From an uncultured Candidatus Saccharibacteria bacterium (lineage in GTDB: Bacteria > Patescibacteriota > Minisyncoccia > UBA6257 > 2-01-FULL-56-20): a DNA stretch of 64,000 nucleotides. The notes under the pieces were generated by a model. That model was not told where the DNA came from. It worked only from the letters and a program-made list of their open reading frames with translations, and did not search any database. A program made the position numbers and the translations under genes. The first letter of the stretch is position 1, and the number at the start of each line of letters is the position of its first letter. Shown piece by piece: positions 1-64,000 of this stretch. The stretch covers positions 50,458-114,457 of the forward strand of contig CAZDFQ010000001.1 in the NCBI GenBank assembly GCA_964505005.1, given 5' to 3'.

Positions 1-944
1 ATTTCTTTTTCAGCTTTGGAATGCCAGCCGAGCAGTCCCATAAAATTGACCATGGCTTCGGGTAAATATCCCATATCCCGGTAGGCCAGGACAGAAGTGG
101 CCGCCTGGCGCGAAGAAAGTTTGCTGCGGTCAGGCGCAAGAATCAAGGGAATGTGGGCATAGGCCGGCGTTTCAAAACCGAGGGCTTTTTGGAAAAGAAT
201 TTGTTTGGGCGTGTTGGAAATGTGGTCTTCACCCCTGATGACGTGGCTAATTTTCATTTCTTCATCATCGATAACAGCCGCAAAATTATAAAGTGGAATG
301 AATTCATATTTGTGGGCCTGTCGAACCATCTCCCCTGCCCTATCGGTTTCCTCGATTCTGGCAATCGGCAAATCCCCGAAAAGTGCCGCATCAAATGAAA
401 CCTTACCCCGGATTAAATCTTTGAATTCGATTTTTGTTTCCGGCGTTTTGAATCTGATTAATTGCGGTTTTTCATCTGGCGCCGGCTTTTGAATGTTCCG
501 GCAATGGCCGCCGTATTTGGGAGGCAGTCCCTCGGCTAAAAGCGCCTGACGTTCAGCTTCTAATTTTTCTTTGGGGCAATAACAATAATAAGCCCGTTCT
601 TCTTTAAGAAGTTTTTCGAGATACTTTCTGTAAATGTCCAATCGCTCGCTTTGTCGATACGGCCCGTAATCACCGACATAGCTTTTAGCTTTGAGCTTTG
701 AGCTTTGAGGGGCGGGGCCTTCGTCCCATTTCAGTCCCAGCCATTTTAAACTTTCGAGAATCGCGTCTTCGTATTCTTTTTTAGAGCGTTCTTTATCTGT
801 ATCTTCGATGCGCAGAATAAAAACACCATTATGTTGTCTCGCAAATAGCCAGTTAAAAAGACCGGTCCGGGCATTGCCTAAGTGAAAAGGACCGGTAGGG
901 CTTGGCGCCAAACGCACCCGCACTGCTTTTGGGGCGGTTATCAT
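1..944 (-). CDS. gltX: glutamate--tRNA ligase, N-terminal ~314 aa (C-terminus lies beyond window edge)
   Basis: Minus-strand translation from ATG at 944-942 gives MITAPKAVRVRLAPSPTGPFHLGNARTGLFNWLFARQHNGVFILRIEDTDKERS...LKWDEGP with the class I HIGH motif; absent from ORF track because it runs off the window. Confidence 0.8.
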   Translation of the reverse strand, partial: MITAPKAVRVRLAPSPTGPFHLGNARTGLFNWLFARQHNGVFILRIEDTDKERSKKEYEDAILESLKWLGLKWDEGPAPQSSKLKAKSYVGDYGPYRQSERLDIYRKYLEKLLKEERAYYCYCPKEKLEAERQALLAEGLPPKYGGHCRNIQKPAPDEKPQLIRFKTPETKIEFKDLIRGKVSFDAALFGDLPIARIEETDRAGEMVRQAHKYEFIPLYNFAAVIDDEEMKISHVIRGEDHISNTPKQILFQKALGFETPAYAHIPLILAPDRSKLSSRQAATSVLAYRDMGYLPEAMVNFMGLLGWHSKAEKE

Positions 945-1312
945 ATAATAAATCTATCATTTTTAGCCGAAAAATCAATAAAAACTTGCTAGGCGGCGTT
1001 AGAAAAGCAGAGATTCTGCCGACAGACAGGAGTATTTTTAACATCGAACCTTGCTTTGGCGAGGAGGACAGAAAGATAGTAGGGCGGTGATGCATCGCAA
1101 TGGTCGAATTGCCGCGCGTTAAGGCAGTTTCGGTTTTGGAAGCTATTAGAGGTGTTATGCCCGGGCATAACATTATTATTTCGTCGCGTTATAAATAGCT
1201 GTTATCTCGACCACTGATAAAACCCGTTGTAGATGCGGACATCGCCGACGACGACCAGGAACTCGACCAGAGTGAAAGCCCTCCGGTCTTTACAAGAAAA
1301 ACAAGATAATTT

Positions 1313-2461
1313 TTATTTGATACTGATTTTCAGAATTTCTTCAGTAATAGTTTCCGCGGCTTGCGGTTTGAAGAATTTTCCCGAAGCCAAGCTCATCTTA
1401 TTTAAAATATCCTGATCTCCAAGAAGCTTTTTAATCTGACCAAGAAAAATTCCCGGCAAAAGATTGACTTCTTCGATTACCAAAGCCGCTCCAGTTTTGG
1501 CGAATTCGTAGGCATTAAGGCGCTGATGGTCATTAGCTGATTCCAGTATCGGAATGAGAATCGCCGGTTTAGCAAAAGCGGCAATTTCAAAAATCGTATT
1601 ACTGCCGGCCCTGGCGACTATCAAGTCGGCGGCGGAAAGAACGGTTTTTAAATTATTTTCAAGATAGGCCACTGCTTGATAACGATTCTTGAGTTCGATT
1701 TTAAGGGGAACCTCCAGCAGCGCGGCCCGGGAAAGTTTTTCGACTTCGGCGATATTGGCCGCACCGGTTTGATGAAGAATTTGAGTTAATGGCATCAGGT
1801 CTTTCAAAATCAACAGAAGCAAATTATTTATCCGCTGGCTGCCCTGCGAGCCGCCGAGAACAAACACCAACGGCTGAACCGATAAAAAACCGAGTTCTTC
1901 TTTGGCCTGTTCTTTTGTCAGTCGTTCCTTTAAAAGAAAACTTCTGACTGGCGTGCCAACAACCGTAGTTTTCTTGGAATTGAAATAATTTTGCGCCCGT
2001 TCAAAGCTTACGGCAATGCGTTTCGCGAATGGCGCAGAAAGCAAATTATTGAGACCGGGCTGGGCGTCCGATTCGTGAAGCATCACCGGAATTCTGTAGA
2101 ACCAGGCAGCCAGCACTACCGGAAAAGCGCCGCTGCCGCCTTTGGAAAAAACAGCGTCGGGCATAAACCAGAACATTTTAAAAAATGCCTGAGCCAGTCC
2201 GATGAAAAATTTCGGGACATCGAGAAGATTGAGAAGCGAGAAATACCTTCTGATTTTGCCGGCAGTCACCGAGCTGAATTTCAGGCCGGAATTTTCAAGG
2301 AGAGATTTATAATTATCAGGCGGACCGAAATATCTGAACTCGATGTAAGTCGCCTTCTCCGCCGCTTTTTTTTGTAATGCTTCAGCGACGGCCAACAAAG
2401 GATAAATGTGTCCCCCACTCCCTCCGCCCGTCAAAGCGATTCTTGTCTGCTGCTGTTTCAT
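1313..2461 (-). CDS. murG: undecaprenyldiphospho-muramoylpentapeptide beta-N-acetylglucosaminyltransferase MurG
   Basis: 382 aa; N-terminal IALTGGGSGGHIYPLLAVAEAL glycosyltransferase family 28 signature; adjacent to ftsW. Confidence 0.9.
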   Translation of the reverse strand: MKQQQTRIALTGGGSGGHIYPLLAVAEALQKKAAEKATYIEFRYFGPPDNYKSLLENSGLKFSSVTAGKIRRYFSLLNLLDVPKFFIGLAQAFFKMFWFMPDAVFSKGGSGAFPVVLAAWFYRIPVMLHESDAQPGLNNLLSAPFAKRIAVSFERAQNYFNSKKTTVVGTPVRSFLLKERLTKEQAKEELGFLSVQPLVFVLGGSQGSQRINNLLLLILKDLMPLTQILHQTGAANIAEVEKLSRAALLEVPLKIELKNRYQAVAYLENNLKTVLSAADLIVARAGSNTIFEIAAFAKPAILIPILESANDHQRLNAYEFAKTGAALVIEEVNLLPGIFLGQIKKLLGDQDILNKMSLASGKFFKPQAAETITEEILKISIK

Positions 2462-2631
2462 AATAGAATCCCAAATCTAATTTATTCAGAATAATATAAG
2501 TTTGGATAATTTAAAATCTCTAATCTCTAAATCCTAATTTCTAAACAATCTCAAATTTAAAAATTCAAAATGGTTTGAGATTTGATATTTGGATTTGTTT
2601 AAGATTTAGAGATTAGGATTTAGGATTTTAA
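2462..2631. repeat. composite palindromic intergenic repeat (family 1: AAATCTC/TAAATCC/TAATTTC units, two inverted arms)
   Basis: aaaatctctaatctctaaatcctaatttctaaacaatctcaaat ... atttgagatttgatatttggatttgtttaagatttagagattaggatttagg inverted arms seen directly. Confidence 0.7.
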
Positions 2632-3741
2632 TTATGTATATTTTGAAATATTTACAGCTATGCCACTTAAAGTTAGGAAAATCGCCAAAGCCGTACCGCC
2701 GTAACTGATAAAAGGAAGCGGCACTCCGGTTAAAGGCAGAAGTCCGGAAAGCGCGCCCATATTGACGATGGACTGAAAGGCCAGCAAGCAGCCGAAGCCG
2801 ACTAAAATTAATTGCCCAAATTTATCGCGTAAATCTTTAGCCAACCAGAAAAGCCGGAAAACCAGCAGGGCGAAAATGATTATCAGCGCGCCCGCGCCAA
2901 TGAACCCGAGTTCTTCGGCCGCCACGGCGAAAATCGAATCGCCGAAAGCCGATGGCAGATAGCTGATTTTGCTCGTCGAGCGGCCGTAGCCCAGGCCCCA
3001 TAAACCGCCGGAGCCAATGGCAATTAGCGCCTGATTTATCTGGTAACTCGCTCCCGTCGCATCATTTGCCGGTTTTAAGAAAGTGGTGATTCTTTGGAGC
3101 CGGTAAGGAGTAAACCAAATTATCAATCCCAGAAGCGCCAGACCGATAAAAGCGACTGTAAAGATGTGTCTTAATTTTGCGCCGCTGGAAAAATACATTA
3201 TCATTCCCGTGCCGAGAAGAATGACGACGGTGCTGGTGGCCGGTTGAAGAAACAGAAGCATGGCGATTAAGCCGGAAACAATCAAGAATGGTAGAAAGCC
3301 GGTGGAAAATTCTTCGCTTCTATTCATTTTAGGATTGCCCAACCAGGCAGCTAAATAAATAATGAAGGTCAGTTTGACTATTTCCGCGGGCTGGAACACG
3401 AAAGAACCGAAATTCAACCAGCGGTTGGCGCCGCCGCTCGCCACGCCTAATTTGGTGAAAACCAGCGCCAATAATCCCAGGCTGAGCAATAAAAGAATAA
3501 AAGCAATCTTCCGATAATTTTGATAATAAACCACCGAAGTGATTAAAAATCCTAGCAATCCGAATGAGAGCCCGTAAAAAATCTGATGTTTAAGATAGTA
3601 ATAGCTGTCTCCAAATCTCGATTTCCCCACTTCCGAAGAAGCGCTGGCCAAAATTACCAGGCCGGCCACGGTTAAAAGGAAGATAATGCTGACCAGAAAA
3701 TAATCCGGCCGATGCCCTCTTTTTATTAATTTGGTTGTCAT
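2632..3741 (-). CDS. ftsW: SEDS family cell division/elongation protein FtsW/RodA
   Basis: 369 aa polytopic membrane protein with typical FtsW/RodA C-terminal region; murG neighbour. Confidence 0.8.
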   Translation of the reverse strand: MTTKLIKRGHRPDYFLVSIIFLLTVAGLVILASASSEVGKSRFGDSYYYLKHQIFYGLSFGLLGFLITSVVYYQNYRKIAFILLLLSLGLLALVFTKLGVASGGANRWLNFGSFVFQPAEIVKLTFIIYLAAWLGNPKMNRSEEFSTGFLPFLIVSGLIAMLLFLQPATSTVVILLGTGMIMYFSSGAKLRHIFTVAFIGLALLGLIIWFTPYRLQRITTFLKPANDATGASYQINQALIAIGSGGLWGLGYGRSTSKISYLPSAFGDSIFAVAAEELGFIGAGALIIIFALLVFRLFWLAKDLRDKFGQLILVGFGCLLAFQSIVNMGALSGLLPLTGVPLPFISYGGTALAIFLTLSGIAVNISKYT

Positions 3742-3748
3742 TGTAGTT

Positions 3749-5287
3749 TCAAGCGCGTTTCAATATTTTCCCGTTAAATATGTTTTGAGGAACGCCGTCT
3801 TTGACAGCCACCCGGCCATTAACCACAACGAATTTTATCTCCACACCAAAATTTTTGGTATGGGGATTTGCTTTATTATTTCTGAAGACAACCAAGTCAG
3901 CGAAATTTCCTTCTCTTATTTCGCCTCGGCCGCGAAGATTGAATTTCTTTGCTGGTTCCAGAGTAATTTTTTTGATGGCTTCTTCGAGAGGCATCAAGCT
4001 TTCACGTTGAATCAGTTCCAGAAATTTTGTGAAAGTCGAGAAGGCGCGCTCTGGCTTGAAAATTCTTTCTTTCGGATTGTCTGGGAAACTGGCGGCGTTG
4101 GAAGCGACCAGCGAACGAGAATGACGAAGAGCGGCTTCGACCAGTTCCCGGTTGATATTCCGATAATGAATTACCGCCCGCAGTTTGGTGCTCCGCATCA
4201 ATCGGGAAAGCGCCTCGGCTGTGCCCTCTGAGCCGTATAATTCTTTCAATTCCGCCAAAGAATGGCCGACCAAAGATTCGTTTCTCGGCGCCCGACTGAC
4301 AATGAAATTTTCGCTCTGGATTGGCGGGAAATCTTTTTCGATTTTAGTTCTTTGCCACTCGTCTTCCAATAAGGCATTCATGGTTTCCCAGTTATCTTTT
4401 TGCGCCCAAATAGGCAAAAAAGTGTGAAGCGGAATCAGAATGGCGTCGTCGAGATAAAGGTCGAAATGGAAATCTCTATCGGCGGGCAAGCGGTCGAATT
4501 TTTCCAGCGCCTGCTGATAAAGATTTTCTTCGCCGAAATGCGGCAGAAAATGGCTGAGCAGGACTTTGACCGATGTCTCATTGGAAAGCTTTATCGTCTC
4601 GTCAGCCGATTCGAGCAGCTCGGAGCCGCTTTTCCGAAGATGAGTGGCATAGACGCCACCATAATTTTTTACAAGCTTAGCCAGAAATTTTATTTCCGAC
4701 TCCGACGTTTCCCGGCCATGGGCATAGCCCAAGCCGGTGGAAAGACCCAAGCCCCCTTCGGCCAAGGCCTGCTTCAGTATTTTGGAAAAAATTTTTAATT
4801 CGTTTTTAGTGAGATTTCTTGATGATTCGCCGATAAGGTCGCGACGGATGGTCGAATGGCCAATCAGAGTCCCGAAATTAACAGCCAACCTCCGTTTTTC
4901 CAAAACACTCAGAAACTCTTTCATCGTGTGCCAATTGACATTGATTTTATCTATGTCGGCCCATTTGCGGATGGATTCCAAGCTCCCATAAAGAAGCGGG
5001 GCGAGAGAGGCGCCGCAGTGACCGCCGATGATGGTCGTTGCGCCTTGCTTCAAAAAATCCTCCTGCCCCGGGTCGCTGAAAATTGTCAGACAATGGTCGG
5101 AGTCGGTATTAACATCAATGAAACCAGGACTTAAATAAGCTCCTTGGCCGTCAATTATTTCATCAGCGCCTCGGGAGGGAAAATTGCCGAAAGCCGAAAT
5201 TTTTTCACCACTGATGAAAATGTCGATTTTCGGCGGCAGTTTATAAGGAGAGCCGAGCACCTGGACGTTTTTGATAAGAAGGGTCAT
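3749..5287 (-). CDS. amidohydrolase family protein (D-aminoacylase-like; metal-binding HxH degenerate: GFIDVNTDSDH)
   Basis: 512 aa; N-terminal IKNVQV...GFIDV fold signature of Amidohydro_3 / N-acyl-D-amino-acid deacylase-like proteins. Confidence 0.5.
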   Translation of the reverse strand: MTLLIKNVQVLGSPYKLPPKIDIFISGEKISAFGNFPSRGADEIIDGQGAYLSPGFIDVNTDSDHCLTIFSDPGQEDFLKQGATTIIGGHCGASLAPLLYGSLESIRKWADIDKINVNWHTMKEFLSVLEKRRLAVNFGTLIGHSTIRRDLIGESSRNLTKNELKIFSKILKQALAEGGLGLSTGLGYAHGRETSESEIKFLAKLVKNYGGVYATHLRKSGSELLESADETIKLSNETSVKVLLSHFLPHFGEENLYQQALEKFDRLPADRDFHFDLYLDDAILIPLHTFLPIWAQKDNWETMNALLEDEWQRTKIEKDFPPIQSENFIVSRAPRNESLVGHSLAELKELYGSEGTAEALSRLMRSTKLRAVIHYRNINRELVEAALRHSRSLVASNAASFPDNPKERIFKPERAFSTFTKFLELIQRESLMPLEEAIKKITLEPAKKFNLRGRGEIREGNFADLVVFRNNKANPHTKNFGVEIKFVVVNGRVAVKDGVPQNIFNGKILKRA

Positions 5288-5367
5288 ACTTATTAATTAT
5301 AGCAAAAATATCTGCAGCCCTTATAGTTTGCTACTTTTTAAAAACCATAGCGGTGAAGCCGTGGCTA

Positions 5368-5497
5368 AAATTTCTAATTTCTAAACCCTAATTTCTAAAC
5401 AATCTCAAAATCAAAATCTCAAAACATTTTGGATTTTAAACATTTGGATTTATTTAGAGATTAGAAATTAGGATTTAGAGATTAATTATTCGGATGC
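5368..5497. repeat. composite palindromic intergenic repeat (family 1)
   Basis: ctaatttctaaaccctaatttctaaacaatctcaaaatcaaaatctcaaaa ... tttggatttatttagagattagaaattaggatttagagatt. Confidence 0.7.
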
Positions 5498-5512
5498 ATT
5501 TGCAGACTGAGA

Positions 5513-6382
5513 TTACTTTTCTGTAAAAATTTTCAGTTTATTATTATCAACAGCTGCTTCTATAGTGCCGCTCAAGTCCGTCCGGAAAATGTTCGCTGAA
5601 ACAGAAGCTAAACGGGCAAGCGCTTCTTTGGTCGGGTGCCCGTAAGGATTGCGGCTGCCGACCTCGATGACGGCAACCGCCGGCCGGACCGCTTTCAAAA
5701 ATTCTTCAGACGAAGAATATTTCGACCCGTGATGGGGAACTTTCAATATATCGGCTTTGACATTGAAATCATTAATGAGCGTTCGTTCGATATCCGAATC
5801 AATATCGGCCGTCAGCAGAACTTTCGCGCCGCCGGCATTCAGCAAGCCAATCAGGCCGGTGTCGTTTAATTCAGCGCTTTGAAGCAAATTGCTGTCAGGC
5901 AGCAAAAAATCCAGGCGGCTGTTGATATAACTAATCGAATCTCCGCCGGCCAAAGTCAGAAGAGGAACGTTTTTCTCCTTTATCTTTTGAAGAAGAGTTT
6001 TCCAGTCGTCGAGAGCAGCTGAGTCCGAGCGACCGTTAAAAATAAAAGCGCCAACCCGATAGTTTTCGAGGAGGTATTTAAAGCCGTTGAAATGGTCGAG
6101 TTGGGAGTGGGAAATAACAGCGATGTCGATGTAACGGTCGGTTAAGGCAGGGATTTTTTCGAGCTCCGAGAGTATTTTTTTGTCCGGCCCGGCATCGACC
6201 AATATTTTGACATTGGCAGGCAGAATAGCCAATTCCGCATCGCCCTGACCGACATCGAGAAAATAGAAATGCGGCTGACCAACCGGCTTGCCAAAAATAA
6301 TTCGTTGCCATAAAAAAACATCAAAAACTGCCAGTAAGAGAAATGAAATAATAATTAAATTATCAAATTTTTTCTTATCCAT
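5513..6382 (-). CDS. comEC: ComEC/Rec2 C-terminal metallo-beta-lactamase domain protein (split comEC, part 2)
   Basis: 289 aa; N-terminal TM helix; MBL motifs ISHSQLDH ... VPHHGS; start ATG overlaps stop of upstream ComEC N-part by 8 nt (ATGGATAA). Confidence 0.75.
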   Translation of the reverse strand: MDKKKFDNLIIISFLLLAVFDVFLWQRIIFGKPVGQPHFYFLDVGQGDAELAILPANVKILVDAGPDKKILSELEKIPALTDRYIDIAVISHSQLDHFNGFKYLLENYRVGAFIFNGRSDSAALDDWKTLLQKIKEKNVPLLTLAGGDSISYINSRLDFLLPDSNLLQSAELNDTGLIGLLNAGGAKVLLTADIDSDIERTLINDFNVKADILKVPHHGSKYSSSEEFLKAVRPAVAVIEVGSRNPYGHPTKEALARLASVSANIFRTDLSGTIEAAVDNNKLKIFTEK

Positions 6383-7802
6383 CTTGTGGTGGGCCTATCG
6401 AACCGTAATAGCGGATAAAAATAATCAAGCCGCTGTAGTAGATGATTAGAAGAAACCAGCTGAAATTCATTTTTAGCGGCAACTGGAGTTTTGAAAATAA
6501 TTTTATTACCAACAATTCGTATTTAAGAAGAATATTAACGACCTGGCTGAACAAAAAAGCGATGGGGTTCAATAGCAAGGCAGCGGCGGCCAGCGAAAAT
6601 CCCAAAAACATCGTCAGGGGCACGAATTCCAGAATCAAAATGTTGGCGAAAATGCCGGTTAAAGAAAATTGGTTGAAATTCTGGATTAAAATCGGCACCA
6701 CGGCCAGTTGGGCCGAAAGCGTTGTCAGAGCATTGTCTTTCCAAGAAAGAAAATTGGCGGTGGCTGATTCGTCTTTAAGCCGGAAAAATTTTTTAAAAGC
6801 CGGCTCCAAATAGACAATGCCGAGCAAGCTGGCAAACGACAGAATAAAACCGAGGTCGAGAATTACGACCGGTTCAAAAAAAGCCATAAAAGCCGCGGTC
6901 AGAGCAATGCCGTTTCTGAAACTGGGCAACCTTCCGGTTTCTTTGGCCAAAAGCGCAAGGAATCCCATTAAGGCGGCCCGGAGCACTGAGGCTTCGGCGC
7001 CGACCATCATCACGAATAAAAAAATAATCAGGCCGGTCAGAAGAAATTTGAGCCGTCGCGAAAAAAATCTGCCGAAAACAGCGGCTGTAGCAATGACTAA
7101 AATGGTGATATTGTAGCCGGAAAGGGCCACCAAATGAGTGGTGCCGCTTAAAGACATCTGTTGTTTTAAATCATTGGAAAATCCGCCCCGCCAACCAAAG
7201 GTCAACCCGCTGAGTAAAGCCGCGCTGTCGGTTGATAAAAAATTGTTGAACCTGGAAACCAATAGTTTTTTCAGTTTAATCAATTTTTCTTTCAGCCAAA
7301 AACCGCGATGAGCAGCGGAAGTTTCGATTTTCGGGAAAAGCAAAATCGGCCCTGATGTTTGGTCAGCCGGCGGTTCGATTATCCCCTCTCCCTTCACGAC
7401 ATCACCGTAATTTATTTCCGGCGACAGCGAAGCGAAAACCGAAACCCCGCCTTTTAATGGCGGCAAAAGTTCTATTTCCAATTTCTGGAATTTTTCTCCC
7501 AGCGAGGGTTCGCTGCTGACGATGCCGGAAAAAAGAATTTTTTTATTGTAGACGATATTCCGGCTGTCCCCCAGCGCCGTATTGTAAAATCGGTAATAAA
7601 AAATTCCGAAGAGAAACAGAAAAAATACTAAGATGAGAGTTTTCGGATTGAAGCGCTGCCGAATTATCTTCAAAAAATAAAAGAGCGGTGCCAACAAAAT
7701 TAAGTATAAACTTATCCCCAAACCGGCGATAACCAGCCCTAATAAAAACGAGATTGCGCCGTAAAATAGTATGTCGCTGGCTGCCGGTTTATCGTTTTCC
7801 AT
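6375..7802 (-). CDS. comEC: ComEC/Rec2 competence membrane-channel domain protein (split comEC, part 1)
   Basis: 475 aa, multi-TM, ComEC competence domain-like (…LSGTTHLVALSGYNITIL…). Confidence 0.7.
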   Translation of the reverse strand: MENDKPAASDILFYGAISFLLGLVIAGLGISLYLILLAPLFYFLKIIRQRFNPKTLILVFFLFLFGIFYYRFYNTALGDSRNIVYNKKILFSGIVSSEPSLGEKFQKLEIELLPPLKGGVSVFASLSPEINYGDVVKGEGIIEPPADQTSGPILLFPKIETSAAHRGFWLKEKLIKLKKLLVSRFNNFLSTDSAALLSGLTFGWRGGFSNDLKQQMSLSGTTHLVALSGYNITILVIATAAVFGRFFSRRLKFLLTGLIIFLFVMMVGAEASVLRAALMGFLALLAKETGRLPSFRNGIALTAAFMAFFEPVVILDLGFILSFASLLGIVYLEPAFKKFFRLKDESATANFLSWKDNALTTLSAQLAVVPILIQNFNQFSLTGIFANILILEFVPLTMFLGFSLAAAALLLNPIAFLFSQVVNILLKYELLVIKLFSKLQLPLKMNFSWFLLIIYYSGLIIFIRYYGSIGPPQDG

Positions 7803-7885
7803 TACACAAAGAACAAGAAACGAGAACGACTATTGCCTTGAGAAACGGGAGATTAGGACAAAATACAATCCTAATTTTTAATTTC

Positions 7886-8602
7886 TCATCTCTTATATTT
7901 CGTTTGTTTTTCCCTATACTCGGCTATTTTTTTGTGGTTGCCGGTTAAAAGCACTTTGGGAACCAGATATTTTTTGCCTTTGTAAACAAAGACTTCCGGC
8001 CGCGTATAATGAGGGTATTCGAGCGCCTGTCTGCTGGAAGCGCTTTTCTCCTTTTTAACGAGCCCTCCGAAATATGATTCCTCTCGGAGCGATTCCCATT
8101 TGATGGCGCCGGGCAGGAGACGGGTGACGGCTGAAATAATAATCATGGCCGCCACATCGCCGTCGGTCAAAACATACGGCCCGATGGAAATTTCTTCTGC
8201 TTTCAGTATCTTTTTAACTCGCTCATCAATTCCTTCGTAGCGGCCGCTTATTAAAATAAGGCGGTCGTACTTTTTCGCCCAATCATACGCCATTTTTTGC
8301 GTAAATTGCTTCCCTTTTGCGGAAAAAATGATTATTTTAGTTTTCCGCCGCTTTTTAAATTTCTTTGATACTTGATAAGTGATATGTGATACAGTTCGCA
8401 GTATTGGCTCAGCCATCAACACCATACCGGCACCGCCGCCATAGGGTTTATCGTCGACTTTGCGGTGTTTATCGGTCGAGAAATCGCGAAGATTATGAAC
8501 GGCGACTTTAATAATCCTTCCTTTTAAAGCGCGTTTCAAAATGGATTTATCAAAATAAGAATCGAAAATATTCGGGAAAATGGTGATAATATCAAACTGC
8601 AT
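7886..8602 (-). CDS. trmD: tRNA (guanine37-N1)-methyltransferase TrmD
   Basis: 238 aa; MQFDIITIFPNIFDSYFDKSILKRA... canonical TrmD N-terminus. Confidence 0.9.
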   Translation of the reverse strand: MQFDIITIFPNIFDSYFDKSILKRALKGRIIKVAVHNLRDFSTDKHRKVDDKPYGGGAGMVLMAEPILRTVSHITYQVSKKFKKRRKTKIIIFSAKGKQFTQKMAYDWAKKYDRLILISGRYEGIDERVKKILKAEEISIGPYVLTDGDVAAMIIISAVTRLLPGAIKWESLREESYFGGLVKKEKSASSRQALEYPHYTRPEVFVYKGKKYLVPKVLLTGNHKKIAEYREKQTKYKR

Positions 8603-8740
8603 CTGAGTTCTTTGTTTAGCTATTCCGTATCATCCGCAGACAATTCGCATCATCCGCATTATGCTAAGCCGCTTGAACATAATGCTAATCTGCGAATGAA
8701 TGCGAATGATGCGAATAGTCATTCAGTTTTTTATTTTTAT
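8603..8740. repeat. intergenic repeat (family 2: GCGAATG/CATCCGCA units, palindromic)
   Basis: catccgcattatgctaagccgcttgaacataatgctaatctgcgaatgaatgcgaatgatgcgaatag. Confidence 0.6.
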
Positions 8741-10897
8741 TTATTGCTCGCCGGCTATTTTTTTAAGCGATTCGTTTATCGCCTGACGGAGTTCTTCGAT
8801 GTTCACTTTTTCCGGATGTTCTTTTGGTTTAGCCAAATAATCTTTTACGATATTCAGATGATTGGGGAAGAAGTCGGCTAGCGAAGTTATCTCTTCGGCT
8901 GTAAAAACTTTTATTTCTTCACCTTCATCGCCGATTTTCTTGAGTGGCGGCAGTTCCGGAAGCTCGGCCTTAAAAAACATTATCGTATGGTTGCCTTTCT
9001 CATTTTCATAAATCATCTTCAAGTTCTCGGGCTTTAACAAAATCCCGGTTTCTTCTTCAATTTCTCTGATGGCTGCTTGTTCGGCAGTTTCTTCTCCTTT
9101 GCTTCGGCCGCCGGGCAGTTTCCAGTAATTGGGCGTTGGTTTCTTCGGGTCTTTTATCAAAGGGACTCCTTCGGGAGTGATAATCAAGACCGCCACGCTG
9201 GCGCCCTTCACCTTTTTGCGTTCGGTTTGCGAAAGTGAAGCCAAGGAAATTCTTTCTTTGCCTTTCGGAGCAGCTGGCGAAACTTCTTCAAGACGTTTAA
9301 CTGGCTTCCGAAATTCAAATTCAATACCCAGATTAGCCAAATCATAAGCAAATTCCTCGGCCAGTTTCTTTTCCGCTTTTTTAGCTGAAACCGGCTGGAG
9401 TTTACCGGCTTGAATTTTGGCCAGGCATTCGTCGCAATAAACCGGCCGGCCCTTTTGGGGTTCGAACGGAACCTTGGTCGATTTCCCGCAGATTGAGCAA
9501 ACAGCCGGATACATTCTGGCCGTAGTTGGTTCAGCCAGCATCCCGCTCCAGCGGTTGATTTCTTCTTCGACCATTTCGCTGGGTCGGGCATAGATTTTCC
9601 TCGAGGTTTCAATGATGCGCCCGGCGATTTCCGGAGAGCCGGCGACTTTGAAGGGCGGCAGGGTTTTTGCCGAAAAAGGACGGCAGGTGATGCCGTTGAC
9701 CATTAACTTTAAATAGACGCTGAAATTGGGCAGATTGACCATATCCTGAATCACGAATTCCGGCTCGAATTCTTTTTCGAGATAATCGGCGTCAGCCGCG
9801 CCTATCCGGAAGAGCACCATAGTGCCGACATTGCCGAAAACCGCGTCGCGAACCCGGGTGGAAACGTCGGTGATGAGCTGACCGATGTACTGGTGGGCCA
9901 CAATGAGATTCAGCCGGTATTTTCTCGCTTCGGAAAGAATGCCGGCGAACGAGTCCGTGGCAAAATTCTGGAACTCGTCAACATAAAGATAGAAATCAGC
10001 GCGTTCGTCTTCGGGAATTCTCACCCGTTCCATTGCCGAAAGCTGAATTTTGGTAATCAGCATCGCGCCCAAAAGCGAAGAATTGTCCTCGCCGATTCTT
10101 CCCTTGGACACGTTGACCAGAAGAATTTTTTTGGAATTCATTATCTCGAAAATGTCAATCGTGCTTTTCTCCTGGCCGACAATGTTTCGAATCATGGCCG
10201 TGGAAAGGAACTGGCCGACTTTGTTCTGAATCGGGGCAATGGCTTCGTTGCGGAACTGGTCCCGCCACTGCTCGTACTCGTTCACCCAAAAGGCCTTGAT
10301 GACCGGGTCTTTGACATTGGCAATAATTTTCTGCCGGTAATCCTTGTCAACCAGAATCCGGTTGATGCCGAGCAGGGTCGAGCCGGGATTTTCCAAAAGC
10401 GCCAGCACCGCATTGTTCAGAATGTATTCCATTCGGGCTGACCAGACATTGGCCCAGATTTTCGTGAAAATGCCCATCAAACCCGAAGCCACCAGATGTT
10501 TGTATTTCGGGTCTGGCAATTCAAGAATGTTAAAACCGATGTGGAAATCCGGGTCAGCCGGATTGAAATAAATCACATCCTTGGCCCGTTCCTCGGGAAT
10601 TTTCTGGAGCAACCCCTCAACCAGTTCGCCGTGCGGGTCGATGACGCAGACGCCTTCGCCGTTAGCGATGTCCTGAACAATCATATTGTTGAGAAGCGCG
10701 GTCTTGCCGGTGCCGGTTTTGCCGACGACATACATATGCTGCCGGCGGTCGTTCCGTTTGATGCCGAACAACTGGTTGGTGTTCCGGAAATCGGTTCGGG
10801 CGAAATAAACAACGTTTTTTTGGATGTCAGCGGTCATCGGAGTATGCGAAAGCCTTAACGAATAGGCACACTCGAAATTAAATTTATAATAACACAA
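8741..10897 (-). CDS. VirD4/TraD-like (FtsK/HerA superfamily) P-loop ATPase fused to a CxxC zinc ribbon and a C-terminal NUDIX hydrolase domain
   Basis: 718 aa; Walker A HMYVVGKTGTGKTALL; DEFQNF and AHQ motifs of T4SS coupling-protein-like ATPases; CSICGK...YCDEC zinc ribbon; NUDIX box GGRSKGEETAEQAAIREIEEETG near the C-terminus (coordinates ~8900-9100). Probable true start at internal M21 (MTADIQ..., ~10837). Confidence 0.8.
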   Translation of the reverse strand: MCYYKFNFECAYSLRLSHTPMTADIQKNVVYFARTDFRNTNQLFGIKRNDRRQHMYVVGKTGTGKTALLNNMIVQDIANGEGVCVIDPHGELVEGLLQKIPEERAKDVIYFNPADPDFHIGFNILELPDPKYKHLVASGLMGIFTKIWANVWSARMEYILNNAVLALLENPGSTLLGINRILVDKDYRQKIIANVKDPVIKAFWVNEYEQWRDQFRNEAIAPIQNKVGQFLSTAMIRNIVGQEKSTIDIFEIMNSKKILLVNVSKGRIGEDNSSLLGAMLITKIQLSAMERVRIPEDERADFYLYVDEFQNFATDSFAGILSEARKYRLNLIVAHQYIGQLITDVSTRVRDAVFGNVGTMVLFRIGAADADYLEKEFEPEFVIQDMVNLPNFSVYLKLMVNGITCRPFSAKTLPPFKVAGSPEIAGRIIETSRKIYARPSEMVEEEINRWSGMLAEPTTARMYPAVCSICGKSTKVPFEPQKGRPVYCDECLAKIQAGKLQPVSAKKAEKKLAEEFAYDLANLGIEFEFRKPVKRLEEVSPAAPKGKERISLASLSQTERKKVKGASVAVLIITPEGVPLIKDPKKPTPNYWKLPGGRSKGEETAEQAAIREIEEETGILLKPENLKMIYENEKGNHTIMFFKAELPELPPLKKIGDEGEEIKVFTAEEITSLADFFPNHLNIVKDYLAKPKEHPEKVNIEELRQAINESLKKIAGEQ

Positions 10898-10931
10898 AAT
10901 AGAAAATTAGAACAGCTCTACATAATAATAT

Positions 10932-12677
10932 TTAAGCCACCTCGTTATTGTAACAGCTTTCGCAATAAACATTTTTATATTTGTCAGGATTAAAAGTTAA
11001 TTTTATATCAACTCCGCATCTTGGGCATTTTCGGTCGTAAAATTTCAGACGCAAATCATAAATTTCCCGAAAGTATTGCAACCGGACAAGAGGGTGTTCT
11101 CTCGGCAATGCCAGATTATAGCGGCGATAGAATGAAAGTTCGTAGGAGGTCATCTTGAAATACTTATTGTTCTTTTCGTCGAAAATCGTTTTTCCCAAAA
11201 TGTCATCGGGTGCATCTTTAATGTCCGCCGGCAGTTCTGTTGATTTTATAATCTCACTTTGTACTTCGCTTTCTTGTAGAGGAATTTCGGATATGTCATA
11301 ACCATAACGACCGGCGTTTTCATAATCACGGAAACCTGGATAGCCAGCCGCCAAAGAAATTTTATAGGGGACAGATACAAGCTTAGGCGGGAAAAATTCG
11401 CCGTATTCGCTACTGCCAAGCATAGTAGATTTTATTTTGTCCACTAATTTCCAGTATTCATCCTCGTCATATTGCTTATTCAAAATACAAAATGATTTAT
11501 TGTTCAGGCCGATGCACCCGAAAATATCGTGGCAATTGCGACAGAGTTCGGAATATTCCGCGTTGCGGCAGTTATCCATTTGAAACGAGAAATGAACGTT
11601 GTAATTATCTCTCGTGCTGACAGTCATTAATTCATAACACAACTCCCCGCCCCCGCCGCCACTCACATCGTAAGAATCTTTATAGCCTAAGACACCGATG
11701 GTGTAGTTCACGTTTTGACACTCAGTGACATAATTGCACCAGTAACAATCTTTGGAATTCTCGATGTAATCGCCGACCGAATTGACCGAACGGAAATTGC
11801 GGTCCGGCTTATGAAGCGCCTCGCTTTTTATTTTTTTGAATTCCTTAATATATCGCTGAAGAACGTTGTAATCTCCTAAATTAATCTCTTTTAATTTCTT
11901 CTCGTATTCTTCCTTAGAAAGTTGCTGATTGCGGAAGTAGTATTTCTTATTCCTTAAATTTGAGGACATAAAACAATGCTCGCAATTCCGACAATCATAA
12001 AGAAAATAGCTTTCCAGACAATCCCGCGATTGCTCACAGAAAAAACAGCGATAGGAGTTGAATAAATTCTGGCAGGCATAACAAGTATCGCAATTCCAAA
12101 GCGATTCGCAGTCCACGCAATCTTTGCTGGCGTCGCAACACTCAAAATAATAGAGATTTTCTCCGCTTAAGGTGTCGAAGGTGAGATAACAATTTTTCAG
12201 ATTGGTTGAGGTATTGGTGTAGTCGCTGTTAATATTAGTTGTATCGGTCATAAGATTGGACCTGGGAACTTCGCGGCGCAACTTCTCGAACTGGCTCATA
12301 AAATTTTTGCTCTCGTCCCAGTTTCTTCCAAATCCCAGCGGGTCCCATTTGTCCGAAAACCAAACTTGATGTTCATATATTTTAAAAGGCGTTTGCGGGG
12401 GATAGGCAGCAATTATTAACTCTCCAGAATAAGCTGAGGGGACTTTAAAAAGTGAATGGACGTCCATGTTCGCAAGGCGTCTGCGGCAACGCTCTGCCGG
12501 ACTCAAAGTCGGCAGCGGCACGCGGATTCTTTTGTAGAATTGAATATCCTCGAGCCGGACATAGAATTTCTCGCCGGAAAACCGGCAGGTGCGCCACTGC
12601 CCGCCTTTTTCATCCAAAACTAAACTGGCAAAATATTTATCCAGGGCCTTATCAAATTGCGGCGTCTTAGAAATCAT
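10932..12677 (-). CDS. cysteine-rich repeat protein with C-terminal zinc ribbon (hypothetical)
   Basis: 581 aa; many degenerate repeats of the kind NCxxC/DCxxC (…CDASKDCVDCESLWNCDTCYACQNLFNSYRCFFCEQSRDC…) and terminal CPRCG...CESC; lies between two VirD4-like paralogs. Confidence 0.55.
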   Translation of the reverse strand: MISKTPQFDKALDKYFASLVLDEKGGQWRTCRFSGEKFYVRLEDIQFYKRIRVPLPTLSPAERCRRRLANMDVHSLFKVPSAYSGELIIAAYPPQTPFKIYEHQVWFSDKWDPLGFGRNWDESKNFMSQFEKLRREVPRSNLMTDTTNINSDYTNTSTNLKNCYLTFDTLSGENLYYFECCDASKDCVDCESLWNCDTCYACQNLFNSYRCFFCEQSRDCLESYFLYDCRNCEHCFMSSNLRNKKYYFRNQQLSKEEYEKKLKEINLGDYNVLQRYIKEFKKIKSEALHKPDRNFRSVNSVGDYIENSKDCYWCNYVTECQNVNYTIGVLGYKDSYDVSGGGGGELCYELMTVSTRDNYNVHFSFQMDNCRNAEYSELCRNCHDIFGCIGLNNKSFCILNKQYDEDEYWKLVDKIKSTMLGSSEYGEFFPPKLVSVPYKISLAAGYPGFRDYENAGRYGYDISEIPLQESEVQSEIIKSTELPADIKDAPDDILGKTIFDEKNNKYFKMTSYELSFYRRYNLALPREHPLVRLQYFREIYDLRLKFYDRKCPRCGVDIKLTFNPDKYKNVYCESCYNNEVA

Positions 12678-12759
12678 ACTTAAGATAAAATCCTAATTTC
12701 TAAACTCTAATTTCTAAATAATCCGCCGGGTGGCGGAAAATGACTAAACCCCAAAACTA
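12678..12759. repeat. composite palindromic intergenic repeat (family 1) with central CCGCCGGGTGGCGG hairpin
   Basis: aaatcctaatttctaaactctaatttctaaataatccgccgggtggcggaaaatgactaaacc. Confidence 0.7.
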
Positions 12760-15408
12760 TTAATGATTCTTTTGTCGCTTCAGCCACTCAGCGATATTTC
12801 GGCCGTCTCTTCTAGCCCAGGCGGCATTGGAGCGGATTTTTTCCAAAACCTGCTGAATGGTTCGTTGGGCGGCTGGCGCGGGATTTTTTCCGAAGAATCG
12901 CTCTATTTCCTCAGCGCATTTCTCGTCATTAAAATGGCTGAAAGGCCTGATTATTCTGGACAGAAGGTGCCCGCCGCCGCCATAAATCTTGAGGATTTTC
13001 CGCCAGTTAGCCTTCAGGAATTCCCAAGCCAATGGTCGGCTATGAGGATTGGCCAGCAAGCCAGCCATAAATTGAGGAAAATCCTGAGGCCGGACTTTCT
13101 CGCTCAAAGAAAACTCGAGGCAATCCCGAAGAAGGTTTTTATCCTGAAAACAAGTCAGCGCTCGGCCCAGCCGGTTTTTCTCTTCCTGAAGAACTTCTTC
13201 GACATATTTTCGTTTGAGGATTTTGTATTCGTGGGTCGAGCCGTTTTCAGCTGTCAGATTGTAAACCGCGCTTCGCAAATCAGGGTCAATATTTTTCCCG
13301 CTCGCAAACAACTTTTCGGCTTTTCCGATAGTGGCCGGATCGCCATAATGGCCGTAGTTCCGCAAAATCAAAGTTCGCAATAAGATTTTAGTATGACTGT
13401 CTTTGGGAGTTTTGCGCCAGCCGACTCTTTCAGCAATGCCTGAAAAAATCTCCCGGCCTAAGGCCTTATAATCTTCGTAGAATTTCTCACCGCTTAACAA
13501 AGAATCGAGCGTTTCCAAAGACGAAGCCATCTCGGTCCAAACCGGGTAATCAGTTTCGTTTTTATAAGCTAAGCTGAGCTCCAGAGCTTTGGTCGTCTCT
13601 AATTTGCCGGCTTCAGCCAAAGAAAAAGCGTCTCGGATTACCCCCAGGCGGTCAACCGTAGCCAATCTTTTCTTTTCAATCGGCTTGGTCAGCGCCGAAA
13701 GCAAATTCTCGGAGTAGGCCGTCCGGTAAACTCCGCTTTCAGCGGCGTTGAATTTCAGCCATTTGATTCGCGGTTCGATTAAAATTTTCCTCTTCTTGGC
13801 GAATAGGAACTTTTTCGGTTTGGCGCTTTTGTCGGTTATGAATTCAACGGGAATCGGCCAAGAGGACCTATAGGACTTATTGGTCTTATAGGCCCTACTG
13901 GAATAAAATCTTTCTTGTTTCAGCAACAATCGGCCGCCGCTTTCCCTAACGCTGACCAAAGGATAGCCGGCTTTCTGAGTCCAGGCCCTCATTATTTTCC
14001 TGACCGGCTGGCGGGAAATCTCTTCCAAAGCCAGCCATAAATCGTCAGTCGTGGCATTGGCATAGGCGTGCTTTTTCAGATAATGCCTTAGTCCTCGGCG
14101 GAAATTTTCTTCGCCCAATAAATTGGCCAGCATTTTTATCACCGCCGCGCCCTTGGAATAGCTGACCGCATCGAAAATCTCGCTGATTTCATTCGGATGA
14201 TGAACTTCGACCTCGATGGGATGGGTGTTTTGCAAAGCATCCAGCTCCAAAGCCTGACCCAGTTCCCGCCAGACAAACTGCGTCCAAATATCCCATTCAG
14301 GAAACAAATGGTCAATCGCCAGATACTCAACATAAGAAGCAAAGCCCTCGTTAAGCCAGAGATGAGTCCACCATTCCATGGTCACCAGGTTGCCGAACCA
14401 TTGATGAGCCAACTCGTGAGCGATGACCAGGGCCACCCATTGTTTATTAATTGTTGATGAATGGGCCGGGTCAACCAGCAGGGCGGATTCCCGATAAGTG
14501 ACCGCTCCCCAATTCTCCATGGCTCCAGCCGCAAAATCCGGAATGGCAATCAAGTCCAAAGCCGGCAAAGGATAAGGAATCCCGAAATAATCGCTGAAAA
14601 AAGAAAGGGTCTTAGCCGCGCACTCCAGAGCGAATTCGGCCTGATATTTCTTACCCGGCGTGGTGAACACTCTGACTTTTATCCCCTCTTTGGTTTTCTT
14701 CTCAATAGATTCAAAATCGCCGACAATGAAAGCCACCAGATAAGTTGACATTTTGGGAGTCGGCGCAAAGCGGACGATTTTATAACCTGATTGGTATTCT
14801 TTTATTTCAGTTTCAACCGTGTTGGAAATGGCGGTGGTGCAGCCGGGTATCAGTAAACTTATCTCGAAGACTGCTTTTTGAGCCGGTTCGTCGAAACAAG
14901 GGAAAGCGCGTCTCGCATCAGTGGCCTCGAACTGGGTGGTAGCAATGAATTTTTCTTTTCCCTGGTGCCAATAGCGGCTGCGGTAAAACCCCGCCATCTG
15001 GTCGTTTAAAAGGCCGCGAAACACCAATCTCAATCTGCCTTCCCCTTTTTTCAATGATTTAGGGAAAATAAAGCTAACGGTTTCTTTCCTGCTGTTATAG
15101 ATTATTTTTTTTGGAATAATTTCTTCGCCAGCTGAATGGAGAATGGCGCTTTCTATCTCAATGTCTTTTGAGTGGAGAGTAATTACTCTGACTGACTTTT
15201 CGATGTTCAACAAAATGGTTTCTTCGCCTTCGAAAGTAAAATTGTCCAAGTCCGGCTTCAGAAGCAGCTCGTATTTCTCCGGCTTGATGTGGCGGGCTAA
15301 TCGGATAGATTCGTTCATAGATAATAGTGGTTGACTTCTTGAGGAGCCGTATTCTCGCTTTGGCGCACCTGAAGAGTTTATGATATAATTTATTTTACTG
15401 TTCCCCAA
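12760..15408 (-). CDS. pepN: M1 family aminopeptidase N
   Basis: 882 aa; GAMENWG exopeptidase motif and HELAHQWFGNLVTMEWW...E zinc-binding motif; likely real start at internal MNESIRLA (~15318). Confidence 0.9.
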   Translation of the reverse strand: MGNSKINYIINSSGAPKREYGSSRSQPLLSMNESIRLARHIKPEKYELLLKPDLDNFTFEGEETILLNIEKSVRVITLHSKDIEIESAILHSAGEEIIPKKIIYNSRKETVSFIFPKSLKKGEGRLRLVFRGLLNDQMAGFYRSRYWHQGKEKFIATTQFEATDARRAFPCFDEPAQKAVFEISLLIPGCTTAISNTVETEIKEYQSGYKIVRFAPTPKMSTYLVAFIVGDFESIEKKTKEGIKVRVFTTPGKKYQAEFALECAAKTLSFFSDYFGIPYPLPALDLIAIPDFAAGAMENWGAVTYRESALLVDPAHSSTINKQWVALVIAHELAHQWFGNLVTMEWWTHLWLNEGFASYVEYLAIDHLFPEWDIWTQFVWRELGQALELDALQNTHPIEVEVHHPNEISEIFDAVSYSKGAAVIKMLANLLGEENFRRGLRHYLKKHAYANATTDDLWLALEEISRQPVRKIMRAWTQKAGYPLVSVRESGGRLLLKQERFYSSRAYKTNKSYRSSWPIPVEFITDKSAKPKKFLFAKKRKILIEPRIKWLKFNAAESGVYRTAYSENLLSALTKPIEKKRLATVDRLGVIRDAFSLAEAGKLETTKALELSLAYKNETDYPVWTEMASSLETLDSLLSGEKFYEDYKALGREIFSGIAERVGWRKTPKDSHTKILLRTLILRNYGHYGDPATIGKAEKLFASGKNIDPDLRSAVYNLTAENGSTHEYKILKRKYVEEVLQEEKNRLGRALTCFQDKNLLRDCLEFSLSEKVRPQDFPQFMAGLLANPHSRPLAWEFLKANWRKILKIYGGGGHLLSRIIRPFSHFNDEKCAEEIERFFGKNPAPAAQRTIQQVLEKIRSNAAWARRDGRNIAEWLKRQKNH

Positions 15409-15419
15409 TCAGAAGACCA

Positions 15420-15929
15420 ATGGCTGATGTCTTAAAAATAATCTTTGACCTCATCATCTGGATTTTCGTGCCGGTTATTTTAATAACCGTGATTTGGTTT
15501 TTGGCGTTTGCTTACAAAAGGACAGAAATCAAACGGCAAAAGTCCGCCCTGCAAGCTGGTTTCTGGGCCGGCCTGATGCTTTCCGTCATTTTCCTAATCT
15601 ATCAAGTAAATATTTTTTTGAAAATAGGCTTTCCGCAAAATGACATTTTCCAGGGGTTCAAGCTCTGGCTTTCACTGACCAGCGCGCTGGTTGTTTTTAT
15701 TCTAGCTCTTGGCGGCAAAAAAATTATTTCTCCGGCCTTAAGCGGCTGGCTGAATCTCCTCTTCACTTCAATAAGCTTATCGGCGTTCTTCCATTATATT
15801 TTTATCCGCACTTATAACGATGTCCTTCTTTCAGTTATTCTTGGCGCCGCTTTTGGTTTTCTGACGCACCTGGCGGCTTCGCCGTCGTCGCTAAAGGAAT
15901 TTTTCGGCCATCACCAATCGACGTTGTAA
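15420..15929 (+). CDS. hypothetical polytopic membrane protein
   Basis: 169 aa, ~4 hydrophobic helices; only plus-strand gene in a long minus-strand block. Confidence 0.45.
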   Translation: MADVLKIIFDLIIWIFVPVILITVIWFLAFAYKRTEIKRQKSALQAGFWAGLMLSVIFLIYQVNIFLKIGFPQNDIFQGFKLWLSLTSALVVFILALGGKKIISPALSGWLNLLFTSISLSAFFHYIFIRTYNDVLLSVILGAAFGFLTHLAASPSSLKEFFGHHQSTL

Positions 15930-16113
15930 AAATGCAAAATGACCCGCCCGCCTTGCTTCGCAACGCGAAGCGGGCAGGCAATTAAAAATGTCAAAAATGT
16001 TTAATTCCAAAATCCGACTTTAACATTTGGTAATTTTTCAATTTTGCCTTGTCATTTTGGATTTTTCCGCCAAAGGCGGATCAGCCTTGGGCTGAGATTT
16101 TTGATTTTTGAAT

Positions 16114-17559
16114 TTATATCAGCGGTTCCGGTTCTTCGGGGATTTTTTCTTTCTTTTTGCCTTCGATAATGGCTTTTTCTTGGAGCGTCCGGATGATACT
16201 GGCTTCTTCCTCGGCAATCAGTCTTTTCGCCGCCGCCACGGTCATGGTATATTTCTGCCGCGACTGCTCGATTATTCTTCTCCGATACGACTGATGAGCG
16301 GCGGGCAGAACCTTCAGTGTTTCGGCTGAAAACGGGTCGTAGGTCTCGCCGTCAATGGTCATCTTGATGTAAAACTCCTGAGTGGCGAGATTAATCATAT
16401 CTTTTATATCGAACACCGGCGCCATCTCCGGTTTGAGCTTTACGGCGTCATCGCCGCCGACCCGGAAAACAATAATGGCGCCGCTGTTGCCAAGCACCGC
16501 GGCTTGAACGCGCGGCAAAAGCTGCCCCAAGTATTGATGAGCCACGGTCATACAGATGCCGTATTTGCGGAGCTCGGTCAGCATATTTTCAAAAGTTTCG
16601 GTAACCAAGTTGTGGAACTCGTCCACATAAAGATAAAAATCCTCGCGTTCGGCTTCGGCTAAATTAGCTCTGGCCATGCCGGCCTGTTTTATTTTGGTTA
16701 TGAACATCGAACCGAAAAAGCTGGAATTCTCCTCGCCCAATCTCCCTTTGCAGAGATTTATCAGGATTAATTTTTTTTCATTTATAAATCTTTCCAACTC
16801 GATTTTATTTTCTTTTTGACCGAAGATGTTCCGAAGAAGGGGGTCGGAGAAAAACTGGCCGAGTTTATTGACCAGCGGGATAATGGCGTCGGTATCGAAT
16901 TTCTCCGACCAATCGGCAAATTCAATGGCCCAAAACCGGCGGACCATATCGTCTTCGATGTGTTCAATGACTTTCTGGCGGTAATTCCGGTCGGTCAATA
17001 TAGAAATCATTCCCCGCATGGTGGCCTGAGGATAATCAAGAAGCGCCAGAATCGTAAAACGAAACACATGCTCAAGTCGAGGCGTCCAGTTGGCGCCGAA
17101 CTGTCTTTCGACCACTTCAATCAAACCCTGAGCCAGTTGATGTTTAAACATCGGGTCAACATTGACCAACGGATTGAAAGAAACCGGATGCTCGACATCG
17201 CTCGGGTCAATCAAAACCACATCCTCAATCCTTTCCTCGGGAATAAAATCGAGAATGTTATTGATGGTATCGCCGTGAGGGTCAATCAAACAGAGACCGT
17301 GGCTGTAAGCAACATCCTGACGAACCAGAAGTTCCAAAAGCTTGGACTTACCGACTCCGCTTTTGCCGACAATATAAACATGCCGGCGCCGATCGCCTCT
17401 TTTGATGCCGAAAATAAATTTCTTTTCTTCGAGGGCCGCCACATAATTTGTCCGACCGATAAAAGAAACATCGGCCGGATTAACCCGACCGTACACCGGC
17501 AGTTCCGGCGGCGGCGGCGCATATTTTATGATTTGGATTCTTCCTTCCCGAGGAGCCAT
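16114..17559 (-). CDS. VirD4/TraD-like P-loop ATPase (paralog of the N-terminal 480 aa of 8741..10897)
   Basis: 481 aa; FGIKRGDRRRHVYIVGKSGVGKSKLL Walker A, DEFHNL, AHQ; collinear similarity to the 718-aa protein. Confidence 0.8.
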   Translation of the reverse strand: MAPREGRIQIIKYAPPPPELPVYGRVNPADVSFIGRTNYVAALEEKKFIFGIKRGDRRRHVYIVGKSGVGKSKLLELLVRQDVAYSHGLCLIDPHGDTINNILDFIPEERIEDVVLIDPSDVEHPVSFNPLVNVDPMFKHQLAQGLIEVVERQFGANWTPRLEHVFRFTILALLDYPQATMRGMISILTDRNYRQKVIEHIEDDMVRRFWAIEFADWSEKFDTDAIIPLVNKLGQFFSDPLLRNIFGQKENKIELERFINEKKLILINLCKGRLGEENSSFFGSMFITKIKQAGMARANLAEAEREDFYLYVDEFHNLVTETFENMLTELRKYGICMTVAHQYLGQLLPRVQAAVLGNSGAIIVFRVGGDDAVKLKPEMAPVFDIKDMINLATQEFYIKMTIDGETYDPFSAETLKVLPAAHQSYRRRIIEQSRQKYTMTVAAAKRLIAEEEASIIRTLQEKAIIEGKKKEKIPEEPEPLI

Positions 17560-17729
17560 ATCTTAAGAAAATCCTAATTTCTAAATCCTAAATTCTAAAT
17601 AATCTCAAATGTTCTAAATCAAAATAAAAAATATGTTTATAATTTTGGATTTTGGTCATTTGTCCGCCATCTGGCGGATTATTTAGAAATTAGATAAATT
17701 AGATATTAGGATTTAGGATTTTTTATTAT
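17560..17729. repeat. composite palindromic intergenic repeat (family 1) with central GTCCGCCATCTGGCGGA hairpin
   Basis: aatcctaatttctaaatcctaaattctaaataatctcaaat ... gtcatttgtccgccatctggcggattatttagaaattagataaattagatattaggatttagg. Confidence 0.7.
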
Positions 17730-18209
17730 TTATATCGCTCCGACTTCATTCAAGAAGGCTTCATAATCATCAAGGACTCGGGCCGCTTCCTCAGAAGAAA
17801 TTTGGAAATTCGGTTCATGGACAAGTTGATTGCGGAGGCGATGGGCCCGCCAGAGCCGTTCCAAAGTAGTGAAATCATCCGGAGATAATTGCTCTATTCT
17901 ATCAGCCATGTGCTGGCCTCTGATTCCCATACGGCGCATAATGTCGTCGGCGAAATTATCAGCTTCGATAACGGCCAGTTTTATCGACCCCGGCGACCCA
18001 GCCGCGGCTCTTTTCAAAATGGCTTCCCAACGTTCCTTTAAGGCGACGCTCCCGAGAGTGAATATTCTTTCTTCGGCTTTGAAGAATTTGAATCTTGGAT
18101 AGAATTCCCGACTGTTTACGAAAAGAAAAACCAAAAGACCAAAAATAATTAAGTCGGCGAGGATGAAAATTATTTTCAGAATATTGTAAAGAGAAGAAAA
18201 CCAATCCAT
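17730..18209 (-). CDS. hypothetical membrane-anchored protein (N-terminal TM; C-terminal RxxxxxxHE HEPN-like motif, weak)
   Basis: 159 aa; LYNILKIIFILADLIIFGLLVFLF TM; motif RAHRLRNQLVHE. Confidence 0.4.
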   Translation of the reverse strand: MDWFSSLYNILKIIFILADLIIFGLLVFLFVNSREFYPRFKFFKAEERIFTLGSVALKERWEAILKRAAAGSPGSIKLAVIEADNFADDIMRRMGIRGQHMADRIEQLSPDDFTTLERLWRAHRLRNQLVHEPNFQISSEEAARVLDDYEAFLNEVGAI

Positions 18210-18354
18210 AAAAATAATAAATCCTAAACCCGAAATCCTAATTTCTAAATAATCCGCCAGGTGGCGAACAAATGACCAAAATCCAAAATTAAAAAGTTTT
18301 TAGAATTTGAAATTAGAATTTTGAATTTGTTTAGGATTTAGAGATTAGAGATTT
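18210..18354. repeat. composite palindromic intergenic repeat (family 1) with central CGCCAGGTGGCG hairpin
   Basis: aatcctaaacccgaaatcctaatttctaaataatccgccaggtggcgaacaaatgaccaaaatcc... Confidence 0.7.
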
Positions 18355-19707
18355 TTATTTATATTTCTCTATTTCTTCTTCGCCGCCGAAAACGGCCGTG
18401 CCCGCCGGCGGACCGGCTTTGCGGCTTTCGACCCGGCGGATGTGCGGCGCGGTCAGCACCAAATAGGTCGGCGGATGGAAAATGGTGGCCAGACATTCGG
18501 TATTCATGGCAAAACTTCGGGAAGTAAAATTCCAATTTAAAAGATGAGAAGTCAAAAGCCGACCCATAAATGTTTTGGGTGGTATTTCCCGGCGGCGGTA
18601 ATTGTAAAGAATTCTTGATTTGCGGTATTCATTTCTCCGCCGCGGGAAGAGATGAGGCCATTTCCAGAATCGAACGCGGGTGCTCATTGTTTCATTCCGA
18701 CTCAAAGAATTTAAATCCAGAGCGGCAAATTGATTGAAACAAGCGGTGATGGCCCGGCGAGGGAACGAATCGTAATAAAGGGATTTGGGTGAAAGATAGA
18801 TGAAGCGAATCAAAGTATCAAAAGCCGGTTTTGACAAATTGTTTTCCACGGCTTTCAAGACATCGGTCTCCCCGGGAGTTCTCATAAAAGAACGGAAAAA
18901 TTGCGTCCCGGCGTTCTGTTCCGGTTTTACGACTTCAAATTGCGGCAGCGGTCCGCCGTGAAATGAGGTGGCGGTTTTTGGTTTGGCGGCTTCGGCCGCG
19001 GCTTTTTTAAATCTCAACTCTTCAATCAATCCATCCCATTTATCGCGCCATTCCCTTGCTTTCGGAGCAATCAAAAACTGAATGCAGACAATCTCTTCTT
19101 TTTTAATCGTCGCCATAAATTCCAGAAAAGCGGCCATGGGGTCATATTGCTTTTCTTCTTCTGGGGCTTCAAACTCCGAATAAACTTTTATGGGGTAAGC
19201 TTCTTCGCGGTCCAGTTTCATCTCCGAACCCCATAAGTCATAGCCCTGCTCATGTAATTCTTTAATATTAGCCGGTAATCTCTCGATATAATCATCAATT
19301 TCAACAATTTCAATTTCCGGATAATAAGAAAGAAAAGCCGCTTCCAAAAGCCCTTTCTGAAGATTATAGCCTCTTACATAAAAGTGCGTTTCGCCGCCGA
19401 AGCTGGCTATTTCCAAGGCATACCAGCGGGTTATTTCGCCGTCCCACCATTTTTCGGCAATGTCGGCCGGCGCATTCCTTAAAGCGTGAAAAGAAGTAAA
19501 GACCTGCTCCATGGCCCGCGGATTTTTTCTGATTTCCCGCGGCATTTTCAATTCCAAAACCACCCAATTGAGCTTTTTCTTGAAAATTTCCTGGCGCCAA
19601 TAAAGCCAAGTGGAAATGCCGGCGGGCAAAAGAATGACAAACGCCCAAAACCACCAACTTAAAGACAGAAAGTTCAAAAGAACATCGGCAATAAAGTTGA
19701 AAGGCAT
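18355..19707 (-). CDS. hypothetical protein with N-terminal TM helices and large soluble domain (partner gene of VirD4-like ATPase block)
   Basis: 450 aa; no motif recognised; co-directional and tightly spaced with 17730..18209 and 16114..17559. Confidence 0.5.
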   Translation of the reverse strand: MPFNFIADVLLNFLSLSWWFWAFVILLPAGISTWLYWRQEIFKKKLNWVVLELKMPREIRKNPRAMEQVFTSFHALRNAPADIAEKWWDGEITRWYALEIASFGGETHFYVRGYNLQKGLLEAAFLSYYPEIEIVEIDDYIERLPANIKELHEQGYDLWGSEMKLDREEAYPIKVYSEFEAPEEEKQYDPMAAFLEFMATIKKEEIVCIQFLIAPKAREWRDKWDGLIEELRFKKAAAEAAKPKTATSFHGGPLPQFEVVKPEQNAGTQFFRSFMRTPGETDVLKAVENNLSKPAFDTLIRFIYLSPKSLYYDSFPRRAITACFNQFAALDLNSLSRNETMSTRVRFWKWPHLFPRRRNEYRKSRILYNYRRREIPPKTFMGRLLTSHLLNWNFTSRSFAMNTECLATIFHPPTYLVLTAPHIRRVESRKAGPPAGTAVFGGEEEIEKYK

Positions 19708-19845
19708 AATAACTTAATTCTAAATCCTAATATCTAATTTCTAATCAAATCCCGATTTCCCAATGACCAATGACCAAAAGTTTTAGGCATTAGATATTCT
19801 GGCGTTGGAAATTTATTAGAAATTAGTAATTAGAAATTAGAAATT
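19708..19845. repeat. composite palindromic intergenic repeat (family 1)
   Basis: ttctaaatcctaatatctaatttctaatcaaatcc ... ttagaaattagtaattagaaattagaaatttt. Confidence 0.65.
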
Positions 19846-20877
19846 TTATCTTCTTATCTGGTAGGTCCCGTCCGGTTTGCGCAAAAAGAAATTTTTGTTT
19901 TGGAGATTCACCAGTATCGTATTGGGCTTGAAGAAGCGCTCTTTCTGGACAGAAGCAATCACTTCTCTTGTCCGCATTGGTCCGTTTTCTTTCAGGATGC
20001 GTTTGATAACTTCCCGGGCCGTTCCCGGTTGATAACCGTGTTCAGCCAACCCGTACATTCCCCGGCCAACTAAGACGAAGCGTGGGTCTTTAATCAGTTC
20101 ATTGTGAACCGTGGCTTCGAGAACACGCTTTTGGACTCCTTTTTCATTTATGAGTCGAGCGAGGCCAAGAAAATGAAGTGGTTTCTTCTCTTTTTTCAGC
20201 ACCAGATAAATGTGTTCCCGGACCGCTATTGGTTTGATTTCCGGCCATTCAGTCAAACCAACATCGCCGTAATAATTAACATGGAATTTTTTGGAAATTC
20301 TTAAATAACTTTCCGCTACCGCTGTCTCCAGCCGGCGCTTCCTGATAAAGGCCTGGAAATATTCTTGGTAATTTGGAGTTGCTGACAAAATTTCTTCTTT
20401 TCTTGGCTGCAAGAAATCAACCCATTCTTCAATGAATTTTATCGCTTTTTCCAAAGAATTTTTATCGAGGTAGTAAAAAAACCAGAAATTTTTATCCTCG
20501 GGATAAACAAGAGAGGCCGCTGTCGTCTCATGAAGAAAGTCAAGATGGTTATGGTTTAAATCGTTTATAAGAGCGCGCTGATGTTCCAAAAGGTCCTCTT
20601 CCCTTGAGACGCCTCCGCTATCTCTGATGTATTTTCGGCTCCGCTCCGCAAATTCGGATATCAACGAATGGGAAAGAGCTTTCTCTTTCAAAATCTTGAG
20701 GCCGCTTGATTCAATCTGGCGGATTCGCTCTCTGGTGATCCCGTATTCTTTACCCAAAGCCGCCAGGGTCTGGGGTCTGTCATAAGGGTCAAGGCCAAAA
20801 CGACCGGCCAAAATATTTGTCTGGCGGTCATCAAGATAAACCCAGAGCGGGCTGAGAATTTTGTTAATTGAAGCCAT
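19846..20877 (-). CDS. protein with N-terminal sigma-70 region-4-like HTH followed by an unknown domain
   Basis: 343 aa; ILAGRFGL...TLAALGKEYGITRERIRQIESSGLKILKE is a textbook sigma-70 r4 helix-turn-helix but placed at the N-terminus. Confidence 0.55.
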   Translation of the reverse strand: MASINKILSPLWVYLDDRQTNILAGRFGLDPYDRPQTLAALGKEYGITRERIRQIESSGLKILKEKALSHSLISEFAERSRKYIRDSGGVSREEDLLEHQRALINDLNHNHLDFLHETTAASLVYPEDKNFWFFYYLDKNSLEKAIKFIEEWVDFLQPRKEEILSATPNYQEYFQAFIRKRRLETAVAESYLRISKKFHVNYYGDVGLTEWPEIKPIAVREHIYLVLKKEKKPLHFLGLARLINEKGVQKRVLEATVHNELIKDPRFVLVGRGMYGLAEHGYQPGTAREVIKRILKENGPMRTREVIASVQKERFFKPNTILVNLQNKNFFLRKPDGTYQIRR

Positions 20878-21004
20878 TTTAGTGGTAACCGATGCCCTAA
20901 AGCTATAGCCATAAGACTCCAGTCGGACTTAATAAAATTATAAATTAGTTATACAAAATAGTCAAGCGAAGTGTACAGCAAAAGGATTCTTCCCGGGCGA
21001 GGCG

Positions 21005-21334
21005 TCAATTATTCATTCCTTTCAATAAATCTTCCTCGTCTCTAACTACATCTTCCAAGTCCTCCAAAGCCCGGCTCAATTCTTCTATAGCCGCAGGAAG
21101 TTCCGACTTGTCCCGACTCGATTTCATTCTTTCTAATTCGCTCTTCATCCTGTAAATCCTATCCATAATTTCTTTCCTCTTCTCTCTTAGCAAAACTAAT
21201 TCAGGCCGCTCCAGCTGTTCCGCTTTCTCCGGTTGCGGCCCGCCCTCCTTATTGCCATTCCCGTTGCGATGTTCAAATACCTCTTCTGAAAAATCTTCCA
21301 TCCCGTTAGAGACAGGATGTGTCAAAAAGCACAT
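21005..21334 (-). CDS. hypothetical coiled-coil protein
   Basis: 109 aa ORF, charged/coiled-coil, no motif; weak. Confidence 0.25.
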   Translation of the reverse strand: MCFLTHPVSNGMEDFSEEVFEHRNGNGNKEGGPQPEKAEQLERPELVLLREKRKEIMDRIYRMKSELERMKSSRDKSELPAAIEELSRALEDLEDVVRDEEDLLKGMNN

Positions 21335-21478
21335 CCGTGATATGTAAATTAGATTTTATTTCTGCGACCTTAGATGATTGTCCGGTAAAAAAATTCTTCA
21401 TAATTTAGTTGCCTCTAACGGGACCCCTACCCTTATCATAAATTTTAAAACATCATTCCCCAAATTCCAGTCCGGTGA

Positions 21479-22414
21479 TTATCTCCACAAAAAAAGAAGG
21501 GGGCTGGCGACGAAAATCGAGGAATAAATGCCGGTGGTCACGCCGACGAGCAATGTCAAAACAAAGTATTGGAGAGAGGTCGGACCGGCGAAATAAATCG
21601 CCAAAAGGACCAGAATCAGAGTCAAAGAAGTATTAATGGAGCGGGCTATTGTCTGATTTACGCTTCGATTAATCAGGGTTCCGAAATCGGTTCTGCTGCC
21701 GCCTGCGGTGAGTCGCGTCGAACCGCGGTCCAAAGAAAGATTCTCCCTGATGCGGTCGAAAACCACGATGGTATCATGGACCGAAAAACCCATCACCACC
21801 AGAATGGCCACCACGAAATTGCTGTCGATTTCTATGCCGCTGTAACGGCCGAGCACGGCCAGCAGTCCGGCCGGGATGGCGACATCGTGAAAAAGGGTAA
21901 TTAAAGTAATTAGGCCGTATTTCCATGAGCTGACCGGTTTAGACACCTTTCTGAAAGCAAAAGCGATGTAAAGAGAAATAGCAACGAGCACAAGGACGAT
22001 GGCCGTTAAAGCGCTTCTCTTCAATTCGCCGCTCACCGACGGCCCGATTGACCAAAAGTTTATCTCTTCGAACGAAGGATATTTATCTTTCAAAACCTGC
22101 AGGAATTTCTGGTGGTCGGCTTCGCTGATTATCGGCAGCCGCGCCAGAAAACTGTTGTCGGTCAAATTATAAGTGATGGTGGCCTCGGCAATGCCGAAAT
22201 CCGTTTTGAAAAGCCGGTTGAGGTCGTTGAGCGAAGGCGCTTGGGAAATTTTCCCGCCTGAGGCGGGTCCGCCTCGGGCGGAAAATTGCCAGAGCGTGCC
22301 GCTCGTGAATTCAATACCCGGCCGCAAGCCGAAAACAAGCATGACGACAATCGCCGCTCCGACCAGAACAGCGGAAAGACCGAGGAAAATGTTTTTGTGG
22401 CCGATGATATTCAT
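21479..22414 (-). CDS. secF: protein translocase subunit SecF
   Basis: 311 aa; SecF topology and conserved C-terminal TM bundle; downstream of secD. Confidence 0.9.
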   Translation of the reverse strand: MNIIGHKNIFLGLSAVLVGAAIVVMLVFGLRPGIEFTSGTLWQFSARGGPASGGKISQAPSLNDLNRLFKTDFGIAEATITYNLTDNSFLARLPIISEADHQKFLQVLKDKYPSFEEINFWSIGPSVSGELKRSALTAIVLVLVAISLYIAFAFRKVSKPVSSWKYGLITLITLFHDVAIPAGLLAVLGRYSGIEIDSNFVVAILVVMGFSVHDTIVVFDRIRENLSLDRGSTRLTAGGSRTDFGTLINRSVNQTIARSINTSLTLILVLLAIYFAGPTSLQYFVLTLLVGVTTGIYSSIFVASPLLFLWR

Positions 22415-22660
22415 AAATTTCTAAATCCTAATTTCTAATCTCTAAATAATCTCTTCGCCAGAGGCGAATCCGCCTTCGGCGGAAAAATTCAAATCTCAAA
22501 AAAATTATAAAAAGTTTTTGAATTTTAATCATTTGACATTTGGATTTGTTAATGAAGCTTCACTTCATCAATCGGTTCGCTCGGCAACCACAAGAATTTA
22601 TTTATTCTTGTATTGCCTAGCTGCCGATTGTAGAGATTAGGGTTTAGAAATTAGAGATTA
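22415..22660. repeat. composite palindromic intergenic repeat (family 1) with central GCCAGAGGCGAATCCGCCTTCGGCGG double hairpin
   Basis: ctaaatcctaatttctaatctctaaataatctcttcgccagaggcgaatccgccttcggcggaaaaattcaaatctc ... tagagattagggtttagaaattagagatt. Confidence 0.7.
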
Positions 22661-23911
22661 TTATCTTCGATTCTTCACAAATACGCGGAGGAAAAGCCGG
22701 GTGGTGGTTATGGCGCTGAACATGCTGACCAAGACGCCGATGAAAAGCGTCAAAGCAAACCCTTGGACAAAGCTGGAAGTAGATTCGTAAAGAATGATAG
22801 CGGTGATGATGGTGCTAATATTGGAATCCCTGATTGAAGGCCAGGCCCGGCGGAAGCCCTCTTCAATGGCCGCGGTCCACGAAAGACCTTTTTTGATTTC
22901 TTCTTTGACTCTTTCGAAAATCAGGATATTGGCGTCAACGGCCATGCCGATGGTCAAGATGAAACCGGCCAAACCGGACAAGCTCAAAGTAATCGGGATG
23001 ATTTTGAAAATGCCGAGGGTCAGAGCAATGTAAATAACCAACGCTAAGGCCGCGAAAATGCCGAAAAAGCGGTAATAGCCGAGCATAAAAAGCATCACCA
23101 AAAGCGTGCCGATGAGGCCGGCAAAAATCGCTTTTTTCAAAGAATCAGTGCCGAGCGTCGGGCTGATGGTCTGCTGGCTGATGAGATTTATCGGCGCGGG
23201 CAGGGCGCCGGCGTTGAGCCGGGCCACTATTTTTTTGGCCAGATTGACGTCGAATTGCCCGGTAATCACCGCTTTGCCGTTCGGAATCTCTTCATTAACA
23301 TACGGACAGCTGATGGACAAATTGTCCGGGATAATCGGCTCGTTATCGATGAAAACGCAGAGCGGCTTGTTCAGATTTTTCCTGGTCATCTGCTGAAAAA
23401 TTTTGGCGCCGGTGTCGTTGAGCGTAAAGTCAATCTCCGGCTTAGTGGTGTTCTGGCTGAAACCAAGCTGCGAGTTCACAAGATAGCGGCCGGTGAGATT
23501 CGTCAGAACTAATATGGTCGAGGTGCCGTTCTGCTCCACTTCCCGGAAATCGAGGAGTGGCGTTTCGCCTATTTGGCGGATGGCCTCGGCAATGTTTCCC
23601 ACGCCGCAAAGCTCGGCGATAAGATTGGCTTTATTGCCAGATTGAGCGATGAACACCTGGGGCTCGCTGACGCCGAAAAGATTGACGCGGCGTTCGATGA
23701 CATCGCGCAGGCCGTTCAAAATAGAATCTCGGTCGTTCGCGGAAACGCTGGATAAATCAGCTTCATAGACCAGATAGCTGCCGCCGGCCAAATCGCAGCC
23801 CAGACGCCACGGCCGAAAACTCTGACCGACATATTTCGGATACACAAAAATAGCAGCCCCAACTGCCGCCACAACAATCAAAGACAATAGAGGACCCGGG
23901 TACTTTTTCAT
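22661..23911 (-). CDS. secD: protein translocase subunit SecD
   Basis: 416 aa; signal-anchor, periplasmic domain then C-terminal 6-TM bundle typical of SecD. Confidence 0.9.
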   Translation of the reverse strand: MKKYPGPLLSLIVVAAVGAAIFVYPKYVGQSFRPWRLGCDLAGGSYLVYEADLSSVSANDRDSILNGLRDVIERRVNLFGVSEPQVFIAQSGNKANLIAELCGVGNIAEAIRQIGETPLLDFREVEQNGTSTILVLTNLTGRYLVNSQLGFSQNTTKPEIDFTLNDTGAKIFQQMTRKNLNKPLCVFIDNEPIIPDNLSISCPYVNEEIPNGKAVITGQFDVNLAKKIVARLNAGALPAPINLISQQTISPTLGTDSLKKAIFAGLIGTLLVMLFMLGYYRFFGIFAALALVIYIALTLGIFKIIPITLSLSGLAGFILTIGMAVDANILIFERVKEEIKKGLSWTAAIEEGFRRAWPSIRDSNISTIITAIILYESTSSFVQGFALTLFIGVLVSMFSAITTTRLFLRVFVKNRR

Positions 23912-24067
23912 ATTAGCGCAATTCGAATGACTCGAATCCGACTCGAGCGTCTCGAAAATTTGTCCAAAAAGATTATTCTTATTCGAGCGATTCGAATGTA
24001 TCCGAGATATTCGAGTTGCATAATATTATATCTTTTGACGATATTCTATCTATTTTGCCGCATTTTT

Positions 24068-24112
24068 GCAAGAAAAAGAATGAGGGTCGCCCAGTTTAGA
24101 ACCAGGCGACCC
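24068..24112 (-). terminator. rho-independent terminator downstream of pup
   Basis: GGGTCGCC-cagtttagaacca-GGCGACCC hairpin followed on the minus strand by TCATTCTTTTTCTTGC. Confidence 0.55.
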
Positions 24113-24135
24113 CCGACTTACTCTCCTATCCGCCG

Positions 24136-24342
24136 CTACTCCCCGCCGCGCTGAACGAAATGTTTCAGTGCCTCGTGTTTCATATTTTCGTCCAGCACAT
24201 CGTCAATCTCGTCCACCAGCTTGTCTATGTCCTCCTTCAGCTGTTTCCCCTTCACCATCGCCGGATTGGCAGAGGCCGGAGCCGGCGCAGGTTCCTCACG
24301 GCGCGAGGAACTCGGTTTTTCTACCCGAACTTGTTCTGCCAT
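24136..24342 (-). CDS. pup: prokaryotic ubiquitin-like protein Pup (C-terminal GGE)
   Basis: 68 aa from the SD-preceded ATG (GAGGAGGGGGAAGCC ATG): MAEQVRVEKPSSSRREEPAPAPASANPAMVKGKQLKEDIDKLVDEIDDVLDENMKHEALKHFVQRGGE; C-terminal half aligns closely with M. tuberculosis Pup ...LLDEIDDVLEENAEDFVRAYVQKGGQ. Local GC is clearly higher than flanks. Confidence 0.7.
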   Translation of the reverse strand: MAEQVRVEKPSSSRREEPAPAPASANPAMVKGKQLKEDIDKLVDEIDDVLDENMKHEALKHFVQRGGE

Positions 24343-24545
24343 GGCTTCCCCCTCCTCTTGATGCAGGGTTTGTCCGATAGCCAAAACTCTTCGCTCCTAA
24401 GTTCTATCTAAACCCTATCAGAGCGAGTTTATTTTTGTCAATTACAAAATAATATAAATCCTCGCCTAAATTTATTACTTCAATATGTCAATAACTTTCA
24501 CTACTGCCTCTTGTTTATCTTGCGCGATAAGTTAATAATGAAAAT

Positions 24546-25745
24546 ATGGCTCTTAGAAAATTAGCATTTTTTGTTTTTACCGTCCTGATTGCCTTGTCGT
24601 TCTCGATGTCGCTCGGACTGGCGGCCACAACTAAAACCACAACCAAAACTTCCTTTTACTACGCCGGCTGGCTGCCGTTCTGGAAAAAGCAGAGCGGCGC
24701 CCAGGACATTTCCGATGAATTGTATAAATTCCGCGAATTGAGTCCGTTTTCTTACGAGGTCAAGGCAGATGGCACGCTGGTTGACAAACTGAAACTGACC
24801 GAGGGTTTTTGGCCGAACTGGCTGCTAGCGGCCCGCGACGCCGGCGTAAAAATCATCCCGACCATCGCCTGGTTTGACGGCCAGGACATTCATAAACTCC
24901 TTGCCAACAAAAAGAAACGGCTTGCTCACGAAGACGCCATTGCCAAACTCGTCAAAGATATGAAATTCGACGGCATTGACATTGACTACGAAAGCAAACT
25001 GCCGGAAACCAAAGATTATTTCTCCACTTTCATCTACGGTCTGGCGCTTCGGCTGCACAGCCAGAAAAAAATTCTTTCCTGCACCATCGAGGCCCGGATG
25101 CCACTGACTTCGCTTTTGGGCGGCGTGCCCAAAGACACCCGAAGAGCCAACGATTACGCGGCTCTGAACAAATACTGCGATGAGGTGCGGGTGATGGCTT
25201 ATGACCAGGGGTTGATTGACGGCCAGCTCGACCGGGCCAAGGGCAACAGCGGCACTCTTTACGCGCCAGTGGCTGACCCGGACTGGGTGAAAAAAGTTCT
25301 CGCTGAAACCTTGAAACAGATAAGCAAGAAAAAAATTATGCTCGGCATTCCGACTTACGGCTACGAATACGAAGTCAGCTGGTCGGACGGCTTTCTGACC
25401 TACAAGCGTCTGCGCACCCATACTTTTTTCCAGGCCATAAAAAGAGCTGTGGAGGTCGGCGCTGTCCAGCAAAGAAACTCTGCCGGCGAATTGAGTTTCA
25501 CTTACAGTACCAGCAACTCGGTCGGCGACTTCTCGCCTTCGCTGACCTGGCAGGTTTCCTCAACCCAGCCCGCAGTCATTGCTTCAGCCAGCGTCAATGG
25601 CCTTGCCACGCGTTTCGTTTCATTCAGCGACGCCGAATCCGCTATGCAAAAAATAGCCCTGGCCAAAAAATTAGGGCTCCGCGGCGTGGTCTTTTTCAAG
25701 CTCGACGGCGAACAAGACCCGTTCTTGTGGGAGAAGATAAAGTGA
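24546..25745 (+). CDS. secreted glycoside hydrolase family 18 (chitinase/YaaH-like)
   Basis: 399 aa; signal peptide; GH18 catalytic motif FDGIDIDYE. Confidence 0.7.
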   Translation: MALRKLAFFVFTVLIALSFSMSLGLAATTKTTTKTSFYYAGWLPFWKKQSGAQDISDELYKFRELSPFSYEVKADGTLVDKLKLTEGFWPNWLLAARDAGVKIIPTIAWFDGQDIHKLLANKKKRLAHEDAIAKLVKDMKFDGIDIDYESKLPETKDYFSTFIYGLALRLHSQKKILSCTIEARMPLTSLLGGVPKDTRRANDYAALNKYCDEVRVMAYDQGLIDGQLDRAKGNSGTLYAPVADPDWVKKVLAETLKQISKKKIMLGIPTYGYEYEVSWSDGFLTYKRLRTHTFFQAIKRAVEVGAVQQRNSAGELSFTYSTSNSVGDFSPSLTWQVSSTQPAVIASASVNGLATRFVSFSDAESAMQKIALAKKLGLRGVVFFKLDGEQDPFLWEKIK

Positions 25746-25806
25746 AAAAATAAGCGGAGCCGAGCATGATGCCCGGCTCCTGATTACCGCGAGCAGAATC
25801 AATCCT

Positions 25807-26598
25807 TCAGAAGAAAGGAAGGATTCGCTCGAAATCGCACTCTACACCGAATCGCAGGTTGGCTCCCGCGATATAGTGTAGCATCCTGTCGAGATCTAAC
25901 GCGTCTTCCGGCATCGGTGTCCGCAGGCGTCCCTCCGCATCGATACTCAGCTCCGGGAACTCCGGGACGAGCGGCTCGATGAAGTGAAGTGTATCAGGGC
26001 CGAGACCGCCCGCGACACCGAGACCGAGTATCCAATCCTTAGGAATCGCCCGAAGATACTCGGCTAACTTCGCGGCGTCAAGGAACGCTCCCTTGCCGCC
26101 GCTCGCATCAATGAGAATCGCATCGATCATCGGCAGATAGGCGCCGACGAGTTCCTCGAAGCGTTCCATTGACTCAACCTGTGCCATTGCCTTGCTGCCG
26201 ATTTGGAGCACGAGGAACTTGTCGGGGTGAATTTCCCAGTAGTCCTCGAGGTCCGAAATCGGTGGCCAGACAATGTTGAGCTGGAAGCCGTCGAGATAGG
26301 GTCCGGCGAGCTCTGTAATCTCGACGAGTTGACTAAGCAGCGTCTCGGGATGGTCGGTGCTGTAGTGGACGAGGTTGAGCGCCCGCGGGTCATCAACGAA
26401 GATGCCTGCGACATTTTCCCTTTTGGGATACCGACCAGGCCACTTGTTCGGTTGGCCGGCGAGCGTTTTGGAGCTCATCAGAACTCCCACCATGAGGCGG
26501 CGCGTCCCTCTCTGCGGAACCACAGCGAGTGCTGTGGTGACCTCGAATCGAGACATGAACCCTGTGACGCCAATGTAGGGGCCTGTTTTCTCCGCCAT
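25807..26598 (-). CDS. phosphoribosylanthranilate isomerase (TrpF/PRAI)-fold protein
   Basis: SD GGAAAGGAGG then MAEKTGPYIGVTG...VGVL...FQLN...ILIDASGGKGAFLD...GVAGGLGPDT; matches the TrpF KxCGxT / VGVF / QLHG / GG(T)G / AGGL pattern; ~58% GC islet. Confidence 0.5.
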   Translation of the reverse strand: MAEKTGPYIGVTGFMSRFEVTTALAVVPQRGTRRLMVGVLMSSKTLAGQPNKWPGRYPKRENVAGIFVDDPRALNLVHYSTDHPETLLSQLVEITELAGPYLDGFQLNIVWPPISDLEDYWEIHPDKFLVLQIGSKAMAQVESMERFEELVGAYLPMIDAILIDASGGKGAFLDAAKLAEYLRAIPKDWILGLGVAGGLGPDTLHFIEPLVPEFPELSIDAEGRLRTPMPEDALDLDRMLHYIAGANLRFGVECDFERILPFF

Positions 26599-26752
26599 TG
26601 TGGAGCCTCCTTTCCGGCTACCAGATGACATTCCATATGGATAATTGGGATTGCTGCGGATAATATACTGAAAAAGAAAGAAATTGTCCAGCACAATCGG
26701 CAGTGGGCTAAAAGTAAATGACCATATCTTGTCCGCCCTGCAAGACCTCCGG

Positions 26753-26980
26753 CTATAAATCCTCGGGAGTAAGACCTGTATGTTTTGAAATCAGATTGAG
26801 CATGCGCGGCCCTATCTCTTCGCGTTCATGAAATGCAAAAGTAATATCTGGCCACCCAGTTCTGCTAAGTATTCTATGCGAACCGCGCTGGCGCTTGATT
26901 CGCCAACCGATGGAAAACAGCGCTTTAAGAACACGCGATGCCTTAGCGGCGCGCCATCCCATAGTCAAACAAACGAGCAA
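26753..26980 (-). CDS. hicA: HicA-family mRNA interferase toxin
   Basis: …LKALFSIGWRIKRQRGSHRIL…LNLISKHTGL matches HicA (GW..R..GSHR). Confidence 0.6.
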   Translation of the reverse strand: MLVCLTMGWRAAKASRVLKALFSIGWRIKRQRGSHRILSRTGWPDITFAFHEREEIGPRMLNLISKHTGLTPEDL

Positions 26981-27182
26981 CTGACGGCGGAGTACTGCCT
27001 TGTTCTATGCTGTCCGCTAAAGTCCTGAGGGCGATGGCGTAAGCCCGTCGTAGGGCTTCTTGTTTAGTATCTCCGTAGGCCATTACCCCCGGCAGTTTCG
27101 GGATTTCAGCAATCCACCGACCGTCATTCTCGCGGTCGAACTGAACAGTAAAGTGGGTTTTGGATTTTGATTTCATACTCAT
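26943..27182 (-). CDS. hicB: HicB-family antitoxin
   Basis: MSMKSKSKTHFTVQFDRENDGRWIAEIPKLPGVMAYGDTKQEALRRAYAIALRTLADSIEQG; UPF0150/HicB pattern (EDGGY.A.VPELPGC...G.T.EEAL). Confidence 0.55.
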   Translation of the reverse strand: MSMKSKSKTHFTVQFDRENDGRWIAEIPKLPGVMAYGDTKQEALRRAYAIALRTLADSIEQGSTPPSVARLFDYGMARR

Positions 27183-27281
27183 ACTGCTATTGCCAATAAT
27201 TATAGATAAGTTGTTGCGAATTGCAATAGAGTGATACAAGAAGTTGGTAACACAATGTGTCTCCCCAGAAGGACTCGCCGT

Positions 27282-27578
27282 CTAATCCTTAGAAAGATTG
27301 GACGAGCCTCGTCCAACTTTTTTAAAAGTTGGACGGGAACCTGCAAAAATCTTTTTAATATTATTTCGACCAGCGCGACTTTTCCAATATTTTTCTCTCG
27401 ATTTGGCCTCGGCTAAAGAGCTAACTGGCTCCATATAAATTACTTTCCATGGCCGGAAAAATTTAGTCGCCATAACTCTCCCATTATTGTGATACCAAAG
27501 CCTCTCCTCTAAATTATCTGTATAGCCAGTGTATGTTCTTGGGACTTTTTCACTCGATAAAATATATACTACAAACAT
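27282..27578 (-). CDS. small GIY-YIG nuclease domain protein (UPF0213/YhbQ-like)
   Basis: MFVVYILSS...YTGYTDNLEERLWYHN...; ATG abuts the 3' end of a tRNA-Lys fragment (GGGCGGACAAATT ATG). Confidence 0.6.
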   Translation of the reverse strand: MFVVYILSSEKVPRTYTGYTDNLEERLWYHNNGRVMATKFFRPWKVIYMEPVSSLAEAKSREKYWKSRAGRNNIKKIFAGSRPTFKKVGRGSSNLSKD

Positions 27579-27581
27579 AAT

Positions 27582-27680
27582 TTGTCCGCCCTGAAGGATT
27601 CGAACCTTCGACCATCTCCTTTCCGCCAAAGGCGGATCAGCCTCTGGCTGAAAAAGGGAGCTGCTCTCTAAAATAAATGA
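27582..27680 (-). pseudogene. tRNA-Lys 3' fragment (from D-stem 3' side to acceptor end) carrying a ~32-nt GC double-hairpin insertion at anticodon-loop position ~37/38
   Basis: AGAGCAGCTCCCTTTTT[CAGCCAGAGGCTGATCCGCCTTTGGCGG]AAAGGAGATGGTCGAAGGTTCGAATCCTTCAGGGCGGACA; identical to the intact tRNA-Lys outside the insert; 5' half replaced by AT-rich sequence. Confidence 0.55.
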
Positions 27681-27685
27681 CTTTT

Positions 27686-27762
27686 GTCCGCCCTGAAGGA
27701 TTCGAACCTTCGACCATCTCCTTAAAAGGGAGCTGCTCTACCGGACTGAGCTAAGGGCGGAC
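27686..27762 (-). tRNA. tRNA-Lys (anticodon UUU)
   Basis: GTCCGCCCTTAGCTCAGTCCGGTAGAGCAGCTCCCTTTTAAGGAGATGGTCGAAGGTTCGAATCCTTCAGGGCGGACA; cloverleaf by eye, loop CTTTTAA; flanks extend the acceptor helix (AAATGACTTTT/AAAAGTCATTT). Confidence 0.8.
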
Positions 27763-27767
27763 AAAAG

Positions 27768-28013
27768 TCATTTTAAGTTTAAATTATCAAGTAATTTTCT
27801 GCCTATGCCCGACTTAAGAATTCTTTCACGCCTTTTTGCTTCTGTAATGTTCGTATACTCCTCTTGATATATAAGCCTAAACGGCCCGTTTCTTTTAGTA
27901 AATTGGTTAGTCCCCCAATTATGCTCTTTTAACCTTTCTTCGGGCTTCAATTTTGTACTGCAAATATACCTCTTTCCGTTTCTTAAACTTTTTAAAACAT
28001 AAACGTAAAACAT
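27768..28013 (-). CDS. small GIY-YIG nuclease domain protein (UPF0213/YhbQ-like), paralog
   Basis: MFYVYVLKSLRNGKRYICSTKLKPEERLKEHN...; ATG sits inside the degenerate T-loop of an upstream tRNA-like fragment (GGGTCGAAT ATG). Confidence 0.6.
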   Translation of the reverse strand: MFYVYVLKSLRNGKRYICSTKLKPEERLKEHNWGTNQFTKRNGPFRLIYQEEYTNITEAKRRERILKSGIGRKLLDNLNLK

Positions 28014-28205
28014 ATTCGACCCTCTCCTTTCCGCCGAAGGCGGATCAGCCTCTGGCTGAAAAAGGCAGTTACTCTACCAGTTGAGCTACGGGGGATATTT
28101 ACTATCGACGAGCGCCCTGGTCCGCTAAAACTTGTTTTGCAAAGGGAGCTGCTGCTCTGCCTCCGCCAACCGGCGGATGAGCTACGGGGGGTTGTCTGCA
28201 ATCAA
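28013..28205 (-). pseudogene. two degenerate tRNA 5' fragments, each interrupted by the CCGCC..GGCGG hairpin element (one in anticodon loop, one in D-loop)
   Basis: CCCCCGTAGCTCAACTGGTAGAGTAACTGCCTTTTT[CAGCCAGAGGCTGATCCGCCTTCGGCGG]AAAGGAGAGGGTCGAAT and CCCCCGTAGCTCA[TCCGCCGGTTGGCGGA]GGCAGAGCAGCAGCTCCCTTTG. Confidence 0.4.
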
Positions 28206-28256
28206 CAAACTGCCGAACTTATGAACCGACAAACTATCAAGCTGCTAAACCTAAAC

Positions 28257-28847
28257 TTACAACCCCAGCTCTTCGTGGATGTCCTGCATTGCTTTCAGCG
28301 CAATCTCGGCCAATTCTGCCACAGAAATTCCTAAAAGTGAAGGGGTTAAATTGATTAATTCCCGGTTCACATTCCTCGCAAAGGCCTTTTCTTTCATTCG
28401 GTTCAAAATATTTTCCGGCTGCAAATCAGCCAATTTTTTCGACGGCAGAACCAGAGCCGCGGCCACAATCAAACCGGTGATTTCTTCGGTGCTATAAAGC
28501 GCTTTTTCGAGTAAGGTTTCCGGTTCCAAGCCGTGCAAATGATTATGAACCTTGACGGCTCTGACCACTTCTGCCGGAAATCCTTCTTTCGCCAAAATTT
28601 CCGCGGCAACCAGAGAATGTTTCTCCGGCTCTTTTTGAGTCATTTCCCAGTCCAAATCGTGCAAAAGGCCGGCCAGACCCCACCAATCCTCATCCTTGGC
28701 AAATCCCAACCGGCGGGCTAACGCCCTCATCAAGGCCTCGACCGCCAGACAATGTTTGATGAGATTTCCGTTTCTGATGTATCCGCGTAAAACCGCTAAA
28801 GCTTTTTCTCGAGAAAAAGAATTTTCCGTTGCCGGTTCGGTCCCCAT
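28257..28847 (-). CDS. HD-domain phosphohydrolase
   Basis: 196 aa; HCLAVEALMRALARRLG...GLLHDLDWE HD motif. Confidence 0.7.
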   Translation of the reverse strand: MGTEPATENSFSREKALAVLRGYIRNGNLIKHCLAVEALMRALARRLGFAKDEDWWGLAGLLHDLDWEMTQKEPEKHSLVAAEILAKEGFPAEVVRAVKVHNHLHGLEPETLLEKALYSTEEITGLIVAAALVLPSKKLADLQPENILNRMKEKAFARNVNRELINLTPSLLGISVAELAEIALKAMQDIHEELGL

Positions 28848-28883
28848 TTAATCTAATAATTTTAATTTAAATTTACAAAATTA

Positions 28884-28980
28884 CTATCACTATATCACAA
28901 TTGTGATATAGTGATAGCATCTGATTCTGATTCGGTTTGATGATTACTATATTTATATCACAATTGTGATATAAATATAG
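28884..28980. promoter_or_regulatory. two copies of a ~34-bp perfect palindrome (core TATATCACAATTGTGATATA) upstream of the HD gene and downstream of dnaJ
   Basis: CTATCACTATATCACAATTGTGATATAGTGATAG (28884-28917) and CTATATTTATATCACAATTGTGATATAAATATAG (28947-28980); family recurs at ~39099, ~57451, ~62789. Confidence 0.45.
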
Positions 28981-29044
28981 TTCGAGTTTGTTCTCTTTCT
29001 TCAACTTTACTAATTCTTCAATCTTACCAGATTAGATAGAGGAG

Positions 29045-30169
29045 TTATTCTGATTCTTCTTGAAGGTCTTCCAAAATTTTTTTGGCTTTAGGGCTCAATT
29101 TTTTCGGCGCTTTAATGATAAAACTCACCAGCAAATCTCCTCGGCCAAAACTGCCGAAGTGCGGCATTCCTTCGCCGGGAATCCGCAAATTGTCTTTGAG
29201 ATTGAAATGCGCTGGAATCTCCACCTGAAGTTTGCCGCCGCTGATAGTCGGGATTTCAATTTTTTTCCCAAGCAATAAATCAAGAATCTTGAGTTCCTTT
29301 TTGATAATCAAGTCATCGGCTCGGCGCTCAAACAACGGATGCGGTTTGATTTTTATCCGCACATACAAATCGCCGGTCGGCGTACCTAATTCCCCGGCTT
29401 CGCCGGCTGACTTAATTTTTATGAATTGCTCGTCCTGGACCCCGGGCAGAATTTTTAATTCCAGCGTCCGTTCGCCGCTTAGCCGACCGCTGCCCCGGCA
29501 GGTCTCGCAGATTCTATTCGGAATCCGGCCGGAGCCGCGGCAACGGCCGCAGGTTTTTATTTGAGAAAAGCTGCCGAAAAATGTCTGGCGCTTTTCGCGG
29601 ATTTCGCCCTGGCCATTGCAGGCATCGCAGGTTTTTGAGCCAGCTGAGACATCACCGCCCTGGCCTTGGCAAACATTGCAGGAAACAAAGGTTTTTATTT
29701 TGAGCTGTTTGATGGCCCCGCGAAACGCTTCTTCCAAAGTTATCTCCTGGACAACTTCAATGTCCGAGCCCCGCTGATAAGTGCGCCGTCTGGGTTTGGC
29801 GCCAATGCCTTCAAAAAAGCTCTCCAGAATTTCGTTGACATCGCCGAAATCGTAAAAAGAGAATTCCTGGCCGCCAAAGCCCGGTCCTCCTCCGCCAGCT
29901 GGCGGATGAAAACCGCTGAAATCCCAGCCAGCCGGCCCGCCCTGGGCCGAGAATCCGCCGAAGGGCTCGGCCGTACCGTAAGTATCGTAAAAACTCTTTT
30001 TCTTTTTATCAGAAAGAATCTGGTAGGCCTCGTTGATTTCCTTGAACTTCTTTTCATCGCCGCCGGCTTTGTCCGGATGATATTTGTGAGCCAGCCGGCG
30101 GTAGGCCTTTTTGATTTCTTCTTCAGAGGCGTTGCGCGCAACGCCCAAAATTTTGTAGTAATCTTTCAT
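29045..30169 (-). CDS. dnaJ: molecular chaperone DnaJ
   Basis: 374 aa; J-domain YKILGV...HPD, G/F region, four CxxCxGxG repeats. Confidence 0.9.
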
Positions 30170-30248
30170 TTCGAATTATATATTATAATAGATGACAACT
30201 ATTATATCAAGCAATAATTATTTCGTAAATATGAAATAAAATAATTCT

Positions 30249-31382
30249 ATGCGACTCATTACAGATAAAACAGCAAAATTGCTCTATGTTTCTCCGGCGC
30301 AGGATTCCGACATTTTTTGGGCAACGAAATTCGAGGCGCCGGATCCGTTTATTTTCGTGGAATATCGAGGGAAAAAATACATTATCGTCAACAGCCTGGA
30401 ATATGGAAGAGCCAAAAAAGAAGCCGAAGTTGATGAAGTGCTACTCGACAGCGATGTCTGGAAAAATAACAGAACCAGAACGATTTCCAGGGTCATCGCC
30501 GAATTTCTGAAGGGGCTCGGCAGTCGGACAATAGAAATTCCGGAAAATTTTCCGGCTGTCTTGTATCAAAAATTAAAAAACAAAAAATTCCGTTTCCGCT
30601 TTAAGGAGCCGCCGTTCTTCCCCAAGCGACTGATTAAAACAAAAGAGGAAATTGAAGATATAAAATTGGCGCAAAAAGCGCTGGAAAAGGCGTTTAAAGC
30701 GGTCAAGAAGGTTTTAGCGGCTGCCAAAATAAAAAACAGCAAAGTCCGGCGGAGCGGAAAAATAATTACTTCAGAATTCTTGAAAGACGTTTTCGAATCT
30801 GAATTGAACCGCTGGGGCTACGTTTCGAGCGGGACAATTTTCGCTTCCGGCGAACAGGCAGTTGACCCGCACCACGAGGGTTCGGGGCCGCTCATTCCGA
30901 ACACTTTAATTGTCTGCGATATGTTTGCGAGAACCAAAAAAGGACATCACTGGTCAGATATGACGCGGATGCTGGTCAAGGGCAAAGCCACAGCGGAAAT
31001 GAAAAAAATGTTCAGAGCCGTGCGATTGGCACAGAAGCAAGCCGAAGAAATGGTCAAACCAGGAGTTGACGGCTATGACATTCATCAACGGGCGGTAAAA
31101 ACTTTTGAAAAACTCGGCTGGAAAACCGGGAAAATCAACGGCGGATTGCAGGGATTTATCCACGGCACCGGTCACGGCATTGGTTTGGATATTCACGAAC
31201 TGCCGCGCCTCGGCCTCGTCAAAAACCAAATTCTTCGAGCCGGTAATGTCATCACCATCGAACCGGGTTTGTACTATCCCGGCCTTGGCGGCTGCCGCCT
31301 CGAGGACACCGTGGTCGTCAAAGAAAAGGGCTTTGAAAATCTGGCGAAAAATGTGAGTAAAGAGCTTATCGAAATCCCGTAA
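30249..31382 (+). CDS. M24 family Xaa-Pro aminopeptidase / creatinase-like peptidase
   Basis: 377 aa; HGTGHGIGLDIHE and ...GNVITIEPGLY pita-bread fold motifs. Confidence 0.75.
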   Translation: MRLITDKTAKLLYVSPAQDSDIFWATKFEAPDPFIFVEYRGKKYIIVNSLEYGRAKKEAEVDEVLLDSDVWKNNRTRTISRVIAEFLKGLGSRTIEIPENFPAVLYQKLKNKKFRFRFKEPPFFPKRLIKTKEEIEDIKLAQKALEKAFKAVKKVLAAAKIKNSKVRRSGKIITSEFLKDVFESELNRWGYVSSGTIFASGEQAVDPHHEGSGPLIPNTLIVCDMFARTKKGHHWSDMTRMLVKGKATAEMKKMFRAVRLAQKQAEEMVKPGVDGYDIHQRAVKTFEKLGWKTGKINGGLQGFIHGTGHGIGLDIHELPRLGLVKNQILRAGNVITIEPGLYYPGLGGCRLEDTVVVKEKGFENLAKNVSKELIEIP

Positions 31383-31390
31383 TAGTAACT

Positions 31391-31487
31391 CACATAATCC
31401 GAATGAATCCGAATAACATCCGAATGCCCCGAATAAATAAGTGGTATTCGTGTTATTCGGATGAATTCGGGTATTCGGATTATGCGG
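31391..31487. repeat. ~100-bp family-2 hairpin repeat (ATTCGGAT units), inverted partner of 36799..36896 (~93% identity as reverse complement)
   Basis: cacataatccgaatgaatccgaataacatccgaatgccccgaataaataagtggtattcgtgttattcggatgaattcgggtattcggattatgcgg. Confidence 0.65.
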
Positions 31488-31519
31488 CAACAAAGCCGGA
31501 GGCGCGCTATTCGTATGCC

Positions 31520-32629
31520 TCACGAAAACTCGATTGTCTCGCGCATCACTGATTCCCCGCGGACATAAATGATGTCAAGGCCAAGGAACAATTCATAGAT
31601 AACAAAAGCCAAGAAAATAATTAACCACCAGAAAACGGTTCCAATACTTCTGACGAGCAGAAACATTAAGGCCGCCCAAGCGAACAAAAACCAGCTGCCG
31701 AATTCCAGCCGCCAGTTTTCAAAAGTTTTCGTCAAAAAATTATAGATAACATCAACAACCGGCTCTTTGCCGGATAAATTCATTCCCAGATATTTGTTTA
31801 TTGCTGTCATAATCTGGCTGGCGGTCTGTTCAGTCACTTGTTTCTTGACCGCCGGAGGCACGACTTTCCAAGAATTGTCTTTAGAAAGCTGATATTCGGC
31901 TGAGCTTGTCGTGAAATCTTTCAAGTTGGAATGAAGATTTAATTCTGGATAAAAACTTTCGATGCTCATAATGCTCCAGCCGGCTGCTGATTCGAACCAG
32001 GCCTTGGAGATTAAAGCGCCTCCGCCTTCCCATTGCGGCAGATAAAAAAGAACAAAAAGAAGCGACAGGGCCGTGACCGTTCTTTTGGCCAGCGGCGTCG
32101 TGCTCCTGAAAAATCGGAGTTTAACAGAATTCAGTAATTCTGTGCGGCTCAAAACCTCGCCGAAACCGATAATAAAAAAGACGACGAGGCCGGTAGCCAC
32201 CAAAAAGCTGAGCGATTCCCGGTAAAAAAAGAAAAGCAGGGCGATAACTTCAAAAATCAAAATCAGAAATCGCCTTTTTAAACTCTGAATCAAAAGAACT
32301 CCTAAGCAGGAAAATATAATTAGAAAGCCGGTGCTGACAAGTAAAGGAGAGATTATGCGGCTGTCAACAAAAAATTTAAAAGAATAGCCAGCGGCCAAGG
32401 CCGAAACAACGGTTAAAACATCCAGTCCGAGCAGCCAGTAAAATCCTTTGGGCTTGGGTGTTTTTTCTACAATAACTTGCTTGAGGAGATTAACTTCTCC
32501 AGGGTCAGGATATCTCCAGCGCGGCCCCCTTAGTCGGTCTTCATTTAGATTCGTCTTCTTGTTCGGGTTCTGATTTTCCAGCATCGCCTTGATTATAGCA
32601 TCCGAATAGCGCGCTACGAAAGCGCCCAT
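31520..32629 (-). CDS. hypothetical polytopic membrane protein
   Basis: 369 aa, multiple TM segments, no motif recognised. Confidence 0.4.
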   Translation of the reverse strand: MGAFVARYSDAIIKAMLENQNPNKKTNLNEDRLRGPRWRYPDPGEVNLLKQVIVEKTPKPKGFYWLLGLDVLTVVSALAAGYSFKFFVDSRIISPLLVSTGFLIIFSCLGVLLIQSLKRRFLILIFEVIALLFFFYRESLSFLVATGLVVFFIIGFGEVLSRTELLNSVKLRFFRSTTPLAKRTVTALSLLFVLFYLPQWEGGGALISKAWFESAAGWSIMSIESFYPELNLHSNLKDFTTSSAEYQLSKDNSWKVVPPAVKKQVTEQTASQIMTAINKYLGMNLSGKEPVVDVIYNFLTKTFENWRLEFGSWFLFAWAALMFLLVRSIGTVFWWLIIFLAFVIYELFLGLDIIYVRGESVMRETIEFS

Positions 32630-32690
32630 CCGAATGAATAAGCATCATTCACTTAATCTTGCGCAACAGCCAAAATCTAAAATTCAATGT

Positions 32691-34583
32691 TTAGGTCGGA
32701 TTATCAGTCCCTTTATCGTTTCCCTCTTGATTAGGTGAGGGGTACATTATCTGCCCGATTTTTTGAAGTTCAGCCGAGAGTTCGGCAACGGCTGACTTCA
32801 GGGCGTCGCTGTCGCGGTTTTCCTGCCCGCTTCGACTCGCGTCAAGCGAGGCGAGAAGGCCTTTTTTGAGGGCATCGATTTTTTCATTGACGGAATTTTT
32901 AAGTTCAGCCGGAATTTTGTCGCCGGCGTCTTTAAGGGCTTTTTCAGCCGTATAAATCAAGGTCTCGGCCTGATTGCGGGTCTCGGCCAGCTCGCGCTTT
33001 TTCTGGTCTTCAGCAGCGAATTTGGCCGCCTCGTTTTTCAGGCGCCCTACCTCTTCTTTGGACAAACTGGTGGAGGCCTCGATGCGGACGGACTGGGATT
33101 TATTGGTGGCTTTATCCTTGGCGGAAACGTTCAAAATGCCGTTAGCGTCAATGTCAAAAGTAACCTCAATTTGCGGCAGGCCGCGGGCTGCTGGCGGAAT
33201 GCCGTCCAAAATGAAGCGGGCCAGGGTTTTATTGTCAGCGGCCATCGGCCGTTCGCCCTGCAGCACATGGATTTCTACCGAGGTCTGGCTATCCGCGGCG
33301 GTGGAAAAAATCTGGGTTTTGGAAGTTGGAACGGTCGTGTTCTTAGGAATCATCGGCGTGGCCACCGCGCCCAAAGTTTCGATACTCAAAGTCAGTGGCG
33401 TCACATCCAAAAGAAGAATGTCTTTAACATCGCCCTGCAAAATGCCGGCCTGGACCGCGGCGCCCACGGCCACCACCTCGTCGGGATTTATGCCTTTGTG
33501 CGGCTCTTTGCCAAAAAGGTTTTTAACCGCCTCCTGCATGGCCGGCATCCGGGTCTGGCCGCCGACCAGAATGACCTCGTTGATTTCCGAAAGTTTGAAA
33601 CCAGCGCCTTGGGGCGGTGCCGAAGTAACGGTTTCTTTGACGAGCTCAATGGAGCGGTCAATGTAATCCCGCACCAAATCTTCGAGCTTGGCCCGCGAGA
33701 GTTTCAGTAAAAAATGTTTTGGCCCGGCAGCGTCGGAGGTGATGTAAGGCAGATTTATTTCGGTTTCCGTAACCGTTGACAATTCATGTTTGGCTCTTTC
33801 CACTCCCTCTTTGAGTCGCTGAAGCGCCAGCGGGTCTTTGGAAATATCAATGCCTTCCTGTTTTTTGTATTCAGCCACCAGATATTCGTTGAGGCGCTTG
33901 TCAAAATCGTCACCGCCGAGATGGGTGTCGCCGCCAGTGGCTTTCACTTCGACCGTGTCGTCGCCGACTTCTAGAACCGAAACATCGAAAGTGCCGCCGC
34001 CGAAATCGTAAACCACGATTTTTTCATTTTTTTGTTTGTTGAGACCATAAGCCAGAGCCGCGGCTGTCGGCTCGTTGATGATGCGGCGGACTTTGAGACC
34101 GGCGATTTCGCCGGCATTCTTGGTGGCCTGGCGCTGGGAGTCGTCGAAATAAGCCGGCACGGTAATCACCGCTTCTTCGATTTTTTCGCCGAGCTTGGCT
34201 TCGGCGTCGGCTTTGAGCTTGGCCAGAATAAAAGATGAAATTTCTTCAGGCGAATACCATTTATCGCCCATCTTTATTTCCACGCCAGCCGAAGCGCTTT
34301 GCTGAATGTCATAAGGCAGCCAGGCCTTGTCGTGTTGGATTTCCTCGCTGATGAATTTCCGGCCGATGAGTCGCTTGACGGAGAAAATCGTGTTCTTGGG
34401 ATTGGTGATGGCCTGACGTTTGGCCAAAAGACCGACCAACCGCTCATTGGTTTTGCTGACGGCCACGACTGACGGCGTGGTTCGGCTGCCTTCGCTGTTT
34501 TCCAGAATTTTCGGTTCGCCGCCTTCGACAATCGCCATTGCCGAATTAGTGGTACCAAGGTCAATACCTAAAATCTTTGGCAT
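32691..34583 (-). CDS. dnaK: molecular chaperone DnaK (Hsp70)
   Basis: 630 aa; [29 protein letters not shown] Hsp70 signatures. Confidence 0.95.
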
Positions 34584-34679
34584 AATTTTAAAAAGTTAAA
34601 TGTTTAATGGGACATGCGACATGGAATAAAATTATACTTGTGATTCTCGTAATTTGTCCATAGTTTCTCTGCCCTTGTT

Positions 34680-35207
34680 TCATTTCGCTTGTCGCTGTTT
34701 GGACACTTTTACTCTTGCCGGCCTCAAAAGCTTGCCGTTAAGCCGGTAGCCGACTTCGATAATCTCAATAACTTCTCCGGCCGGTTTGTCTGATTCGGAT
34801 TCGGCAATGGTTTCGCTCGTTGCTGGATCGAATTTATCGCCAACCTTCAACTGGATCCTCTCCAGCCCATGCTGTTTCAATATATCTTCCAGCTGGGAAC
34901 GAATCATATAAATCCCTTTTTCGGCCTTGCCCTCTTTTTCGAGCGCGGCCAGGCCCAAATCAAAGCTGTCCAGCACGCCGATTAATTCTTTCAGCAATTC
35001 CTCGTTGGAAAAACGGACGATTTCCTCAAAACGTTTGACTTCGTCTTTTTTGTAATTTAAAAAATCAGCCCGGGCTCGCTGCCAGCCGGCCAGATACTCG
35101 TCACGCTCTTTTTGACACCTCGCAAGTTCGGCCGTTTCTTTCGCTTCTTTTACCTCTTCTTTTTTTTCTGCCTCTGTGGAATTATCTTTCTGAATTTCTC
35201 CAGCCAT
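34680..35207 (-). CDS. grpE: nucleotide exchange factor GrpE
   Basis: 175 aa; ...RARADFLNYKKD... GrpE motif; directly downstream of dnaK on the same strand. Confidence 0.85.
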   Translation of the reverse strand: MAGEIQKDNSTEAEKKEEVKEAKETAELARCQKERDEYLAGWQRARADFLNYKKDEVKRFEEIVRFSNEELLKELIGVLDSFDLGLAALEKEGKAEKGIYMIRSQLEDILKQHGLERIQLKVGDKFDPATSETIAESESDKPAGEVIEIIEVGYRLNGKLLRPARVKVSKQRQAK

Positions 35208-35307
35208 AATTAATACTTAAATTATATAAATAAAATATTCTATGTCAATATATATAAACATAATATAACGTTTTCTCGACGATCGTCAATTATTTGTTAC
35301 AAAAAAT

Positions 35308-35913
35308 TTATAAAAATTCATCATCGTCTATCTCACTTACCGTCATTAAATGCAGATACTGATCTAACTTCCGTATCAAAATCTCCTCATAGAAATCTTT
35401 CGCCACTGGTTGCTTGCCAATAAAAACGCTTTTTTGAAGAGGCTTATAATCCAAACTAACAAGTTGCCAGCGCAACCAATTACGGCTTTCTCTCTTTCTC
35501 TCTGGTATATCAAACATTATTATCCGCCATTTACCATCCCAAAATTCTTTTCTCTGTTTTTCTTTATGAAAAACTTTAACAATATTTAATCCCTGCGAAG
35601 TTAATCGGTAGCGACCTTCTTCTCTTTTTACTAATCCTTTTTTCTGGAGCCGCCAAAGAATTGTCCGAGCGCTATTTTGTTTTATATTTTTCAATTCATC
35701 ATAATAATCCCAAAAATCTTTCGTTTCTTCAATCCTTTTTAAACTCCGCCTCATTCCTCTTTTGGGTCCTTCAAGTATTTCAGAAACCGCTACTGCCCCT
35801 CTTCCAGCTAAACTGAAAATCAAGGCCAAACCACCGATGCCCAAATTAATTGGCAGTTCTTTTATTCTATTTTTTAATTCCCTTTTATTCATATTTCTCA
35901 TATTGTCTAGCAT
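35308..35913 (-). CDS. PaaX-like transcriptional regulator (wHTH plus PaaX C-terminal-like domain)
   Basis: 201 aa; ...WDGKWRIIMFDIPERKRESRNWLRWQL...GY..LQKSVF resembles PaaX_C; flanked on both sides by direct repeats containing TTGACGATCGT(C/T)AA palindromes. Confidence 0.45.
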   Translation of the reverse strand: MLDNMRNMNKRELKNRIKELPINLGIGGLALIFSLAGRGAVAVSEILEGPKRGMRRSLKRIEETKDFWDYYDELKNIKQNSARTILWRLQKKGLVKREEGRYRLTSQGLNIVKVFHKEKQRKEFWDGKWRIIMFDIPERKRESRNWLRWQLVSLDYKPLQKSVFIGKQPVAKDFYEEILIRKLDQYLHLMTVSEIDDDEFL

Positions 35914-36145
35914 TGTTAGTATAACATTTAATTGACGATCGTTAATTAAATGTTACATCTTTCGGCAAGCGCTAAACAGAAAATAATGATGCCCGCACTT
36001 TGGATTCAGGCGGCGGGCCAGCTTGTTCAGCCGAGTTTCACGGCTGAATGGTTTATTTCTTGGTCTTGGGCGGGGCACCGTAGGGACTCCCTTGCCAGAG
36101 TCGCCAGGCCAGCCGCTGCCAGAAACTTTAGCTTACCCACATCCG

Positions 36146-36370
36146 TCACCCTCTCTCGTGTTCGTGTTCCACAAAGCGATTATAGGGAATACCCTGTTGG
36201 ATAAGGTAACCGGTTATTGCCTCATCCACTTCTCGCCACGGGACTTTCCTTTCCACCCCATGAAAGCAGTTGTCGCAGAGGAACCGCCGTCTATCTTTCG
36301 GAACCCGTACCTCGTCACCGCAGGAGGAACATACGATGGTGTGGAACTTAACTCTCGGAGACACTCCCAT
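36146..36370 (-). CDS. small zinc-ribbon protein (CSSCGDEV family), GC-rich islet
   Basis: 74 aa; ...IVCSSCGDEVRVPKDRRRFLCDNCFHG; shares C(S/R)(S/R)CGDEV with the ORF at 48599..48850. Confidence 0.4.
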   Translation of the reverse strand: MGVSPRVKFHTIVCSSCGDEVRVPKDRRRFLCDNCFHGVERKVPWREVDEAITGYLIQQGIPYNRFVEHEHERG

Positions 36371-36629
36371 GGCTGCTTCCTCCCCTGCTATCGCTTCCTG
36401 ACTTCCCCCGGCATTCGTCGCAGAGCGTCATTCTCACCTCCCACTCTCCTGCCCGGGCTTTGAGGCTCAGGATGTCGAGCGCCGTGAGCTCCTGCCATTC
36501 GTCATACTTATGGACGCGATGACAGGAACTACAAGTCATCACCTCCAGCATTCGCCTATCTCCGTTCATTATTCTTTTCACCTCCTCCATCTTATCCACC
36601 GGAGCCAGCGACATCGCTACCGCTGACAC
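36348..36629 (-). CDS. small zinc-ribbon protein, overlaps downstream paralog by 23 nt
   Basis: 93 aa; ...CSSCHRVHKYDEW...CDECRGK; ~58% GC islet 35950-36780. Confidence 0.35.
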   Translation of the reverse strand: MSAVAMSLAPVDKMEEVKRIMNGDRRMLEVMTCSSCHRVHKYDEWQELTALDILSLKARAGEWEVRMTLCDECRGKSGSDSRGGSSHGSVSES

Positions 36630-36798
36630 CAGCCGTTCAGTTTACCGTTCTGGACGAGAACACCATACTTCAAGCAATACGGTCTTCTTCGCATGCTCTC
36701 CCCTTTCTTTTCGCTTTCGTCCAACTCAAACTTCTAAGAATAATTTAGCCACCCTAAAGAAAAGGGTCAAATAAAAATTTCCACAGGCACCTTCGCCG

Positions 36799-36896
36799 CC
36801 ACATAATCCGGATACCCGAATTTATCCGAATGATACGAATACTGCTTATTTATTTGGGGCATTCGGATGTTATTCGGATTCATTCGGATTATGTGG
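36799..36896. repeat. ~100-bp family-2 hairpin repeat, inverted partner of 31391..31487
   Basis: ccacataatccggatacccgaatttatccgaatgatacgaatactgcttatttatttggggcattcggatgttattcggattcattcggattatgtgg. Confidence 0.65.
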
Positions 36897-36935
36897 TCTT
36901 CTCTATTTTGCGACATTTATGATAAAATGTATTGG

Positions 36936-37880
36936 ATGACTGAAATAGAAAAACTTTTGCAAAATTATTTGGATTATTTGGAAATTGAACGAAATCGTTC
37001 ACCGAAAACCCGGGAGAATTACGAACATTATCTCAAAGAATTTTTGCGGTTCAACCGCATCAGGAAACCGGAAGATATTACCGATGAAGCGGTCAGAAGC
37101 TTCCGGCTGGCTTTGGCCCGCCCGAATTTCGCAAAGCGAAACTCAAGCGGGCAAGTCCGAGCGCTCAAAAAAATCACCCAGAATTATTATGTCATCGCCA
37201 TCAGGAACTTTTTGAAATATCTCACTAAGAGGGATATCAAAGTTCTACCAGCGGAAAAAATCGAACTGCCCAAAACTCCCAGCCGCCAGCTCAAAATCAT
37301 CGATTACGGCGATTTGGAACGGCTGCTGGACGCGCCCAAAGGCGGCGATTTACGCTCGCTGCGGGATAAAGCGATTTTGGAAACGTTTTTTTCCACCGGC
37401 CTGCGGATTTCCGAGCTTTGTTCTTTGAATCGTTATTTGAATATCGACCGCGGCGAAATTACGGTCCGCGGCAAAGGTGATAAACTACGGCTTGTTTTTC
37501 TTTCTAACCGAGCCAAAAAGGCCATCAAAAACTATTTAGCTAAGCGGACTGACGCTGAAGAAGCGCTTTTTGTAAGTTTAACTAAAAGCTCAAAGCTCAA
37601 AGCTCAAAGCTTATCTAAAGTCATCGGCAGAATCATCCCCCGGACAGTCCAGCGCTTGGTGAGTTTTTACGCCCGAAAAGCCGGCATTAGCGAGCGCATA
37701 ACCCCTCATCAACTCCGGCATCAGTTCGCCACCGACCTTTTGCTGAACGGCGCTGACTTACGCTCGGTCCAAGCGCTTCTCGGCCATTCCAATATCTCCA
37801 CCACGCAAATTTACACCCATCTCACCAACAAAGAACTCCGTGAAGTCCATAAGGCCTTCCACGGGAGAAGGAGGAAATAA
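36936..37880 (+). CDS. tyrosine site-specific recombinase, XerC/XerD family
   Basis: Start taken at MTEIEKLLQNYLDYLEIERNRSPKTRENY... (the ORF-track start at 36867 lies inside the repeat); C-terminal RHQFATDLLLNGADLRSVQALLGHSNISTTQIYTHL catalytic R/H/Y region. Confidence 0.85.
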   Translation: MTEIEKLLQNYLDYLEIERNRSPKTRENYEHYLKEFLRFNRIRKPEDITDEAVRSFRLALARPNFAKRNSSGQVRALKKITQNYYVIAIRNFLKYLTKRDIKVLPAEKIELPKTPSRQLKIIDYGDLERLLDAPKGGDLRSLRDKAILETFFSTGLRISELCSLNRYLNIDRGEITVRGKGDKLRLVFLSNRAKKAIKNYLAKRTDAEEALFVSLTKSSKLKAQSLSKVIGRIIPRTVQRLVSFYARKAGISERITPHQLRHQFATDLLLNGADLRSVQALLGHSNISTTQIYTHLTNKELREVHKAFHGRRRK

Positions 37881-37885
37881 ATTTA

Positions 37886-37930
37886 GTAAGTGCACGTTGC
37901 TGGGTCGAACCAGCGGTCTTTTCGACTTGC
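37886..37930 (-). pseudogene. tRNA 3'-end-like remnant (T-arm plus acceptor strand) between recombinase gene and tRNA-Val
   Basis: minus-strand reading GACCGCTGGTTCGACCCAGCAACGTGCAC has a T-arm-like GCTGG-TTCGAC-CCAGC; weak. Confidence 0.3.
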
Positions 37931-37944
37931 CCCGTTAAATTTTT

Positions 37945-38016
37945 GTGGACGGTGCAGGGATTGAACCTGCGACCTCTCGCATGTGAAGCGAGCGTTCTGC
38001 CACTGAACTAACCGTC
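37945..38016 (-). tRNA. tRNA-Val (anticodon CAC)
   Basis: GGACGGTTAGTTCAGTGGCAGAACGCTCGCTTCACATGCGAGAGGTCGCAGGTTCAATCCCTGCACCGTCCA; anticodon stem CTCGC/GCGAG, loop TTCACAT. Confidence 0.8.
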
Positions 38017-38106
38017 CGATTGAGTGCCACGTCTGCCCGTCATAGCTTTACGCGAAGACGGGAGCTAAGAACGCTATGAAAACATCTTATATAATATTAT
38101 CATATG

Positions 38107-38237
38107 CCAGGTAGTGAAAATTCGACTGTTATGCTATAGCATAACACCTGAAATAAATTTGCCATTATTTGGCTCTAATTGTAAGAAATATAAGACCGAC
38201 ATCTTTAATAAATTATAGTCGAATTTCTACTACCTAG
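38107..38237. mobile_element. 131-bp MITE-like element with imperfect 18-bp terminal inverted repeats, ending 4 nt before the nuclease start codon
   Basis: CCAGGTAGTGAAAATTCG...GTTATGCTATAGCATAACAC...CGAATTTCTACTACCTAG; second copy at 53553..53686; first 47 bp identical. Confidence 0.6.
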
Positions 38238-38241
38238 TAAT

Positions 38242-38853
38242 ATGCCAAGCCGCGCTGGAAAGTATATTTTGCTTCTAACTGTTCTAATTTCGACGCTGTT
38301 TCTTTTTCGTTCTCAGGAATCGGCTCCGCAAATAGTAAAATTCCCTGCCCCGAACCACTCAATTCAGCCGGTGGTTTCTCAATCAGCGACTTCCAGCGGT
38401 CAAAACACAAATTTAAAAACAAGTAGAACCCTCGCCTCGGTAATCCGCGTTATTGACGGCGACACAATTGTTGCCAATATTGGCGGTAAATTGACGCGAG
38501 TGCGTTTGATCGGCATTGATTCGCCAGAGGTCGTTGACCCGCGAAAGTCGGTTCAGTGTTTCGGCGAAGAAGCCAGAAATGAAGCTGAGATGCTGCTCGC
38601 CGGCAAAAATATATTTCTCGAAAAAGACCCAAGCCAGGGCGATTACGACAAATATGGCCGGTTGTTGGCCTATGTTTTCACTGCGGATGGCGACAATTTC
38701 AACGAATTGATGATTGAGAACGGCTACGCTTATGAATACACCTATCGCCTGCCCTATAAATATCAGAGCGATTTCAAAGCCAGCCAACGAGAAGCGGAAC
38801 GTCTCCAAAAAGGACTTTGGAATCCGGAAGTGTGCCCGGCAAAAACAAAATAA
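38242..38853 (+). CDS. secreted/membrane-anchored thermonuclease (staphylococcal nuclease, SNase-like)
   Basis: 203 aa; N-terminal TM/signal; VIRVIDGDTIV...RVRLIGIDSPE...YGRLLAYVF SNc motifs. Confidence 0.75.
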   Translation: MPSRAGKYILLLTVLISTLFLFRSQESAPQIVKFPAPNHSIQPVVSQSATSSGQNTNLKTSRTLASVIRVIDGDTIVANIGGKLTRVRLIGIDSPEVVDPRKSVQCFGEEARNEAEMLLAGKNIFLEKDPSQGDYDKYGRLLAYVFTADGDNFNELMIENGYAYEYTYRLPYKYQSDFKASQREAERLQKGLWNPEVCPAKTK

Positions 38854-38879
38854 TAAAGTTTTCGGAATACTTCAAGAAA

Positions 38880-39044
38880 AAAGTTTAGCAATAATTAAAA
38901 TTAAAAGAACTGCTGTAATCATCAACACATATAATCTCCAAAACCATGACCACCACAATCCTAATATAGTAATCTTAGGATTTTTATCCATCAACTCTTT
39001 CACGGTCGGATTAAACTTTTGCCAAAAATTTTTGTCGTCCATTT
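38880..39044 (-). CDS. possible small membrane protein (~54 aa, below ORF-track cutoff)
   Basis: MDDKNFWQKFNPTVKELMDKNPKITILGLWWSWFWRLYVLMITAVLLILIIAKL read by eye; hydrophobic C-terminal helix; low confidence. Confidence 0.25.
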
Positions 39045-39175
39045 TTGTCGAAAGTCACTCAACGACCTTTGTAGCCCTCGCTTACCCGTTTACTAACATT
39101 ATATCACAATTGTGATATAGTAATAGTAACTTCACGACCCCTCTTTTATTGCTTTGCTCGGCTATCCAAAGAAGA

Positions 39176-39544
39176 TTACTGAATTTCGGCTTGAGCGCCC
39201 GCGGCTTCGAGTTTTTTCTTCAATTCTTCGGCTTCTTCTTTTTTGAGCCCTTCTTTGACCATCTTCGGCGCGCCTTCCACTAAATCTTTTGATTCTTTAA
39301 GCCCCAAGCCGGTGGCTTCGCGAACCACTTTAATCACATTGATTTTTTGTTCGCCAGTGGTTTTTAAAAGCACGTTAAAACTAGTTTTTTCTTCGGCGAC
39401 TTGCCCTGAGTCAGTCGAAGGGGCGGCGACCGGCGCGGCCGCAGAAATGCCGAATTTTTCTTCAAGAGCTTTGACGAGCTCGGCGAGTTCAACCGTAGTC
39501 AAGGATTCGATTTTTGAAATTAAGTCTTCAAATTTATGTTCCAT
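39176..39544 (-). CDS. rplL: 50S ribosomal protein L7/L12
   Basis: 122 aa; ...[22 protein letters not shown]...[24 protein letters not shown]. Confidence 0.9.
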
Positions 39545-39718
39545 AAATTTACAATCTCTAATTTCTAAATCCTAATTTCTAAATAATCTCAAATGTCCAA
39601 AATCCGAAGTTCAAAACCGTTTTTGAAATTTGAAATTAGAATTTTGAATTTATTTAGGATTTAGATATTAGGATTTAGGATTTCACATTATGACGACCTT
39701 TTTGCCCTTCGATTGAAC
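39545..39718. repeat. composite palindromic intergenic repeat (family 1)
   Basis: tctctaatttctaaatcctaatttctaaataatctcaaatgtccaaaatccgaagttcaaaaccgtttttgaaatttgaaattagaattttgaatttatttaggatttagatattaggatttagg. Confidence 0.7.
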
Positions 39719-40255
39719 TCAGGACAATCCTGAGCTTGTCGAACGGGTTGCTTTCTCATTCAACACATAAAGCAATGATCTTATCGGAGCGGCCAGAATG
39801 CCCAGCAATTGTGCGAGAATAATTTCCCGTGGCGGCAGCTGGCCGATGAAAATTATTTTCTCGCGTTCGATGAAGCCATTGTGCTCAATATCATAAGCGC
39901 CGAGAATTTTTTTGAGAACTTCCTGGCGAGCGCTTTTGGAATCTCCGCCGAGAGCGTTAAAAAAATTAAAGACCGGCGCGCTCGCTTTTTCTATAGCGCC
40001 CTCGGAAAAAATGGTGCCGAGCTGCTGGCCAAGGGTTTTAACATCAACTTCTATCCCCCGTTCTTTAAGAAGGAGTCCGAGGAGGCGCTTTTTGATGACG
40101 AAATATTTCGCGGGCACTTCTTTCAGCTGCTGGCGGAATTTTCTTGTGTCGGCCGTGCCAATTCCCGAAAAATCCGTAAAAATCAAAACCTGGCTTTTAT
40201 CTAAAAGCTTCTTGCCTTCGTTAAGTTCTTTTTGTTTCTGGGCTTTGGTCTTCAT
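39719..40255 (-). CDS. rplJ: 50S ribosomal protein L10
   Basis: 178 aa; position upstream of rplL and L10-like sequence (…VLIFTDFSGI…). Confidence 0.8.
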   Translation of the reverse strand: MKTKAQKQKELNEGKKLLDKSQVLIFTDFSGIGTADTRKFRQQLKEVPAKYFVIKKRLLGLLLKERGIEVDVKTLGQQLGTIFSEGAIEKASAPVFNFFNALGGDSKSARQEVLKKILGAYDIEHNGFIEREKIIFIGQLPPREIILAQLLGILAAPIRSLLYVLNEKATRSTSSGLS

Positions 40256-40556
40256 ACTTTTGTCATAATGCGAATCTACGAATTAATTATGCGAATGCCA
40301 CGAAAATTTTTCGCATCATTAGTATCATGCTTAACAAAAAACCTGCCTCCAAAGCAGGTACATCGGCTGATTATTTTTCAGCTTTCAATCCTCGGCGGGG
40401 CTTATATATTACGATTGGCCCGCTGTCTTTGGAGTTAGAAAAAATAATAGCAAACACCAAAAATCTGTCAACTCTACATATAACTTTACTTCCTGCCGCC
40501 GCCAAAGTGTTATGCTATGGCATAACACCTATGTGCTGATAAGTTTTAGGCATTGG

Positions 40557-42830
40557 TTACTTTTCCAATTTTAGCGATACTATTTTTGAAGTGCCGTCGT
40601 CATTGAGAGTGACGCCGTATAAGACATCAGCCACTTCCATCACCTCGCGGTTATGGGTAACGATAATGAACTGCGTTTTTTGGGAAAATTCTTTAAGGAT
40701 TTTTCCGAAGCGCTGCGAATTCCGCGAATCAAGCGCGGCGTCTATCTCGTCAAGGACCAGAAACGGCGGCGGGCTGACTGAAATCAAGGCAAAAAGCGCG
40801 GCAATGCCGACCAAGCTTTTTTCTCCGCCGGAAAGCGTCTCCAAAGAGCTGATTCTTTTGCGAGGCAAGCTCAAACTTATTTCAATGCCTTCTTCGATTT
40901 CTTTTTCTTCTTCATTACTATTGACTTTGTCTTGAGTAACTTCCCGTACCACTTCCTCCCCATTTTTGTTTTCTTGTCTCTTGCCTCTTGCCTGCCCGCC
41001 AAAGCCCTCGCCTTGCCGAAGCCGTCGGCGAAGCGCAGGTTGGCGCAGGCGGGTCTCTTGTCGCCCGATTTTCAGCCTAGCGTTGCCGCCGTCAAACATC
41101 AGCCGGAAAAATTTATTAAACTCCTCATTGATTTCGCCGAGCGCTTCCCTGAATTCATCTTTAATTTTTTTCTTCAATTCTTCAATCAATACCTCTAAAT
41201 CATTTTTGGCTTTCCCAAGGTCTTCAAATTGTTGTTTCAGAAAATGAAAACGTTCTTCGGTTTCTCTCGATTCTTTAAGAATGACTTCATCAATCTCACC
41301 AATGGCGGCTAAATCGCCTCTCAGCTTGAAAATCCGTTTTTCCAACGACTCAGCTGGAACGTCCCCGGCGGCTATTGTCGGCAGATTCCTGAATTCTTCA
41401 ATTGAGCGATTGGCTTGTTCAATCTGGCGTTCGAGCTCGGCCACCCGCAGCCTTAGCCGTTCTTTCTCAAATAAACGTTCCTGATTCCGATTCTCCCATT
41501 TTTCAATTTTCTCTTTGACCACATTGATTCGGGCCGCGGCATTTTTGAACAAGCCGTAGAATTCATCCCGATGTTTAGCGAGCTCTTCTTCTTTCGTCTG
41601 AAGGTCGGAAATGTTCTTAGCGAATTCCTGCAATTGAACATTTAATTCTTTGAGCCGAGTCTCAACGGCCGAGGAAGATTTATTGGTCTCTTTATCGGCG
41701 GTGAAAGGGACGACTGAAGAAACGAAATTCCTGATTTCTTCGATGGTTTCGCGCACGGCCGAACGTAAAGAATCAATCTCTCCGTCAGCGGTTTTCTCCA
41801 ACCTGTCTTTTATCTTCTCTAAAAAGCCGAGGGGTTTTGCCGCCGAGATAACGAATTCTTTGTCCTCTTTTTCGCCGATTCTACCAAGTTCGAGTTCGGC
41901 TTCCAAGCGCCCCAATTCTTTCTGAAGTCGGCTCCGTTTCTCAAAAAGCGAATTTAATTCTTTTTTGATTCCCTCCAGTTCTTTTCGTTCATGAGGCTGG
42001 CTGGCTTCGATTTTCTGGAGATTTTCTTCGGCGGCTTTTTTCTCTTCGTTCAGAATTTTCAATTCGCCGGCATGGCTTTCGATTTCTTTTTCAATTTCGG
42101 AAATTATTTTTTGAAGAACCTGCCACTGGTTTCCGAAAAACTGATTCTCCAGTTCGCGGAGTTCTTTTTCCAGGATTTCCCGTTTTTCCCAGCGGCCGGT
42201 CTGGCGCTTTAGCGAACGGAGGTGCGGCAGAATTTCTTTTAGTAAAGCATCGACTTTCTCAAAATTAATCTGGGTATTCTTCAATTGGCGCTCGCTGGAA
42301 ATTTTTTTAAGCTGATACTCCCGAAGACCGAGCATCTCTTCCAGCATTTCCCGTCTCTCTGGCGGCGAAACCCGGACGAAAACATCGCTGTTGCCCTGGG
42401 TGACAACCACCAGTCCTTTGGTTCCCAGCCGGGCTTTAGCGAAGAAATCAATCAGATTTTTCAGACGAATCTCTGCTTTATTCAGAAAAAACTTATTCGT
42501 ACCGTCGCGATTAACCTGACGCGAAACCGAAATTTCAGAGAACTCGAGGGGGAAAAAATTATTTTCATTCTCAAAATGAAGCACGGCCTGGGCCTGGCCC
42601 AGCCGCGGCTTTTTCGGCGTTCCGGCGAAAATTAAATCTTCTGATTTGGCGCTCCGAAGATTCCGGGCCTCCCGTTCGCCCAGCAACCAGCGGACCGCGT
42701 CGATGATATTTGACTTTCCGGAGCCATTAGGGCCGACAATGGCTGTAATGCCGGTCGGCAATTCAATGACTGTTTTCTGGGCAAAAGATTTAAATCCGTT
42801 GAGCTCGAGACGTTTGAGAAGATGAGGCAT
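40557..42830 (-). CDS. smc: chromosome segregation ATPase SMC (short, 757 aa) with a GC-rich in-frame insertion near the C-terminal head
   Basis: N-terminal LELNGFKSF...IVGPNGSGKSNIIDAVRWLLGE; C-terminal LSGGEKSLVGIAALFAL...LVLDEIDAALD; ~60% GC segment 40930-41110 encodes RLRQPALRRRLRQGEGFGGQARGKRQE... Confidence 0.8.
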   Translation of the reverse strand: MPHLLKRLELNGFKSFAQKTVIELPTGITAIVGPNGSGKSNIIDAVRWLLGEREARNLRSAKSEDLIFAGTPKKPRLGQAQAVLHFENENNFFPLEFSEISVSRQVNRDGTNKFFLNKAEIRLKNLIDFFAKARLGTKGLVVVTQGNSDVFVRVSPPERREMLEEMLGLREYQLKKISSERQLKNTQINFEKVDALLKEILPHLRSLKRQTGRWEKREILEKELRELENQFFGNQWQVLQKIISEIEKEIESHAGELKILNEEKKAAEENLQKIEASQPHERKELEGIKKELNSLFEKRSRLQKELGRLEAELELGRIGEKEDKEFVISAAKPLGFLEKIKDRLEKTADGEIDSLRSAVRETIEEIRNFVSSVVPFTADKETNKSSSAVETRLKELNVQLQEFAKNISDLQTKEEELAKHRDEFYGLFKNAAARINVVKEKIEKWENRNQERLFEKERLRLRVAELERQIEQANRSIEEFRNLPTIAAGDVPAESLEKRIFKLRGDLAAIGEIDEVILKESRETEERFHFLKQQFEDLGKAKNDLEVLIEELKKKIKDEFREALGEINEEFNKFFRLMFDGGNARLKIGRQETRLRQPALRRRLRQGEGFGGQARGKRQENKNGEEVVREVTQDKVNSNEEEKEIEEGIEISLSLPRKRISSLETLSGGEKSLVGIAALFALISVSPPPFLVLDEIDAALDSRNSQRFGKILKEFSQKTQFIIVTHNREVMEVADVLYGVTLNDDGTSKIVSLKLEK

Positions 42831-42975
42831 AATCGTAAATTTCTAAATCCGAATTTCTAAACAAATCCCAAAAATCCCAATTACCCAATAACCAATTAAC
42901 CTAATATCTAATTTGGGCATTTCCCTCGTTGGTCATTGATTAGGTCAATTAGGAATTAGGAATTAGTCATTTAAT
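42831..42975. repeat. composite palindromic intergenic repeat (family 1)
   Basis: aatcgtaaatttctaaatccgaatttctaaacaaatcccaaaaatcccaattacccaataaccaattaacc ... ggtcattgattaggtcaattaggaattaggaattagtc. Confidence 0.65.
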
Positions 42976-43677
42976 TTACTTATACTTCTCCAGCGCCTTC
43001 TTGGCAGCCGCCAGTTCCGCTTCCTGCTTGGAAGAACCCAGTCCTTCGGCAGTCAACTCCTCCTCGAAATAGACGCCGATTCGAAAGGTACGCTGATGAG
43101 CCGGCCCACTTTCTTCTAAAACCCGGTAGTTCGGCGTTATTTTAAGTTTCTCCTGGATTAATTCCTGGAGTTCACTCTTTGAATCTTTGTAACTTTTGGT
43201 TTCCAGAATTTCGGGAAGATGCGGCAGAATAAGCCGGCTGATAAAACCAACCGCGGCTTCATAGCCGGCGTCGAGATAAATCGCTCCGATGAGCGCCTCA
43301 ATAGCATTAGCCAGGATTACTTCTCTCGCTTTGGAAGTGTCGGCGCGTTCGCCTTTGGACATAAAAATATAGTCGTCCAAATGGAAGCTGGCGGCAATCC
43401 GGCCCAGCATCTGGTAATTTACCAGCGCGGCCCGAAACATCGTCAGCTGCCCCTCGGCCTCTTGAGGAAATTGTTGGAAGAGTTTTTCGCTGACTGCCAA
43501 TTCCAAAACAGCGTCGCCCAAATATTCCAGCCGTTCATTGTTGGGAAACGGCCAGTCGCTTCTTTCATTCAGATACGAACGATGAGTCAACGCTTCTCTC
43601 AGGAAATCTTTATTTTTAAAATTGAAACCGATAACGGCTTCGAGTTCTTCAAGGAGATGAGATTGATTATTATTCAT
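42976..43677 (-). CDS. rnc: ribonuclease III
   Basis: 233 aa; ERLEYLGDAVLELAVS RNase III signature plus C-terminal dsRBD. Confidence 0.9.
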   Translation of the reverse strand: MNNNQSHLLEELEAVIGFNFKNKDFLREALTHRSYLNERSDWPFPNNERLEYLGDAVLELAVSEKLFQQFPQEAEGQLTMFRAALVNYQMLGRIAASFHLDDYIFMSKGERADTSKAREVILANAIEALIGAIYLDAGYEAAVGFISRLILPHLPEILETKSYKDSKSELQELIQEKLKITPNYRVLEESGPAHQRTFRIGVYFEEELTAEGLGSSKQEAELAAAKKALEKYK

Positions 43678-43898
43678 TTCAATTCTAAAGATCTTAAAAC
43701 ATATTCGTATAATTCGTATGCCATTCGTAGATTAGGATTATATCTCAAGCAACTCGGCATAATGCGAATAATACCTGCCCGCCAATTGCCTTCTAAGATG
43801 ACTGGGATAATAATTTGGACATTTCCGACCGTTTTGAAATCACTACTAAAATTTGATTGACAGGCTTTGGCAGGCGGGCGAATTCTTATGCGAATTAT
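43678..43898. repeat. intergenic repeat (family 2, ATTCGTA/CGAATA units) with GCAGGCGGGCG hairpin
   Basis: catattcgtataattcgtatgccattcgtagattaggatt...cataatgcgaataatacctgcccgcc...ggcaggcgggcgaattcttatgcgaattattt. Confidence 0.55.
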
Positions 43899-44342
43899 TT
43901 AACTCTCTTTAGCGTTATCTTCCTCTTTATGGATTTCGCGGTAGACCGTTCCCAGAACGCCGTTTATAAATTTGACTGAATTCGGCGCGCCGTAATTTTT
44001 GGCTATTTCCACGGCTTCATTGATGGCTACCTTGGGCGGCACCTCGCTGGGGTCAGCGTATAAAAGCTCATAGAGGCCCAGTCGCAAAACGTTTCTATCA
44101 ATCATCGCAATCTTCGGGATTGGCCACTCCGGCGCGGCTTTCTCAATGATTTTGTCGATTTCCGGCAGATGCTCGGCGAGCCCCTTCAAAATCTTCCAGG
44201 CGAATTCCGGTTCGTCAATGCCCGGCGCGAACTCCTCGAGATTCCGCTCCAAAATAGTGGTTAAATCTTTCTTCCGGTCGTAGAAGTCCCATTCATAGAG
44301 TGCCTGGAGAATCACGCTTCTTATAAGATGTCGGGTGGCCAT
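43899..44342 (-). CDS. nusB: transcription antitermination factor NusB
   Basis: 147 aa; [20 protein letters not shown]... NusB fold signature. Confidence 0.85.
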
Positions 44343-44423
44343 CGTTTTAAGTTTGTAAGTTATAAGTTTATAAGTTCTAAAGGGAATTAACTTATCGACT
44401 TAAAAACTTATGAACTTCTCAAC

Positions 44424-44573
44424 TTACTTGCCGCATTGCGGACAAAGCCGATGCGGCATTTTAGGGCCGCCGCAGTTTTTGCAAGCCAAAAGACGCCTCT
44501 TCTTCAAAGCTAAATGCGACCGGCGCCGGCCGACTTTACCTTTGGTGTGATGTTTTACTGGTACGCCACCCAT
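44424..44573 (-). CDS. rpmF: 50S ribosomal protein L32 (zinc-ribbon type), 49 aa, missed by ORF track (below 60 aa)
   Basis: Minus-strand ATG at 44573: MGGVPVKHHTKGKVGRRRSHLALKKRRLLACKNCGGPKMPHRLCPQCGK; matches L32 RRSH...CxNCG...HR.C..CG. Confidence 0.8.
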   Translation of the reverse strand: MGGVPVKHHTKGKVGRRRSHLALKKRRLLACKNCGGPKMPHRLCPQCGK

Positions 44574-44654
44574 TATTCCGAGAATCTCTAAATTCTAAGT
44601 TCTAATCTCTAAAATTTTGAATTTCGATATTTGAGATTGTTTAGAGATTAGAGT
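44574..44654. repeat. composite palindromic intergenic repeat (family 1)
   Basis: aatctctaaattctaagttctaatctctaaaattttgaatttcgatatttgagattgtttagagattagagtttaaagattagagatt. Confidence 0.65.
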
Positions 44655-45461
44655 TTAAAGATTAGAGATTATGTTAGAATATTTTTTCAGAAACGTCAAT
44701 CTGTGCATAAGAATAGGACCGTATTTTTTTATCCTTGCGCGGTGCACTTTCGTTCCGTATCCTTTATGAATTTCGAAGCCGTATTGAGAATATTTTTTCG
44801 ACAATTTCTTCATATATTCGTCGCGGCTCACTTTAGCGATAATTGAAGCGATTTTGATGGCCGTGATTTTTTCATCGCCCCGGACCACGGTTTTAGGATT
44901 TAGGGTATAGCCAATAGCCATTAGGTTTTTTTTATCAAGAAACAGCCCGCCATCCAAATAAATTTTCGCCCTAGTGGCTAAACCCCGGTGGCTAGTGGCT
45001 AATCTAAGGAGGGCGCGGCTGGCGGCCCGATTGGCGGCTCGGGCAATGTTCAGTCGTTCTATGCCGCGCGGATAAACGCGGCTTATTTTGTACAAGAGGC
45101 CCGGGTGCTGCTTTAAATACTTAAACCAGGCGGCTCTTTGAGAAGCAGAAAGTTTTTTTGAATCCCGAAGTTTCCCTAGGGCACGATTTGCGATTTGCGA
45201 TTTGCGATTTGCCGGCAACGCAACTGCCGCGACCACCACCGGGCCAGCTAAAGCTCCCCGCCCCACTTCATCAATGCCAATGACATAGGATTGTCGGGCG
45301 AGGCTCGTCCGTTTTCGGACGGCCCGCCCCACTTCATCTATTCCTATCACGAATGAATGACGGGGCGCCCGCTCCGACTCGCATCGAGCGAGGCGAGGGG
45401 CTCGCCTTTTTAAGGCGCCCCGGCCGACTTCATCGATACCAATGACCCAACGCCTTGTCAT
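44655..45461 (-). CDS. rnhB: ribonuclease HII with N-terminal triplication of the VIGIDEVGRG active-site segment separated by GC-rich hairpin inserts
   Basis: 268 aa; WVIGIDEVGRGALKRRAPRLARCESERAPRHSF / VIGIDEVGRAVRKRTSLARQSY / VIGIDEVGRGALAGPVVVAAVALP; then ...DSKKLS... RNase HII core; nucleotide level: three copies of ccccgccccacttcatc(a/t)a(t)gccaatgac with hairpin spacers (45230-45461). Confidence 0.8.
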   Translation of the reverse strand: MTRRWVIGIDEVGRGALKRRAPRLARCESERAPRHSFVIGIDEVGRAVRKRTSLARQSYVIGIDEVGRGALAGPVVVAAVALPANRKSQIANRALGKLRDSKKLSASQRAAWFKYLKQHPGLLYKISRVYPRGIERLNIARAANRAASRALLRLATSHRGLATRAKIYLDGGLFLDKKNLMAIGYTLNPKTVVRGDEKITAIKIASIIAKVSRDEYMKKLSKKYSQYGFEIHKGYGTKVHRARIKKYGPILMHRLTFLKKYSNIISNL

Positions 45462-47296
45462 TCGACGGTCACGCTTTTTGCCAAATTGCGCGGTTTATCG
45501 ACATCGCGTCCCAATCTCACAGCCAGATGATAAGCGAAAAGGTGAAGCGGCATGACCGAAAGAAGCGGCGTCAGCATTTCCAAAGTTTTCGGAATGTAAA
45601 TTATATCGTCGGCCAATTCGGCAACTTTTTTGTCGCCGGCTGTCGCAATGGCGATTATTTTCCCATGGCGGGCTTTTACTTCTTGGGCATTGGAAAAATT
45701 TTTCTCATACAGGCTGTCGCTCGGCATAATAAAAAAGGAGGGAAAGTCTTTATCGATAAGGGCAATCGGGCCATGTTTCATTTCGCCGGCGCCGTAGCCC
45801 TCGGCGTGAATGTAAGAAACCTCTTTAAGTTTCAAGGCGCCTTCCAGAGCAATGGGATAATTGTATTTTCTGCCCAAAAAGAAAAAATCTCGCGCTTCAG
45901 AATATTTATCCGCCAATTTTTTTATTTTTGCGTTTTCTTTTAGAACTTGCCGCATCTTCTCTGGCAATTCTTGAAGTTCCCTGACAATCCGTTTGCCCAT
46001 TGTCAGAGACATTCCCCGTTGTCTTCCCAAAAAAAGCGTCAAAAGAGCCAGAACAGCCAGCTGGGAAGCGAAGGCCTTGGTGGAGGCAACGGCGATTTCC
46101 GGACCGGCATGATTATACACGCCGGCCTCGGTGAGGCGGCTGATGCTTGAACCCACGGTGTTCACGATGCCCAAAGTAAGGATGCCTTTTCGCTTCGCTT
46201 CCTCGAGTGCCGCCAACGTATCCGCCGTTTCTCCGGACTGGCTCACTGCCAGAAGAGCGGTGGCCGGCAGAAACGCTGCTTCGCGATAGCGCAGTTCAGA
46301 AGCCGAATGCACTTCAACAGGAAGATGAGCATAGGCCTCAAGCATATATTCGCCCACCAGCGCCGCGTAATAAGCAGTTCCGCATCCCGTTATGACGAGA
46401 TTTTTAATGTTCCGCAGCTCTTTTTCCGAATTTTCCAAGCCGCCAAGTTTGGCCAGTCCGTCTTTCGGTATCAGTCGGCCGCGGAGCGCGTTTTCGACTG
46501 CTTCCGGTTCTTCGAATATTTCTTTGAGCATAAAATGCGGGAAACCCTGTTTTGAAATGCGGGCAACATCCCATTCAATGGTCTGCGCTGTTCTCTTTAC
46601 TTCTTTCAGACCGGCGGAGAAAATCCGGCAGCTGTTCCTCTCTATTACTGCGCACTCGCCATCATTCAGGTAAACCACCTCTCGCGTGTACGGAACAATG
46701 GCTGAAGCATCGGAGGCGACGAAATATTCACCTTTACCTAAGCCTAAAATGAGCGGACTGGACTCGCGCACGGCCACAATTTTTTCTTCCGAGGAACTAA
46801 GAATAACGAGAGCATACGAACCCTTGAGAAGATGCCTTGCTTGGAATACTGCTTCCGCAAGCGTCGTTGACGGCTTCCGTTTCATTATTTCTTCAAGCAA
46901 ATGCGGTACTACCTCGGTATCCGTTTCGGAACTGAACTTGTGCCCCAATTTTTTAAGTCGCAAACGTAATTCTTTGTAGTTCTCGACAATGCCGTTATGC
47001 GCCACGAAAATGTTCTTCCGGCAATCGGAATGCGGATGGGCGTTCCGGTCGGACGGCTCGCCGTGGGTTGCCCAGCGAGTGTGGAAAATACCGATGCCAT
47101 AGTCTTTTTCGAGCGGCAATTTCGGCTCCAGGGCAGAGATTCTTCCTTTCGATTTTCTCGAAAAAATCTTTCCTTTGCCGTTCCACAAGGCCGCCCCGGC
47201 GCTGTCATAGCCGCGATATTCCAGCCGTTTCAACCCCTCAAGGAGTTCAGCGAGCGGTTTTTTATTTTCGCCGATGTAACCAAAAATGCCGCACAT
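45458..47296 (-). CDS. glmS: glutamine--fructose-6-phosphate aminotransferase
   Basis: 612 aa; MCGIFGYIG Ntn-amidotransferase start, two SIS domains, C-terminal ...KPRNLAKSVTVE. Confidence 0.9.
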   Translation of the reverse strand: MCGIFGYIGENKKPLAELLEGLKRLEYRGYDSAGAALWNGKGKIFSRKSKGRISALEPKLPLEKDYGIGIFHTRWATHGEPSDRNAHPHSDCRKNIFVAHNGIVENYKELRLRLKKLGHKFSSETDTEVVPHLLEEIMKRKPSTTLAEAVFQARHLLKGSYALVILSSSEEKIVAVRESSPLILGLGKGEYFVASDASAIVPYTREVVYLNDGECAVIERNSCRIFSAGLKEVKRTAQTIEWDVARISKQGFPHFMLKEIFEEPEAVENALRGRLIPKDGLAKLGGLENSEKELRNIKNLVITGCGTAYYAALVGEYMLEAYAHLPVEVHSASELRYREAAFLPATALLAVSQSGETADTLAALEEAKRKGILTLGIVNTVGSSISRLTEAGVYNHAGPEIAVASTKAFASQLAVLALLTLFLGRQRGMSLTMGKRIVRELQELPEKMRQVLKENAKIKKLADKYSEARDFFFLGRKYNYPIALEGALKLKEVSYIHAEGYGAGEMKHGPIALIDKDFPSFFIMPSDSLYEKNFSNAQEVKARHGKIIAIATAGDKKVAELADDIIYIPKTLEMLTPLLSVMPLHLFAYHLAVRLGRDVDKPRNLAKSVTVE

Positions 47297-47465
47297 ACTT
47301 TAAAAATCCAAATTTCAAAATCCAAATGACAAATTAATAACTAAAATTCAAAAAGTTTTTGACTTTTGGGCTTTGGATTTGATTTGAAATTTGGGCTTTG
47401 AAATTCGCCATTTAGGCTGTTTTGTTTGATGCCAAAAGACGAATAATAGATTTATAAGATGGGCT
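47297..47465. repeat. composite palindromic intergenic repeat (family 1, CCAAAT/ATTTGG variant)
   Basis: aaaaatccaaatttcaaaatccaaatgacaaatt...tttgggctttggatttgatttgaaatttgggctttgaaattcgcc. Confidence 0.65.
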
Positions 47466-48503
47466 TTAAAGCAACGACAAAATAACTTTAGCGAGTTTCC
47501 TGTGGCTGTGACGGATGAATTTCCCAGAATCAAGGAGGTCGGTTAAAATATACTTTGGCTTTTTTTGTTTCAAATTAACCCCGCACCTTTTGGTGAACGA
47601 ATCTCGTGTTTTTTTTATGTGGAGCGGTCTTCGCGTGAGCTTCCTGCTAAAAGGTGCGGGGTTAAGACCGGCAGGGTCCACGAATTCGGATTTTTCTTTT
47701 TGATAGCGTTGAAGGATGCGCTGGGGCGGTTTTTTATTATTAAAAATAACATAATCTATAACTCCTTTTCCTAAATAGGTTTCGAGGGCCTGGATAAAAT
47801 CGGCTGCCCGGAAGTTGTGAGTTTCGCCGAATTTCGTCATTAAATTTGCGATATAAACTTTTTTGGCTTTTGATTTTCGGATTTCCTCGGGCAGGCCTTT
47901 AACCAGCAAATTGGGAATTAAGCTCGTGTAAAGGTCGCCGGGGCCAAGGATAATCAGGTCGACGTTTTTCAGAATTTTCTTTATCCTCGGGTTCATCCTG
48001 GCGGCTGGCTCGAGCCAAATTTTTTTAATGGCTGACCTCGCCGAACTTTTCGGAATGTCGATATTCGTTTCTCCTTTCAGGGTCTTGCCGTCGGCAAGCT
48101 TGGCATAAAGCCGGACATTGTCCAAAGTTACCGGCACCACCTCGCCTCGAATGTTCAAAACCTGCGAGGCCTCGCGAACCGCTGAAGCAAAATCACCGGT
48201 CATTTTCTCCAGGGCGCTCAAAAATAAATTACCTAAACTGTGACCATGCAAACTGCCTTGGCTGAAACGGTAATTAAAAAGCTCGCGGAGTGTTTCGCTT
48301 GATTCGGAAAGAGCCACCAGCACCCGCCTTATGTCTCCGGGCGGCAACACGCCGTACTGGTCCCGTAATATGCCGCTGGAACCGCCGTCATCAGCCATGG
48401 AAACGACGGCAGTCAAATTAACCGGATAGGGCTTAAGCGCGGTTAAAACTGCGAAATTGCCAGTGCCGCCGCCGATGGTAACAACATTTTTTCTTCTCAT
48501 CAT
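47466..48503 (-). CDS. CofD/YvcK (UPF0052) family protein with C-terminal extension encoded by a hairpin-forming insert
   Basis: 345 aa; MMRRKNVVTIGGGTGNFAVLTALK...MADDGGSSG; C-terminal ~60 aa encoded by 47560-47700 containing CCCCGCACCTTTT...AAAAGGTGCGGGG 13-bp inverted repeat. Confidence 0.7.
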   Translation of the reverse strand: MMRRKNVVTIGGGTGNFAVLTALKPYPVNLTAVVSMADDGGSSGILRDQYGVLPPGDIRRVLVALSESSETLRELFNYRFSQGSLHGHSLGNLFLSALEKMTGDFASAVREASQVLNIRGEVVPVTLDNVRLYAKLADGKTLKGETNIDIPKSSARSAIKKIWLEPAARMNPRIKKILKNVDLIILGPGDLYTSLIPNLLVKGLPEEIRKSKAKKVYIANLMTKFGETHNFRAADFIQALETYLGKGVIDYVIFNNKKPPQRILQRYQKEKSEFVDPAGLNPAPFSRKLTRRPLHIKKTRDSFTKRCGVNLKQKKPKYILTDLLDSGKFIRHSHRKLAKVILSLL

Positions 48504-48598
48504 TTATATCATACCTAAATTCGTCATCATTGCCATATTAAAAGCGCCGCTCTAAAAACAACGCACCCCGCCTGACGCAAATCAGCCAAACGGGGTGG

Positions 48599-48850
48599 TT
48601 AGGTTGAACTTTTCGCGGACTTTACATAGTGGTGATGGCCGCCGGAAAAGCACGAGGAACATATCTCTTTCTCTGTCAGGGGGTCTTTGACGATGTTCCT
48701 CCTTTTTTGCCCGCAGATTGCACATTCGCGGAGTGGATTTATTCTGTCCCTCCACTCCCGCAGATAGTGCTTCCTGCAGAGTCCATCGGCGAAGACCTCG
48801 TCGCCGCATCTGCGGCAGTGCCGGCCGCTATTCCTACTATTCTTAGGCAT
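48599..48850 (-). CDS. small zinc-ribbon protein (CxxCGDEV family), GC-rich islet
   Basis: SD AAAAAAGGAGGAAGCG then MPKNSRNSGRHCRRCGDEVFADGLCRKHYLREW...CAICGQKRRN...CSSCFSGGHHHY; the 120-aa ORF-track call (48599..48961) re-split at this internal SD-supported start. Confidence 0.4.
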   Translation of the reverse strand: MPKNSRNSGRHCRRCGDEVFADGLCRKHYLREWRDRINPLRECAICGQKRRNIVKDPLTEKEICSSCFSGGHHHYVKSAKSST

Positions 48851-49019
48851 CGCTTCCTCCTTTTTTGCCAGCGGCTTTGCATCGGCTCTCCCCGCACTTC
48901 TCGCAGAAGTGCTTCGTTCTACTCTTAGTTCTACAGATGAAGCGCGGTACCGCTTCTCCATCTTTTAATTGGATACGGAGGCGGCACTGGTCGCAAAAGA
49001 ACAGCCCGTTTATCTGCAT
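48843..49019 (-). CDS. small zinc-ribbon protein (58 aa), stop overlaps downstream start by 8 nt (ATGCCTAA)
   Basis: SD AAGGAGGCAGTTTGAT then MQINGLFFCDQCRLRIQLKDGEAVPRFICRTKSRTKHFCEKCGESRCKAAGKKGGSDA; read by eye. Confidence 0.35.
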   Translation of the reverse strand: MQINGLFFCDQCRLRIQLKDGEAVPRFICRTKSRTKHFCEKCGESRCKAAGKKGGSDA

Positions 49020-49260
49020 ATCAAACTGCCTCCTTCCCGGCTCTTAGCCGAGAGTATTGTCCTGGGTTTAATTGCCCTTTATGAAAAGCTGCAACTTCCC
49101 AGAAAGGATAATCAAAATTTTATCTTTAAATTTATAAAATCGGGATTTATATGCAAAGAGAGGTTGCGAAGCAACCGGCTGAAAACCCCGTGTTGGAAGA
49201 TAGGAGCGAAGCGACGTAAGAAACCCGAGGGTGTCTTAAGCGGGGGTCGGGGTTTTCAGG

Positions 49261-49549
49261 TGCCGCGGGGGTGAATCGAACACCCGACGCCATGCTCTTC
49301 CATAAGGACTATATCATCATCCGGTTTTCAAACGGATGCGAGGCGCTTCCTCCGACGTAACGTCGGCGTACTCCCAAAGGGATAGTCTCTACACCTGCCC
49401 CGGCTAATGTCGGGGATTGGCTCGGGATTGTCCGCCCCATCCGTAGATGCCGGCGGAGTTCCCCCGAATTCACCTCGTTTTCATCTAAGCATTACTGCTT
49501 AGCGGCCCGAAGATTCCAGGCATGCGCTCTACCACTGAGCTACCGCGGC
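49261..49549 (-). tRNA. tRNA (probably Phe, anticodon GAA after splicing) interrupted by a ~217-nt group I intron in the anticodon loop
   Basis: 5' exon GCCGCGGTAGCTCAGTGGTAGAGCGCATGCCT (49549-49518), 3' exon GAAGAGCATGGCGTCGGGTGTTCGATTCACCCCCGCGGCA (49300-49261); intron (49517-49301) ends in G, preceding exon ends in U, and contains GGTGTAGAGACTA and CCGAGCCAA, near-identical to the Azoarcus tRNA-Ile group I (IC3) intron core; exon junction and anticodon are inferred. Confidence 0.65.
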
Positions 49550-49736
49550 AGTACTCGTTAATGATAACAAATTAGATTGAGCTTTCAAATAGAAACCCTT
49601 AAAGCGTTCCGCAACAGATCTGTTGGTAGCAGGACGGCGGTCATTTATTAAGGTCATAGATAACTCCGTAGTGTTATGCTACAGCATAACACCCGCCAAT
49701 ACTCTCTTTTTGCTTTCTACCACGATGAATTCATAT

Positions 49737-50867
49737 TCACTTCTTCAGCTTCAAAATCATCCTTCTTTCTGCCGGCTTGATGGAATCAATGACAAATTGA
49801 TAAGTTCCGCCCGCAGTCAGCGCTTTTTTCATTTCCTCGCCGCCTCCGAACTCGGAGATATGAATCAATCCCTGCAGGCCTTTTTCGGTGTCAATGACCG
49901 CGCCGAAAGGATTGAGTTTATAGACCTTGCCGGAAATTTCCTGCCCCGGCTGATAATATTCTCCCGCTTTCTCCCACGGGTCTGGTTTCAAGGCTTTCAG
50001 CGAAAGGAAAACCCGGCTGTCGCGGATATCAATAATCTTCACCTTCACCGGTTCATCCAGTTTGACTACCTCTTTGGGATTTTCAATCAGGCGGTAATCA
50101 ATTTCCGAGATATGGACCAGGCCTTCGATTTGAGGATTGTCGACGAAACGGACGAAAACCCCGAAATCAGCTATTCCGGAAACCACGCCGTCCACCACCT
50201 GCCCGACTTGATAATTGGCGAGCAGTTCCTTGATGTTGGCCGCTACTATTTCCCGCTCGGAGATTATGAGTTTATTGGCCCGGGGATTAACGGTAATCAC
50301 TTTGACATTGAATTCTTCTCCGATAAACTTTCTGAGCGCTTCGAGATTCTTCTGCTGGTCGCCTTCGGTGTTTTTCGGATAATGCTCCTGGGAAAGCTGA
50401 GAGGCCGGCAGAAAGGCCTTCAATCCAAAAAGGTCGGCAACCAAGCCGCCGGAATTGGCGCCGGTTATTTTCACCTTGATGATTTCGCCGCTTTCCTGAA
50501 GTTCCTGGAGCTGCTGCCAGATGCGCTGTTTGCCGGTTTCCGACAATGAAAGTTCGACATAACCGCCTTCGCCTTCAAGGTTTTCTATTCTCGCCATCAC
50601 TTTATCGCCGGGATTAAGTTTTTTGATTATATCTCTGGCGTTAAGCAGCTCGGCACCGTAAACAATACCGGTGCCGAACCGGCCCAGGTCAAAGAAAATC
50701 TGGCGCTGCTCTTTTCGCAGAAGCTCGACTTCAACCACTTCGCCCTCGCGGAGCCGGGCTCCGGAAAACTCATTTTTAAGGGCTTGAAGAAGTGCTGAAT
50801 TCGATTTGTTGTTTTTCTCGTTGACTGGCATGCGAAATATCATAGAAATTCGTTCGTAAAAAATCAA
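49737..50867 (-). CDS. rpsA: 30S ribosomal protein S1 (four S1 domains)
   Basis: 376 aa (likely start at internal MPVNEKNN, ~50831); repeated S1-domain pattern G.V.G.V..I..FG.FV. Confidence 0.8.
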   Translation of the reverse strand: MIFYERISMIFRMPVNEKNNKSNSALLQALKNEFSGARLREGEVVEVELLRKEQRQIFFDLGRFGTGIVYGAELLNARDIIKKLNPGDKVMARIENLEGEGGYVELSLSETGKQRIWQQLQELQESGEIIKVKITGANSGGLVADLFGLKAFLPASQLSQEHYPKNTEGDQQKNLEALRKFIGEEFNVKVITVNPRANKLIISEREIVAANIKELLANYQVGQVVDGVVSGIADFGVFVRFVDNPQIEGLVHISEIDYRLIENPKEVVKLDEPVKVKIIDIRDSRVFLSLKALKPDPWEKAGEYYQPGQEISGKVYKLNPFGAVIDTEKGLQGLIHISEFGGGEEMKKALTAGGTYQFVIDSIKPAERRMILKLKK

Positions 50868-51016
50868 GGGTGGAAATAAACAGCGTAAAATTGCCTTGTC
50901 GCAAAAATTAGAGTATAGTTATTCTGAAAACAGAATGCCAAACCACGAATGGATGCGAATACCGCGAATAAAAACTCAATTCGGATGCATTCGTAGTCAT
51001 TCGTAGCATTTGTAGC

Positions 51017-51931
51017 ATGAAAATCATCGGCGAAAAAATCAGATGGATTGACATTCAGCAGCCCGCGGAGGGAGACATCAACTGGCTGCAGAAAAATTTT
51101 AGTTTCCATCCGCTGATTATTAAGGAATTGAAGAAATCGTCGGCTCGTTCGAAAGTTGATGCATTCGACGACTATCTCTATCTCATTTATCATCTTCCGG
51201 TTTATGACTCTTTGGAAAAAGTTTCGCGGCGTTCGGAAATCGATTTTTTGCTTACCAAGAACGATGTCATTACGGTGCATTACGACGACATCGAAGTATT
51301 TTCCGATTTCCAAAAATCGCTGATGAATGAAGCCGCCGGCCGGCAGCTGAAAGAAAAAATCCCGGGAAACACCCTCAAACTGACTTACGAACTTCTCAGC
51401 CGGCTTATCAATTTTCATCAGCGGCAGCTGAACCACGTCGAGGAAGAAGTCGAAGACATCGGCAATGAGCTTTTCAAAAACAAGGAAAAAGAACTCCTGA
51501 AAAAAATTTCTTACGCCAAGCGGAACATTTCCGAATACCAACTGATTGTCAAGCCTCAGCAGCATCTTTTCAGTTCTTTTCTCGAAAGCGGGTCGAATTT
51601 CTGGGGCAAAGAAAGCCGGGTTTATTTAGCCGACTTGGCCGGCGAATACCTGAAGCTTCTCCAGCGGCTCGAGTCGTCCCGCGAGGCCGTCACCGATTTT
51701 GAAACCACCAACAACCAGTTGATGGATATGAAAACCAATGAAATTATGAAGACCTTTACGATTCTGGCGTTTTCCACTTTTCCGTTGGTGCTGCTGGCCG
51801 GAATTTTCTCGATGAAGACCGCTGGCGTGCCTCTGACAAACAACCCGGCTGGTTTCTGGATTGTGGTCGGCATTATGGCAGCCGTTCTTGTTCTGATGTT
51901 CATTTATTTCAAGCGCAAACGTTGGCTCTGA
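51017..51931 (+). CDS. CorA-like divalent-cation transporter with non-canonical pore motif (SMK instead of GMN)
   Basis: 304 aa; CorA architecture: long cytoplasmic domain, two C-terminal TM helices, AGIFSMKTAG where GMN is expected, terminal KRKRW. Confidence 0.55.
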   Translation: MKIIGEKIRWIDIQQPAEGDINWLQKNFSFHPLIIKELKKSSARSKVDAFDDYLYLIYHLPVYDSLEKVSRRSEIDFLLTKNDVITVHYDDIEVFSDFQKSLMNEAAGRQLKEKIPGNTLKLTYELLSRLINFHQRQLNHVEEEVEDIGNELFKNKEKELLKKISYAKRNISEYQLIVKPQQHLFSSFLESGSNFWGKESRVYLADLAGEYLKLLQRLESSREAVTDFETTNNQLMDMKTNEIMKTFTILAFSTFPLVLLAGIFSMKTAGVPLTNNPAGFWIVVGIMAAVLVLMFIYFKRKRWL

Positions 51932-52020
51932 TTTTAAATTTCTAAATTCTAATCTCTAATTTCTAATTTCTAAATAATCTCAAAATCCAAATTTCAAATT
52001 CTGAAACGAACGCCTGAATA
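51932..52020. repeat. intergenic repeat (family 1 units, single arm)
   Basis: ttttaaatttctaaattctaatctctaatttctaatttctaaataatctcaaaatccaaatttcaaattctg. Confidence 0.6.
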
Positions 52021-52103
52021 AATCCTGTTGACGCCATAAAAAAATTATGGCATTGTTTGGAGTAGATATTCGTAAGCAAAATAAGGGATAAATTCGGATA
52101 CAG

Positions 52104-52462
52104 GAAGGAGGTGAAGGGAGAAGCTGTTTGACAAGGGCGACCGTTTCGGTTGGGCGATGTAGCTGTCAGGGCGGGGTGACCGTTGGGGTTGGGCGAGCTG
52201 TACGGATGGGGTGACCATTCTCCGGGGGCGAGCTGTTTCATCTGGGTGGCCGTAATTGAGGGGCGCAGTAACCAACTCGCTAAGGAGGTGATGAGAGCTG
52301 TGTTTATGGGGTGACCGTTTATCCGGGGCGAGCTGTATGAGGTGGGTGGCCGTCTTGTGAGGGCGAGCTGTTCTTTAAGGGTGACCGTGGCCCATGGGTG
52401 AGCTGTTGTAGCAGGGTGACCGTAGAAAATGGGCGTAGTAACTACGCCGAAGGAGGAATGAA
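52104..52462. repeat. array of alternating short direct repeats R1 GGGCGAGCTGT and R2 GGGTGACCGT, each followed by a variable 7-mer (35-bp period, ~8 units), upstream of the IS110-like ORF
   Basis: e.g. gggcgagctgt-acggatg-gggtgaccat-tctccgg-gggcgagctgt-ttcatct-gggtggccgt-aattgag...; units 1, 5 and the last are split by SD-containing inserts (AAGGAGGTGA...). Confidence 0.75.
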
Positions 52463-53248
52463 ATGGAGACGAGGAAGACGGGGCTGAACGAGTTGGAAGA
52501 GCGGATCGTCGTGGCTGCGTACAAGCTGGTGGAAGCCCAGCGGCAGCGCGGCCGCATCGGCCGGATAATCGGCAGAATCAAGCCGACAGCTGGCCGAAAC
52601 GGTTGGAAGCCCAAGCCGCCTGGGCCACTCCGGCATCTCCGCGTCCAGGCCTTCGCCGAAGTCGGCTTCAGCGAACCCGAATACGAGGCCTGGGAGCCGA
52701 AGATCGAGGAGTACCGACAGGAGCTCCAGGCGCTCGTGCGTGAGCATCCGGTTTGGACCACTTGGGCTGTCAAGGTGCCGGGTCTTGGGAAGACGATGAC
52801 CGGCCTGGTAATGGCCGCCATCGGCGATGTGACGCGGGTGCACACCGCGTCCGGGCTCTGGAAGTCGTTTGGCCTCCATGTGGACAACGAGACCAAAATG
52901 GCGGTCAAGCCCCAACCCGGCGTACCCGGTACGCTTGGCCATCCGTTCGCCAGGAAAATCCTGGGCGTGATGCGGTCAACCTACTTCCGCATCGGCGCCA
53001 AGGGCCAGGGCGGTTTCTATTACGACCGCTACCTGGAGAAGCGCCGGGAGTACGACCAAGCGCATCCGGACTGGCCCGAAGGCCGGCGCCTGGGCGCGGC
53101 AATCCGCAAGTTCGAGAAACTTCTCCTCTCCCACATCTGGGAGGTGTGGAGAAGGTCCAAGGGCCTACCGGTGTTGCCGCCTTATGCCGTGGCCCAACCC
53201 TGGAGCCTGCACAAAAAAATCAGGCCCGAGGAAGCGATGGCGCAGTAA
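52463..53248 (+). CDS. IS110-family transposase C-terminal (Transposase_20-like, HhH/IGD) domain protein lacking the DEDD RuvC-like N-domain; Arg-rich N-terminus
   Basis: 261 aa; VKVPGLGKTMTGLVMAAIGDVTRVHTASGLWKSFGLHVDNETKMAVKPQPG fits IS110 C-domain (IPGIG..TA..L.AEIGD..RF.S...L..Y.GL.P....SG); N-term RQRGRIGRIIGRIKPTAGRNGWKPKPP; strong [18 protein letters not shown]; ~62% GC. Confidence 0.5.
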   Translation: METRKTGLNELEERIVVAAYKLVEAQRQRGRIGRIIGRIKPTAGRNGWKPKPPGPLRHLRVQAFAEVGFSEPEYEAWEPKIEEYRQELQALVREHPVWTTWAVKVPGLGKTMTGLVMAAIGDVTRVHTASGLWKSFGLHVDNETKMAVKPQPGVPGTLGHPFARKILGVMRSTYFRIGAKGQGGFYYDRYLEKRREYDQAHPDWPEGRRLGAAIRKFEKLLLSHIWEVWRRSKGLPVLPPYAVAQPWSLHKKIRPEEAMAQ

Positions 53249-53452
53249 GCCCGAAGGGTAAACTGTATGAATTGGGTGCCCGTACGTCTGGGGCGAGCTG
53301 TTTGCATTGGGTGACCGTTTTTGCGGGGCGAGCCGTACTACGCGGAGTGACCGTGGCCCGAGGGCGAGCTGTTTGACAAGGGCGACCGTGGTTGTTGGGC
53401 GAGCTGTGGGGGCTGGGTGACCGTTTCGAGAGGGCGCTGTTCAACAAAAGGA
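53249..53452. repeat. downstream array of the same R1/R2 + 7-mer units (~7 units)
   Basis: ggggcgagctgt-ttgcatt-gggtgaccgt-ttttgcg-gggcgagccgt-actacgc-ggagtgaccgt-ggcccga-gggcgagctgt-ttgacaa-gggcgaccgt-...; 7-mer ttgacaa also present in upstream array. Confidence 0.75.
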
Positions 53453-53454
53453 GG

Positions 53455-53495
53455 GCGGGCTTGCGCGAAACGCGCAAGCCCGCAACTATTTTTAT
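53455..53495 (+). terminator. rho-independent terminator closing the GC-rich islet
   Basis: GCGGGCTTGCGCG-aaa-CGCGCAAGCCCGC perfect 13-bp stem followed by aactATTTTTAT. Confidence 0.6.
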
Positions 53496-53552
53496 AATGA
53501 ACAAAGTCGAACTATTTATACCGCCTCGATTTTTTTATATAATGGAATTCGT

Positions 53553-53686
53553 ATGCCAGGTAGTGAAAATTCGACTGTTATGCTATAGCATAACACCTAA
53601 ATAAGTCGTCATTATCCAGGCTAATCATCGTAAATAAATATATAAATGTTGGAATTGATAAACTAAATCGAATTTCTACTACCTTG
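53553..53686. mobile_element. second copy of the 131-bp MITE-like element, ending 1 nt before the cysS start codon
   Basis: CCAGGTAGTGAAAATTCGACTGTTATGCTATAGCATAACACCT...CGAATTTCTACTACCTTG; related palindrome GTGTTATGCTA(T/C)(A/G)GCATAACAC also at ~40517 and ~49668. Confidence 0.6.
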
Positions 53687-53687
53687 T

Positions 53688-55133
53688 ATGAAAAATCGAA
53701 TTCGTATTTTCGACACCTTATCGGCTAAAAAGAAAATTTTGAAGCCATCGAGGGGCAGCGCCATCCGGCTTTTTGTGTGCGGGCCGACGGTCTATGACTA
53801 CAGCCATCTTGGCCACGCCCGAACTTATGTTTTTTTTGATTTTCTAGTCAAATACCTCAGGAATCGCGGCTTGAAAGTTTTTTATCTTCAGAACATCACC
53901 AATGTTGACGACAGAATCATCAAGCGCGCCAGAGAAAACGGCAAGGACCCTCTCAAGCTGGCTGATTTTTTCACCAAAGAGTATTTCCGCGATATGAAAT
54001 CGCTCGGCATCAATTCTGTTGATGTTTATGCGCCGGCTACCAGATTCATCCCCCCAATCGTGAGACAGGTCAAAACCCTTCTTAAAAAAGGTTATGCCTA
54101 CAAAATAGAAAACGACGGTTATTATTTTGACATTTCGCGCTTTCCCGAATACGGGAAATTATCCAAGCGGACGGCCGGTCAGGCCGAAGACGCGGTCTCG
54201 AGAATTGACGAAAGCGTCCGCAAAAGGAATAAAGGCGATTTTTGTTTGTGGAAGCTTGGGCAAAAACAGACGATAACTTCGAAATCGTTTGCCGTCATTA
54301 ACGGCGAACCGCTTTGGGAAACTTCCCTCGGCTGGGGCCGGCCGGGCTGGCATATTGAAGACACGGCGATTTCCGAACATTATTTCGGGCCACAATACGA
54401 CCTTCACGGCGGCGGCCTGGATTTGAAATTCCCCCATCATGAAGCCGAGATTGCCCAGCAGGAAGCCGCCTCGGGCAAAAAACCATTTGTCGAAATCTGG
54501 CTGCACACCGGTATGCTCTACATCGAAGGCAAAAAAATGAGCAAAAGTTTGGGAAACTTTATCACCATCAGGTCGGCGCTGAAAAAATATCCATCATCGG
54601 CGCTTCGTTTTCTCTTTTTGAGTCATCATTATCGTTCGCCGCTTGATTTCAAAAAAACTCAAATCGAGAAGGTGGAAAATACCCTGAAAGATGTTCGATT
54701 GTTCATCGGTAAACTCGATTTTATCATTAAGAAACAAAAAATTTCTCGCCGACCCAAATTGAAAATAAAAAATTATTCTCAAGCTTTTTTTGAAGCGCTG
54801 GATGACGATATAAATACTCCAAAGGCATTGGCTGTTTTATTCAAGCTTTTCTCCGAAGCCAACAAAATAGTTTTTCAGCTGAACAAGGCAGCGGCGCGGC
54901 GAATCAAAGAATTTGTCAAAAAAAGCTTCTCTCTTTTCGGCGTAAACTTCTCCTTGCCGAAAATTCCTTTAAAAATAAAGCGTCTGGCGGCTGAACGGGA
55001 GGAATTCCGAAGAAACAAACAGTTTATCCAGTCCGATGCCTTGCGGAAAAAAATCGCTTCATTAGGATATGTAATTGAAGATACACCAATAGGTCCCTTT
55101 CTGTGGCCTAAAATCCGAAGCACGAAATTCTAA
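53688..55133 (+). CDS. cysS: cysteine--tRNA ligase
   Basis: 481 aa; CGPTVYDYSHLGHAR (HIGH) and KMSKSLGN motifs. Confidence 0.9.
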   Translation: MKNRIRIFDTLSAKKKILKPSRGSAIRLFVCGPTVYDYSHLGHARTYVFFDFLVKYLRNRGLKVFYLQNITNVDDRIIKRARENGKDPLKLADFFTKEYFRDMKSLGINSVDVYAPATRFIPPIVRQVKTLLKKGYAYKIENDGYYFDISRFPEYGKLSKRTAGQAEDAVSRIDESVRKRNKGDFCLWKLGQKQTITSKSFAVINGEPLWETSLGWGRPGWHIEDTAISEHYFGPQYDLHGGGLDLKFPHHEAEIAQQEAASGKKPFVEIWLHTGMLYIEGKKMSKSLGNFITIRSALKKYPSSALRFLFLSHHYRSPLDFKKTQIEKVENTLKDVRLFIGKLDFIIKKQKISRRPKLKIKNYSQAFFEALDDDINTPKALAVLFKLFSEANKIVFQLNKAAARRIKEFVKKSFSLFGVNFSLPKIPLKIKRLAAEREEFRRNKQFIQSDALRKKIASLGYVIEDTPIGPFLWPKIRSTKF

Positions 55134-55291
55134 ACAAATCCAAATGTCAAAATCCAAATTTCAAATCAAGCTCAAAGTTCAAAATTTTTATCATTTGGAT
55201 TTTGCCCGGCCTTCGCAGCCGAAGCGGCTGCTTCGGCGGAGTAGGCGATTTGATTTGAAATTTGAGCTTTGAAGTTTGGCATTAAAAATTT
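55134..55291. repeat. composite palindromic intergenic repeat (family 1, CCAAAT variant) with central GCAGCCGAAGCGGCTGCTTCGGCGG hairpin
   Basis: aaatccaaatgtcaaaatccaaatttcaaatcaagctcaaagttcaaa...gccttcgcagccgaagcggctgcttcggcggagtaggcgatttgatttgaaatttgagctttgaagtttgg. Confidence 0.7.
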
Positions 55292-56671
55292 ATGGCCAAA
55301 AAATCCCAATTAAAACTTCCGCCGCAGAATCTCGAAGCCGAACAGTCGGTGCTCGGCTGTATTCTGATAGATAAAAACGTGATTTTTAAAGTTGCCGATG
55401 TTCTGACGCCGAAAGATTTTTATGCGCCGGCTCATGAAAAAATCTTTGAAACGATTCTCGAACTCTACGACAAGCACCAGCCGATTGACATTCTGACTTT
55501 GACTAATCGCCTCAAGGAAAAAGAAGTTCTTGCTGATGTCGGCGGTTCTTCCTATCTTGCCGAACTGACCAACCAGGTGACCACGGCCGCTCATGTCGAC
55601 CACTATGTTAAAATCGTCCGCGAGAAAAAAGTTCTCCGCGACCTTATCGAGGCCTCGGCCGAAGTCACCGAAGACGCTTTTGAATCGACGAAAGAGGTGG
55701 AAGAAATTCTTGACAGCATCGAACAGAAAATTCTTTCCATTTCCCAGAAATCGTCGCCGCAGAATTTTGTCCATTTGCGGGACGAATTGAGGCCGGCTTA
55801 TGAACGAATAGAAAAACTGCACCAGGGCAAAGGAATTCTCCGCGGCATCGCGACCGGTTTTACGGAACTGGATAATCTTCTTTCTGGCCTCCAGACATCG
55901 GATTTAATAATTCTCGGCGCCCGGCCGTCGCTCGGCAAAACCGCTTTGGCTCTAGACATCGCCCGCCAGGCGGCCGCGAAAGCCAATTTGCCGGTCGGCG
56001 TATTTTCCTTGGAAATGTCCCGCGAACAGGTCATTGACCGCATCATTGCCGCCGAATCCCAGGTGCCGCTTTGGAAACTCCGCACCGGCCGGATAAACGA
56101 TGATTTGGAATTTGAAATGATTCAGGCCGCGCTCGACAAACTCTCGCAGATAAATATTTTCATCGACGATACGCCTTCGCCGAACATCATCCAGATGCGC
56201 TCAATGGCCAGACGCTTGCAGCTCGAACACGGCTTGGGTCTTCTGGTCATCGATTATCTTCAACTTATCGCGCCGCGGACCAATTCTGAAAATATGGTTC
56301 AGCAGATTACTGAAATTTCCCGGGGATTGAAAGCTTTGGCGCGGGAACTGAACGTCCCGATTCTGGCGGTTTCCCAGCTTTCCCGCGCGGTTGACCAGCG
56401 GGACAACAAAATCCCTCGTTTGTCGGACCTCCGAGAAAGCGGCAGCATCGAGCAGGACGCTGATGTGGTTCTTTTCATTTATCGGAAAGACCGCGACCGG
56501 ATGGATTTGCCAGCCGAAGAGCAAAATGTCGCCGAAATTCTCATTGCCAAACACCGGAACGGGCCGCTCGGTTCCGTGAAATTGAAATTCGACCAGGAAC
56601 GGGTAACTTTCCGGAACATGGAAACGCGCTACAGCGAAGAGCCCTCGGAAGTGCTGGAAAGCAACCTCTGA
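55292..56671 (+). CDS. dnaB: replicative DNA helicase DnaB
   Basis: 459 aa; N-terminal PQNLEAEQSVLGCILID, Walker A GARPSLGKTALAL, RecA-like C-domain. Confidence 0.9.
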   Translation: MAKKSQLKLPPQNLEAEQSVLGCILIDKNVIFKVADVLTPKDFYAPAHEKIFETILELYDKHQPIDILTLTNRLKEKEVLADVGGSSYLAELTNQVTTAAHVDHYVKIVREKKVLRDLIEASAEVTEDAFESTKEVEEILDSIEQKILSISQKSSPQNFVHLRDELRPAYERIEKLHQGKGILRGIATGFTELDNLLSGLQTSDLIILGARPSLGKTALALDIARQAAAKANLPVGVFSLEMSREQVIDRIIAAESQVPLWKLRTGRINDDLEFEMIQAALDKLSQINIFIDDTPSPNIIQMRSMARRLQLEHGLGLLVIDYLQLIAPRTNSENMVQQITEISRGLKALARELNVPILAVSQLSRAVDQRDNKIPRLSDLRESGSIEQDADVVLFIYRKDRDRMDLPAEEQNVAEILIAKHRNGPLGSVKLKFDQERVTFRNMETRYSEEPSEVLESNL

Positions 56672-56792
56672 CCATAAAAATCCAAATATAAAAATCCAAA
56701 TTTCAAATCAATGACTAAAATCAAAAATCCCCGCCTGCGGCAGGCAGGCAAAATTTGAGTTCTGGGATAGAATTTGATTTGACATTCGAGCT
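56672..56792. repeat. composite palindromic intergenic repeat (family 1, CCAAAT variant) with central CCCCGCCTGCGGCAGGCAGG hairpin
   Basis: aaaaatccaaatataaaaatccaaatttcaaatcaatgactaaaatcaaaaatccccgcctgcggcaggcaggcaaaatttgagttctgggatagaatttgatttgacattcgagctttgaaatttga. Confidence 0.7.
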
Positions 56793-57431
56793 TTGAAATT
56801 TGATATTTCAATGAAGCTTCCGGAACAGGTTAGAAAACTCATTGATACCCTTGCCGAATTGCCATCCATCGGACCCAGGCAAGCCACCCGGCTGGTTTTT
56901 TATCTCATTAACAAGGGTCAGGACAGTATTCAAAATTTAGCGCGGAATATTGACGAGCTTAAAAGAATAAAAGTTTGCAGCCGCTGTTTTTTTATTCATC
57001 AAAATGTCGATAATCGCTGCGACATTTGCCGGAATCCGGCCCGGCGCCAGAACGTTATTATGCTCGTTGAAAAAGAAACCGATTTGCTTTCAATTGAGAA
57101 TACAGGAAAATTTCAGGGTCGCTATTTTATTTTAGGGGCTATTCCCAAAACCGGACTACTGGAGGACTGGCAGAAACTACGACTGCAAAGTCTGAAAAGT
57201 TTTATAGAAAAAGACTTGAACAGCCCTTCAACAGGCTCAGGGCAAGCCGAGGAAATCATTTTGGGCTTCAACCCGACCAGCTCCGGCGATTTCAACGCTT
57301 CCTTGCTCGAAAAAGAATTAAAACCCTATGCCAAAAAAATCAGCCGCCTCGGCCGGGGCTTGCCCACCGGCGGCGAGATAGAGTTTGCCGATGATGAAAC
57401 TTTAGGAAGCGCATTGGAGAAAAGAGGATGA
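56793..57431 (+). CDS. recR: recombination protein RecR
   Basis: 212 aa; LIDTLAELPSIGPRQATRLVFYL HhH, C4 zinc finger CSRCFFIHQNVDNRCDIC, Toprim. Confidence 0.85.
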   Translation: MKFDISMKLPEQVRKLIDTLAELPSIGPRQATRLVFYLINKGQDSIQNLARNIDELKRIKVCSRCFFIHQNVDNRCDICRNPARRQNVIMLVEKETDLLSIENTGKFQGRYFILGAIPKTGLLEDWQKLRLQSLKSFIEKDLNSPSTGSGQAEEIILGFNPTSSGDFNASLLEKELKPYAKKISRLGRGLPTGGEIEFADDETLGSALEKRG

Positions 57432-57507
57432 AATATAAATTAACTATTATTATATCGCATATGTGATATAATAATAGTAAGAATAACTTAGCTGCCAAAT
57501 CTTTGAA

Positions 57508-58641
57508 TCAGCCGTGTCTTATCACCACCACATCGCCATCTTGGACCTCGTATTCTTTCCCTTCCAGCCGAATCAAACCTTTCTGCTTGGCCTGATTCCA
57601 GCAGTTCGACTGCCCTGAGCTCACCGTTGAAGGGCCGCCCGCCTCAATCAGTTTTTGCCAATTAATCACTTCGGCTCTGATGAATTTTTTCTCAAAATCC
57701 GAATGAATCACGCCGGCCGCTTCTGGCGCGAGCGTCCCCTTTTTGATTGTCCAAGCCCGAGTTTCGTCTTCGCCGGTGGTGAAAAAACTTATTAAATCAA
57801 GAATCTCATAACTCTTTTTTATCAAATCCGACATTCTCACATTCTGCAGAATGTGAGAATGTTCTGTTTCGGCCAAGTCGGCGATGATATAATCTGCGTC
57901 CAGCTCTTTTATTTTCTGCCGGAGTTCCACCGAAACATCGAACTCCTTGCCGTTCAGCAAATAAATCTGTTTTTTGGCTGTGAGTAAATTCAACTCAACT
58001 ATGGAACCATTCCCGCCTTCGCCAAGGCTTCGGCGGGCAGGCGCTCGCTTGTCCGCCGTAGTTTTAACGGAGGCGGAAATTAGAGACATAATTTCATCTG
58101 AACTCACCGGCAGATTCCCTTTCTCCAGCCATTCTTTGAGCCGTTGAAGAGCATCTTTTGTCTGGAGCGCTTCTTTTTTGCCGGTACGGGCTTCTGATTC
58201 AGCTTTATCCAGCCGGCGCGAAACCGTTTCCAAATCCTTAAAAATCAATTCCGTGTTTATTGTTTCCAAGTCGCGCAACGAGTCCGGCTCGCCCTCGATA
58301 TGAATGATTTCCGGATTTTTGAAAACGCGGAGAACAATTACAATCGCCTGGGTTTCCCGGATGTGCGACAAAAACTGGTTGCCGAGCCCCTCGCCCTTGT
58401 AAGACCCTTTAACCAGGCCGGCAATGTCATAAAACTCCACCACGGCCGGAATGATTTTTTTCGAATGGCTGATTTCCGCCAGTTTCTGGAGCCGCTCATC
58501 CGGCACCGAAACCACGCCGACATTCGGGTCAATCGTCGCAAACGGGTAATTGGCGATATTAACTTCCTGTTTGGTTAAAATTTTAAAAAGCGTCGATTTG
58601 CCGACGTTCGGCAAACCGACGATGCCAATAGATAGTTTCAT
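57508..58641 (-). CDS. ychF: ribosome-binding ATPase YchF (Obg-family GTPase) carrying an in-frame GC-hairpin insertion
   Basis: 377 aa; MKLSIGIVGLPNVGKSTLFKILT, C-terminal TGS (...GKEYEVQDGDVVVIRHG); insert ~57990-58060 (cccgccttcgccaaggcttcggcggg) encodes ...KRAPARRSLGEGGNGS... Confidence 0.85.
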   Translation of the reverse strand: MKLSIGIVGLPNVGKSTLFKILTKQEVNIANYPFATIDPNVGVVSVPDERLQKLAEISHSKKIIPAVVEFYDIAGLVKGSYKGEGLGNQFLSHIRETQAIVIVLRVFKNPEIIHIEGEPDSLRDLETINTELIFKDLETVSRRLDKAESEARTGKKEALQTKDALQRLKEWLEKGNLPVSSDEIMSLISASVKTTADKRAPARRSLGEGGNGSIVELNLLTAKKQIYLLNGKEFDVSVELRQKIKELDADYIIADLAETEHSHILQNVRMSDLIKKSYEILDLISFFTTGEDETRAWTIKKGTLAPEAAGVIHSDFEKKFIRAEVINWQKLIEAGGPSTVSSGQSNCWNQAKQKGLIRLEGKEYEVQDGDVVVIRHG

Positions 58642-58905
58642 AAAGTTAGAAATTAAAGATGAGAAATGAGAAATTAGGACTGCTCCAGAGATATTCTACA
58701 ATCGGTAGCGAGAAGAAAGCAATTGTAGGGCATTTGTTTTCGAGGAGCGAACCGATTGGTGAAGTGAAGCTTCATACAACTACAACTATTCGCATCATTC
58801 GCCTAACATTCGCAGATTAGCATTATGTTTGAAAACAAAAGGGAACCGGTCATCGCGCAGTTGCCCGAACTGCGCTCGCGGTTCCCGAACTCTTGGGCTT
58901 AGGGG

Positions 58906-59436
58906 CTATCTTACGAAGTACGGCCGGTGTTCCGGCGCCGGCCTGACCGAACCCGGTTGCGGCTGGCGATGGGGCTGGTATGGGTCGCCGCAGGCGTCCT
59001 GATGGACCCGACCGTCTCGGTCTGTCCACCCCTCGCCGCGGAGCACCGCGGCCAGGGCCTGGCCGGCAACGGCCCGCAGTAGCCCATCCCCCTTGTTCGC
59101 GAAGTGGAGGGGGACGGGAAGGATGATGACGCCGTCTCCCTTCTGGAAACGAAGGGAGAATTTCCTGAGGCCGGGGGTGTCGGCCAAAAACACCCCTTCA
59201 TAGGCCCCGCTTTTGAGGGTCACGTTCCGGGTTTCGCCATTGGCGAGCCGAACCGAGAGCTGACCCTCACGGCTGGAGATTGATTCCTTCCAGCCGCTGA
59301 ATTCCATACATCGGCCGCGGGGGCCGGGGTCGGAAGCCATGGCGACCATAGCTTCCAAAACTTTCTCGCCAGCGCCCCCGCGCGCTGACGAAATAACGCC
59401 TGTCAACTGCTTCCCGGGTCTCACATACCTCGCCAT
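58906..59436 (-). CDS. hypothetical protein in a ~63% GC islet
   Basis: 176 aa ORF, no motif recognised; GC-rich context produces many spurious ORFs, so weak. Confidence 0.25.
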   Translation of the reverse strand: MARYVRPGKQLTGVISSARGGAGEKVLEAMVAMASDPGPRGRCMEFSGWKESISSREGQLSVRLANGETRNVTLKSGAYEGVFLADTPGLRKFSLRFQKGDGVIILPVPLHFANKGDGLLRAVAGQALAAVLRGEGWTDRDGRVHQDACGDPYQPHRQPQPGSVRPAPEHRPYFVR

Positions 59437-59643
59437 AGCACGCCCCCCTTAATTTAGTAATGACAAATTGCTCCCCCTCCTCCGACTCCAGTCGGAGAAG
59501 TTCAAACCGCCCTATTGCGGTCTGAAGATTGGGTATGCGAATGGCCTTGGCGAATAGGCACATGCGAATTTTACTTATTCGAGGATACCCAATCTTCAAA
59601 TCGCAAAAAACATTTTTAGAATAAAATGTCTTTCTGGTCTTTG

Positions 59644-60885
59644 TCAACTCCGCGCGGACTTTGTCTCGAGTTGCCTCATAATTTTATTTTTCTCCGAAAG
59701 TTCGATTTTGGACTTGGCAACCGCTTTTTTCATAATTTCAATGGTCTGGTCGTAAGTTGGCCGGTCAATAGGATAGGGCGTGGCGTCTTTGCCGCCAAAA
59801 GCGAAACTGTAGCGCGCCGGGTCTTCATAAGACGGCTCGGCGCCGTAGATTACTTCGGAAACCAAGGAGAGGGCCCGAACTGTTTTGGGACCAACGCCAG
59901 CCGTTGAAAGAAGTTTCTCATATTTCTCTGGTTTTTCATCAGTGAGTTTGGCGAGAATTTTTTCGAGATAGCGGCTGTTCCAGAAATTCTCGTTTTCCAC
60001 CGGATGGTGACGAAATTCAATATTTTGAAGTTCAAGCCAGCTGAACAATTCTCCCTGCCGGTTTTTCAGGCCAATCATCTGGCTCAATCGCGAGGTATGC
60101 CGCCGGATGAGTTGGATATCTTTCATCAAGGTTTTAAAACTAGCTTCAACCAATTCCACGCTCGTTTGCCGCGTGCCTTCGCTTCTTTGAGCAGTCAAAT
60201 CAAGGGTCGGCGCTTTAAGCCCCGAGACAATGCCGCTGTGCGGCTCGCAAACTAAATCTTTTATGTTCCCCGAATACCAATGATATCTTCTGGCCGTGAC
60301 GGCTTCGGTATTCATCCCCTGCTGAATGACAGCCCAAGAACCGGAACGACTGAAGAAAAATGAGTGATGATAAATCTGAAAGCCGTCCTGCACCAGAGCC
60401 GAATCAACCTTGGCCGCCATTTTGGAATTATAAGTCAGATTACTGACTACGCCGCCGGCTAAGCCGAGCCGCGAACCCCAGCTTTTAATTTCCTCGGGCG
60501 TTTTCCGTGAGGTCCTACCTTTGCCGCCGCAAATGAAAATTCCCAATTCTTTTTCCTGGCCGCGAATCGCTTCTTTGAGCGCAGCGGTTAGAATCGTGGT
60601 CAGGCCACTCGCATTCCAATCAAAAGCCAAGACCGTACCCAGAGATTGGAACCATACCGGGTCGCTGATTCTTCTGATAAATTCATCGGGTCCGAGCTCG
60701 GCAACTAAAATTTCGGTCATTTGGCGGCCGAGTTTGACCATCCGCTGAAAAAGCCATTTAGGGCAACGGCCTTCGTCAAGAGTAAATGTGGCAATGCCGC
60801 GGTTCATAATTATCCATTGTACTCTCTTTTGTACTCTCTTTCTAACCGCGTTCCTACCAATCTCCTCCCCACATTTCTCGTTCAA
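59644..60885 (-). CDS. DUF763-like protein (hypothetical)
   Basis: 413 aa; probable start at internal MNRGIATFTLDEGRCPKWLFQRMVKLGRQMTEILV (~60807); resembles the conserved N-terminus of DUF763 proteins from memory only. Confidence 0.4.
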   Translation of the reverse strand: MNEKCGEEIGRNAVRKRVQKRVQWIIMNRGIATFTLDEGRCPKWLFQRMVKLGRQMTEILVAELGPDEFIRRISDPVWFQSLGTVLAFDWNASGLTTILTAALKEAIRGQEKELGIFICGGKGRTSRKTPEEIKSWGSRLGLAGGVVSNLTYNSKMAAKVDSALVQDGFQIYHHSFFFSRSGSWAVIQQGMNTEAVTARRYHWYSGNIKDLVCEPHSGIVSGLKAPTLDLTAQRSEGTRQTSVELVEASFKTLMKDIQLIRRHTSRLSQMIGLKNRQGELFSWLELQNIEFRHHPVENENFWNSRYLEKILAKLTDEKPEKYEKLLSTAGVGPKTVRALSLVSEVIYGAEPSYEDPARYSFAFGGKDATPYPIDRPTYDQTIEIMKKAVAKSKIELSEKNKIMRQLETKSARS

Positions 60886-61111
60886 AGGCGCGAGCTTCTC
60901 GCCGTTGCTCTTCCGAAGGATTTTTAAGCCGCTCCTCTATCAAATGCCACTCCAAAAGATTGCCGCGATTAGTTCGAATCCGGCGGACATACACATCTTC
61001 CTTTTTTATACCGGGTGGCAATTGCTCCCACCAGTTATCAGTATCCTCAACGACGCCCTTTACTATTTGCGCCAACTCCTCTTCTTCCTTGAATTTAGAT
61101 TCGTCTTCCAT
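60854..61111 (-). CDS. small hypothetical protein
   Basis: 85 aa, charged, no motif. Confidence 0.25.
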   Translation of the reverse strand: MEDESKFKEEEELAQIVKGVVEDTDNWWEQLPPGIKKEDVYVRRIRTNRGNLLEWHLIEERLKNPSEEQRREARAFEREMWGGDW

Positions 61112-61202
61112 ACTAAACTAATACCTCAGGCGATTTCGTTTTCTTATTTAATAAATTTATGAGTCCGCATCATTCGCCTAAGTATTCGCGATATCCGCAT
61201 TA

Positions 61203-61829
61203 TTATCTTCTATTATAACGCCCCATAAGTTCGGCTTGAGCTAAGATATGTCCTTCCATAACAGCCAGAAGATTGTTTTTCGTGGTTGTTTCTTTTGGCA
61301 AATCAAGTTCAGTATCAAGGGCGTAAATCTTGAAAAAGTAACGATGCTCGCGGTCAGGCGGACAAGGACTCTGGTAGCCGAACCGGCCGCCAGTATTTTT
61401 GCCGACTACTCCTTCGGGAGTTGCTCCTTCAGAAATAACGCTTGTTTGCGGCGGGATATTCCAAACAAGCCAATGGTCCCAGACGCCGTCGGGCCTAATT
61501 GATTTCGGCGCATCCGGGTCATCCATAGTCAAAACCAAACTCTTGGCATTTTCCGGAACGCCGTCTATCCGCAATTCAGGACTGATATTCTGGCCAGCGC
61601 AGGTGTATTTGACGGGGATGACCCCGCCGTTATTGAAAGCCGGGCTTTGAATATTCATAGCTTTTGAAATTAAGGTTTCCGGCGGCGACTGGGGCGGAGA
61701 CAAAACAGTTGACGGTTCTGTTGGTTTAAGCTTTGGCCCGGGCACCAAAATCAGAACCGCCAGCATAATCAAAATCAGTGCTCCCAACCCGATTGCGATT
61801 ATTATAATATTTTTCTGCATTTCAAACAA
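61203..61829 (-). CDS. YbhB/YbcL (PEBP/RKIP-like) family protein, membrane-anchored
   Basis: 208 aa; N-terminal TM; ...DPDAP...HWLVWNIP...HRYFFKIYALD PEBP signature. Confidence 0.75.
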   Translation of the reverse strand: MFEMQKNIIIIAIGLGALILIMLAVLILVPGPKLKPTEPSTVLSPPQSPPETLISKAMNIQSPAFNNGGVIPVKYTCAGQNISPELRIDGVPENAKSLVLTMDDPDAPKSIRPDGVWDHWLVWNIPPQTSVISEGATPEGVVGKNTGGRFGYQSPCPPDREHRYFFKIYALDTELDLPKETTTKNNLLAVMEGHILAQAELMGRYNRR

Positions 61830-62154
61830 TTTGGTTTTTCAGCCAAGCAAAATATTTCCGATTAAAACTTACCGGGATTTTGGCGATACAGGGAATAGAA
61901 TAAGGATGAATTTTCTCCACTTCTTTTTTTATTTTTCCAAAATCAGCCGCGGCGGTTTTGGCAAGCAAAATATATTCATTTTCATCCACCAATTTTCCTC
62001 CCCAATGATATAAACTATTTACCGGCCCGAAAATATTGGCGCAGGCAATCAATTTTCTCTTCAGGAGATGCCGGGCGACGCGGCGGGCTTGTTTTTTTGA
62101 CGGATTGGTAATGTAAATAAAAAGAGCTCGCATAAATTTTATTGTCTGAACCAC
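61822..62154 (-). CDS. cutA: divalent-cation tolerance protein CutA
   Basis: 110 aa; ...CANIFGPVNSLYHWGGKLVDENEYILLAKT...HPYSIPCI CutA1 pattern. Confidence 0.7.
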   Translation of the reverse strand: MVQTIKFMRALFIYITNPSKKQARRVARHLLKRKLIACANIFGPVNSLYHWGGKLVDENEYILLAKTAAADFGKIKKEVEKIHPYSIPCIAKIPVSFNRKYFAWLKNQIV

Positions 62155-62666
62155 TTGGATTTCTTGAATTTCTTCAGGCCTTCAGTCCTTCTCTCGTCTT
62201 TGGCATCCTCGTTCTTCAGAAAGTCCTCGTACTCTCCCCGCAGAAATCCAACCATAATTTCGCTTCTCGGCTTGCTCGTCCCCGGATAGCGCCAGGCGCT
62301 GATTATTTTAATAACTTCTTGTCCCTTGTCGCTTGTCCCTTTTCGCTTTTTTTGGAGCATTACCCAAATCTCCTGATTCCAGGTCTCTTGCCTCTTGTCT
62401 TCTCTTGCTGAAGCGGGTTTGCCCGCCCAAGTTTTCCCGTGGAAAATTTGGGTGGGCTGCATCATGGCGATGGTTTTCGGCGCGATGCCTTCTTCAATGC
62501 GCTTGGGCGAATGGATAACCCGCTTGACTCTCGCTTCGGACAGCCGGTAGAAACGCATTTTCTCGCGGCTGTGATAGGTCCAATATAACCGGGTAGTAGA
62601 AATTCGATTTATTTCAGCTGACATTTTTGTTTTTACTCGACTTGACGATACTATCCTGAGACACAA
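62139..62666 (-). CDS. DUF4258-like N-terminal domain protein with C-terminal extension containing GC-rich in-frame inserts
   Basis: 175 aa; ...YWTYHSREKMRFYRLSEARVKRVIHSPKRIEEG fits the DUF4258 H..R...R.IS...V..VI..P..IE pattern; inserts ~62300-62440 share gtctcttgcctcttg and gcccgcc(c)aag with the smc insert. Confidence 0.4.
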   Translation of the reverse strand: MCLRIVSSSRVKTKMSAEINRISTTRLYWTYHSREKMRFYRLSEARVKRVIHSPKRIEEGIAPKTIAMMQPTQIFHGKTWAGKPASAREDKRQETWNQEIWVMLQKKRKGTSDKGQEVIKIISAWRYPGTSKPRSEIMVGFLRGEYEDFLKNEDAKDERRTEGLKKFKKSKWFRQ

Positions 62667-62911
62667 TCTTCAATTATTATTGGCCATCGAAGACGGACAG
62701 ATCGAATTTTCACTACCCGGTAAAAGTTTTCGATTTCTGAAAAATCATTGAAGCAGAATTCCTGGCTGTTTACTGCTGTTTACTATTACTATATAACAAT
62801 TGTTATATAGTAATAGTAGAGCGCAGAACCGAAACCACTGCATTTACTATTATTAACGATTTCTCGGAGGGCGCGGGGATATAGAGGGACGGAATACGGA
62901 TATATTAAAAA

Positions 62912-63601
62912 TCAGAATAGGTTGGCCTCCCGATACTGACAGTAAAGACAATTCTCTGAAGAAGTCGGCGCTTCTTTCGAATCCAGAATGTTTCTGGCGT
63001 TTTTCAGGGCTGGCTCAATCCAGGAATCGTCGCCTTCATAAGGTTCAACGAAGATATCGAAAGAGAGAGCCGGCTCGGCGCTTTCAAAACCATTGGCTTT
63101 ATTGACTCTGGCAAAAACGATATAGCTCTTTGGTGAAACCGGAAAATCGTTTCTTTGCAACAGCCACTGGTAAATTTCGAGCTGGCGGCGATAGGAATCG
63201 TACATTTGGTGTTCGTTCGCGCCCGTGGCTTTGTAGTCAACCACGCTCAATTCGCCCTGGGGATTAACCCAGACATCGTCAACCGCGCCATAGACCAGAA
63301 AGTCAGTTGGTTGGTGATGGTGTTGGACGCCGGTAAAATTATTGCGCCACTGCTGGATTTCCGGAGTGTTATAGGGAATCGCTTCGATGCCGTGTTTTTT
63401 CATTATTGGATGCGGCTGGCCCTTTTCACGGTACTTATCAAATTCTTTTTTCAAAAGATAATCAATGGCGTTGTTGATGGTGTAAGGCGCCGGCGGCGGC
63501 CGTTTGATTCCCTTTTTCATTTCCAGCCAGAAACACCGCGGGCATTCTAAAAATAATTCAATTTTCGAACGGGAAAGCTTGAGCATAAATTCAAAATTCA
63601 A
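62912..63601 (-). CDS. PD-(D/E)xK nuclease with four flanking cysteines (Cas4/RecB-like Fe-S nuclease domain), stand-alone
   Basis: 229 aa; N-terminal CPRCFW, core GAVDDVWVNPQGELSVVDYKAT (D...D.K), C-terminal CLYCQY; no cas genes or CRISPR array nearby. Confidence 0.55.
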   Translation of the reverse strand: MNFEFMLKLSRSKIELFLECPRCFWLEMKKGIKRPPPAPYTINNAIDYLLKKEFDKYREKGQPHPIMKKHGIEAIPYNTPEIQQWRNNFTGVQHHHQPTDFLVYGAVDDVWVNPQGELSVVDYKATGANEHQMYDSYRRQLEIYQWLLQRNDFPVSPKSYIVFARVNKANGFESAEPALSFDIFVEPYEGDDSWIEPALKNARNILDSKEAPTSSENCLYCQYREANLF

Positions 63602-63660
63602 ATATCAAAAATCTCAGCCCGAGGCTGATCCGCCTTTGGCGGAAAAATGAAAAATAAAAT
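63602..63660. repeat. central double-hairpin element of family-1 repeats (GCCCGAGGCTGATCCGCCTTTGGCGG)
   Basis: caaaaatctcagcccgaggctgatccgcctttggcggaaaaatgaaaaataaaat. Confidence 0.6.
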
Positions 63661-63780
63661 ATAAAAAATTTAGCAGAGACCTATTTCATTAAGCATACTG
63701 CAAAACAACTCTGGGGCGGATTGATGATATGATCGCACCGCCCCATTACTCCCGGGCTCTCAAAGGGGTACAACGACTGA

Positions 63781-63996
63781 CTACTTCCCGAGAGTCCCGC
63801 GCCTGAAGAGATCGAAGAAGAGTTGATCCGCTGTCTCCTCTCCCAGGATCTCTCTCGCCTCCCCCGACATGAGCACGTCCTCACCAGCGTCAACGACCGC
63901 TGCTTCTCGAGCCTGAGATAGAATATTCTCCTTTCGATCAGCGAGTTCCGGCCTGGTTGCGAGCCACTTTTCCAAGTCCGACATGAGGATAGCCAT
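63781..63996 (-). CDS. hypothetical small protein in GC-rich segment at window edge
   Basis: 71 aa ORF (MAILMSDLEKWLATRPELADRKENIL...); GC ~56%; context cut by window end. Confidence 0.2.
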   Translation of the reverse strand: MAILMSDLEKWLATRPELADRKENILSQAREAAVVDAGEDVLMSGEAREILGEETADQLFFDLFRRGTLGK

Positions 63997-64000
63997 TGGC

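Follow-up and report, generated by a model that had tools for sequence, protein, structure and literature searches.

The window, by which we mean the whole 64-kb stretch of DNA that was analysed, comes from a genome of the Patescibacteria (CPR). It contains a tRNA-Lys region in which one intact tRNA-Lys(UUU) gene, four tRNA fragments or remnants and two GIY-YIG open reading frames (ORFs), g1 and g2, lie together, all of them oriented on the minus strand. The features of this region, and two solitary copies of a double hairpin (HP1) found elsewhere in the window, are as follows:

27260..27344, minus strand: pseudo T-arm, the fourth tRNA remnant; tRNA 3' end (T-arm plus 3' acceptor strand) whose T-loop contains a double hairpin
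27282..27578, minus strand: g2, 98-aa GIY-YIG ORF with its ATG at 27578; Pfam PF01541, 54.4 bits
27585..27667, minus strand: fragment A, spanning the D-stem 3' strand through the discriminator, with HP1 inserted behind anticodon base 36
27622..27651, minus strand: HP1 copy in fragment A, 30-nt double hairpin TCAGCCAGAGGCTGATCCGCCTTTGGCGGA after the third anticodon base (36/37)
27675..27687, minus strand: trailer arm of the acceptor-stem extension, the other half of the 20-bp inverted repeat; fold computed
27686..27760, minus strand: intact tRNA-Lys(UUU), the putative replacement copy; acceptor CCGCCCU/AGGGCGG
27761..27773, minus strand: leader arm, 13-bp acceptor-stem extension; 20-bp perfect inverted repeat, fold z-score -7.6
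27768..28013, minus strand: g1, 81-aa single-domain GIY-YIG ORF with its ATG at 28013; Pfam PF01541, 44.8 bits
28014..28095, minus strand: fragment B, old-type tRNA-Lys nt 1-36, double hairpin, new-type nt 37-51 (AAGGAGAGGGTCGAA)
28030..28059, minus strand: HP1 copy in fragment B, TCAGCC-AGA-GGCTGA then TCCGCC-TTC-GGCGGA
28141..28191, minus strand: fragment C, nt 1-35 of the apparent ancestral resident tRNA-Lys, an orphaned 5' part; acceptor strand CCCCCCG, 16-nt D-loop hairpin
28162..28177, minus strand: single hairpin in the fragment C D-loop, TCCGCCGGTTGGCGGA; TCCGCC-GGTT-GGCGGA
16066..16095, minus strand: solo HP1 in an intergenic spacer, 19 nt past a stop codon
63614..63643, plus strand: solo HP1 in an intergenic spacer

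The intact tRNA-Lys(UUU) had been recognised in an earlier note on this DNA, and was confirmed by an ARAGORN call and an Rfam tRNA score of 68.8 bits. The leader arm of its extended acceptor stem overlaps the g1 stop codon; such a leader/trailer helix was seen in only a few cassettes in which an ORF precedes a tRNA, and is not a general feature. Fragment A proved to be the exact copy of the tRNA-Lys 3' part that the earlier note had described, with two blocks of 16 nt and 41 nt that are 100% identical to the intact tRNA. In a repeat search these blocks adjoined each other in the tRNA, whereas 30 nt separated them in the fragment; thus, the insert is exactly 30 nt long and not 32 nt, and it lies at 36/37 and not at 37/38 as had been read. 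Fragment A lacks the 5' strands of the acceptor and the D-stem, the stems flanking its insert are intact, and its 3' end is placed 6 nt ahead of the g2 ATG. Fragment B carries the same insert at the same position with one loop difference, as the earlier note had it; it is devoid of the T-arm and the 3' end, the two strands of its anticodon stem do not pair, and an AAGGAG is located 9 nt ahead of the g1 ATG. The variant hairpin that had been reported in the D-loop of a third fragment was found in fragment C (28177-28162). Thus, all three fragments of that note are real, but the double hairpin is present in A and B only, and a fourth remnant had been missed. An approximately 50-nt duplication flanks the unit of g1 and the tRNA, an arrangement that simple double-strand-break repair does not predict.

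This fourth remnant, the pseudo T-arm, overlaps the 3' end of g2, so that the last 20 codons of g2 read through its hairpins. It is ordered as GCAGG-TTC, a hairpin (27336-27310), AGG, a second hairpin (27306-27278) and CGAGT-CCTTC-TGGGGAG-A, and its acceptor strand is of the ancestral poly-G type. Across nine homologous loci 95.5% of its positions were paired, with 10 pairs showing compensatory change, as compared with at most 51% in slid controls, and the motif was confined to the 3' ends of g2 homologues. Judging by a 7-nt acceptor signature with one mismatch, the piece at 27277-27260 probably derives from the ancestral tRNA.

Both ORFs scored well above the curated PF01541 cut-off of 22.6 bits, and each begins directly at a fragment end, g1 after fragment B and g2 after fragment A, as the earlier note had claimed. 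Its further claim that the unit of fragment, hairpin and nuclease gene was tandemly duplicated did not stand, as g1 and g2 are distant paralogues (37% identity, phmmer E about 1e-10) of two subfamilies with opposite polarity relative to tRNA genes: when their homologues were searched separately, those of g1 were found directly upstream of tRNA genes and those of g2 directly downstream. Residues Y4, Y15, R26, H30, E50 and E62 were invariant across 20 sequences of the g1 and g2 types, and by analogy we take the Tyr, Tyr, Arg and Glu columns to be catalytic. A profile of g1 homologues matched the UPF0213 structures 1ZG2 and 1YWL. The predicted structure of g1 (pLDDT 87.8) had the GIY-YIG alpha/beta fold, and its fold matches were 1ZG2 (UPF0213) and Slx1 6SEI, both with a probability of 0.99, HIGLE 7WME (0.97) and I-TevI 1LN0 (0.54), although the E-values of this search were weak for the 80-aa query (0.009-0.8). 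Taken together, the sequence and model matches suggest that g1 and g2 belong to the UPF0213/Slx1-like branch of the GIY-YIG superfamily and are predicted nucleases; they consist of the catalytic domain only, with no DNA-binding extension. The family comprises 8,548 clusters at 50% identity. A phage origin of the cassettes was considered and rejected: the PHROG search (E <= 0.001) gave no family match for g1 or g2, and the IMG/VR search gave no relatives of g1.

The 153 related loci, fetched by protein similarity alone, revealed a common arrangement. An intact tRNA on the same strand was located within 100 nt of 108 out of 147 ORFs (73%), against a background density of 0.085 tRNAs per kb, and 34 anticodon species were represented. 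The cassette consists of a nuclease ORF of 80-100 aa adjoining a tRNA gene. In the g1 subfamily the ORF is placed immediately 5' of the intact tRNA, with an orphaned 5' piece left upstream (45 ORF>tRNA, 4 reverse), and in the g2 subfamily immediately 3' of it, with an orphaned 3' piece left downstream (43 tRNA>ORF, 13 reverse). One working tRNA always survives. Reading frames of the ORF>tRNA type enter the tRNA in 30 out of 65 cases, and 14 of them stop with UAG or UAA at tRNA nt 8-10. Most tRNA-adjoining ORFs have, on their other flank, an incomplete duplicate of that tRNA (z-scores up to 67). Pieces from the 5' side of the tRNA run up to nt 12-17, 35-37 or 53-60, and those from the 3' side begin at nt 15-18, 28-30 or 55-57. 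The duplicate usually ends or is interrupted in its D-, anticodon- or T-loop, with a conserved hairpin or pair of hairpins, rich in GC, at that point. Among the homologues of g1, the six closest (60-72% identity; L008, L010, L013, L015, L016 and L019) repeat the layout of fragment B upstream, that is, tRNA-Lys nt 1-36, the same double hairpin, nt 37-47, the ORF and an intact tRNA-Lys, and four of them (L010, L013, L016 and L019) also have a hairpin-bearing right-hand copy equivalent to fragment A. L010 and L019 come from one MAG, which has cassettes at both of its tRNA-Lys isoacceptor genes. Homologues of g2 with 57-86% identity are located behind tRNA-Glu, -Lys(CUU), -Arg, -Leu(CAG) and -Leu(UAA). 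The pattern of cassettes beside tRNA genes recurs in many uncultured bacteria.

The earlier note had suggested a search for an uninterrupted version of the locus, and one was found. The gene order HD gene, tRNA-Lys(UUU), secD is conserved, and at the same syntenic site L165 has an uninterrupted tRNA-Lys whose acceptor (CCCCTCG/CGGGGGG) matches fragments B and C. In L161 a replacement tRNA-Lys interrupts the old tRNA behind nt 35, and the 440-nt insert there gave no match to an intron or any other Rfam family at E <= 10. The acceptor signature of fragment C is common to the L165 tRNA-Lys and the old half in L161. Thus, orthologous sites are polymorphic, with an uninterrupted gene in L165 but disrupted ones in L161 and the window, and the uninterrupted tRNA in L165 indicates that the window holds a nested scar of at least two cassettes and a replacement tRNA. 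A second pair of alleles, L004 and L002, encodes an identical nuclease; L004 has an intact upstream tRNA, whereas that of L002 is split. These two were compared by direct reading; a repeated trailer, GCACAAAAAAATT, misleads automatic alignment.

The hairpins are far more frequent than expected by chance. In the window the HP1 pattern occurred 4 times against 0.00 expected, and hairpin sites numbered 10 against 0.12, one of them in frame in secF and further lone ones at 22253 and 22469, among others. Among the related loci, a perfect GC hairpin was present at most 120 nt away from 50 out of 62 g1-like ORFs and 52 out of 81 g2-like ORFs, as compared with 3 out of 133 control windows, and 97 of the 117 hairpins of the TCCGCC/GGCGGA type were located within 200 nt of the GIY-YIG ORF. 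Hairpins sit at defined positions in the tRNA pseudo-copies, and the stem type of the single hairpin of fragment C recurs in the D-loops of pseudo-tRNAs at many loci. Covariation is seen at the outer three pairs of the stems, and the loop sequences are unconstrained. The proposal of the earlier note that the hairpin is a small mobile element was partly right, as it is dispersed and also occurs alone. As to a link to REP/RAYT elements, tblastn with the Y1_Tnp protein of L164 gave no match in the 64-kb window or the fetched loci.

We consider it reasonably probable that small selfish GIY-YIG cassettes entered one resident tRNA-Lys(UUU) gene at least twice and left the locus as a nested scar. The ancestral tRNA-Lys would have been left as fragments C and B (5' halves) and as the T-arm and 3' end after g2, with the tRNA at 27760-27686 as its replacement copy. 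Fragment A would be an earlier working copy ahead of g2, now without its 5' third and disabled by the hairpin. Under this scheme the predicted nuclease, a relative of Slx1 and UPF0213, would break the DNA of tRNA genes at loop positions; the break would be repaired either via a cassette-bearing copy (homing) or via short conserved D-loop or T-loop sequences (ectopic), and the repair would yield partial tRNA duplications, as was shown experimentally for phage SegB. The hairpin would travel with the cassette and most likely act at the level of DNA, as an element read by the nuclease or as an interruption of the disabled copy; this is the weakest step of the scheme. The intact tRNA has an unfilled site, CTTTT|AAGGAG, only 300 nt from a filled pseudo-copy, and therefore the enzyme is not a simple homing enzyme for this site, unless it is repressed.

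A stronger version, which we regard as rather unlikely, holds that the hairpin (nnCGCC-loop-GGCGnn) is the very element that the 80-100-aa nuclease reads and cuts, so that hairpin and nuclease, with or without the tRNA, would constitute an undescribed minimal hairpin-directed mobile element. If so, the Lys form would be a natural 'cleave-and-rescue' drive: the hairpin would disable the resident tRNA, and the sole working tRNA would sit with the nuclease gene between direct repeats, so that the loss of the cassette would mean the loss of the tRNA.

Alternatively, the hairpins could be independent miniature mobile palindromes that enter exposed loops and AT-rich spacers, with the GIY-YIG cassettes making the pseudo-copies and no functional link between the two; the pseudo-copies would then be the only tRNA-shaped targets in which a hit is tolerated. 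We give this a minor but real chance. The occurrence of the hairpin alone suggests that it may be an independent element: solo copies occupy intergenic spacers in both orientations, a 30-nt pair is located in frame within secF, in a region that aligns poorly with the SecF of L161 and L165, 10 IMG/VR contigs contain the exact pattern away from any tRNA or GIY-YIG ORF, and L002 has further hairpin-type insertions relative to L004 despite the identical nuclease. However, ahead of related ORFs the same pair recurs at D-loop position 17/18, in pseudo-copies that represent 10 or more tRNA species, and all seven Lys cassettes have it at 36/37, which makes co-transfer with the ORF more parsimonious than many independent hits. 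Moreover, the hairpin density in pseudo-copies is an estimated 17 times that in other non-coding DNA of the same loci, no solo copy of the g2-type pair was found in the window or in 176 loci, and the hairpin core stays invariant across ORFs that have diverged to 40-50% identity. A different possibility is domestication: the small GIY-YIG proteins would be products of host genes that are transcribed together with tRNAs and serve, for instance, in tRNA or DNA repair or in defence, and the hairpin-bearing tRNA-like pieces would be functional mRNA elements for processing or stability. The ORFs are indeed joined to tRNAs with no spacer, often stopping at tRNA nt 8-10, so that co-transcription is likely; some hairpins replace a tRNA arm exactly at its base and keep a tRNA-like outline, the replacement tRNA has its leader/trailer helix, and among non-Watson-Crick stem cells on the sense strand G-U outnumbered A-C by 16 to 7. 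This last count conflicts with the g2 hairpins, in which 23 compensatory cells included no G-U. As close homologues are placed at different tRNA species with multiple copies per genome, alleles vary in presence and absence, ORFs and pseudo-tRNAs form tandem arrays (L113, L154 and L136), and the promoter and terminator scan gave nothing exceeding chance, we find domestication improbable. In addition, the pseudo-copies have no acceptor strand and therefore cannot serve as substrates of RNase P or RNase Z.

The anticodon loop and the T-loop, in which break points of the fragments fall, are classical crossover sites of tRNA-targeting integrases, and a 3.3-kb islet (hicBA, GH18, pup) separates the tRNA locus from secD relative to L161 and L165. 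Such features would fit attL/attR-type duplications left by tyrosine or serine recombinase islands at tRNA-Lys, with the GIY-YIG genes as passive cargo, which was another proposal of the earlier note. We retain from it the duplications by repeated insertion and the nucleases as cargo, but neither an integrase nor att sites: no recombinase is present in or beside the 930-nt unit, in and around which the ORFs are GIY-YIG, HD, HicB and HicA, the unit at about 150 loci measures 300-600 nt with the nuclease ORF as its only content, the distal end of the hicBA-pup islet is free of any tRNA 3' repeat, and integrase models predict neither 5' fragments, which are as common as 3' ones, nor D-loop break points. 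This makes a recombinase origin very improbable. Still less credence, next to none, can be given to the idea, also raised in the earlier note, that the 30-nt double hairpin is spliced out by proteins as an intron of the bulge-helix-bulge type and that at least one hairpin-bearing copy matures to a functional tRNA. The insert does interrupt the anticodon loop adjacent to the canonical intron site, and the stems around it are intact in fragment A. However, its position is 36/37, neither A nor B holds complete tRNA exons, and the identical element occurs in D-loops, spacers, a protein-coding gene and phage-like contigs. The intron-model and covariance checks suggested for the fragments did not recover them: ARAGORN in intron mode, with default and relaxed thresholds, called the intact tRNA only, apart from low-threshold artefacts, no new tRNA appeared when the hairpins were deleted in silico, and A and B scored 26.4 and 17.1 bits, under the Rfam tRNA threshold of 29. 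No Rfam intron family matched the locus at E <= 10; a group I intron in the anticodon loop was rejected specifically, with no RF00028 match in 27200-28300 at that E-value and an insert of 30 nt that is far too short. The window does contain a genuine group I intron, but at a different place (49295-49527).

The nested-scar reading would give a concrete biological setting to a large orphan family whose solved structures are still labelled 'hypothetical UPF0213'. In CPR bacteria, Omnitrophota and further uncultured lineages, these small UPF0213-like proteins appear to be selfish nucleases that live on tRNA genes. The tRNA genes of these small genomes would then be turned over by nested replacement, with consequences for tRNA annotation, pseudo-'intron' calls, assembly breaks and the inference of horizontal transfer. 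If the hairpin is a recognition element, the 80-aa hairpin-reading nuclease would represent a mobile element of a new kind, with potential use as a tool.

The closest precedent is SegB, which is phage-encoded, over twice as long as g1 and g2, and has a DNA-binding C-terminal part. As portrayed in PMC13096335 (with Brok-Volchanskaya 2008 cited there), it is a free-standing GIY-YIG homing endonuclease of the T4/T6 phage tRNA cluster. It cuts within tRNA genes at a conserved T-loop-like motif and is linked to many tRNA isotypes, and its cleavage, together with microhomology recombination between a tRNA 5' end and the 3' end of the nuclease gene, gives rise to tandem repeats of tRNA and nuclease (PMC13096335). 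In our loci, too, a GIY-YIG nuclease gene lies among tRNA genes, and the SegB repeats resemble the tandem arrays described above and the partial duplications in the window. In contrast, g1 and g2 have 81-98 aa, are chromosomal, and group by sequence and fold with UPF0213/Slx1 rather than with I-TevI; moreover, no conserved hairpin module is described for SegB. Since SegB-type nucleases can remodel tRNA gene dosage (PMC13096335), the cassettes may, by analogy, matter for host tRNA supply or phage defence. As in free-standing homing cassettes generally, the ORF lies outside any intron or intein, beside its presumed target, and relatives are found at different tRNAs with several copies per genome; cleavage and gene conversion would be the presumed part of this likeness.

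The best sequence and structure matches, UPF0213/YhbQ/YazA/Slx1 (1ZG2, 1YWL, 6SEI; PMC7017083), share the single-domain fold. Slx1 is a structure-selective nuclease for branched DNA (PMC7017083), which fits break points at the loops of a cloverleaf-forming gene, but unlike g1 and g2 it contains a zinc finger and depends on Slx4. No function has been established for the bacterial UPF0213 proteins, and the literature that we searched showed no link of the UPF0213/Slx1 branch to tRNA genes, partial gene duplications or hairpin repeats.

In Allomyces mitochondria, a GIY-YIG ORF was inserted together with a partial duplication of the end of its host gene. The hairpins themselves recall REP-like palindromes and the double-hairpin elements (DHEs) of fungal mitochondria (PMC10085805, citing Paquin and Lang 1996-2000), which, as far as that account goes, are likewise short GC-rich paired hairpins, dispersed through the spacers, and now and then the genes, of an AT-richer genome, and are presumed to be mobile. 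Unlike DHEs as depicted there, ours are bacterial, 15-30 nt long, built on a core (nnCGCC/GGCGnn, nnAGCC/GGCTnn) common across phyla, and concentrated in the loops of tRNA pseudo-copies beside nuclease ORFs. Finally, insertions in CPR rRNA genes are located at the tops or bases of stem-loops, and some of those that are not introns encode GIY-YIG proteins (PMC11270868, in which tRNA genes are not treated). The bacterial group is the same, and the target is again the gene of a structured RNA. However, those insertions lie in rRNA genes and are removed from the transcript (PMC11270868), whereas at the tRNA-Lys locus an intact copy persists beside interrupted copies that are dead.

The tRNA-Lys locus consists of one complete tRNA-Lys(UUU), partial copies of the gene (fragments A, B and C), and two small GIY-YIG ORFs, g1 and g2, all located on the minus strand between positions 28191 and 27260 and ordered here in the direction of transcription.

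Features of the tRNA-Lys locus
28191-28141, minus strand: fragment C, tRNA nt 1-35 with the D-loop hairpin TCCGCCGGTTGGCGGA
28095-28014, minus strand: fragment B, tRNA nt 1-36 followed by a double hairpin of 30 nt and by AAGGAGAGGGTCGAAT
28013-27768, minus strand: g1, ORF of 81 aa
27760-27686, minus strand: intact tRNA-Lys(UUU) (ARAGORN; Rfam, 68.8 bits)
27667-27585, minus strand: fragment A, incomplete copy of the tRNA, containing the double hairpin also seen in fragment B
27578-27282, minus strand: g2, ORF of 98 aa
27344-27260, minus strand: T-arm-like element overlapping the end of g2

The intact tRNA-Lys was the sole tRNA called at the locus by ARAGORN and Rfam (68.8 bits). Both g1 and g2 passed the Pfam GIY-YIG threshold, and they are only distant relatives of each other (E ~1e-10, 37% identity). 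An HD-domain gene lies upstream of the locus, and hicB/hicA downstream.

The earlier note had placed a 32-nt insert at position ~37/38 of the anticodon loop, and considered a protein-spliced intron. Fragment A is composed of two blocks 100% identical to the tRNA; as these adjoin in the tRNA and are 30 nt apart in the fragment, the insert, TCAGCCAGAGGCTGATCCGCCTTTGGCGGA, must lie exactly after the third anticodon base. Thus, its location in the anticodon loop was confirmed, while its length and position had to be corrected to 30 nt and 36/37. The intron reading itself is contradicted by tRNA prediction, by the anatomy of the fragments and by hairpins outside tRNAs. ARAGORN with intron detection yielded the intact tRNA alone, and deletion of the hairpins gave no new tRNA. 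Fragments A and B scored below the Rfam tRNA threshold (26.4 and 17.1 bits, respectively, vs. 29). Fragment A is deprived of the 5' strands of the acceptor and the D-stem; fragment B has neither a T-arm nor a 3' end, and ACTGC and GGAGA, the two strands of its anticodon stem, are not complementary. Moreover, the occurrence of the hairpin in spacers, in secF and in IMG/VR contigs, described below, weakens the intron reading, as it shows that the hairpin is not tRNA-specific. A genuine tRNA intron, of the self-splicing type known from bacteria, is present elsewhere in the window: a group I intron (RF00028, 63.6 bits, 49295-49527) follows U33 of a tRNA-Phe(GAA) gene at 49259-49551 (minus strand; GCCGCGGTAGCTCAG...GCATGCCT / intron / GAAGAGCATGG...CCCGCGGCA), a tRNA not called by ARAGORN.

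Related loci, 73 from genomes (g1 family) and 80 from metagenomes (g2 family), were selected by protein similarity alone. Their nuclease ORFs are tightly linked to tRNA genes: an intact same-strand tRNA was located within 100 nt of 108 of the 147 ORFs with enough flank (73%), as compared with a background tRNA density of 0.085 per kb. The linked tRNAs represent 34 anticodon species; g2 homologues, for instance, directly follow the 3' end of intact tRNA-Lys(CUU), tRNA-Glu and other tRNAs, and the cassettes (nuclease ORFs abutting tRNA genes) have thus moved among tRNA species. The two families differ in polarity, g1-like ORFs being mainly upstream of the tRNA (45 vs. 4) and g2-like ORFs mainly downstream (43 vs. 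13). Nearly half of the upstream ORFs (30/65) run into the tRNA, 14 of them stopping at the UAG or UAA of tRNA nt 8-10. Across the ORF from the adjoining tRNA, a partial copy of that tRNA is usually present (z-scores up to 67). The 5' pieces run from nt 1 to nt 12-17, 35-37 or 53-60, and the 3' pieces from about nt 15-18, 28-30 or 55-57 to nt 73-76. ORF and pseudo-tRNA form tandem arrays in three loci (L113, L154 and L136). According to record titles, hosts of the g1 family include many Patescibacteria lineages, Omnitrophota, Elusimicrobia, Margulisiibacteriota and other MAGs. The whole nuclease family comprises 8,548 clusters at 50% identity (E <= 0.001), and nearly all of the entries listed from the best 150 are small proteins.

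The intact tRNA-Lys of the window, the putative replacement gene, is enclosed in a perfect 20-bp inverted repeat (the acceptor stem and a further 13 bp, 27675-27773, minus strand), and its leader/trailer helix overlaps the g1 stop codon (fold z-score -7.6). Paired extensions unrelated in sequence were also observed around cassette tRNAs in L013, L019, L027, L063, L064 and L002; none were found around 120 other tRNAs.

The comparison with syntenic relatives, in which the order HD gene, tRNA-Lys(UUU), secD, secF is conserved, revealed the uninterrupted locus that the earlier note had suggested looking for: in L165 the tRNA-Lys is intact (acceptor CCCCTCG/CGGGGGG). The corresponding tRNA of L161 and L162 (acceptor CCCCCCA/TGGGGGG) is interrupted after nt 35 by an insert of ~440 nt with a second tRNA-Lys(UUU). 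The stems of the split old tRNA still pair perfectly in L161 (5636-6058), the second tRNA is complete, and the insert has no ORF and no Rfam intron match. Empty and filled alleles also occur beside an identical nuclease in L002-L006, the upstream tRNA being intact in L004, L005 and L006, and split in L002 and L003. In the window, the poly-C acceptor signature occurs in fragment C as well as in fragment B, and the remnant after g2 ends with TGGGGAG. Since fragment B is of the old type before the hairpin (CTGCC, as in L161) and of the new type after it (GGTCGAA), the hairpin marks the junction of old and inserted DNA. We infer a series of events, in a tentative order: the T-loop of tRNA-Lys would have been the landing site of the g2 cassette, and later events in the anticodon loop may have introduced g1 together with the hairpins and the replacement tRNA. 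C and B would be the orphaned 5' halves that remained, and A a former working copy, now disabled.

A GC-richer islet of ~3.3 kb (24136-27239), missing from L161 and L165, separates the locus from secD. It contains hicB/hicA, a 295-aa ORF without a Pfam match, a GH18 gene and pup; neither a recombinase nor a tRNA repeat at its far end was found. In L164 (Wolfebacteria), the syntenic tRNA-Lys is intact and is followed, after 3 nt, by an ORF of 279 aa that matches LAGLIDADG faintly (tRNA and ORF, 675-1590); at a distance of 2 kb there is a transposase gene of the Y1 (IS200/RAYT) type (2920-3642).

The hairpins accompany the cassettes. A perfect GC-rich hairpin was present within 120 nt of 50/62 g1-like and 52/81 g2-like ORFs, and in 3/133 control windows; in the fetched loci, 97 of the 117 TCCGCC/GGCGGA-type hairpins were within 200 nt of an ORF. 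All six closest g1 homologues have the same arrangement: tRNA-Lys 1-36, the double hairpin of fragments A and B, nt 37-47, the ORF and an intact tRNA-Lys. A right-hand hairpin-bearing copy resembling fragment A was found in L010, L013, L016 and L019. In L013 (2830-3080), trailer, spacer and hairpin-bearing tRNA-Lys 3' part follow the intact tRNA as two tandem repeats, with a second hairpin in the T-arm.

Hairpin positions in pseudo-tRNAs
D-loop, 17/18: at least ten tRNA species
36/37: Lys
12/13 and 56/57: also observed
In place of the anticodon arm (nt 26-42): Ile, Gly
In place of nt 39-48: Met

As to its role, we tentatively favour the view that the hairpin belongs to the cassette and works at the DNA level. 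In the g2 family a separate pair occupies the T-loop, GGTTC [two hairpins] CGAnT followed by the 3' strands of the T-stem and acceptor, and a search of the window and of 176 loci gave no solo copy of this motif. That the hairpin is an independent palindromic element is also a realistic possibility in this rough weighting, and a role at the RNA level seems rather unlikely. The full double-hairpin pattern recurs in spacers 16066-16094 and 63615-63643 (0.00 expected), the TCCGCC-N3-5-GGCGGA motif is found ten times in the window (0.12 expected), and the exact double hairpin occurs alone in ten IMG/VR contigs. The secF gene (21479-22414) contains an in-frame 30-nt double hairpin, CCCGCCTGAGGCGGG-TCCGCCTCGGGCGGA, at 22253-22282 (minus strand), coding for SARGGPASGG in a variable periplasmic loop; this region aligns poorly with SecF of L161 and L165, and an insertion is not provable from the alignment. 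Among the stem types, the three outer pairs show covariation and the loop sequences vary freely (TCCGCC/GGCGGA, 69; TCAGCC/GGCTGA, 42; CCAGCC/GGCTGG, 13; GTCGCC/GGCGAC, 9; CCCGCC/GGCGGG, 7), and the g2 T-loop element is 95.5% paired in nine loci, with ten pairs changed on both sides (slid controls, <= 51%). Spacers 12680-12760, 17580-17730 and 22415-22530 are made up of short repeats of the CTAAAT/TTCTAAA type beside GC hairpins, which are single or paired; the flank CTAATTTCTAAATAA[hairpin]AAATGAC occurs in two of these.

As to the mechanism, the putative nuclease would break tRNA-gene DNA, and the cassette would be copied during recombinational repair. Tyr, Tyr, Arg, His and Glu are invariant in the alignment of the nuclease, which matches UPF0213 structures by sequence. 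Its predicted structure (pLDDT 87.8) is nearest to UPF0213, branched-DNA-bound Slx1 and HIGLE, before I-TevI, with weak E-values. Slx1, YhbQ and YazA belong together in a single family of nucleases selective for structure (PMC7017083), and break points at loops in any tRNA fit this selectivity.

A tRNA-linked nuclease/hairpin system of this kind was not found in the literature searched. GIY-YIG-encoding insertions are known in the rRNA genes of CPR bacteria, in a work whose coverage did not extend to tRNA genes (PMC11270868). The hairpins resemble mitochondrial double-hairpin elements (PMC10085805). An experimental precedent is SegB, an enzyme linked to many tRNA isotypes: it cuts within tRNA genes, and generates [tRNA + segB] repeats by cleavage and microhomology-mediated recombination (PMC13096335), even though g1 and g2 are not its homologues. 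The locus would work like a free-standing homing-endonuclease cassette.

Follow-up and report, generated by a model that had tools for sequence, protein, structure and literature searches.

The window (the whole 64-kb stretch of DNA analysed here) contains a dnaK locus with a long inverted repeat on either side of it, a left copy, L (31391-31495), and a right copy, R (36791-36895). Between the copies the minus strand carries a PaaX_M/winged-helix (wHTH) regulator (35308-35913), grpE (34680-35207), dnaK, which encodes HSP70 (32691-34583), and a 369-aa multi-pass membrane protein that has no Pfam family (31520-32629). These gene calls, and those around the block, had already been made correctly in a preliminary description of the DNA. 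The regulator is the first gene of an operon, reg-grpE-dnaK-X-dnaJ, conserved in Wolfebacteria-like relatives, and in at least eight relatives these genes are contiguous and co-oriented. X is the membrane-protein gene, the conserved fourth gene of the operon, whose product is 24-38% identical in relatives. The ancestral last gene, dnaJ (29045-30169, minus strand), lies outside L. It is separated from the block by a gene for an M24 (Xaa-Pro-type) peptidase (30249-31382, plus strand), which together with L breaks an X-dnaJ junction that is contiguous in all relatives.

The block has its own strong promoters, which drive internal genes and carry operator palindromes. The grpE promoter is sigma-70-like (12/12, 35248-35221) and is overlapped by an operator-like palindrome, TGTAACA..TTGACGATCGTCAA..TGTTATA (35261-35301). 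A second copy of this palindrome (35917-35957) overlaps the regulator promoter. Since the heat-shock operon is transcribed from these operator-bearing promoters inside the block, the arms of L and R play no part in its regulation. The locus is a CPR-specific heat-shock operon: at its head, a PaaX_M/winged-helix regulator that has an operator palindrome of its own seemingly stands in for HrcA/CIRCE. Upstream of the regulator lies a 0.8-kb GC-rich orphan islet (35960-36790, about 55% GC) with two overlapping candidate Zn-ribbon ORFs of uncertain coding status (36146-36370 and 36348-36629, minus strand). The islet is absent from all relatives and has no DNA or translated similarity to any compared locus or to the rest of the window. 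The 93-aa islet ORF, the only one searched, had no homologue among 5.8 billion proteins. With no similarity elsewhere and no homologue of this ORF, we rejected the idea that the islet is a mobile unit travelling with the hairpins.

Next to R stands the gene of a 314-aa Xer-type tyrosine recombinase (36936-37880, plus strand), which starts 40 bp beyond the repeat. It is followed by tRNA-Val(CAC) (37945-38017, minus strand), whose 3' end lies 64 bp from the recombinase gene.

The preliminary description had reported inverted repeats of about 100 bp around the dnaK block, and our measurements bear this out. In a repeat search L and R formed an inverted pair of 105 nt, 90% complementary and 5295 nt apart, the longest inverted pair of the whole window. 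By blastn they were 92.6% identical over 94 nt (E=2e-33). A 28-nt core of the pair occurred exactly twice, compared with 0 occurrences expected in shuffles. The inverted alignment gave 94 identical positions ungapped, while the direct one reached only a gapped score of 19.

Each copy is itself a near-perfect hairpin of about 95 nt (dG -41 to -53 kcal/mol, z -5 to -8), with arms built from 10-11-nt TCCGAAT units. The L hairpin spans about 92 nt (31393-31484), has four TCCGAAT-type units per arm and an extra small GC hairpin on its inner side, and sits where the 3' ends of the M24 peptidase and membrane-protein genes converge. The R hairpin spans about 100 nt (36798-36897) and lies between the divergent promoter regions of the islet and xer. 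The outer arm of L, 40 nt long (31391-31430), is 100% identical to the reverse complement of 36856-36895. All 11 differences between the copies are transitions and fall outside this arm; the seven within the hairpin lie in the remaining 54 nt (p about 0.02 in a post-hoc test). Such clustering could be a trace of ongoing exchange between the copies. Within the stem, R differs from L at five positions, four of them G.U-compatible when read on the plus strand alone, a number too small to interpret and a pattern inconsistent with L. No target-site duplication was visible at the flanks of L or R, and no partial gene ends were found at their arms.

The adjacency of long inverted repeats to a tyrosine recombinase gene had led the preliminary description to consider a recombinase-driven invertible segment. 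Here, recombination between L and R would flip the 5.4-kb segment with the dnaK operon, either through the adjacent Xer-type enzyme or through occasional action of RecA on the 40-nt core. The identical outer arm, with differences elsewhere, is compatible with recurrent exchange of this kind, and none of the independent contigs crosses either hairpin, so that a minority inverted form may exist. The recombinase itself speaks against an invertible segment. The protein gave full-length matches to the models of XerC (238 bits) and XerD (227 bits), both below the equivalog cut-offs, and passed the cut-off of the NCBIfam XerA model (222.3 bits against 220). It has the Pfam domains Phage_int_SAM_1/4 and Phage_integrase, that is, the SAM-like N-domain and the catalytic domain which with a full-length model match characterise Xer resolvases. 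Thousands of Paceibacteria orthologues share 70-81% identity with it, and the solved structures nearest to it are 4A8E (P. abyssi XerA-like), 1A0P (E. coli XerD) and 5HXY. The models of known tyrosine invertases matched it weakly and partially (E of about 1e-10 to 1e-11), with scores near 41-42 where the cut-offs are 221-222. In relatives (loci L207-L211) xer occupies the same position and none of these loci has the repeats. In four genomes the sequence upstream of xer contains a conserved TTTTGCGACA motif. Judged from its sequence, then, the enzyme is the housekeeping Xer of the lineage, a chromosome-dimer resolvase that has kept its ancestral place beside grpE-dnaK, and it is not expected to act on the arms of L and R. 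Among known systems it resembles the single-recombinase Xer systems (archaeal XerA; XerS/difSL; XerH/difH) through its full-length match to the XerC, XerD and XerA models; no dif site was identified.

Known tyrosine-recombinase switches (fim with FimB/FimE, Bacteroides invertons, shufflons) have short inverted repeats (about 9-30 bp), carry a promoter or alternative ends for a gene, and come with a dedicated invertase. The dnaK locus resembles them in having inverted repeats that flank a segment beside a tyrosine recombinase gene. It differs in that its repeats are 105-nt self-complementary members of a dispersed hairpin family, that the segment is a 5.3-kb housekeeping operon, and that the conserved Xer occurs in relatives without inverted repeats, so that no dedicated invertase accompanies them. 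Moreover, a flip would not switch expression, because the operon promoters are internal.

The orientation of the block also argues against an inversion. The two closest genomes have the same order, X-dnaK-grpE / xer ... tRNA-Val-SNase-rplL, with no CCGAAT hairpin at either junction, and in the closest relatives xer is divergent from the adjoining grpE-dnaK. This same colinear order in relatives is one half of what the preliminary description had foreseen as evidence against its own proposal. As in relatives, dnaJ on one side and xer on the other are colinear with the block, and dnaJ shares its strand; on both flanks, then, the assembly shows the block in the ancestral orientation. Taken together, we consider an invertible segment very improbable; the lack of inversion would follow from the synteny and from the nature of the recombinase. 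A rare RecA-type flip through the identical 40-nt core is possible but unsupported.

We also considered that the assembler of the MAG mis-joined contigs at the 40-nt core, so that either the bracketing itself or the place of the M24 gene would be unreal. Independent Logan contigs (k=31) from two runs were found by exact-protein look-up, in which our own calls of the regulator, Xer and the 93-aa ORF had no match and the shorter deposited calls of the regulator and the Zn-ribbon ORF did. All four contigs (L001, L120, L212 and L213) end inside the hairpins, which makes the L/R repeat an assembly hazard. Their ends lie mostly about 30 nt into the shared core, a de Bruijn behaviour that is uninformative on orientation. 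The contigs nevertheless enter the hairpins from the expected sides, L212 from the M24 gene, L001 from the membrane-protein gene and L120/L213 from the islet; independent contigs thus back the inner and outer flanks of both copies, and the order agrees with conserved synteny on both sides. A mis-join is therefore hardly credible.

The other proposal of the preliminary description was a recombinase-borne islet integrated at tRNA-Val, in which Xer would be the integrase and the hairpins or a tRNA remnant the ends. The recombinase gene does lie close to the tRNA-Val 3' end, a T-arm-like sequence stands between them, and the GC-rich orphan insert is nearby. The reported tRNA 3'-end remnant (37885-37944) could be followed only in part: the T-arm-like GCTGGTTCGACCCAGC is present, but ARAGORN and Rfam call nothing there, and the segment had no match in the compared sequences. 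An island of this kind would be bounded by a direct repeat of the tRNA-Val 3' end as its att site. Within the 64-kb window no such repeat was found, and neither the 3' half of tRNA-Val nor the remnant recurs, so there is no attL/attR pair in it. Furthermore, synteny in relatives extends over xer, tRNA-Val, SNase and rplL, with tRNA-Val between xer and SNase there too, the bracketed genes are a conserved heat-shock operon, and the recombinase is of a very conserved housekeeping type. From the operon to rplL, the 0.8-kb islet alone is unique to this genome. An integrated island of this sort is thus extremely improbable, and we have no evidence for either a flipping DNA switch or an integrated island at the dnaK locus. 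Both would be unusual if true.

The hairpins themselves point elsewhere. When each intergenic region was folded separately, many of those in the window, whether between tandem, convergent or divergent genes, proved to hold hairpins of 90-115 nt built from 10-11-nt units; neither a 130-nt sliding-fold scan nor an ungapped palindrome finder was informative. L and R are members of this class of unit-built palindromes, which is found in most longer intergenic regions of this genome. Within the window, L and R are the only near-identical copies of the CCGAAT family, which has at least five diverged members besides. One of these, with CTCGAAT/TTCGAAT units, lies in a divergent intergenic region (23917-24019), and another (50931-51009) is the best profile match in the window after L and R. 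A related unit-built hairpin of 101 nt (8619-8719) has ATCCGCA/TGCGAAT units. Other near-identical pairs in the window are 17636-17693/18238-18295 (95%) and 16054-16115/63594-63655 (94%).

The family extends to other genomes. In the relatives' loci, which were obtained through their proteins, the CCGAAT-family profile also matched the X/dnaJ slot of L145 and the rplL/rplJ slot of L211, and unit-built hairpins occur between grpE and dnaK as well. The close relative GCA_027310625.1 has several copies scattered over unrelated sites, among them positions next to and within the 23S rRNA gene, and several other CPR MAGs gave full-length matches to the element (72-81%). A pattern scan of the genome collection (ATCCGAATN{2,5}CCGAATN{2,5}CCGAAT) returned at least 118 stretches, and among the matches listed, none of them from a Wolfebacteria record, the family was seen in other CPR MAGs. 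The unit sequences vary from element to element, and the element ends CATAATCC...GGATTATG covary with GCGATCC...GGATCGC across the family, which preserves the base of the stem.

These recurrent positions raise the question of function. The hairpins could be boundary elements of the heat-shock locus, that is, bidirectional transcript-end or RNA-stabilising hairpins, or supercoiling or insulator sites, kept similar by a shared factor. L does lie exactly between convergent 3' ends, the stem base covaries, and relatives have unit-built hairpins at the X/dnaJ slot and between grpE and dnaK. A Rho-independent terminator has a GC-rich stem followed by a U-tract; here, no U-tract or T-run follows L or R on either strand, and a terminator scan picks up neither of them. 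The position of R is upstream of the two divergent promoters and not at a transcript end. In 16 elements the transcribed strand folded no better than its antisense (8 vs 8), on which ground we rejected selection at the RNA level. In Rfam, neither the hairpins nor the GC-rich islet matched a family, whether at the gathering threshold or at E<=1, except for a miRNA-precursor match on R that has no meaning, and a structured RNA was rejected as the explanation of either. Since the unit sequences differ between elements, no single binding factor fits them. We therefore regard a boundary function as improbable, though less so than inversion.

The reading we favour takes L and R for two copies of a palindromic repeat, DNA-level and dispersed, that were recently duplicated or homogenised, with no dedicated recombination system (probability about 0.8). 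The preliminary description had offered two recently duplicated copies as its fallback, and family membership, synteny and the missing att repeat favour it. On this reading, L and R, as unit-built DNA palindromes of about 95 nt, come from a class that is REP/MITE-like in behaviour and probably widespread between the genes of this Wolfebacteria/Liptonbacteria-like Patescibacteria genome and of other CPR genomes. L would occupy a hairpin slot of long standing, downstream of the membrane-protein gene of the operon, and R the xer-proximal spacer beside the orphan GC-rich insert. Their high identity would come from recent copying or gene conversion. Against this reading, we identified neither an enzyme that would mobilise the repeat nor a target-site duplication, and within the window L and R alone are near-identical members of their family.

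Proteobacterial REP, BIME and REPIN elements offer a partial parallel. REPs are GC-rich sequences of 20-40 bp with a conserved GTAG/CGTC tag (PMC3337134, PMC3733652). The elements here resemble REP/BIME/REPIN elements in being extragenic, hairpin-forming, multi-copy, present in both orientations and non-coding, and in lying inside operons and at operon ends. They differ in being about 95-115 nt long and AT-rich, with three to four tandem 10-11-nt units of variable sequence per arm, and they do not have the GTAG/CGTC tag. To MITEs such as Correia/NEMIS, RUP and BOX (PMC3184786) they are similar in length (about 100 nt), intergenic position, terminal inverted repeats and palindromy of the whole element, and their near-identical copies suggest recent mobility. 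In contrast to MITEs, neither L nor R has an evident target-site duplication, we identified no parent IS whose ends match, and the family is defined by architecture more than by one consensus sequence.

More tentatively, the unit-built palindromes may form an undescribed, Patescibacteria-wide class of DNA-level repeats with persistent slots, turnover of unit sequences and spread or homogenisation by a copy mechanism; we consider this wider reading doubtful. Its members would have three to four tandem 10-11-nt units per arm, a length of about 95-115 nt and a covarying stem base, and would occupy slots at X/dnaJ, grpE/dnaK, rplL/rplJ and rRNA flanks. If so, ongoing exchange between copies would have left its footprint in the identical 40-nt arms of L and R, and such exchange could as a by-product occasionally flip the dnaK operon. 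In the literature we found no description of the repeat class in CPR genomes. The lineage has a rich stock of intergenic palindromes built from units, apparently a class not yet described, and many MAGs are available for its study. The locus also calls for caution: long inverted repeats beside xer in CPR genomes can be copies of abundant palindromic repeats, and such repeats break short-read assemblies. A TIGR-Tas locus was also seen; we judged it, like the repeat class, more interesting than the inverted pair.

The locus reads dnaJ (29045-30169, minus strand), an M24 peptidase gene (30249-31382, plus), the gene X, whose 369-aa product is a multi-pass membrane protein by hydropathy (31520-32629, minus), dnaK (32691-34583, minus), grpE (34680-35207, minus), a PaaX_M/winged-helix regulator gene (35308-35913, minus), a GC-rich islet (~55% GC) with two overlapping Zn-ribbon ORFs (35960-36790), a tyrosine recombinase gene (xer) and tRNA-Val(CAC) (37945-38017, minus). 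The gene calls of the preliminary description from the membrane protein to tRNA-Val were correct. Its inverted repeats around the dnaK block were also borne out. The repeat search aligned a left copy (L, 31391-31495) with a right copy (R, 36791-36895) over 105 nt with 90% complementarity and a spacing of 5295 nt, and xer starts at 36936, 40 bp past R. With blastn the two copies were 92.6% identical over 94 nt (E = 2e-33), and no other sequence in the 64-kb window matched either over more than 15 nt. They form the longest inverted pair of the window, and their 28-nt core occurs exactly twice (0 expected from shuffles). The inverted orientation is genuine, with 94 identical positions ungapped, while the direct orientation gave a poor gapped alignment.

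On its own, each copy folds into a near-perfect hairpin of some 92-100 nt; folding energies range from -41 to -53 kcal/mol, where shuffles reach about -25 (z -5 to -8). The hairpin arms consist of 3 or 4 copies of a 10-11-nt unit with TCCGAAT. Since L and R are each a unit-built hairpin, the inverted repeat amounts to two copies of a palindromic element in opposite orientation. When every intergenic region was folded, comparable short-unit hairpins of 90-115 nt proved abundant in the window, for example at 2520-2616, 5369-5483, 8619-8719, 17566-17720, 39545-39718, 47311-47405 and 55109-55283. Their arms string together a few 10-11-nt units in tandem, with a unit sequence that varies among elements (TCTAAAT/CCTAATT, TCCAAAT, ATCCGCA and CTCGAAT), and the hairpins occur between tandem, convergent and divergent genes. 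Of the other near-identical pairs, one (17636-17693/18238-18295, 95%) is inverted on both sides of a 159-aa gene, and the members of another (16054-16115/63594-63655, 94%) are 47 kb apart. A CCGAAT-type profile recognised diverged members at 50931-51009, 23917-24019, 40264-40325, 43696-43742 and 8677-8723. In this CCGAAT family, to which L and R belong, a change on one side of the stem base is matched on the other (CATAATCC...GGATTATG or GCGATCC...GGATCGC), which makes the hairpin as such the conserved feature.

We compared folding of the transcribed strand with that of its complement for the 16 elements between co-directional genes. It was better in 8 and worse in 8, and no U-tract follows L or R on either strand. 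These results therefore give no evidence for RNA-level elements or classical terminators, and the unit-built hairpins behave as DNA-level palindromes. A function of L and R as boundaries or transcript ends is unlikely.

When the reference-genome collection was scanned for the pattern, the matches listed included full-length CCGAAT hairpins with 72-81% identity and an identical architecture from several further CPR MAGs (labelled Saccharibacteria, Staskawiczbacteria and Roizmanbacteria). Several of the listed copies are in GCA_027310625.1 ('bacterium clean1841'), one of the two genomes whose Xer is most similar, where they lie at unrelated places, one directly 5' of the 23S rRNA gene and another within the intron-expanded span of that gene. 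In the locus fetched from this genome (L105) the two hairpins (2709-2781 and 5078-5151) are ~90% similar and in direct orientation, just 5' of and inside the expanded 23S rRNA gene (2798-7152).

We therefore read L and R, with a probability of about 0.8, as two members of a dispersed, REP/MITE-like palindrome class that were copied or homogenised recently, and their bracketing of dnaK and proximity to xer as coincidental. The likeness to REP and MITE elements is one of behaviour; for the hairpin elements, neither a transposase nor a target duplication or parent IS came to light. Their unit-by-unit diversity suggests that the elements may turn over in place alongside copying. The dispersed hairpin class, with arms that are not dedicated to this locus, supports what the preliminary description had offered as its fallback, namely two recently duplicated repeat copies. 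A literature search found no description of the unit-built palindrome class in CPR genomes. The class may merit a survey; the L/R element itself belongs to the known extragenic palindromic repeats.

In at least 8 distinct Wolfebacteria-like relatives the operon regulator-grpE-dnaK-X-dnaJ runs uninterrupted along a single strand, and cysS and dnaB stand upstream of it in divergent orientation. The two genomes with the closest Xer, Liptonbacteria GCA_001818615.1 (81%) and GCA_027310625.1 (80%), share the window's order, with (dnaJ) X dnaK grpE on a single strand and xer divergent, followed by tRNA-Val, SNase, rplL and rplJ. The order is thus colinear, and the CCGAAT hairpin is absent in both genomes at the grpE|xer junction and downstream of X. 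Synteny is therefore ancestral both for xer next to dnaK and for the tRNA-Val-SNase-rplL neighbourhood, and the block stands in its ancestral orientation to both flanks, X toward dnaJ and grpE/regulator toward xer. Three features are derived in the source genome: the M24 peptidase gene and L have entered between X and dnaJ, the orphan GC-rich islet and R lie between regulator and xer, and the genes found between xer and tRNA-Val in relatives have been lost. A T-arm-like remnant (37885-37944) may be the scar of this loss.

Some relatives carry unit-built hairpins in the same slots. One locus (L145) has a 114-nt hairpin at grpE|dnaK (11158-11271) and a 100-nt hairpin at X|dnaJ (14074-14173), the latter recognised by the family profile. 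Others lie at grpE|dnaK in L121 (7373-7460) and L142, at X|dnaJ in L143 and at rplL|rplJ in L211 (12401-12485). These three slots carry hairpins of different sequence in different genomes, and the X|dnaJ hairpins of relatives place L in a long-standing hairpin slot. In the window, cysS-dnaB lies ~18 kb from the regulator, directly upstream of which it is found in the Wolfebacteria-like relatives. A 53-nt direct repeat (96%) occurs upstream of SNase, beside tRNA-Val (38100-38152), and upstream of cysS (53549-53601); it may be the trace of a rearrangement, or a regulatory element common to both sites.

All 11 differences between L and R are transitions, and the 7 that lie within the hairpin all spare the 40-nt outer arm (p about 0.02, post-hoc test). 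Gene conversion or an occasional exchange between L and R would fit this pattern, and to that extent so would a rare or programmed inversion of the segment between them. The recombinase, however, is not dedicated to the repeats, nor are the repeats dedicated to the locus. The 314-aa protein matches XerC, XerD and archaeal XerA models along the entire length of the models (XerA score 222.3, above the cut-off of 220), and among solved structures it comes closest to P. abyssi XerA-like 4A8E, E. coli XerD 1A0P and XerA 5HXY. Thousands of proteins in Wolfebacteria, Liptonbacteria, Harrisonbacteria and other Paceibacterota share 70-81% identity with it, a conservation on par with DnaK (76-84%) and above GrpE and the regulator. 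It behaves as a core housekeeping Xer, unlike an element-borne integrase or a locus-specific invertase. Moreover, strong promoters with a conserved palindrome, TATAACA..CGATCG..TGTTATA (a predicted operator), stand directly upstream of the regulator and grpE inside the block, so a flip would not switch expression. We consider inversion very unlikely, and the invertible segment with an adjacent recombinase that had been proposed is not supported.

Four independent Logan contigs, coming from the M24, membrane-gene and islet sides, end inside the hairpins, mostly ~30 nt into the shared 40-nt core, the usual behaviour of a k=31 assembler at a repeat. Misassembly at L and R is highly improbable. 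Equally improbable is an island integrated at tRNA-Val, the recombinase-borne islet of the preliminary description: the window was searched for an att-like second copy, in direct orientation, of either the 3' half of tRNA-Val or the remnant and has none, and the bracketed genes are the conserved operon. We rejected it on these grounds.

Four genomes share the motif TTTTGCGACA a short way upstream of xer (window 36905-36916; relatives' loci L173, L211 and L207, in the last at 7960-7975). It lies ~9 nt ahead of a -10-like box in the window and L173 and in reverse orientation in L207. Its role could be that of a promoter element or a regulator site, or it could belong to a dif-like site. The ~40-nt palindrome TATAACA..TTGACGATCGTCAA..TGTTATA overlaps the promoter-like sites of grpE (35261-35301) and the regulator (35917-35957), and a relative has it upstream of the regulator as well (L139, 9926-10002). 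Regulator and palindrome are likely a CPR-specific heat-shock repressor/operator pair replacing HrcA/CIRCE. The islet has a strongly negative GC skew and a terminator-like hairpin on the plus strand (36023-36051). Its 93-aa Zn-ribbon ORF had no homologue except itself among 5.8 billion proteins, and its 74-aa ORF gave treble-clef/CxxC-x17-CxxC matches, all sub-threshold.

Elsewhere in the window, a probable TIGR-Tas locus spans 52.1-53.45 kb. Its two arrays (52122-52436 and 53261-53437) have a 35-nt period and interleave the conserved blocks GGGCGAGCTGT and GGGTGACCGT with two variable ones of ~8 nt. The 261-aa ORF between them (52463-53248, plus) has a strong ribosome-binding site and no Pfam match, and matches the solved chain PDB 9mty_A, with an IS110/Nop-type C-terminal domain (E = 6e-11). 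TIGR systems combine dual-repeat, dual-spacer arrays with Nop-domain Tas proteins (PMC12045711), a description that the arrays and the Nop-type ORF fit. No rRNA was called in the window; a Group I catalytic intron lies at 49295-49527 on the minus strand (Rfam RF00028, 63.6 bits, gathering 50). The 3' 41 nt of tRNA-Lys(TTT) are duplicated exactly 102 nt downstream (27581-27621, 27683-27723), and a double-hairpin sequence beside it recurs 408 nt away with 92% identity (27607-27667/28015-28075); an integration/excision scar or a local duplication may account for this. Finally, the 42-nt perfect-type palindrome TTACTAT..TATATCACAATTGTGATATA..ATAGTAA has five intergenic copies (28881-28922, 28944-28985, 39090-39131, 57441-57482 and 62780-62821), which look like operator sites of one regulator.

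Follow-up and report, generated by a model that had tools for sequence, protein, structure and literature searches.

MITEs at start codons in Patescibacteria share terminal inverted repeats with a small element encoding a GIY-YIG nuclease

Three copies of the element in the window

The window, that is, the whole 64-kb stretch of DNA analysed here, contains three copies (A, B and C) of a repeated 131-bp unit, associated with a thermonuclease (SNase) gene, cysS and an ORF with a weak DUF4258 match, respectively. The features of the locus are listed below.

38090-38095, plus strand: host TATAAT hexamer of copy A, 8 nt upstream of the left ATG and outside the element
38103-38106, plus strand: left TATG flank of copy A; its ATG opens a uORF at 38104-38139 (MPGSENSTVML, then stop)
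38107-38237, plus strand: MITE copy A; left terminal inverted repeat (TIR-L) 38107-38127, internal hairpin 38128-38145, right repeat (TIR-R) 38217-38237
TIR sequences of copy A: TIR-L is CCAG GTAGTGAAAATTCG ACT; TIR-R is AGT CGAATTTCTACTAC CTAG
38241-38244, plus strand: right-hand TATG of copy A, 3 nt (TAA) past the TIR; its ATG starts the SNase gene (38242-38853)
40509-40526, no strand assigned: solo palindrome GTTATGCTATGGCATAAC, 31 nt after the SMC stop codon (SMC gene 40557-42830, minus strand)
49673-49690, no strand assigned: solo palindrome GTTATGCTACAGCATAAC, 47 nt after the stop codon of the S1-protein gene (49737-50867, minus strand)
53455-53483: terminator of the gene upstream of copy B
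Ending at 53543, plus strand: host promoter-like match TTTATA-17-TATAAT before copy B
53552-53555 and 53687-53690, plus strand: left and right TATG of copy B, a perfect target-site duplication (TSD); the right ATG starts cysS (53688-55133)
53553-53588, plus strand: uORF of copy B (MPGSENSTVML, then stop)
53556-53686, plus strand: MITE copy B; arms 53560-53573 and 53669-53682, hairpin 53577-53594
62589-62720, minus strand: MITE copy C, complete; arms 62716-62703 and 62606-62593, outer pairs CCGG/CCGG
62724-62721 and 62588-62585, minus strand: imperfect flanks of copy C, TTTA and TTAT

A preliminary description had reported copies A and B as a MITE-like element with terminal inverted repeats, placed just upstream of two start codons. 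Both copies lie where it put them, and their ends before the ATGs of the SNase gene (4 nt to the ATG at 38242) and cysS (1 nt to the ATG at 53688) were confirmed. The placement near a start codon holds as well, but proved to be more specific: insertion is into the (T)ATG itself, which is thereby duplicated. The left ends of A and B are identical from the TATG through to CATAACACCT, and their right ends read CGAATTTCTACTACCT(A/T)G. The TSD is perfect in copy B and imperfect in A and C. The TIR-to-TIR size is 131-132 bp in the window, and the sole ORF of copies A and B is the 11-codon uORF. The promoter-like matches listed near copy A are all weaker, and the TATAAT was read from the sequence.

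The 18-nt arm occurs six times in the window at ≤3 mismatches (0.05 expected from shuffles), and the 18-nt palindrome four times (0 expected). The left-TIR-like sequence noted earlier near 62690 is one end of the complete minus-strand copy C, which has both arms. The internal hairpin of this copy differs from that of A and B, and the ORF downstream of it is open back to an ATG at 62624, inside the element. All three copies have the GA arm first relative to the host gene, A and B on the plus strand and C on the minus strand, and an arm polarity set by replication direction was rejected. The two solo palindromes, previously placed before smc and rpsA, in fact follow the stop codons of SMC and S1. 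No arm remnants were found in the sequence flanking either of them, which speaks against decayed copies, and in another MAG the equivalent hairpin was never found outside elements. Since cores differ between genomes and copy C lacks the palindrome, it is not a common feature of the family.

Family ends, target-site duplication and start-codon targeting

Copies beyond the window, which the preliminary description had proposed to look for, were found by pattern scan at ≥117 further loci, nearly all titled as Patescibacteria (CPR) or unclassified-bacterium MAGs; the sequences examined were genome fragments. The family is spread through the Patescibacteria, and one MAG has at least 17 copies in its fetched loci. 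Family statistics were taken from 127 distinct copies among the matches listed. The arm-to-arm length across the family is 109-137 nt, with a variable core of ~90 nt. Mobility is indicated by full-length elements that are 85-90% identical yet lie in unrelated flanks, and by public assemblies that break off within the element. The family is apparently undescribed: no description of the element was found in the searchable literature, a search that most subscription journals lie outside. A search of a viral collection returned one MITE match and no long form of the element.

The TIRs, present in A, B and C and in the 127 listed copies, are imperfect 21-bp repeats consisting of four outer covarying pairs, the conserved 14-mer (GTAGTGAAAATTCG and CGAATTTCTACTAC in the two arms) and three inner pairs, with element ends of the family type CCAGGTAGT. 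At outer pair 2, A-T (85), C-G (26) and G-C (13) replace one another, a compensatory change. The arm variants likewise covary (AAAACTCG/CGAGTTT, AAATTTG/CAAATTT, GCAGTG/CACTGC and others), and a tandem G.T/A.C mismatch in the TIR stem is strictly conserved. The central dinucleotide, GA/CT or AG/TC, is in no case complementary. The internal hairpin was considered as a fixed orientation marker and discarded, being a mere tendency (42 vs 19 where the gene is on the right, 3 vs 7 where it is on the left).

The TSD, sought as had been suggested, is 4 bp long: positions -8 to -5 on the left match +5 to +8 on the right at 85-88% per position in the 127 listed copies, and identity just outside falls to the background of 11-27%. 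Its consensus is YATR and its commonest form TATG, with TATG on both sides in 60 of the 127. Non-ATG duplications also occur (CTTG three times, AAAG, TAAG, TGAA, TCAT, CAAA and TTCA). A filled and an empty site were found at two loci whose downstream proteins are 95% identical, the empty one with a single TATG (L088 filled, L115 empty). Orthologous insertions are also kept across species, as at cysS in several lineages.

A host start lies ≤12 nt from the right arm in 82 of the 127 listed copies (six more are ambiguous), and the ATG on the right usually serves as the host start. An ORF of ≥100 aa is opened by 55 of 69 TATG sites, compared to 20% of all TATG, and of the TATG/CATA sites in the window that are non-disruptive, only ~29% coincide with start codons. 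In these largely SD-less genomes the element prefers the T+ATG at which translation begins; because the TSD then leaves an ATG at each end, the host gene keeps a complete ORF downstream of the insertion. The frame of the upstream ATG meets a stop in 70 of 73 MITEs and the ATG-ATG spacing is flat modulo 3, which rules out read-through translation from the upstream ATG. A -10 hexamer at leaderless distance is found at only about a quarter of the host sites (at 6-7 nt before the upstream ATG in ~12/73) and at 6 of 45 window genes; by these counts the idea that the host genes are generally leaderless is only partly true. SD-like motifs are rare (5/73 sites, 5/45 window genes).

TIRs, a fixed-length TSD, small ORF-less multicopy units and insertion polymorphism were thus all found, which identifies the three window copies as MITEs, a kind of non-autonomous DNA transposon. 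The original MITE reading is strongly supported by the 4-bp TSD, the hundreds of copies elsewhere, the filled/empty pair and a coding parent with the same ends. As MITEs, the window copies would leave the 11-codon uORF and a strong hairpin leader (-33 to -42 kcal/mol) between the host promoter and the host ATG. We infer that the element is a tolerated passenger of its three host genes (SNase, cysS and the DUF4258-like gene).

A relative that encodes a GIY-YIG nuclease

Longer elements, of 284-363 bp (full length ~315 bp), are bounded by the TIRs and TSD of the MITEs. Their sole ORF encodes a single-domain GIY-YIG nuclease of 84-91 aa, typically 86 aa; loci L065, L119 and L129 are examples. The window copies are therefore ORF-less MITE derivatives of this type, where "derivative" may mean shared ends only, as outside the TIRs the MITE cores hardly resemble the nuclease ORF. 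The protein matches Pfam GIY-YIG (PF01541, E = 4.6e-16), and its predicted model (pLDDT 92.7) finds its best fold matches in UPF0213 and Slx1. With a coding relative that has both the TIRs and the TSD, this protein is a candidate mobilising enzyme.

When 80 nuclease loci were sampled by protein similarity alone, regardless of arms, the left arm was present in at least 67 of them. Distinct elements with both arms were identified at 60 of the sampled loci, and the flanking 4-mers were identical in 40 of these 60. The arm variants occur with different nuclease-gene copies. In 24 of 37 cases the nuclease ORF can be read in frame, with no intervening stop, from the upstream duplicated ATG, and gene callers give N-termini of the type MPGSENST..; in the other 13 this ATG is out of frame. 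In L129 it is followed by an in-frame stop.

No full-length partner was seen in the 64-kb window, where the two GIY-YIG ORFs present (27282-28013) are from a different subfamily and have no arms beside them. A search for a larger arm-bounded element in the pattern-scan loci and the window returned only decayed solo arms, miniatures of ~60 nt and the ~310-bp element of L065.

Mobilisation and alternative explanations

Taking these results together, we consider it likely that copies A-C are MITEs of a start-codon-targeting family mobilised by the GIY-YIG protein. The Slx1/UPF0213-like fold suggests a structure-specific nuclease, which would act on the TIR stem or a junction; the strictly kept tandem mismatch would let it distinguish one end or strand from the other, and host functions would have to carry out the strand joining. 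Full-length elements would lack a promoter and RBS and, having captured the host start, would be translated from it as an MPGSENST..-GIY-YIG protein; translation of the host gene would then restart at the duplicated ATG, which lies 20 nt past the nuclease stop. The window copies would either be elements whose ORF is gone or have nothing but the ends in common with them, and they would depend on nuclease supplied in trans. Should this hold, the family would be a compact, abundant mobile element with an unconventional enzyme, and its duplication and capture of start codons would explain why a parasite in the initiation regions of essential genes does not kill hosts with tiny CPR genomes.

The narrower proposal, that the 86-aa protein is the transposase-equivalent of a minimal IS of ~315 bp that inserts at start codons, draws on the host promoter and ATG for its own expression and gives the host gene its ATG back, with the 131-bp copies as non-autonomous riders, is tentative, and we put its chances a little below even. 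We know of no prokaryotic GIY-YIG protein that is a transposase. If the proposal is true, GIY-YIG would be an added catalytic class of prokaryotic DNA transposons, and the element would rank with the smallest known mobile elements that are autonomous.

Classical bacterial MITEs such as Neisseria Correia, ERIC and RUP are multicopy elements of 100-150 bp with TIRs and a TSD, intergenic near gene starts and co-transcribed as a long hairpin. The present family resembles them in size class, TIRs, TSD, copy number and position near gene starts. It differs in its 4-bp YATR (not TA) duplication, in inserting into and duplicating the start codon, in the strictly conserved TIR mismatch, and in a coding relative that is a GIY-YIG nuclease rather than a DDE transposase. 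IS200/IS605 elements with PATEs and REP/RAYT systems (cited in PMC11893778) combine very small elements, imperfect hairpins whose irregularity marks the strand, and a small nuclease with palindromic repeats. These traits recur here; however, an HUH/Y1 protein is lacking, there is a TSD, unlike in IS200/IS605, and the ends are true mutual TIRs rather than distinct left and right subterminal hairpins. GIY-YIG homing endonucleases (I-TevI, Seg) and Slx1/UPF0213 have the same catalytic fold, and a selfish-gene lifestyle is a further likeness. Homing enzymes join the nuclease to a DNA-binding domain and act on one cognate intron-less or HEG-less allele, whereas the 86-aa protein has no DNA-binding extension, its gene lies outside introns and is bounded by TIRs and TSD, and the family occupies dozens of unrelated host genes.

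TIRs with a fixed-length TSD are the classic signature of DDE transposition. A true MITE family could accordingly be mobilised in trans by a conventional transposase (for example a DDE enzyme with a 4-bp TSD), the GIY-YIG gene being selfish passenger or cargo; that most copies are ORF-less, and that the MITE cores have no clear origin in the nuclease ORF, would fit. We regard this as unlikely, given that the nuclease genes lie inside the TIRs in at least 67 of the 80 loci sampled blind to the arms, that arm variants go together with different nuclease-gene copies, and that arm pairs in the pattern-scan loci and the window enclose nothing larger than L065. It is less probable still that the hairpin is a functional RNA leader (an RNase III site, a thermosensor or a translation or stability element), domesticated as a cis-regulator. 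The element does lie, sense-oriented, downstream of the promoter and ahead of the start codon, the window copies fold strongly as RNA (z -4.5 to -6.6), the flanking UAUG copies can pair (G.U/U-A/A-U/U.G) to extend the stem over the start codon, and orthologous insertions such as that at cysS persist across species. Yet the opposite strand folds equally well, non-Watson-Crick pairs on the sense strand are A.C (36) more often than G.T (18), opposite to the expectation for an RNA stem, and the host genes are functionally unrelated. With Rfam covariance models, the window at gathering score gave only two tRNAs and a group I intron, and copy A gave no match even at E ≤ 10. The TSDs and the empty site point to insertion, not conservation.

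The earlier suggestion that the element delivers a promoter, RBS or operator is very improbable: TTATATAAT, common to A and B just upstream, is host DNA outside the element, and the palindrome, for all its recurrence in the window, is missing from copy C and from copies in other genomes. The -10-like hexamers of A and B lie in host DNA upstream of the TSD, and no SD-like sequence is visible from the right TIR to the host ATG; an element-borne promoter was rejected, as there is no outward promoter-like site and internal -10-like hexamers have no fixed position. Segmental duplication or chance similarity, which the preliminary description had named as its refutation should only two copies exist, has nothing in its favour beyond that initial two-copy view and is practically negligible in the face of a third copy, unrelated flanks and the 127 distinct listed copies in other genomes. 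The closest known analogue is the Ssn/NTS system, single-stranded-DNA nucleases with NTS/SRM hairpin repeats (Chenal et al. 2025, PMC11893778), and the family might be its CPR version: a domesticated system rather than an actively transposing one, in which an ssDNA nuclease with its cognate hairpin repeats would modulate DNA uptake or recombination. The likeness extends to the single-domain enzyme (~94 aa, within a ~90-100 aa class, compared to 84-91 aa here), a gene flanked by inverted-repeat DNA in an IS-like layout that its authors point out, many ORF-less repeats scattered near genes (PMC11893778), and conserved Tyr6, Tyr17 and Glu63/64 at equivalent positions. We nevertheless give this version little credence. 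The published SRM motif, searched as a degenerate pattern, had no match in 209 kb of GIY-YIG loci and one unrelated match in the window; the flanks are arms of one long-range 21-bp TIR, not two self-contained local hairpins; and clear TSDs, a filled/empty site, start-codon targeting, Patescibacteria hosts and nearest solved folds in UPF0213 and Slx1 set the family apart.

If the protein does recognise a defined DNA stem, a nuclease of only 86 aa could also serve as a tool, like the Ssn enzymes. Through the insertions, genes such as cysS acquire a strong hairpin and a uORF upstream of their start. The repeats break metagenome assemblies, and they mislead gene callers into shifted starts and spurious MPGSENST.. 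N-termini.

Copies of the element in the window

The two repeated units of the preliminary description were found as described, and its reading of them as MITEs was right in the main: they have terminal inverted repeats (TIRs) and belong to a family that makes a target-site duplication (TSD) and extends across genomes. With ≤3 mismatches allowed, the window contains six matches to the 18-nt TIR arm (0.05 expected from shuffles); they make three inverted pairs, revealing a complete third copy. A left-TIR-like site noted earlier at ~62690 belongs to this third copy, C.

38107-38237, MITE copy A
53556-53686, MITE copy B
62589-62720, minus strand, MITE copy C, complete, with both arms and an internal hairpin unlike that of A and B

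A and B are identical from the TATG preceding the element through ...GCATAACACCT; their middles diverge, and both right ends read CGAATTTCTACTACCT(A/T)G. Each copy is laid out as 4 outer pairing nucleotides, GTAGTGAAAATTCG, 3 inner nucleotides, a core of ~90 nt, 3 nt, CGAATTTCTACTAC and 4 nt. The arms pair along 21 positions, of which the two adjacent ones at the centre are mismatched (one A.C, one G.T), and the outer pairs show a compensatory change between copies (CCAGG/CCTAG in A, CCGGG/CCCGG in C). A long hairpin is predicted from either strand (-33 to -43 kcal/mol, z -4.5 to -7.1); Rfam contains no family matching the element. The upstream ATG of both A and B opens an 11-codon uORF (MPGSENSTVML, then stop).

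At copy C, the host ORF is open through the right TIR to ATG 62624 and TTG 62666 within the element (62555-62666, minus strand), and the weak DUF4258 match of the host gene (E = 0.1) starts exactly at the element boundary. Translation of the host gene may begin at a start codon within copy C, which would add ~14 N-terminal residues, or else at ATG 62555. A perfect 38-nt palindrome (62781-62818; TACTATTACTATATAACAA followed by TTGTTATATAGTAATAGTA) lies ~60 nt upstream of C, between it and a PD-(D/E)XK gene.

The 18-nt palindrome inside A and B occurs four times in the window (0 expected), twice within these copies and twice alone:

40509-40526, solo palindrome, 31 nt downstream of the stop of the minus-strand SMC gene
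49673-49690, solo palindrome, 47 nt downstream of the stop of the minus-strand S1-protein gene

Both had been placed before smc and rpsA, but they lie downstream of the SMC and S1 stops. No TIR remnants were found beside them in the window, and in another MAG (LBYG01 loci) an equivalent hairpin never occurs outside elements. They could be terminator-like or REP-like units captured by this genome's MITE.

Family spread, target-site duplication and start codons

The two-arm pattern was searched over IMG/VR and species-representative genomes, yielding one IMG/VR contig and at least 117 loci, respectively. Record titles name Parcubacteria/Paceibacterota, Yanofsky-, Portnoy-, Nealson-, Lipton- and Moranbacteria and 'Patescibacteria group' MAGs, and some TPA bins are labelled Saccharibacteria or Gammaproteobacteria; a single MAG holds at least 17 copies, counting fetched loci alone. 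Comparison of 127 distinct copies shows covariation at the four nucleotides beyond the 14-mer arm (pair 2: A-T 85, C-G 26, G-C 13) and a direct repeat formed by the next four on each side (85-88% identity per position), with the positions just outside at background. TATG flanks both ends of 60 copies, and since rarer 4-mers are also duplicated (CTTG, AAAG, TAAG, TGAA, TCAT, CAAA, TTCA), the repeat is a genuine 4-bp TSD of consensus YATR. A filled site (L088, TATG-element-TATG-ORF) has an empty counterpart with a single TATG (L115), the downstream proteins being 95% identical; the short intergenic spacer has diverged too, and the empty site is not perfectly clean. For the window's own cysS and SNase genes, public short-read assemblies are interrupted within the element, as expected of a multicopy repeat: the Logan contigs encoding the exact CysS/SNase proteins (L219, L220, L221; SRR5161795, SRR5161805) have their first base inside it, at 119, 122 and 36 nt before the ATG.

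Insertion favours the (T)ATG of start codons, which is thereby duplicated. A right-hand ATG ≤12 nt from the arm opens a long ORF in 82 of the 127 copies (plus 6 ambiguous); in 15 the start codon is instead on the opposite side and strand, and 24 have none. Right-hand TATG sites open an ORF of ≥100 aa in 55 of 69 cases, compared to only 20% for all TATG in the same DNA. Only ~29% of the non-disruptive TATG/CATA sites in the window are start codons, so tolerance alone is insufficient to explain the bias.

Delivery of a promoter, RBS or operator, as previously suggested, is not borne out: the TATAAT 8-9 nt before the upstream ATG of A and B lies in host DNA outside the TSD, and no outward promoter-like site was found in the element. 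The genomes are largely SD-less, with an SD-like motif before 5 of 73 host sites and 5 of 45 window genes (long ORFs); T directly precedes the ATG in 24 of these 45 genes. Read-through translation of the element is excluded by stops in the upstream-ATG frame in 70 of 73 copies and by ATG-ATG spacing that is flat modulo 3. Separately, a reiterated TTAGAAATTAGGATTT-type motif lies 40 nt upstream of the start codons of at least 10 window genes (starting, for example, at 12677, 17559, 18209, 19707, 22414, 42830 and 47296 on the minus strand and 55292 and 56811 on the plus strand), and could be a promoter or translation-initiation signal specific to the lineage.

Mini versions of ~60 nt, two arms with a short loop and little more, were also observed:

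L020, 1864-1923
L044, ~4162-4230
L047, ~1168-1231
L062, ~4404-4463
L076, ~1777-1834
L060, 7203-7265, directly 3' of a GIY-YIG gene without a left arm, overlapping its stop

Full-length elements and the GIY-YIG nuclease

The only coding members of the family carry a single GIY-YIG nuclease. At L065, from the high-copy MAG, the same TIRs lie ~270 nt apart and enclose an 86-aa ORF (Pfam GIY-YIG, E = 4.6e-16). A search with its protein gives 724 relatives at E ≤ 1e-10 (70-78% identity), all source names seen being Patescibacteria or unclassified 'bacterium', and the two relatives examined in their contigs have the same TIR frame, as in aaTATG-CCAGGTAGTAGAAATTCGACTgcgattATG...tTAGTCGAATTTTCACTACCTGG-TATG-host gene (L119). 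After 50% clustering, the tight family gives 11 representatives at E ≤ 1e-30, and a further 3,681 small GIY-YIG relatives are found at E ≤ 1e-10. Eighty metagenome loci were sampled by protein similarity alone, and are thus free of arm bias; the left arm is present in 67. Deduplication left 60 distinct elements with both arms (284-363 bp, mode 313-319 bp), 40 of which have identical flanking 4-mers (TATG 29, TGGA 8); a few sit within SD-like GGAG. Elements 85-90% identical occur in unrelated flanks.

The nuclease ATG lies ~9 nt past the left arm, placing the duplicated upstream ATG in frame and free of stops in 24 of 37 cases, and gene callers consequently emit MPGSENST..IMF.. N-termini, in which ATG CCA GGT AGT GAA AAT TCG ACT is TSD plus TIR. 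The nuclease ORF ends in a TAG that overlaps the inner stem; in the modal layout the host ATG comes 20 nt after it. AlphaFold models the nuclease with confidence (pLDDT 92.7), and the solved folds nearest to the model are UPF0213 BH0048 and the structure-specific nuclease Slx1. In one subfamily (L179, L183, L189, L198, L200, L204, L209, L212, L213), ...TTTCACTACCCGG TGGA CCGGG... (right end, TGGA, truncated left end) adjoins the nuclease gene just upstream, an arrangement pointing to tandem or nested insertion into targets of a TGGA class.

In none of the 127 copies, nor in any of the full-length elements, is the TIR complementary at its central dinucleotide: the two arms always differ there (GA versus AG in the same sense). 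The states GA...CT and AG...TC stand at 47:11 among full-length elements and, relative to the host gene, ~85:15 among MITEs; both occur with the same arm variants. In the orthologous loci L030 and L085 (downstream proteins 83% identical) the dinucleotide is swapped and the core colinear; flips also occur between L033 and L104 and in the full-length set L139-L218. Oriented relative to the arms, minority-class cores are opposite to majority cores in 6 cases, tied in 7 and the same in 2 (control: 61 same, 0 opposite). These counts and the L030/L085 swap indicate that core/ORF orientation follows the host gene, while mismatch polarity can flip; a pair of inversions, each caused by exchange within the inverted arms, could account for this. 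The retained TIR mismatch is reminiscent of irregular hairpins by which IS200/IS605 and REP/RAYT enzymes tell strands or ends apart.

Mobility, known systems and other window features

The window copies are MITEs of this TIR/TSD transposon family. We infer that the GIY-YIG nuclease drives mobility, given its tight association with the TIRs, its fold, which is that of a junction- and stem-loop-cutting enzyme, and the finding of no larger element with the same ends in the pattern-scan loci or the window. The full-length element would be expressed from the captured host start codon, and the host gene would be re-initiated at the regenerated ATG; ORF-less copies would be mobilised in trans as tolerated passengers. 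A TSD of constant 4-bp length points to target DNA being broken as a duplex, with a 4-nt stagger.

Among published systems the nearest is the Ssn family of ~94-aa single-domain GIY-YIG nucleases, which cleave ssDNA next to NTS/SRM hairpins; such hairpins often bracket the Ssn genes, an IS-like layout remarked on by the authors (PMC11893778). In comparison, the present elements have no match to the published SRM pattern, possess one long-range TIR instead of local hairpins and, unlike in that account, have TSDs and an empty site and target start codons. They differ from Correia/ERIC-type MITEs in TSD, target and parent enzyme. IS200/IS605 elements and PATEs, which use an HUH enzyme and have no TSD, are likewise different, as are GIY-YIG homing endonucleases, which possess a DNA-binding domain and home to one cognate site. 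No description of the family was found in the literature searched, thin on subscription journals, and this appears to be a new, widespread family of minimal GIY-YIG elements targeting start codons. If the nuclease is proven to mobilise the element, it would constitute a new class of transposon.

Elsewhere in the window, a tRNA-like gene (49250-49552, minus strand), where ARAGORN called no tRNA, is interrupted by a group I intron (49295-49527; Rfam RF00028, 63.6 bits). At 27282-28201 (minus strand), two small GIY-YIG ORFs are interspersed among tandem tRNA-Lys-like genes and fragments with direct repeats of 41 and 61 nt; the ORFs lack arms and are of another subfamily than the TIR-bounded nuclease:

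27282-27629, minus strand, small GIY-YIG ORF
27768-28013, minus strand, small GIY-YIG ORF

Their coding sequences (MFVVY../MFYVY..) begin within ~10 nt of a tRNA-like 3' end, and in two tRNA copies the T-run of the anticodon loop is followed by a hairpin insert of ~30 nt.
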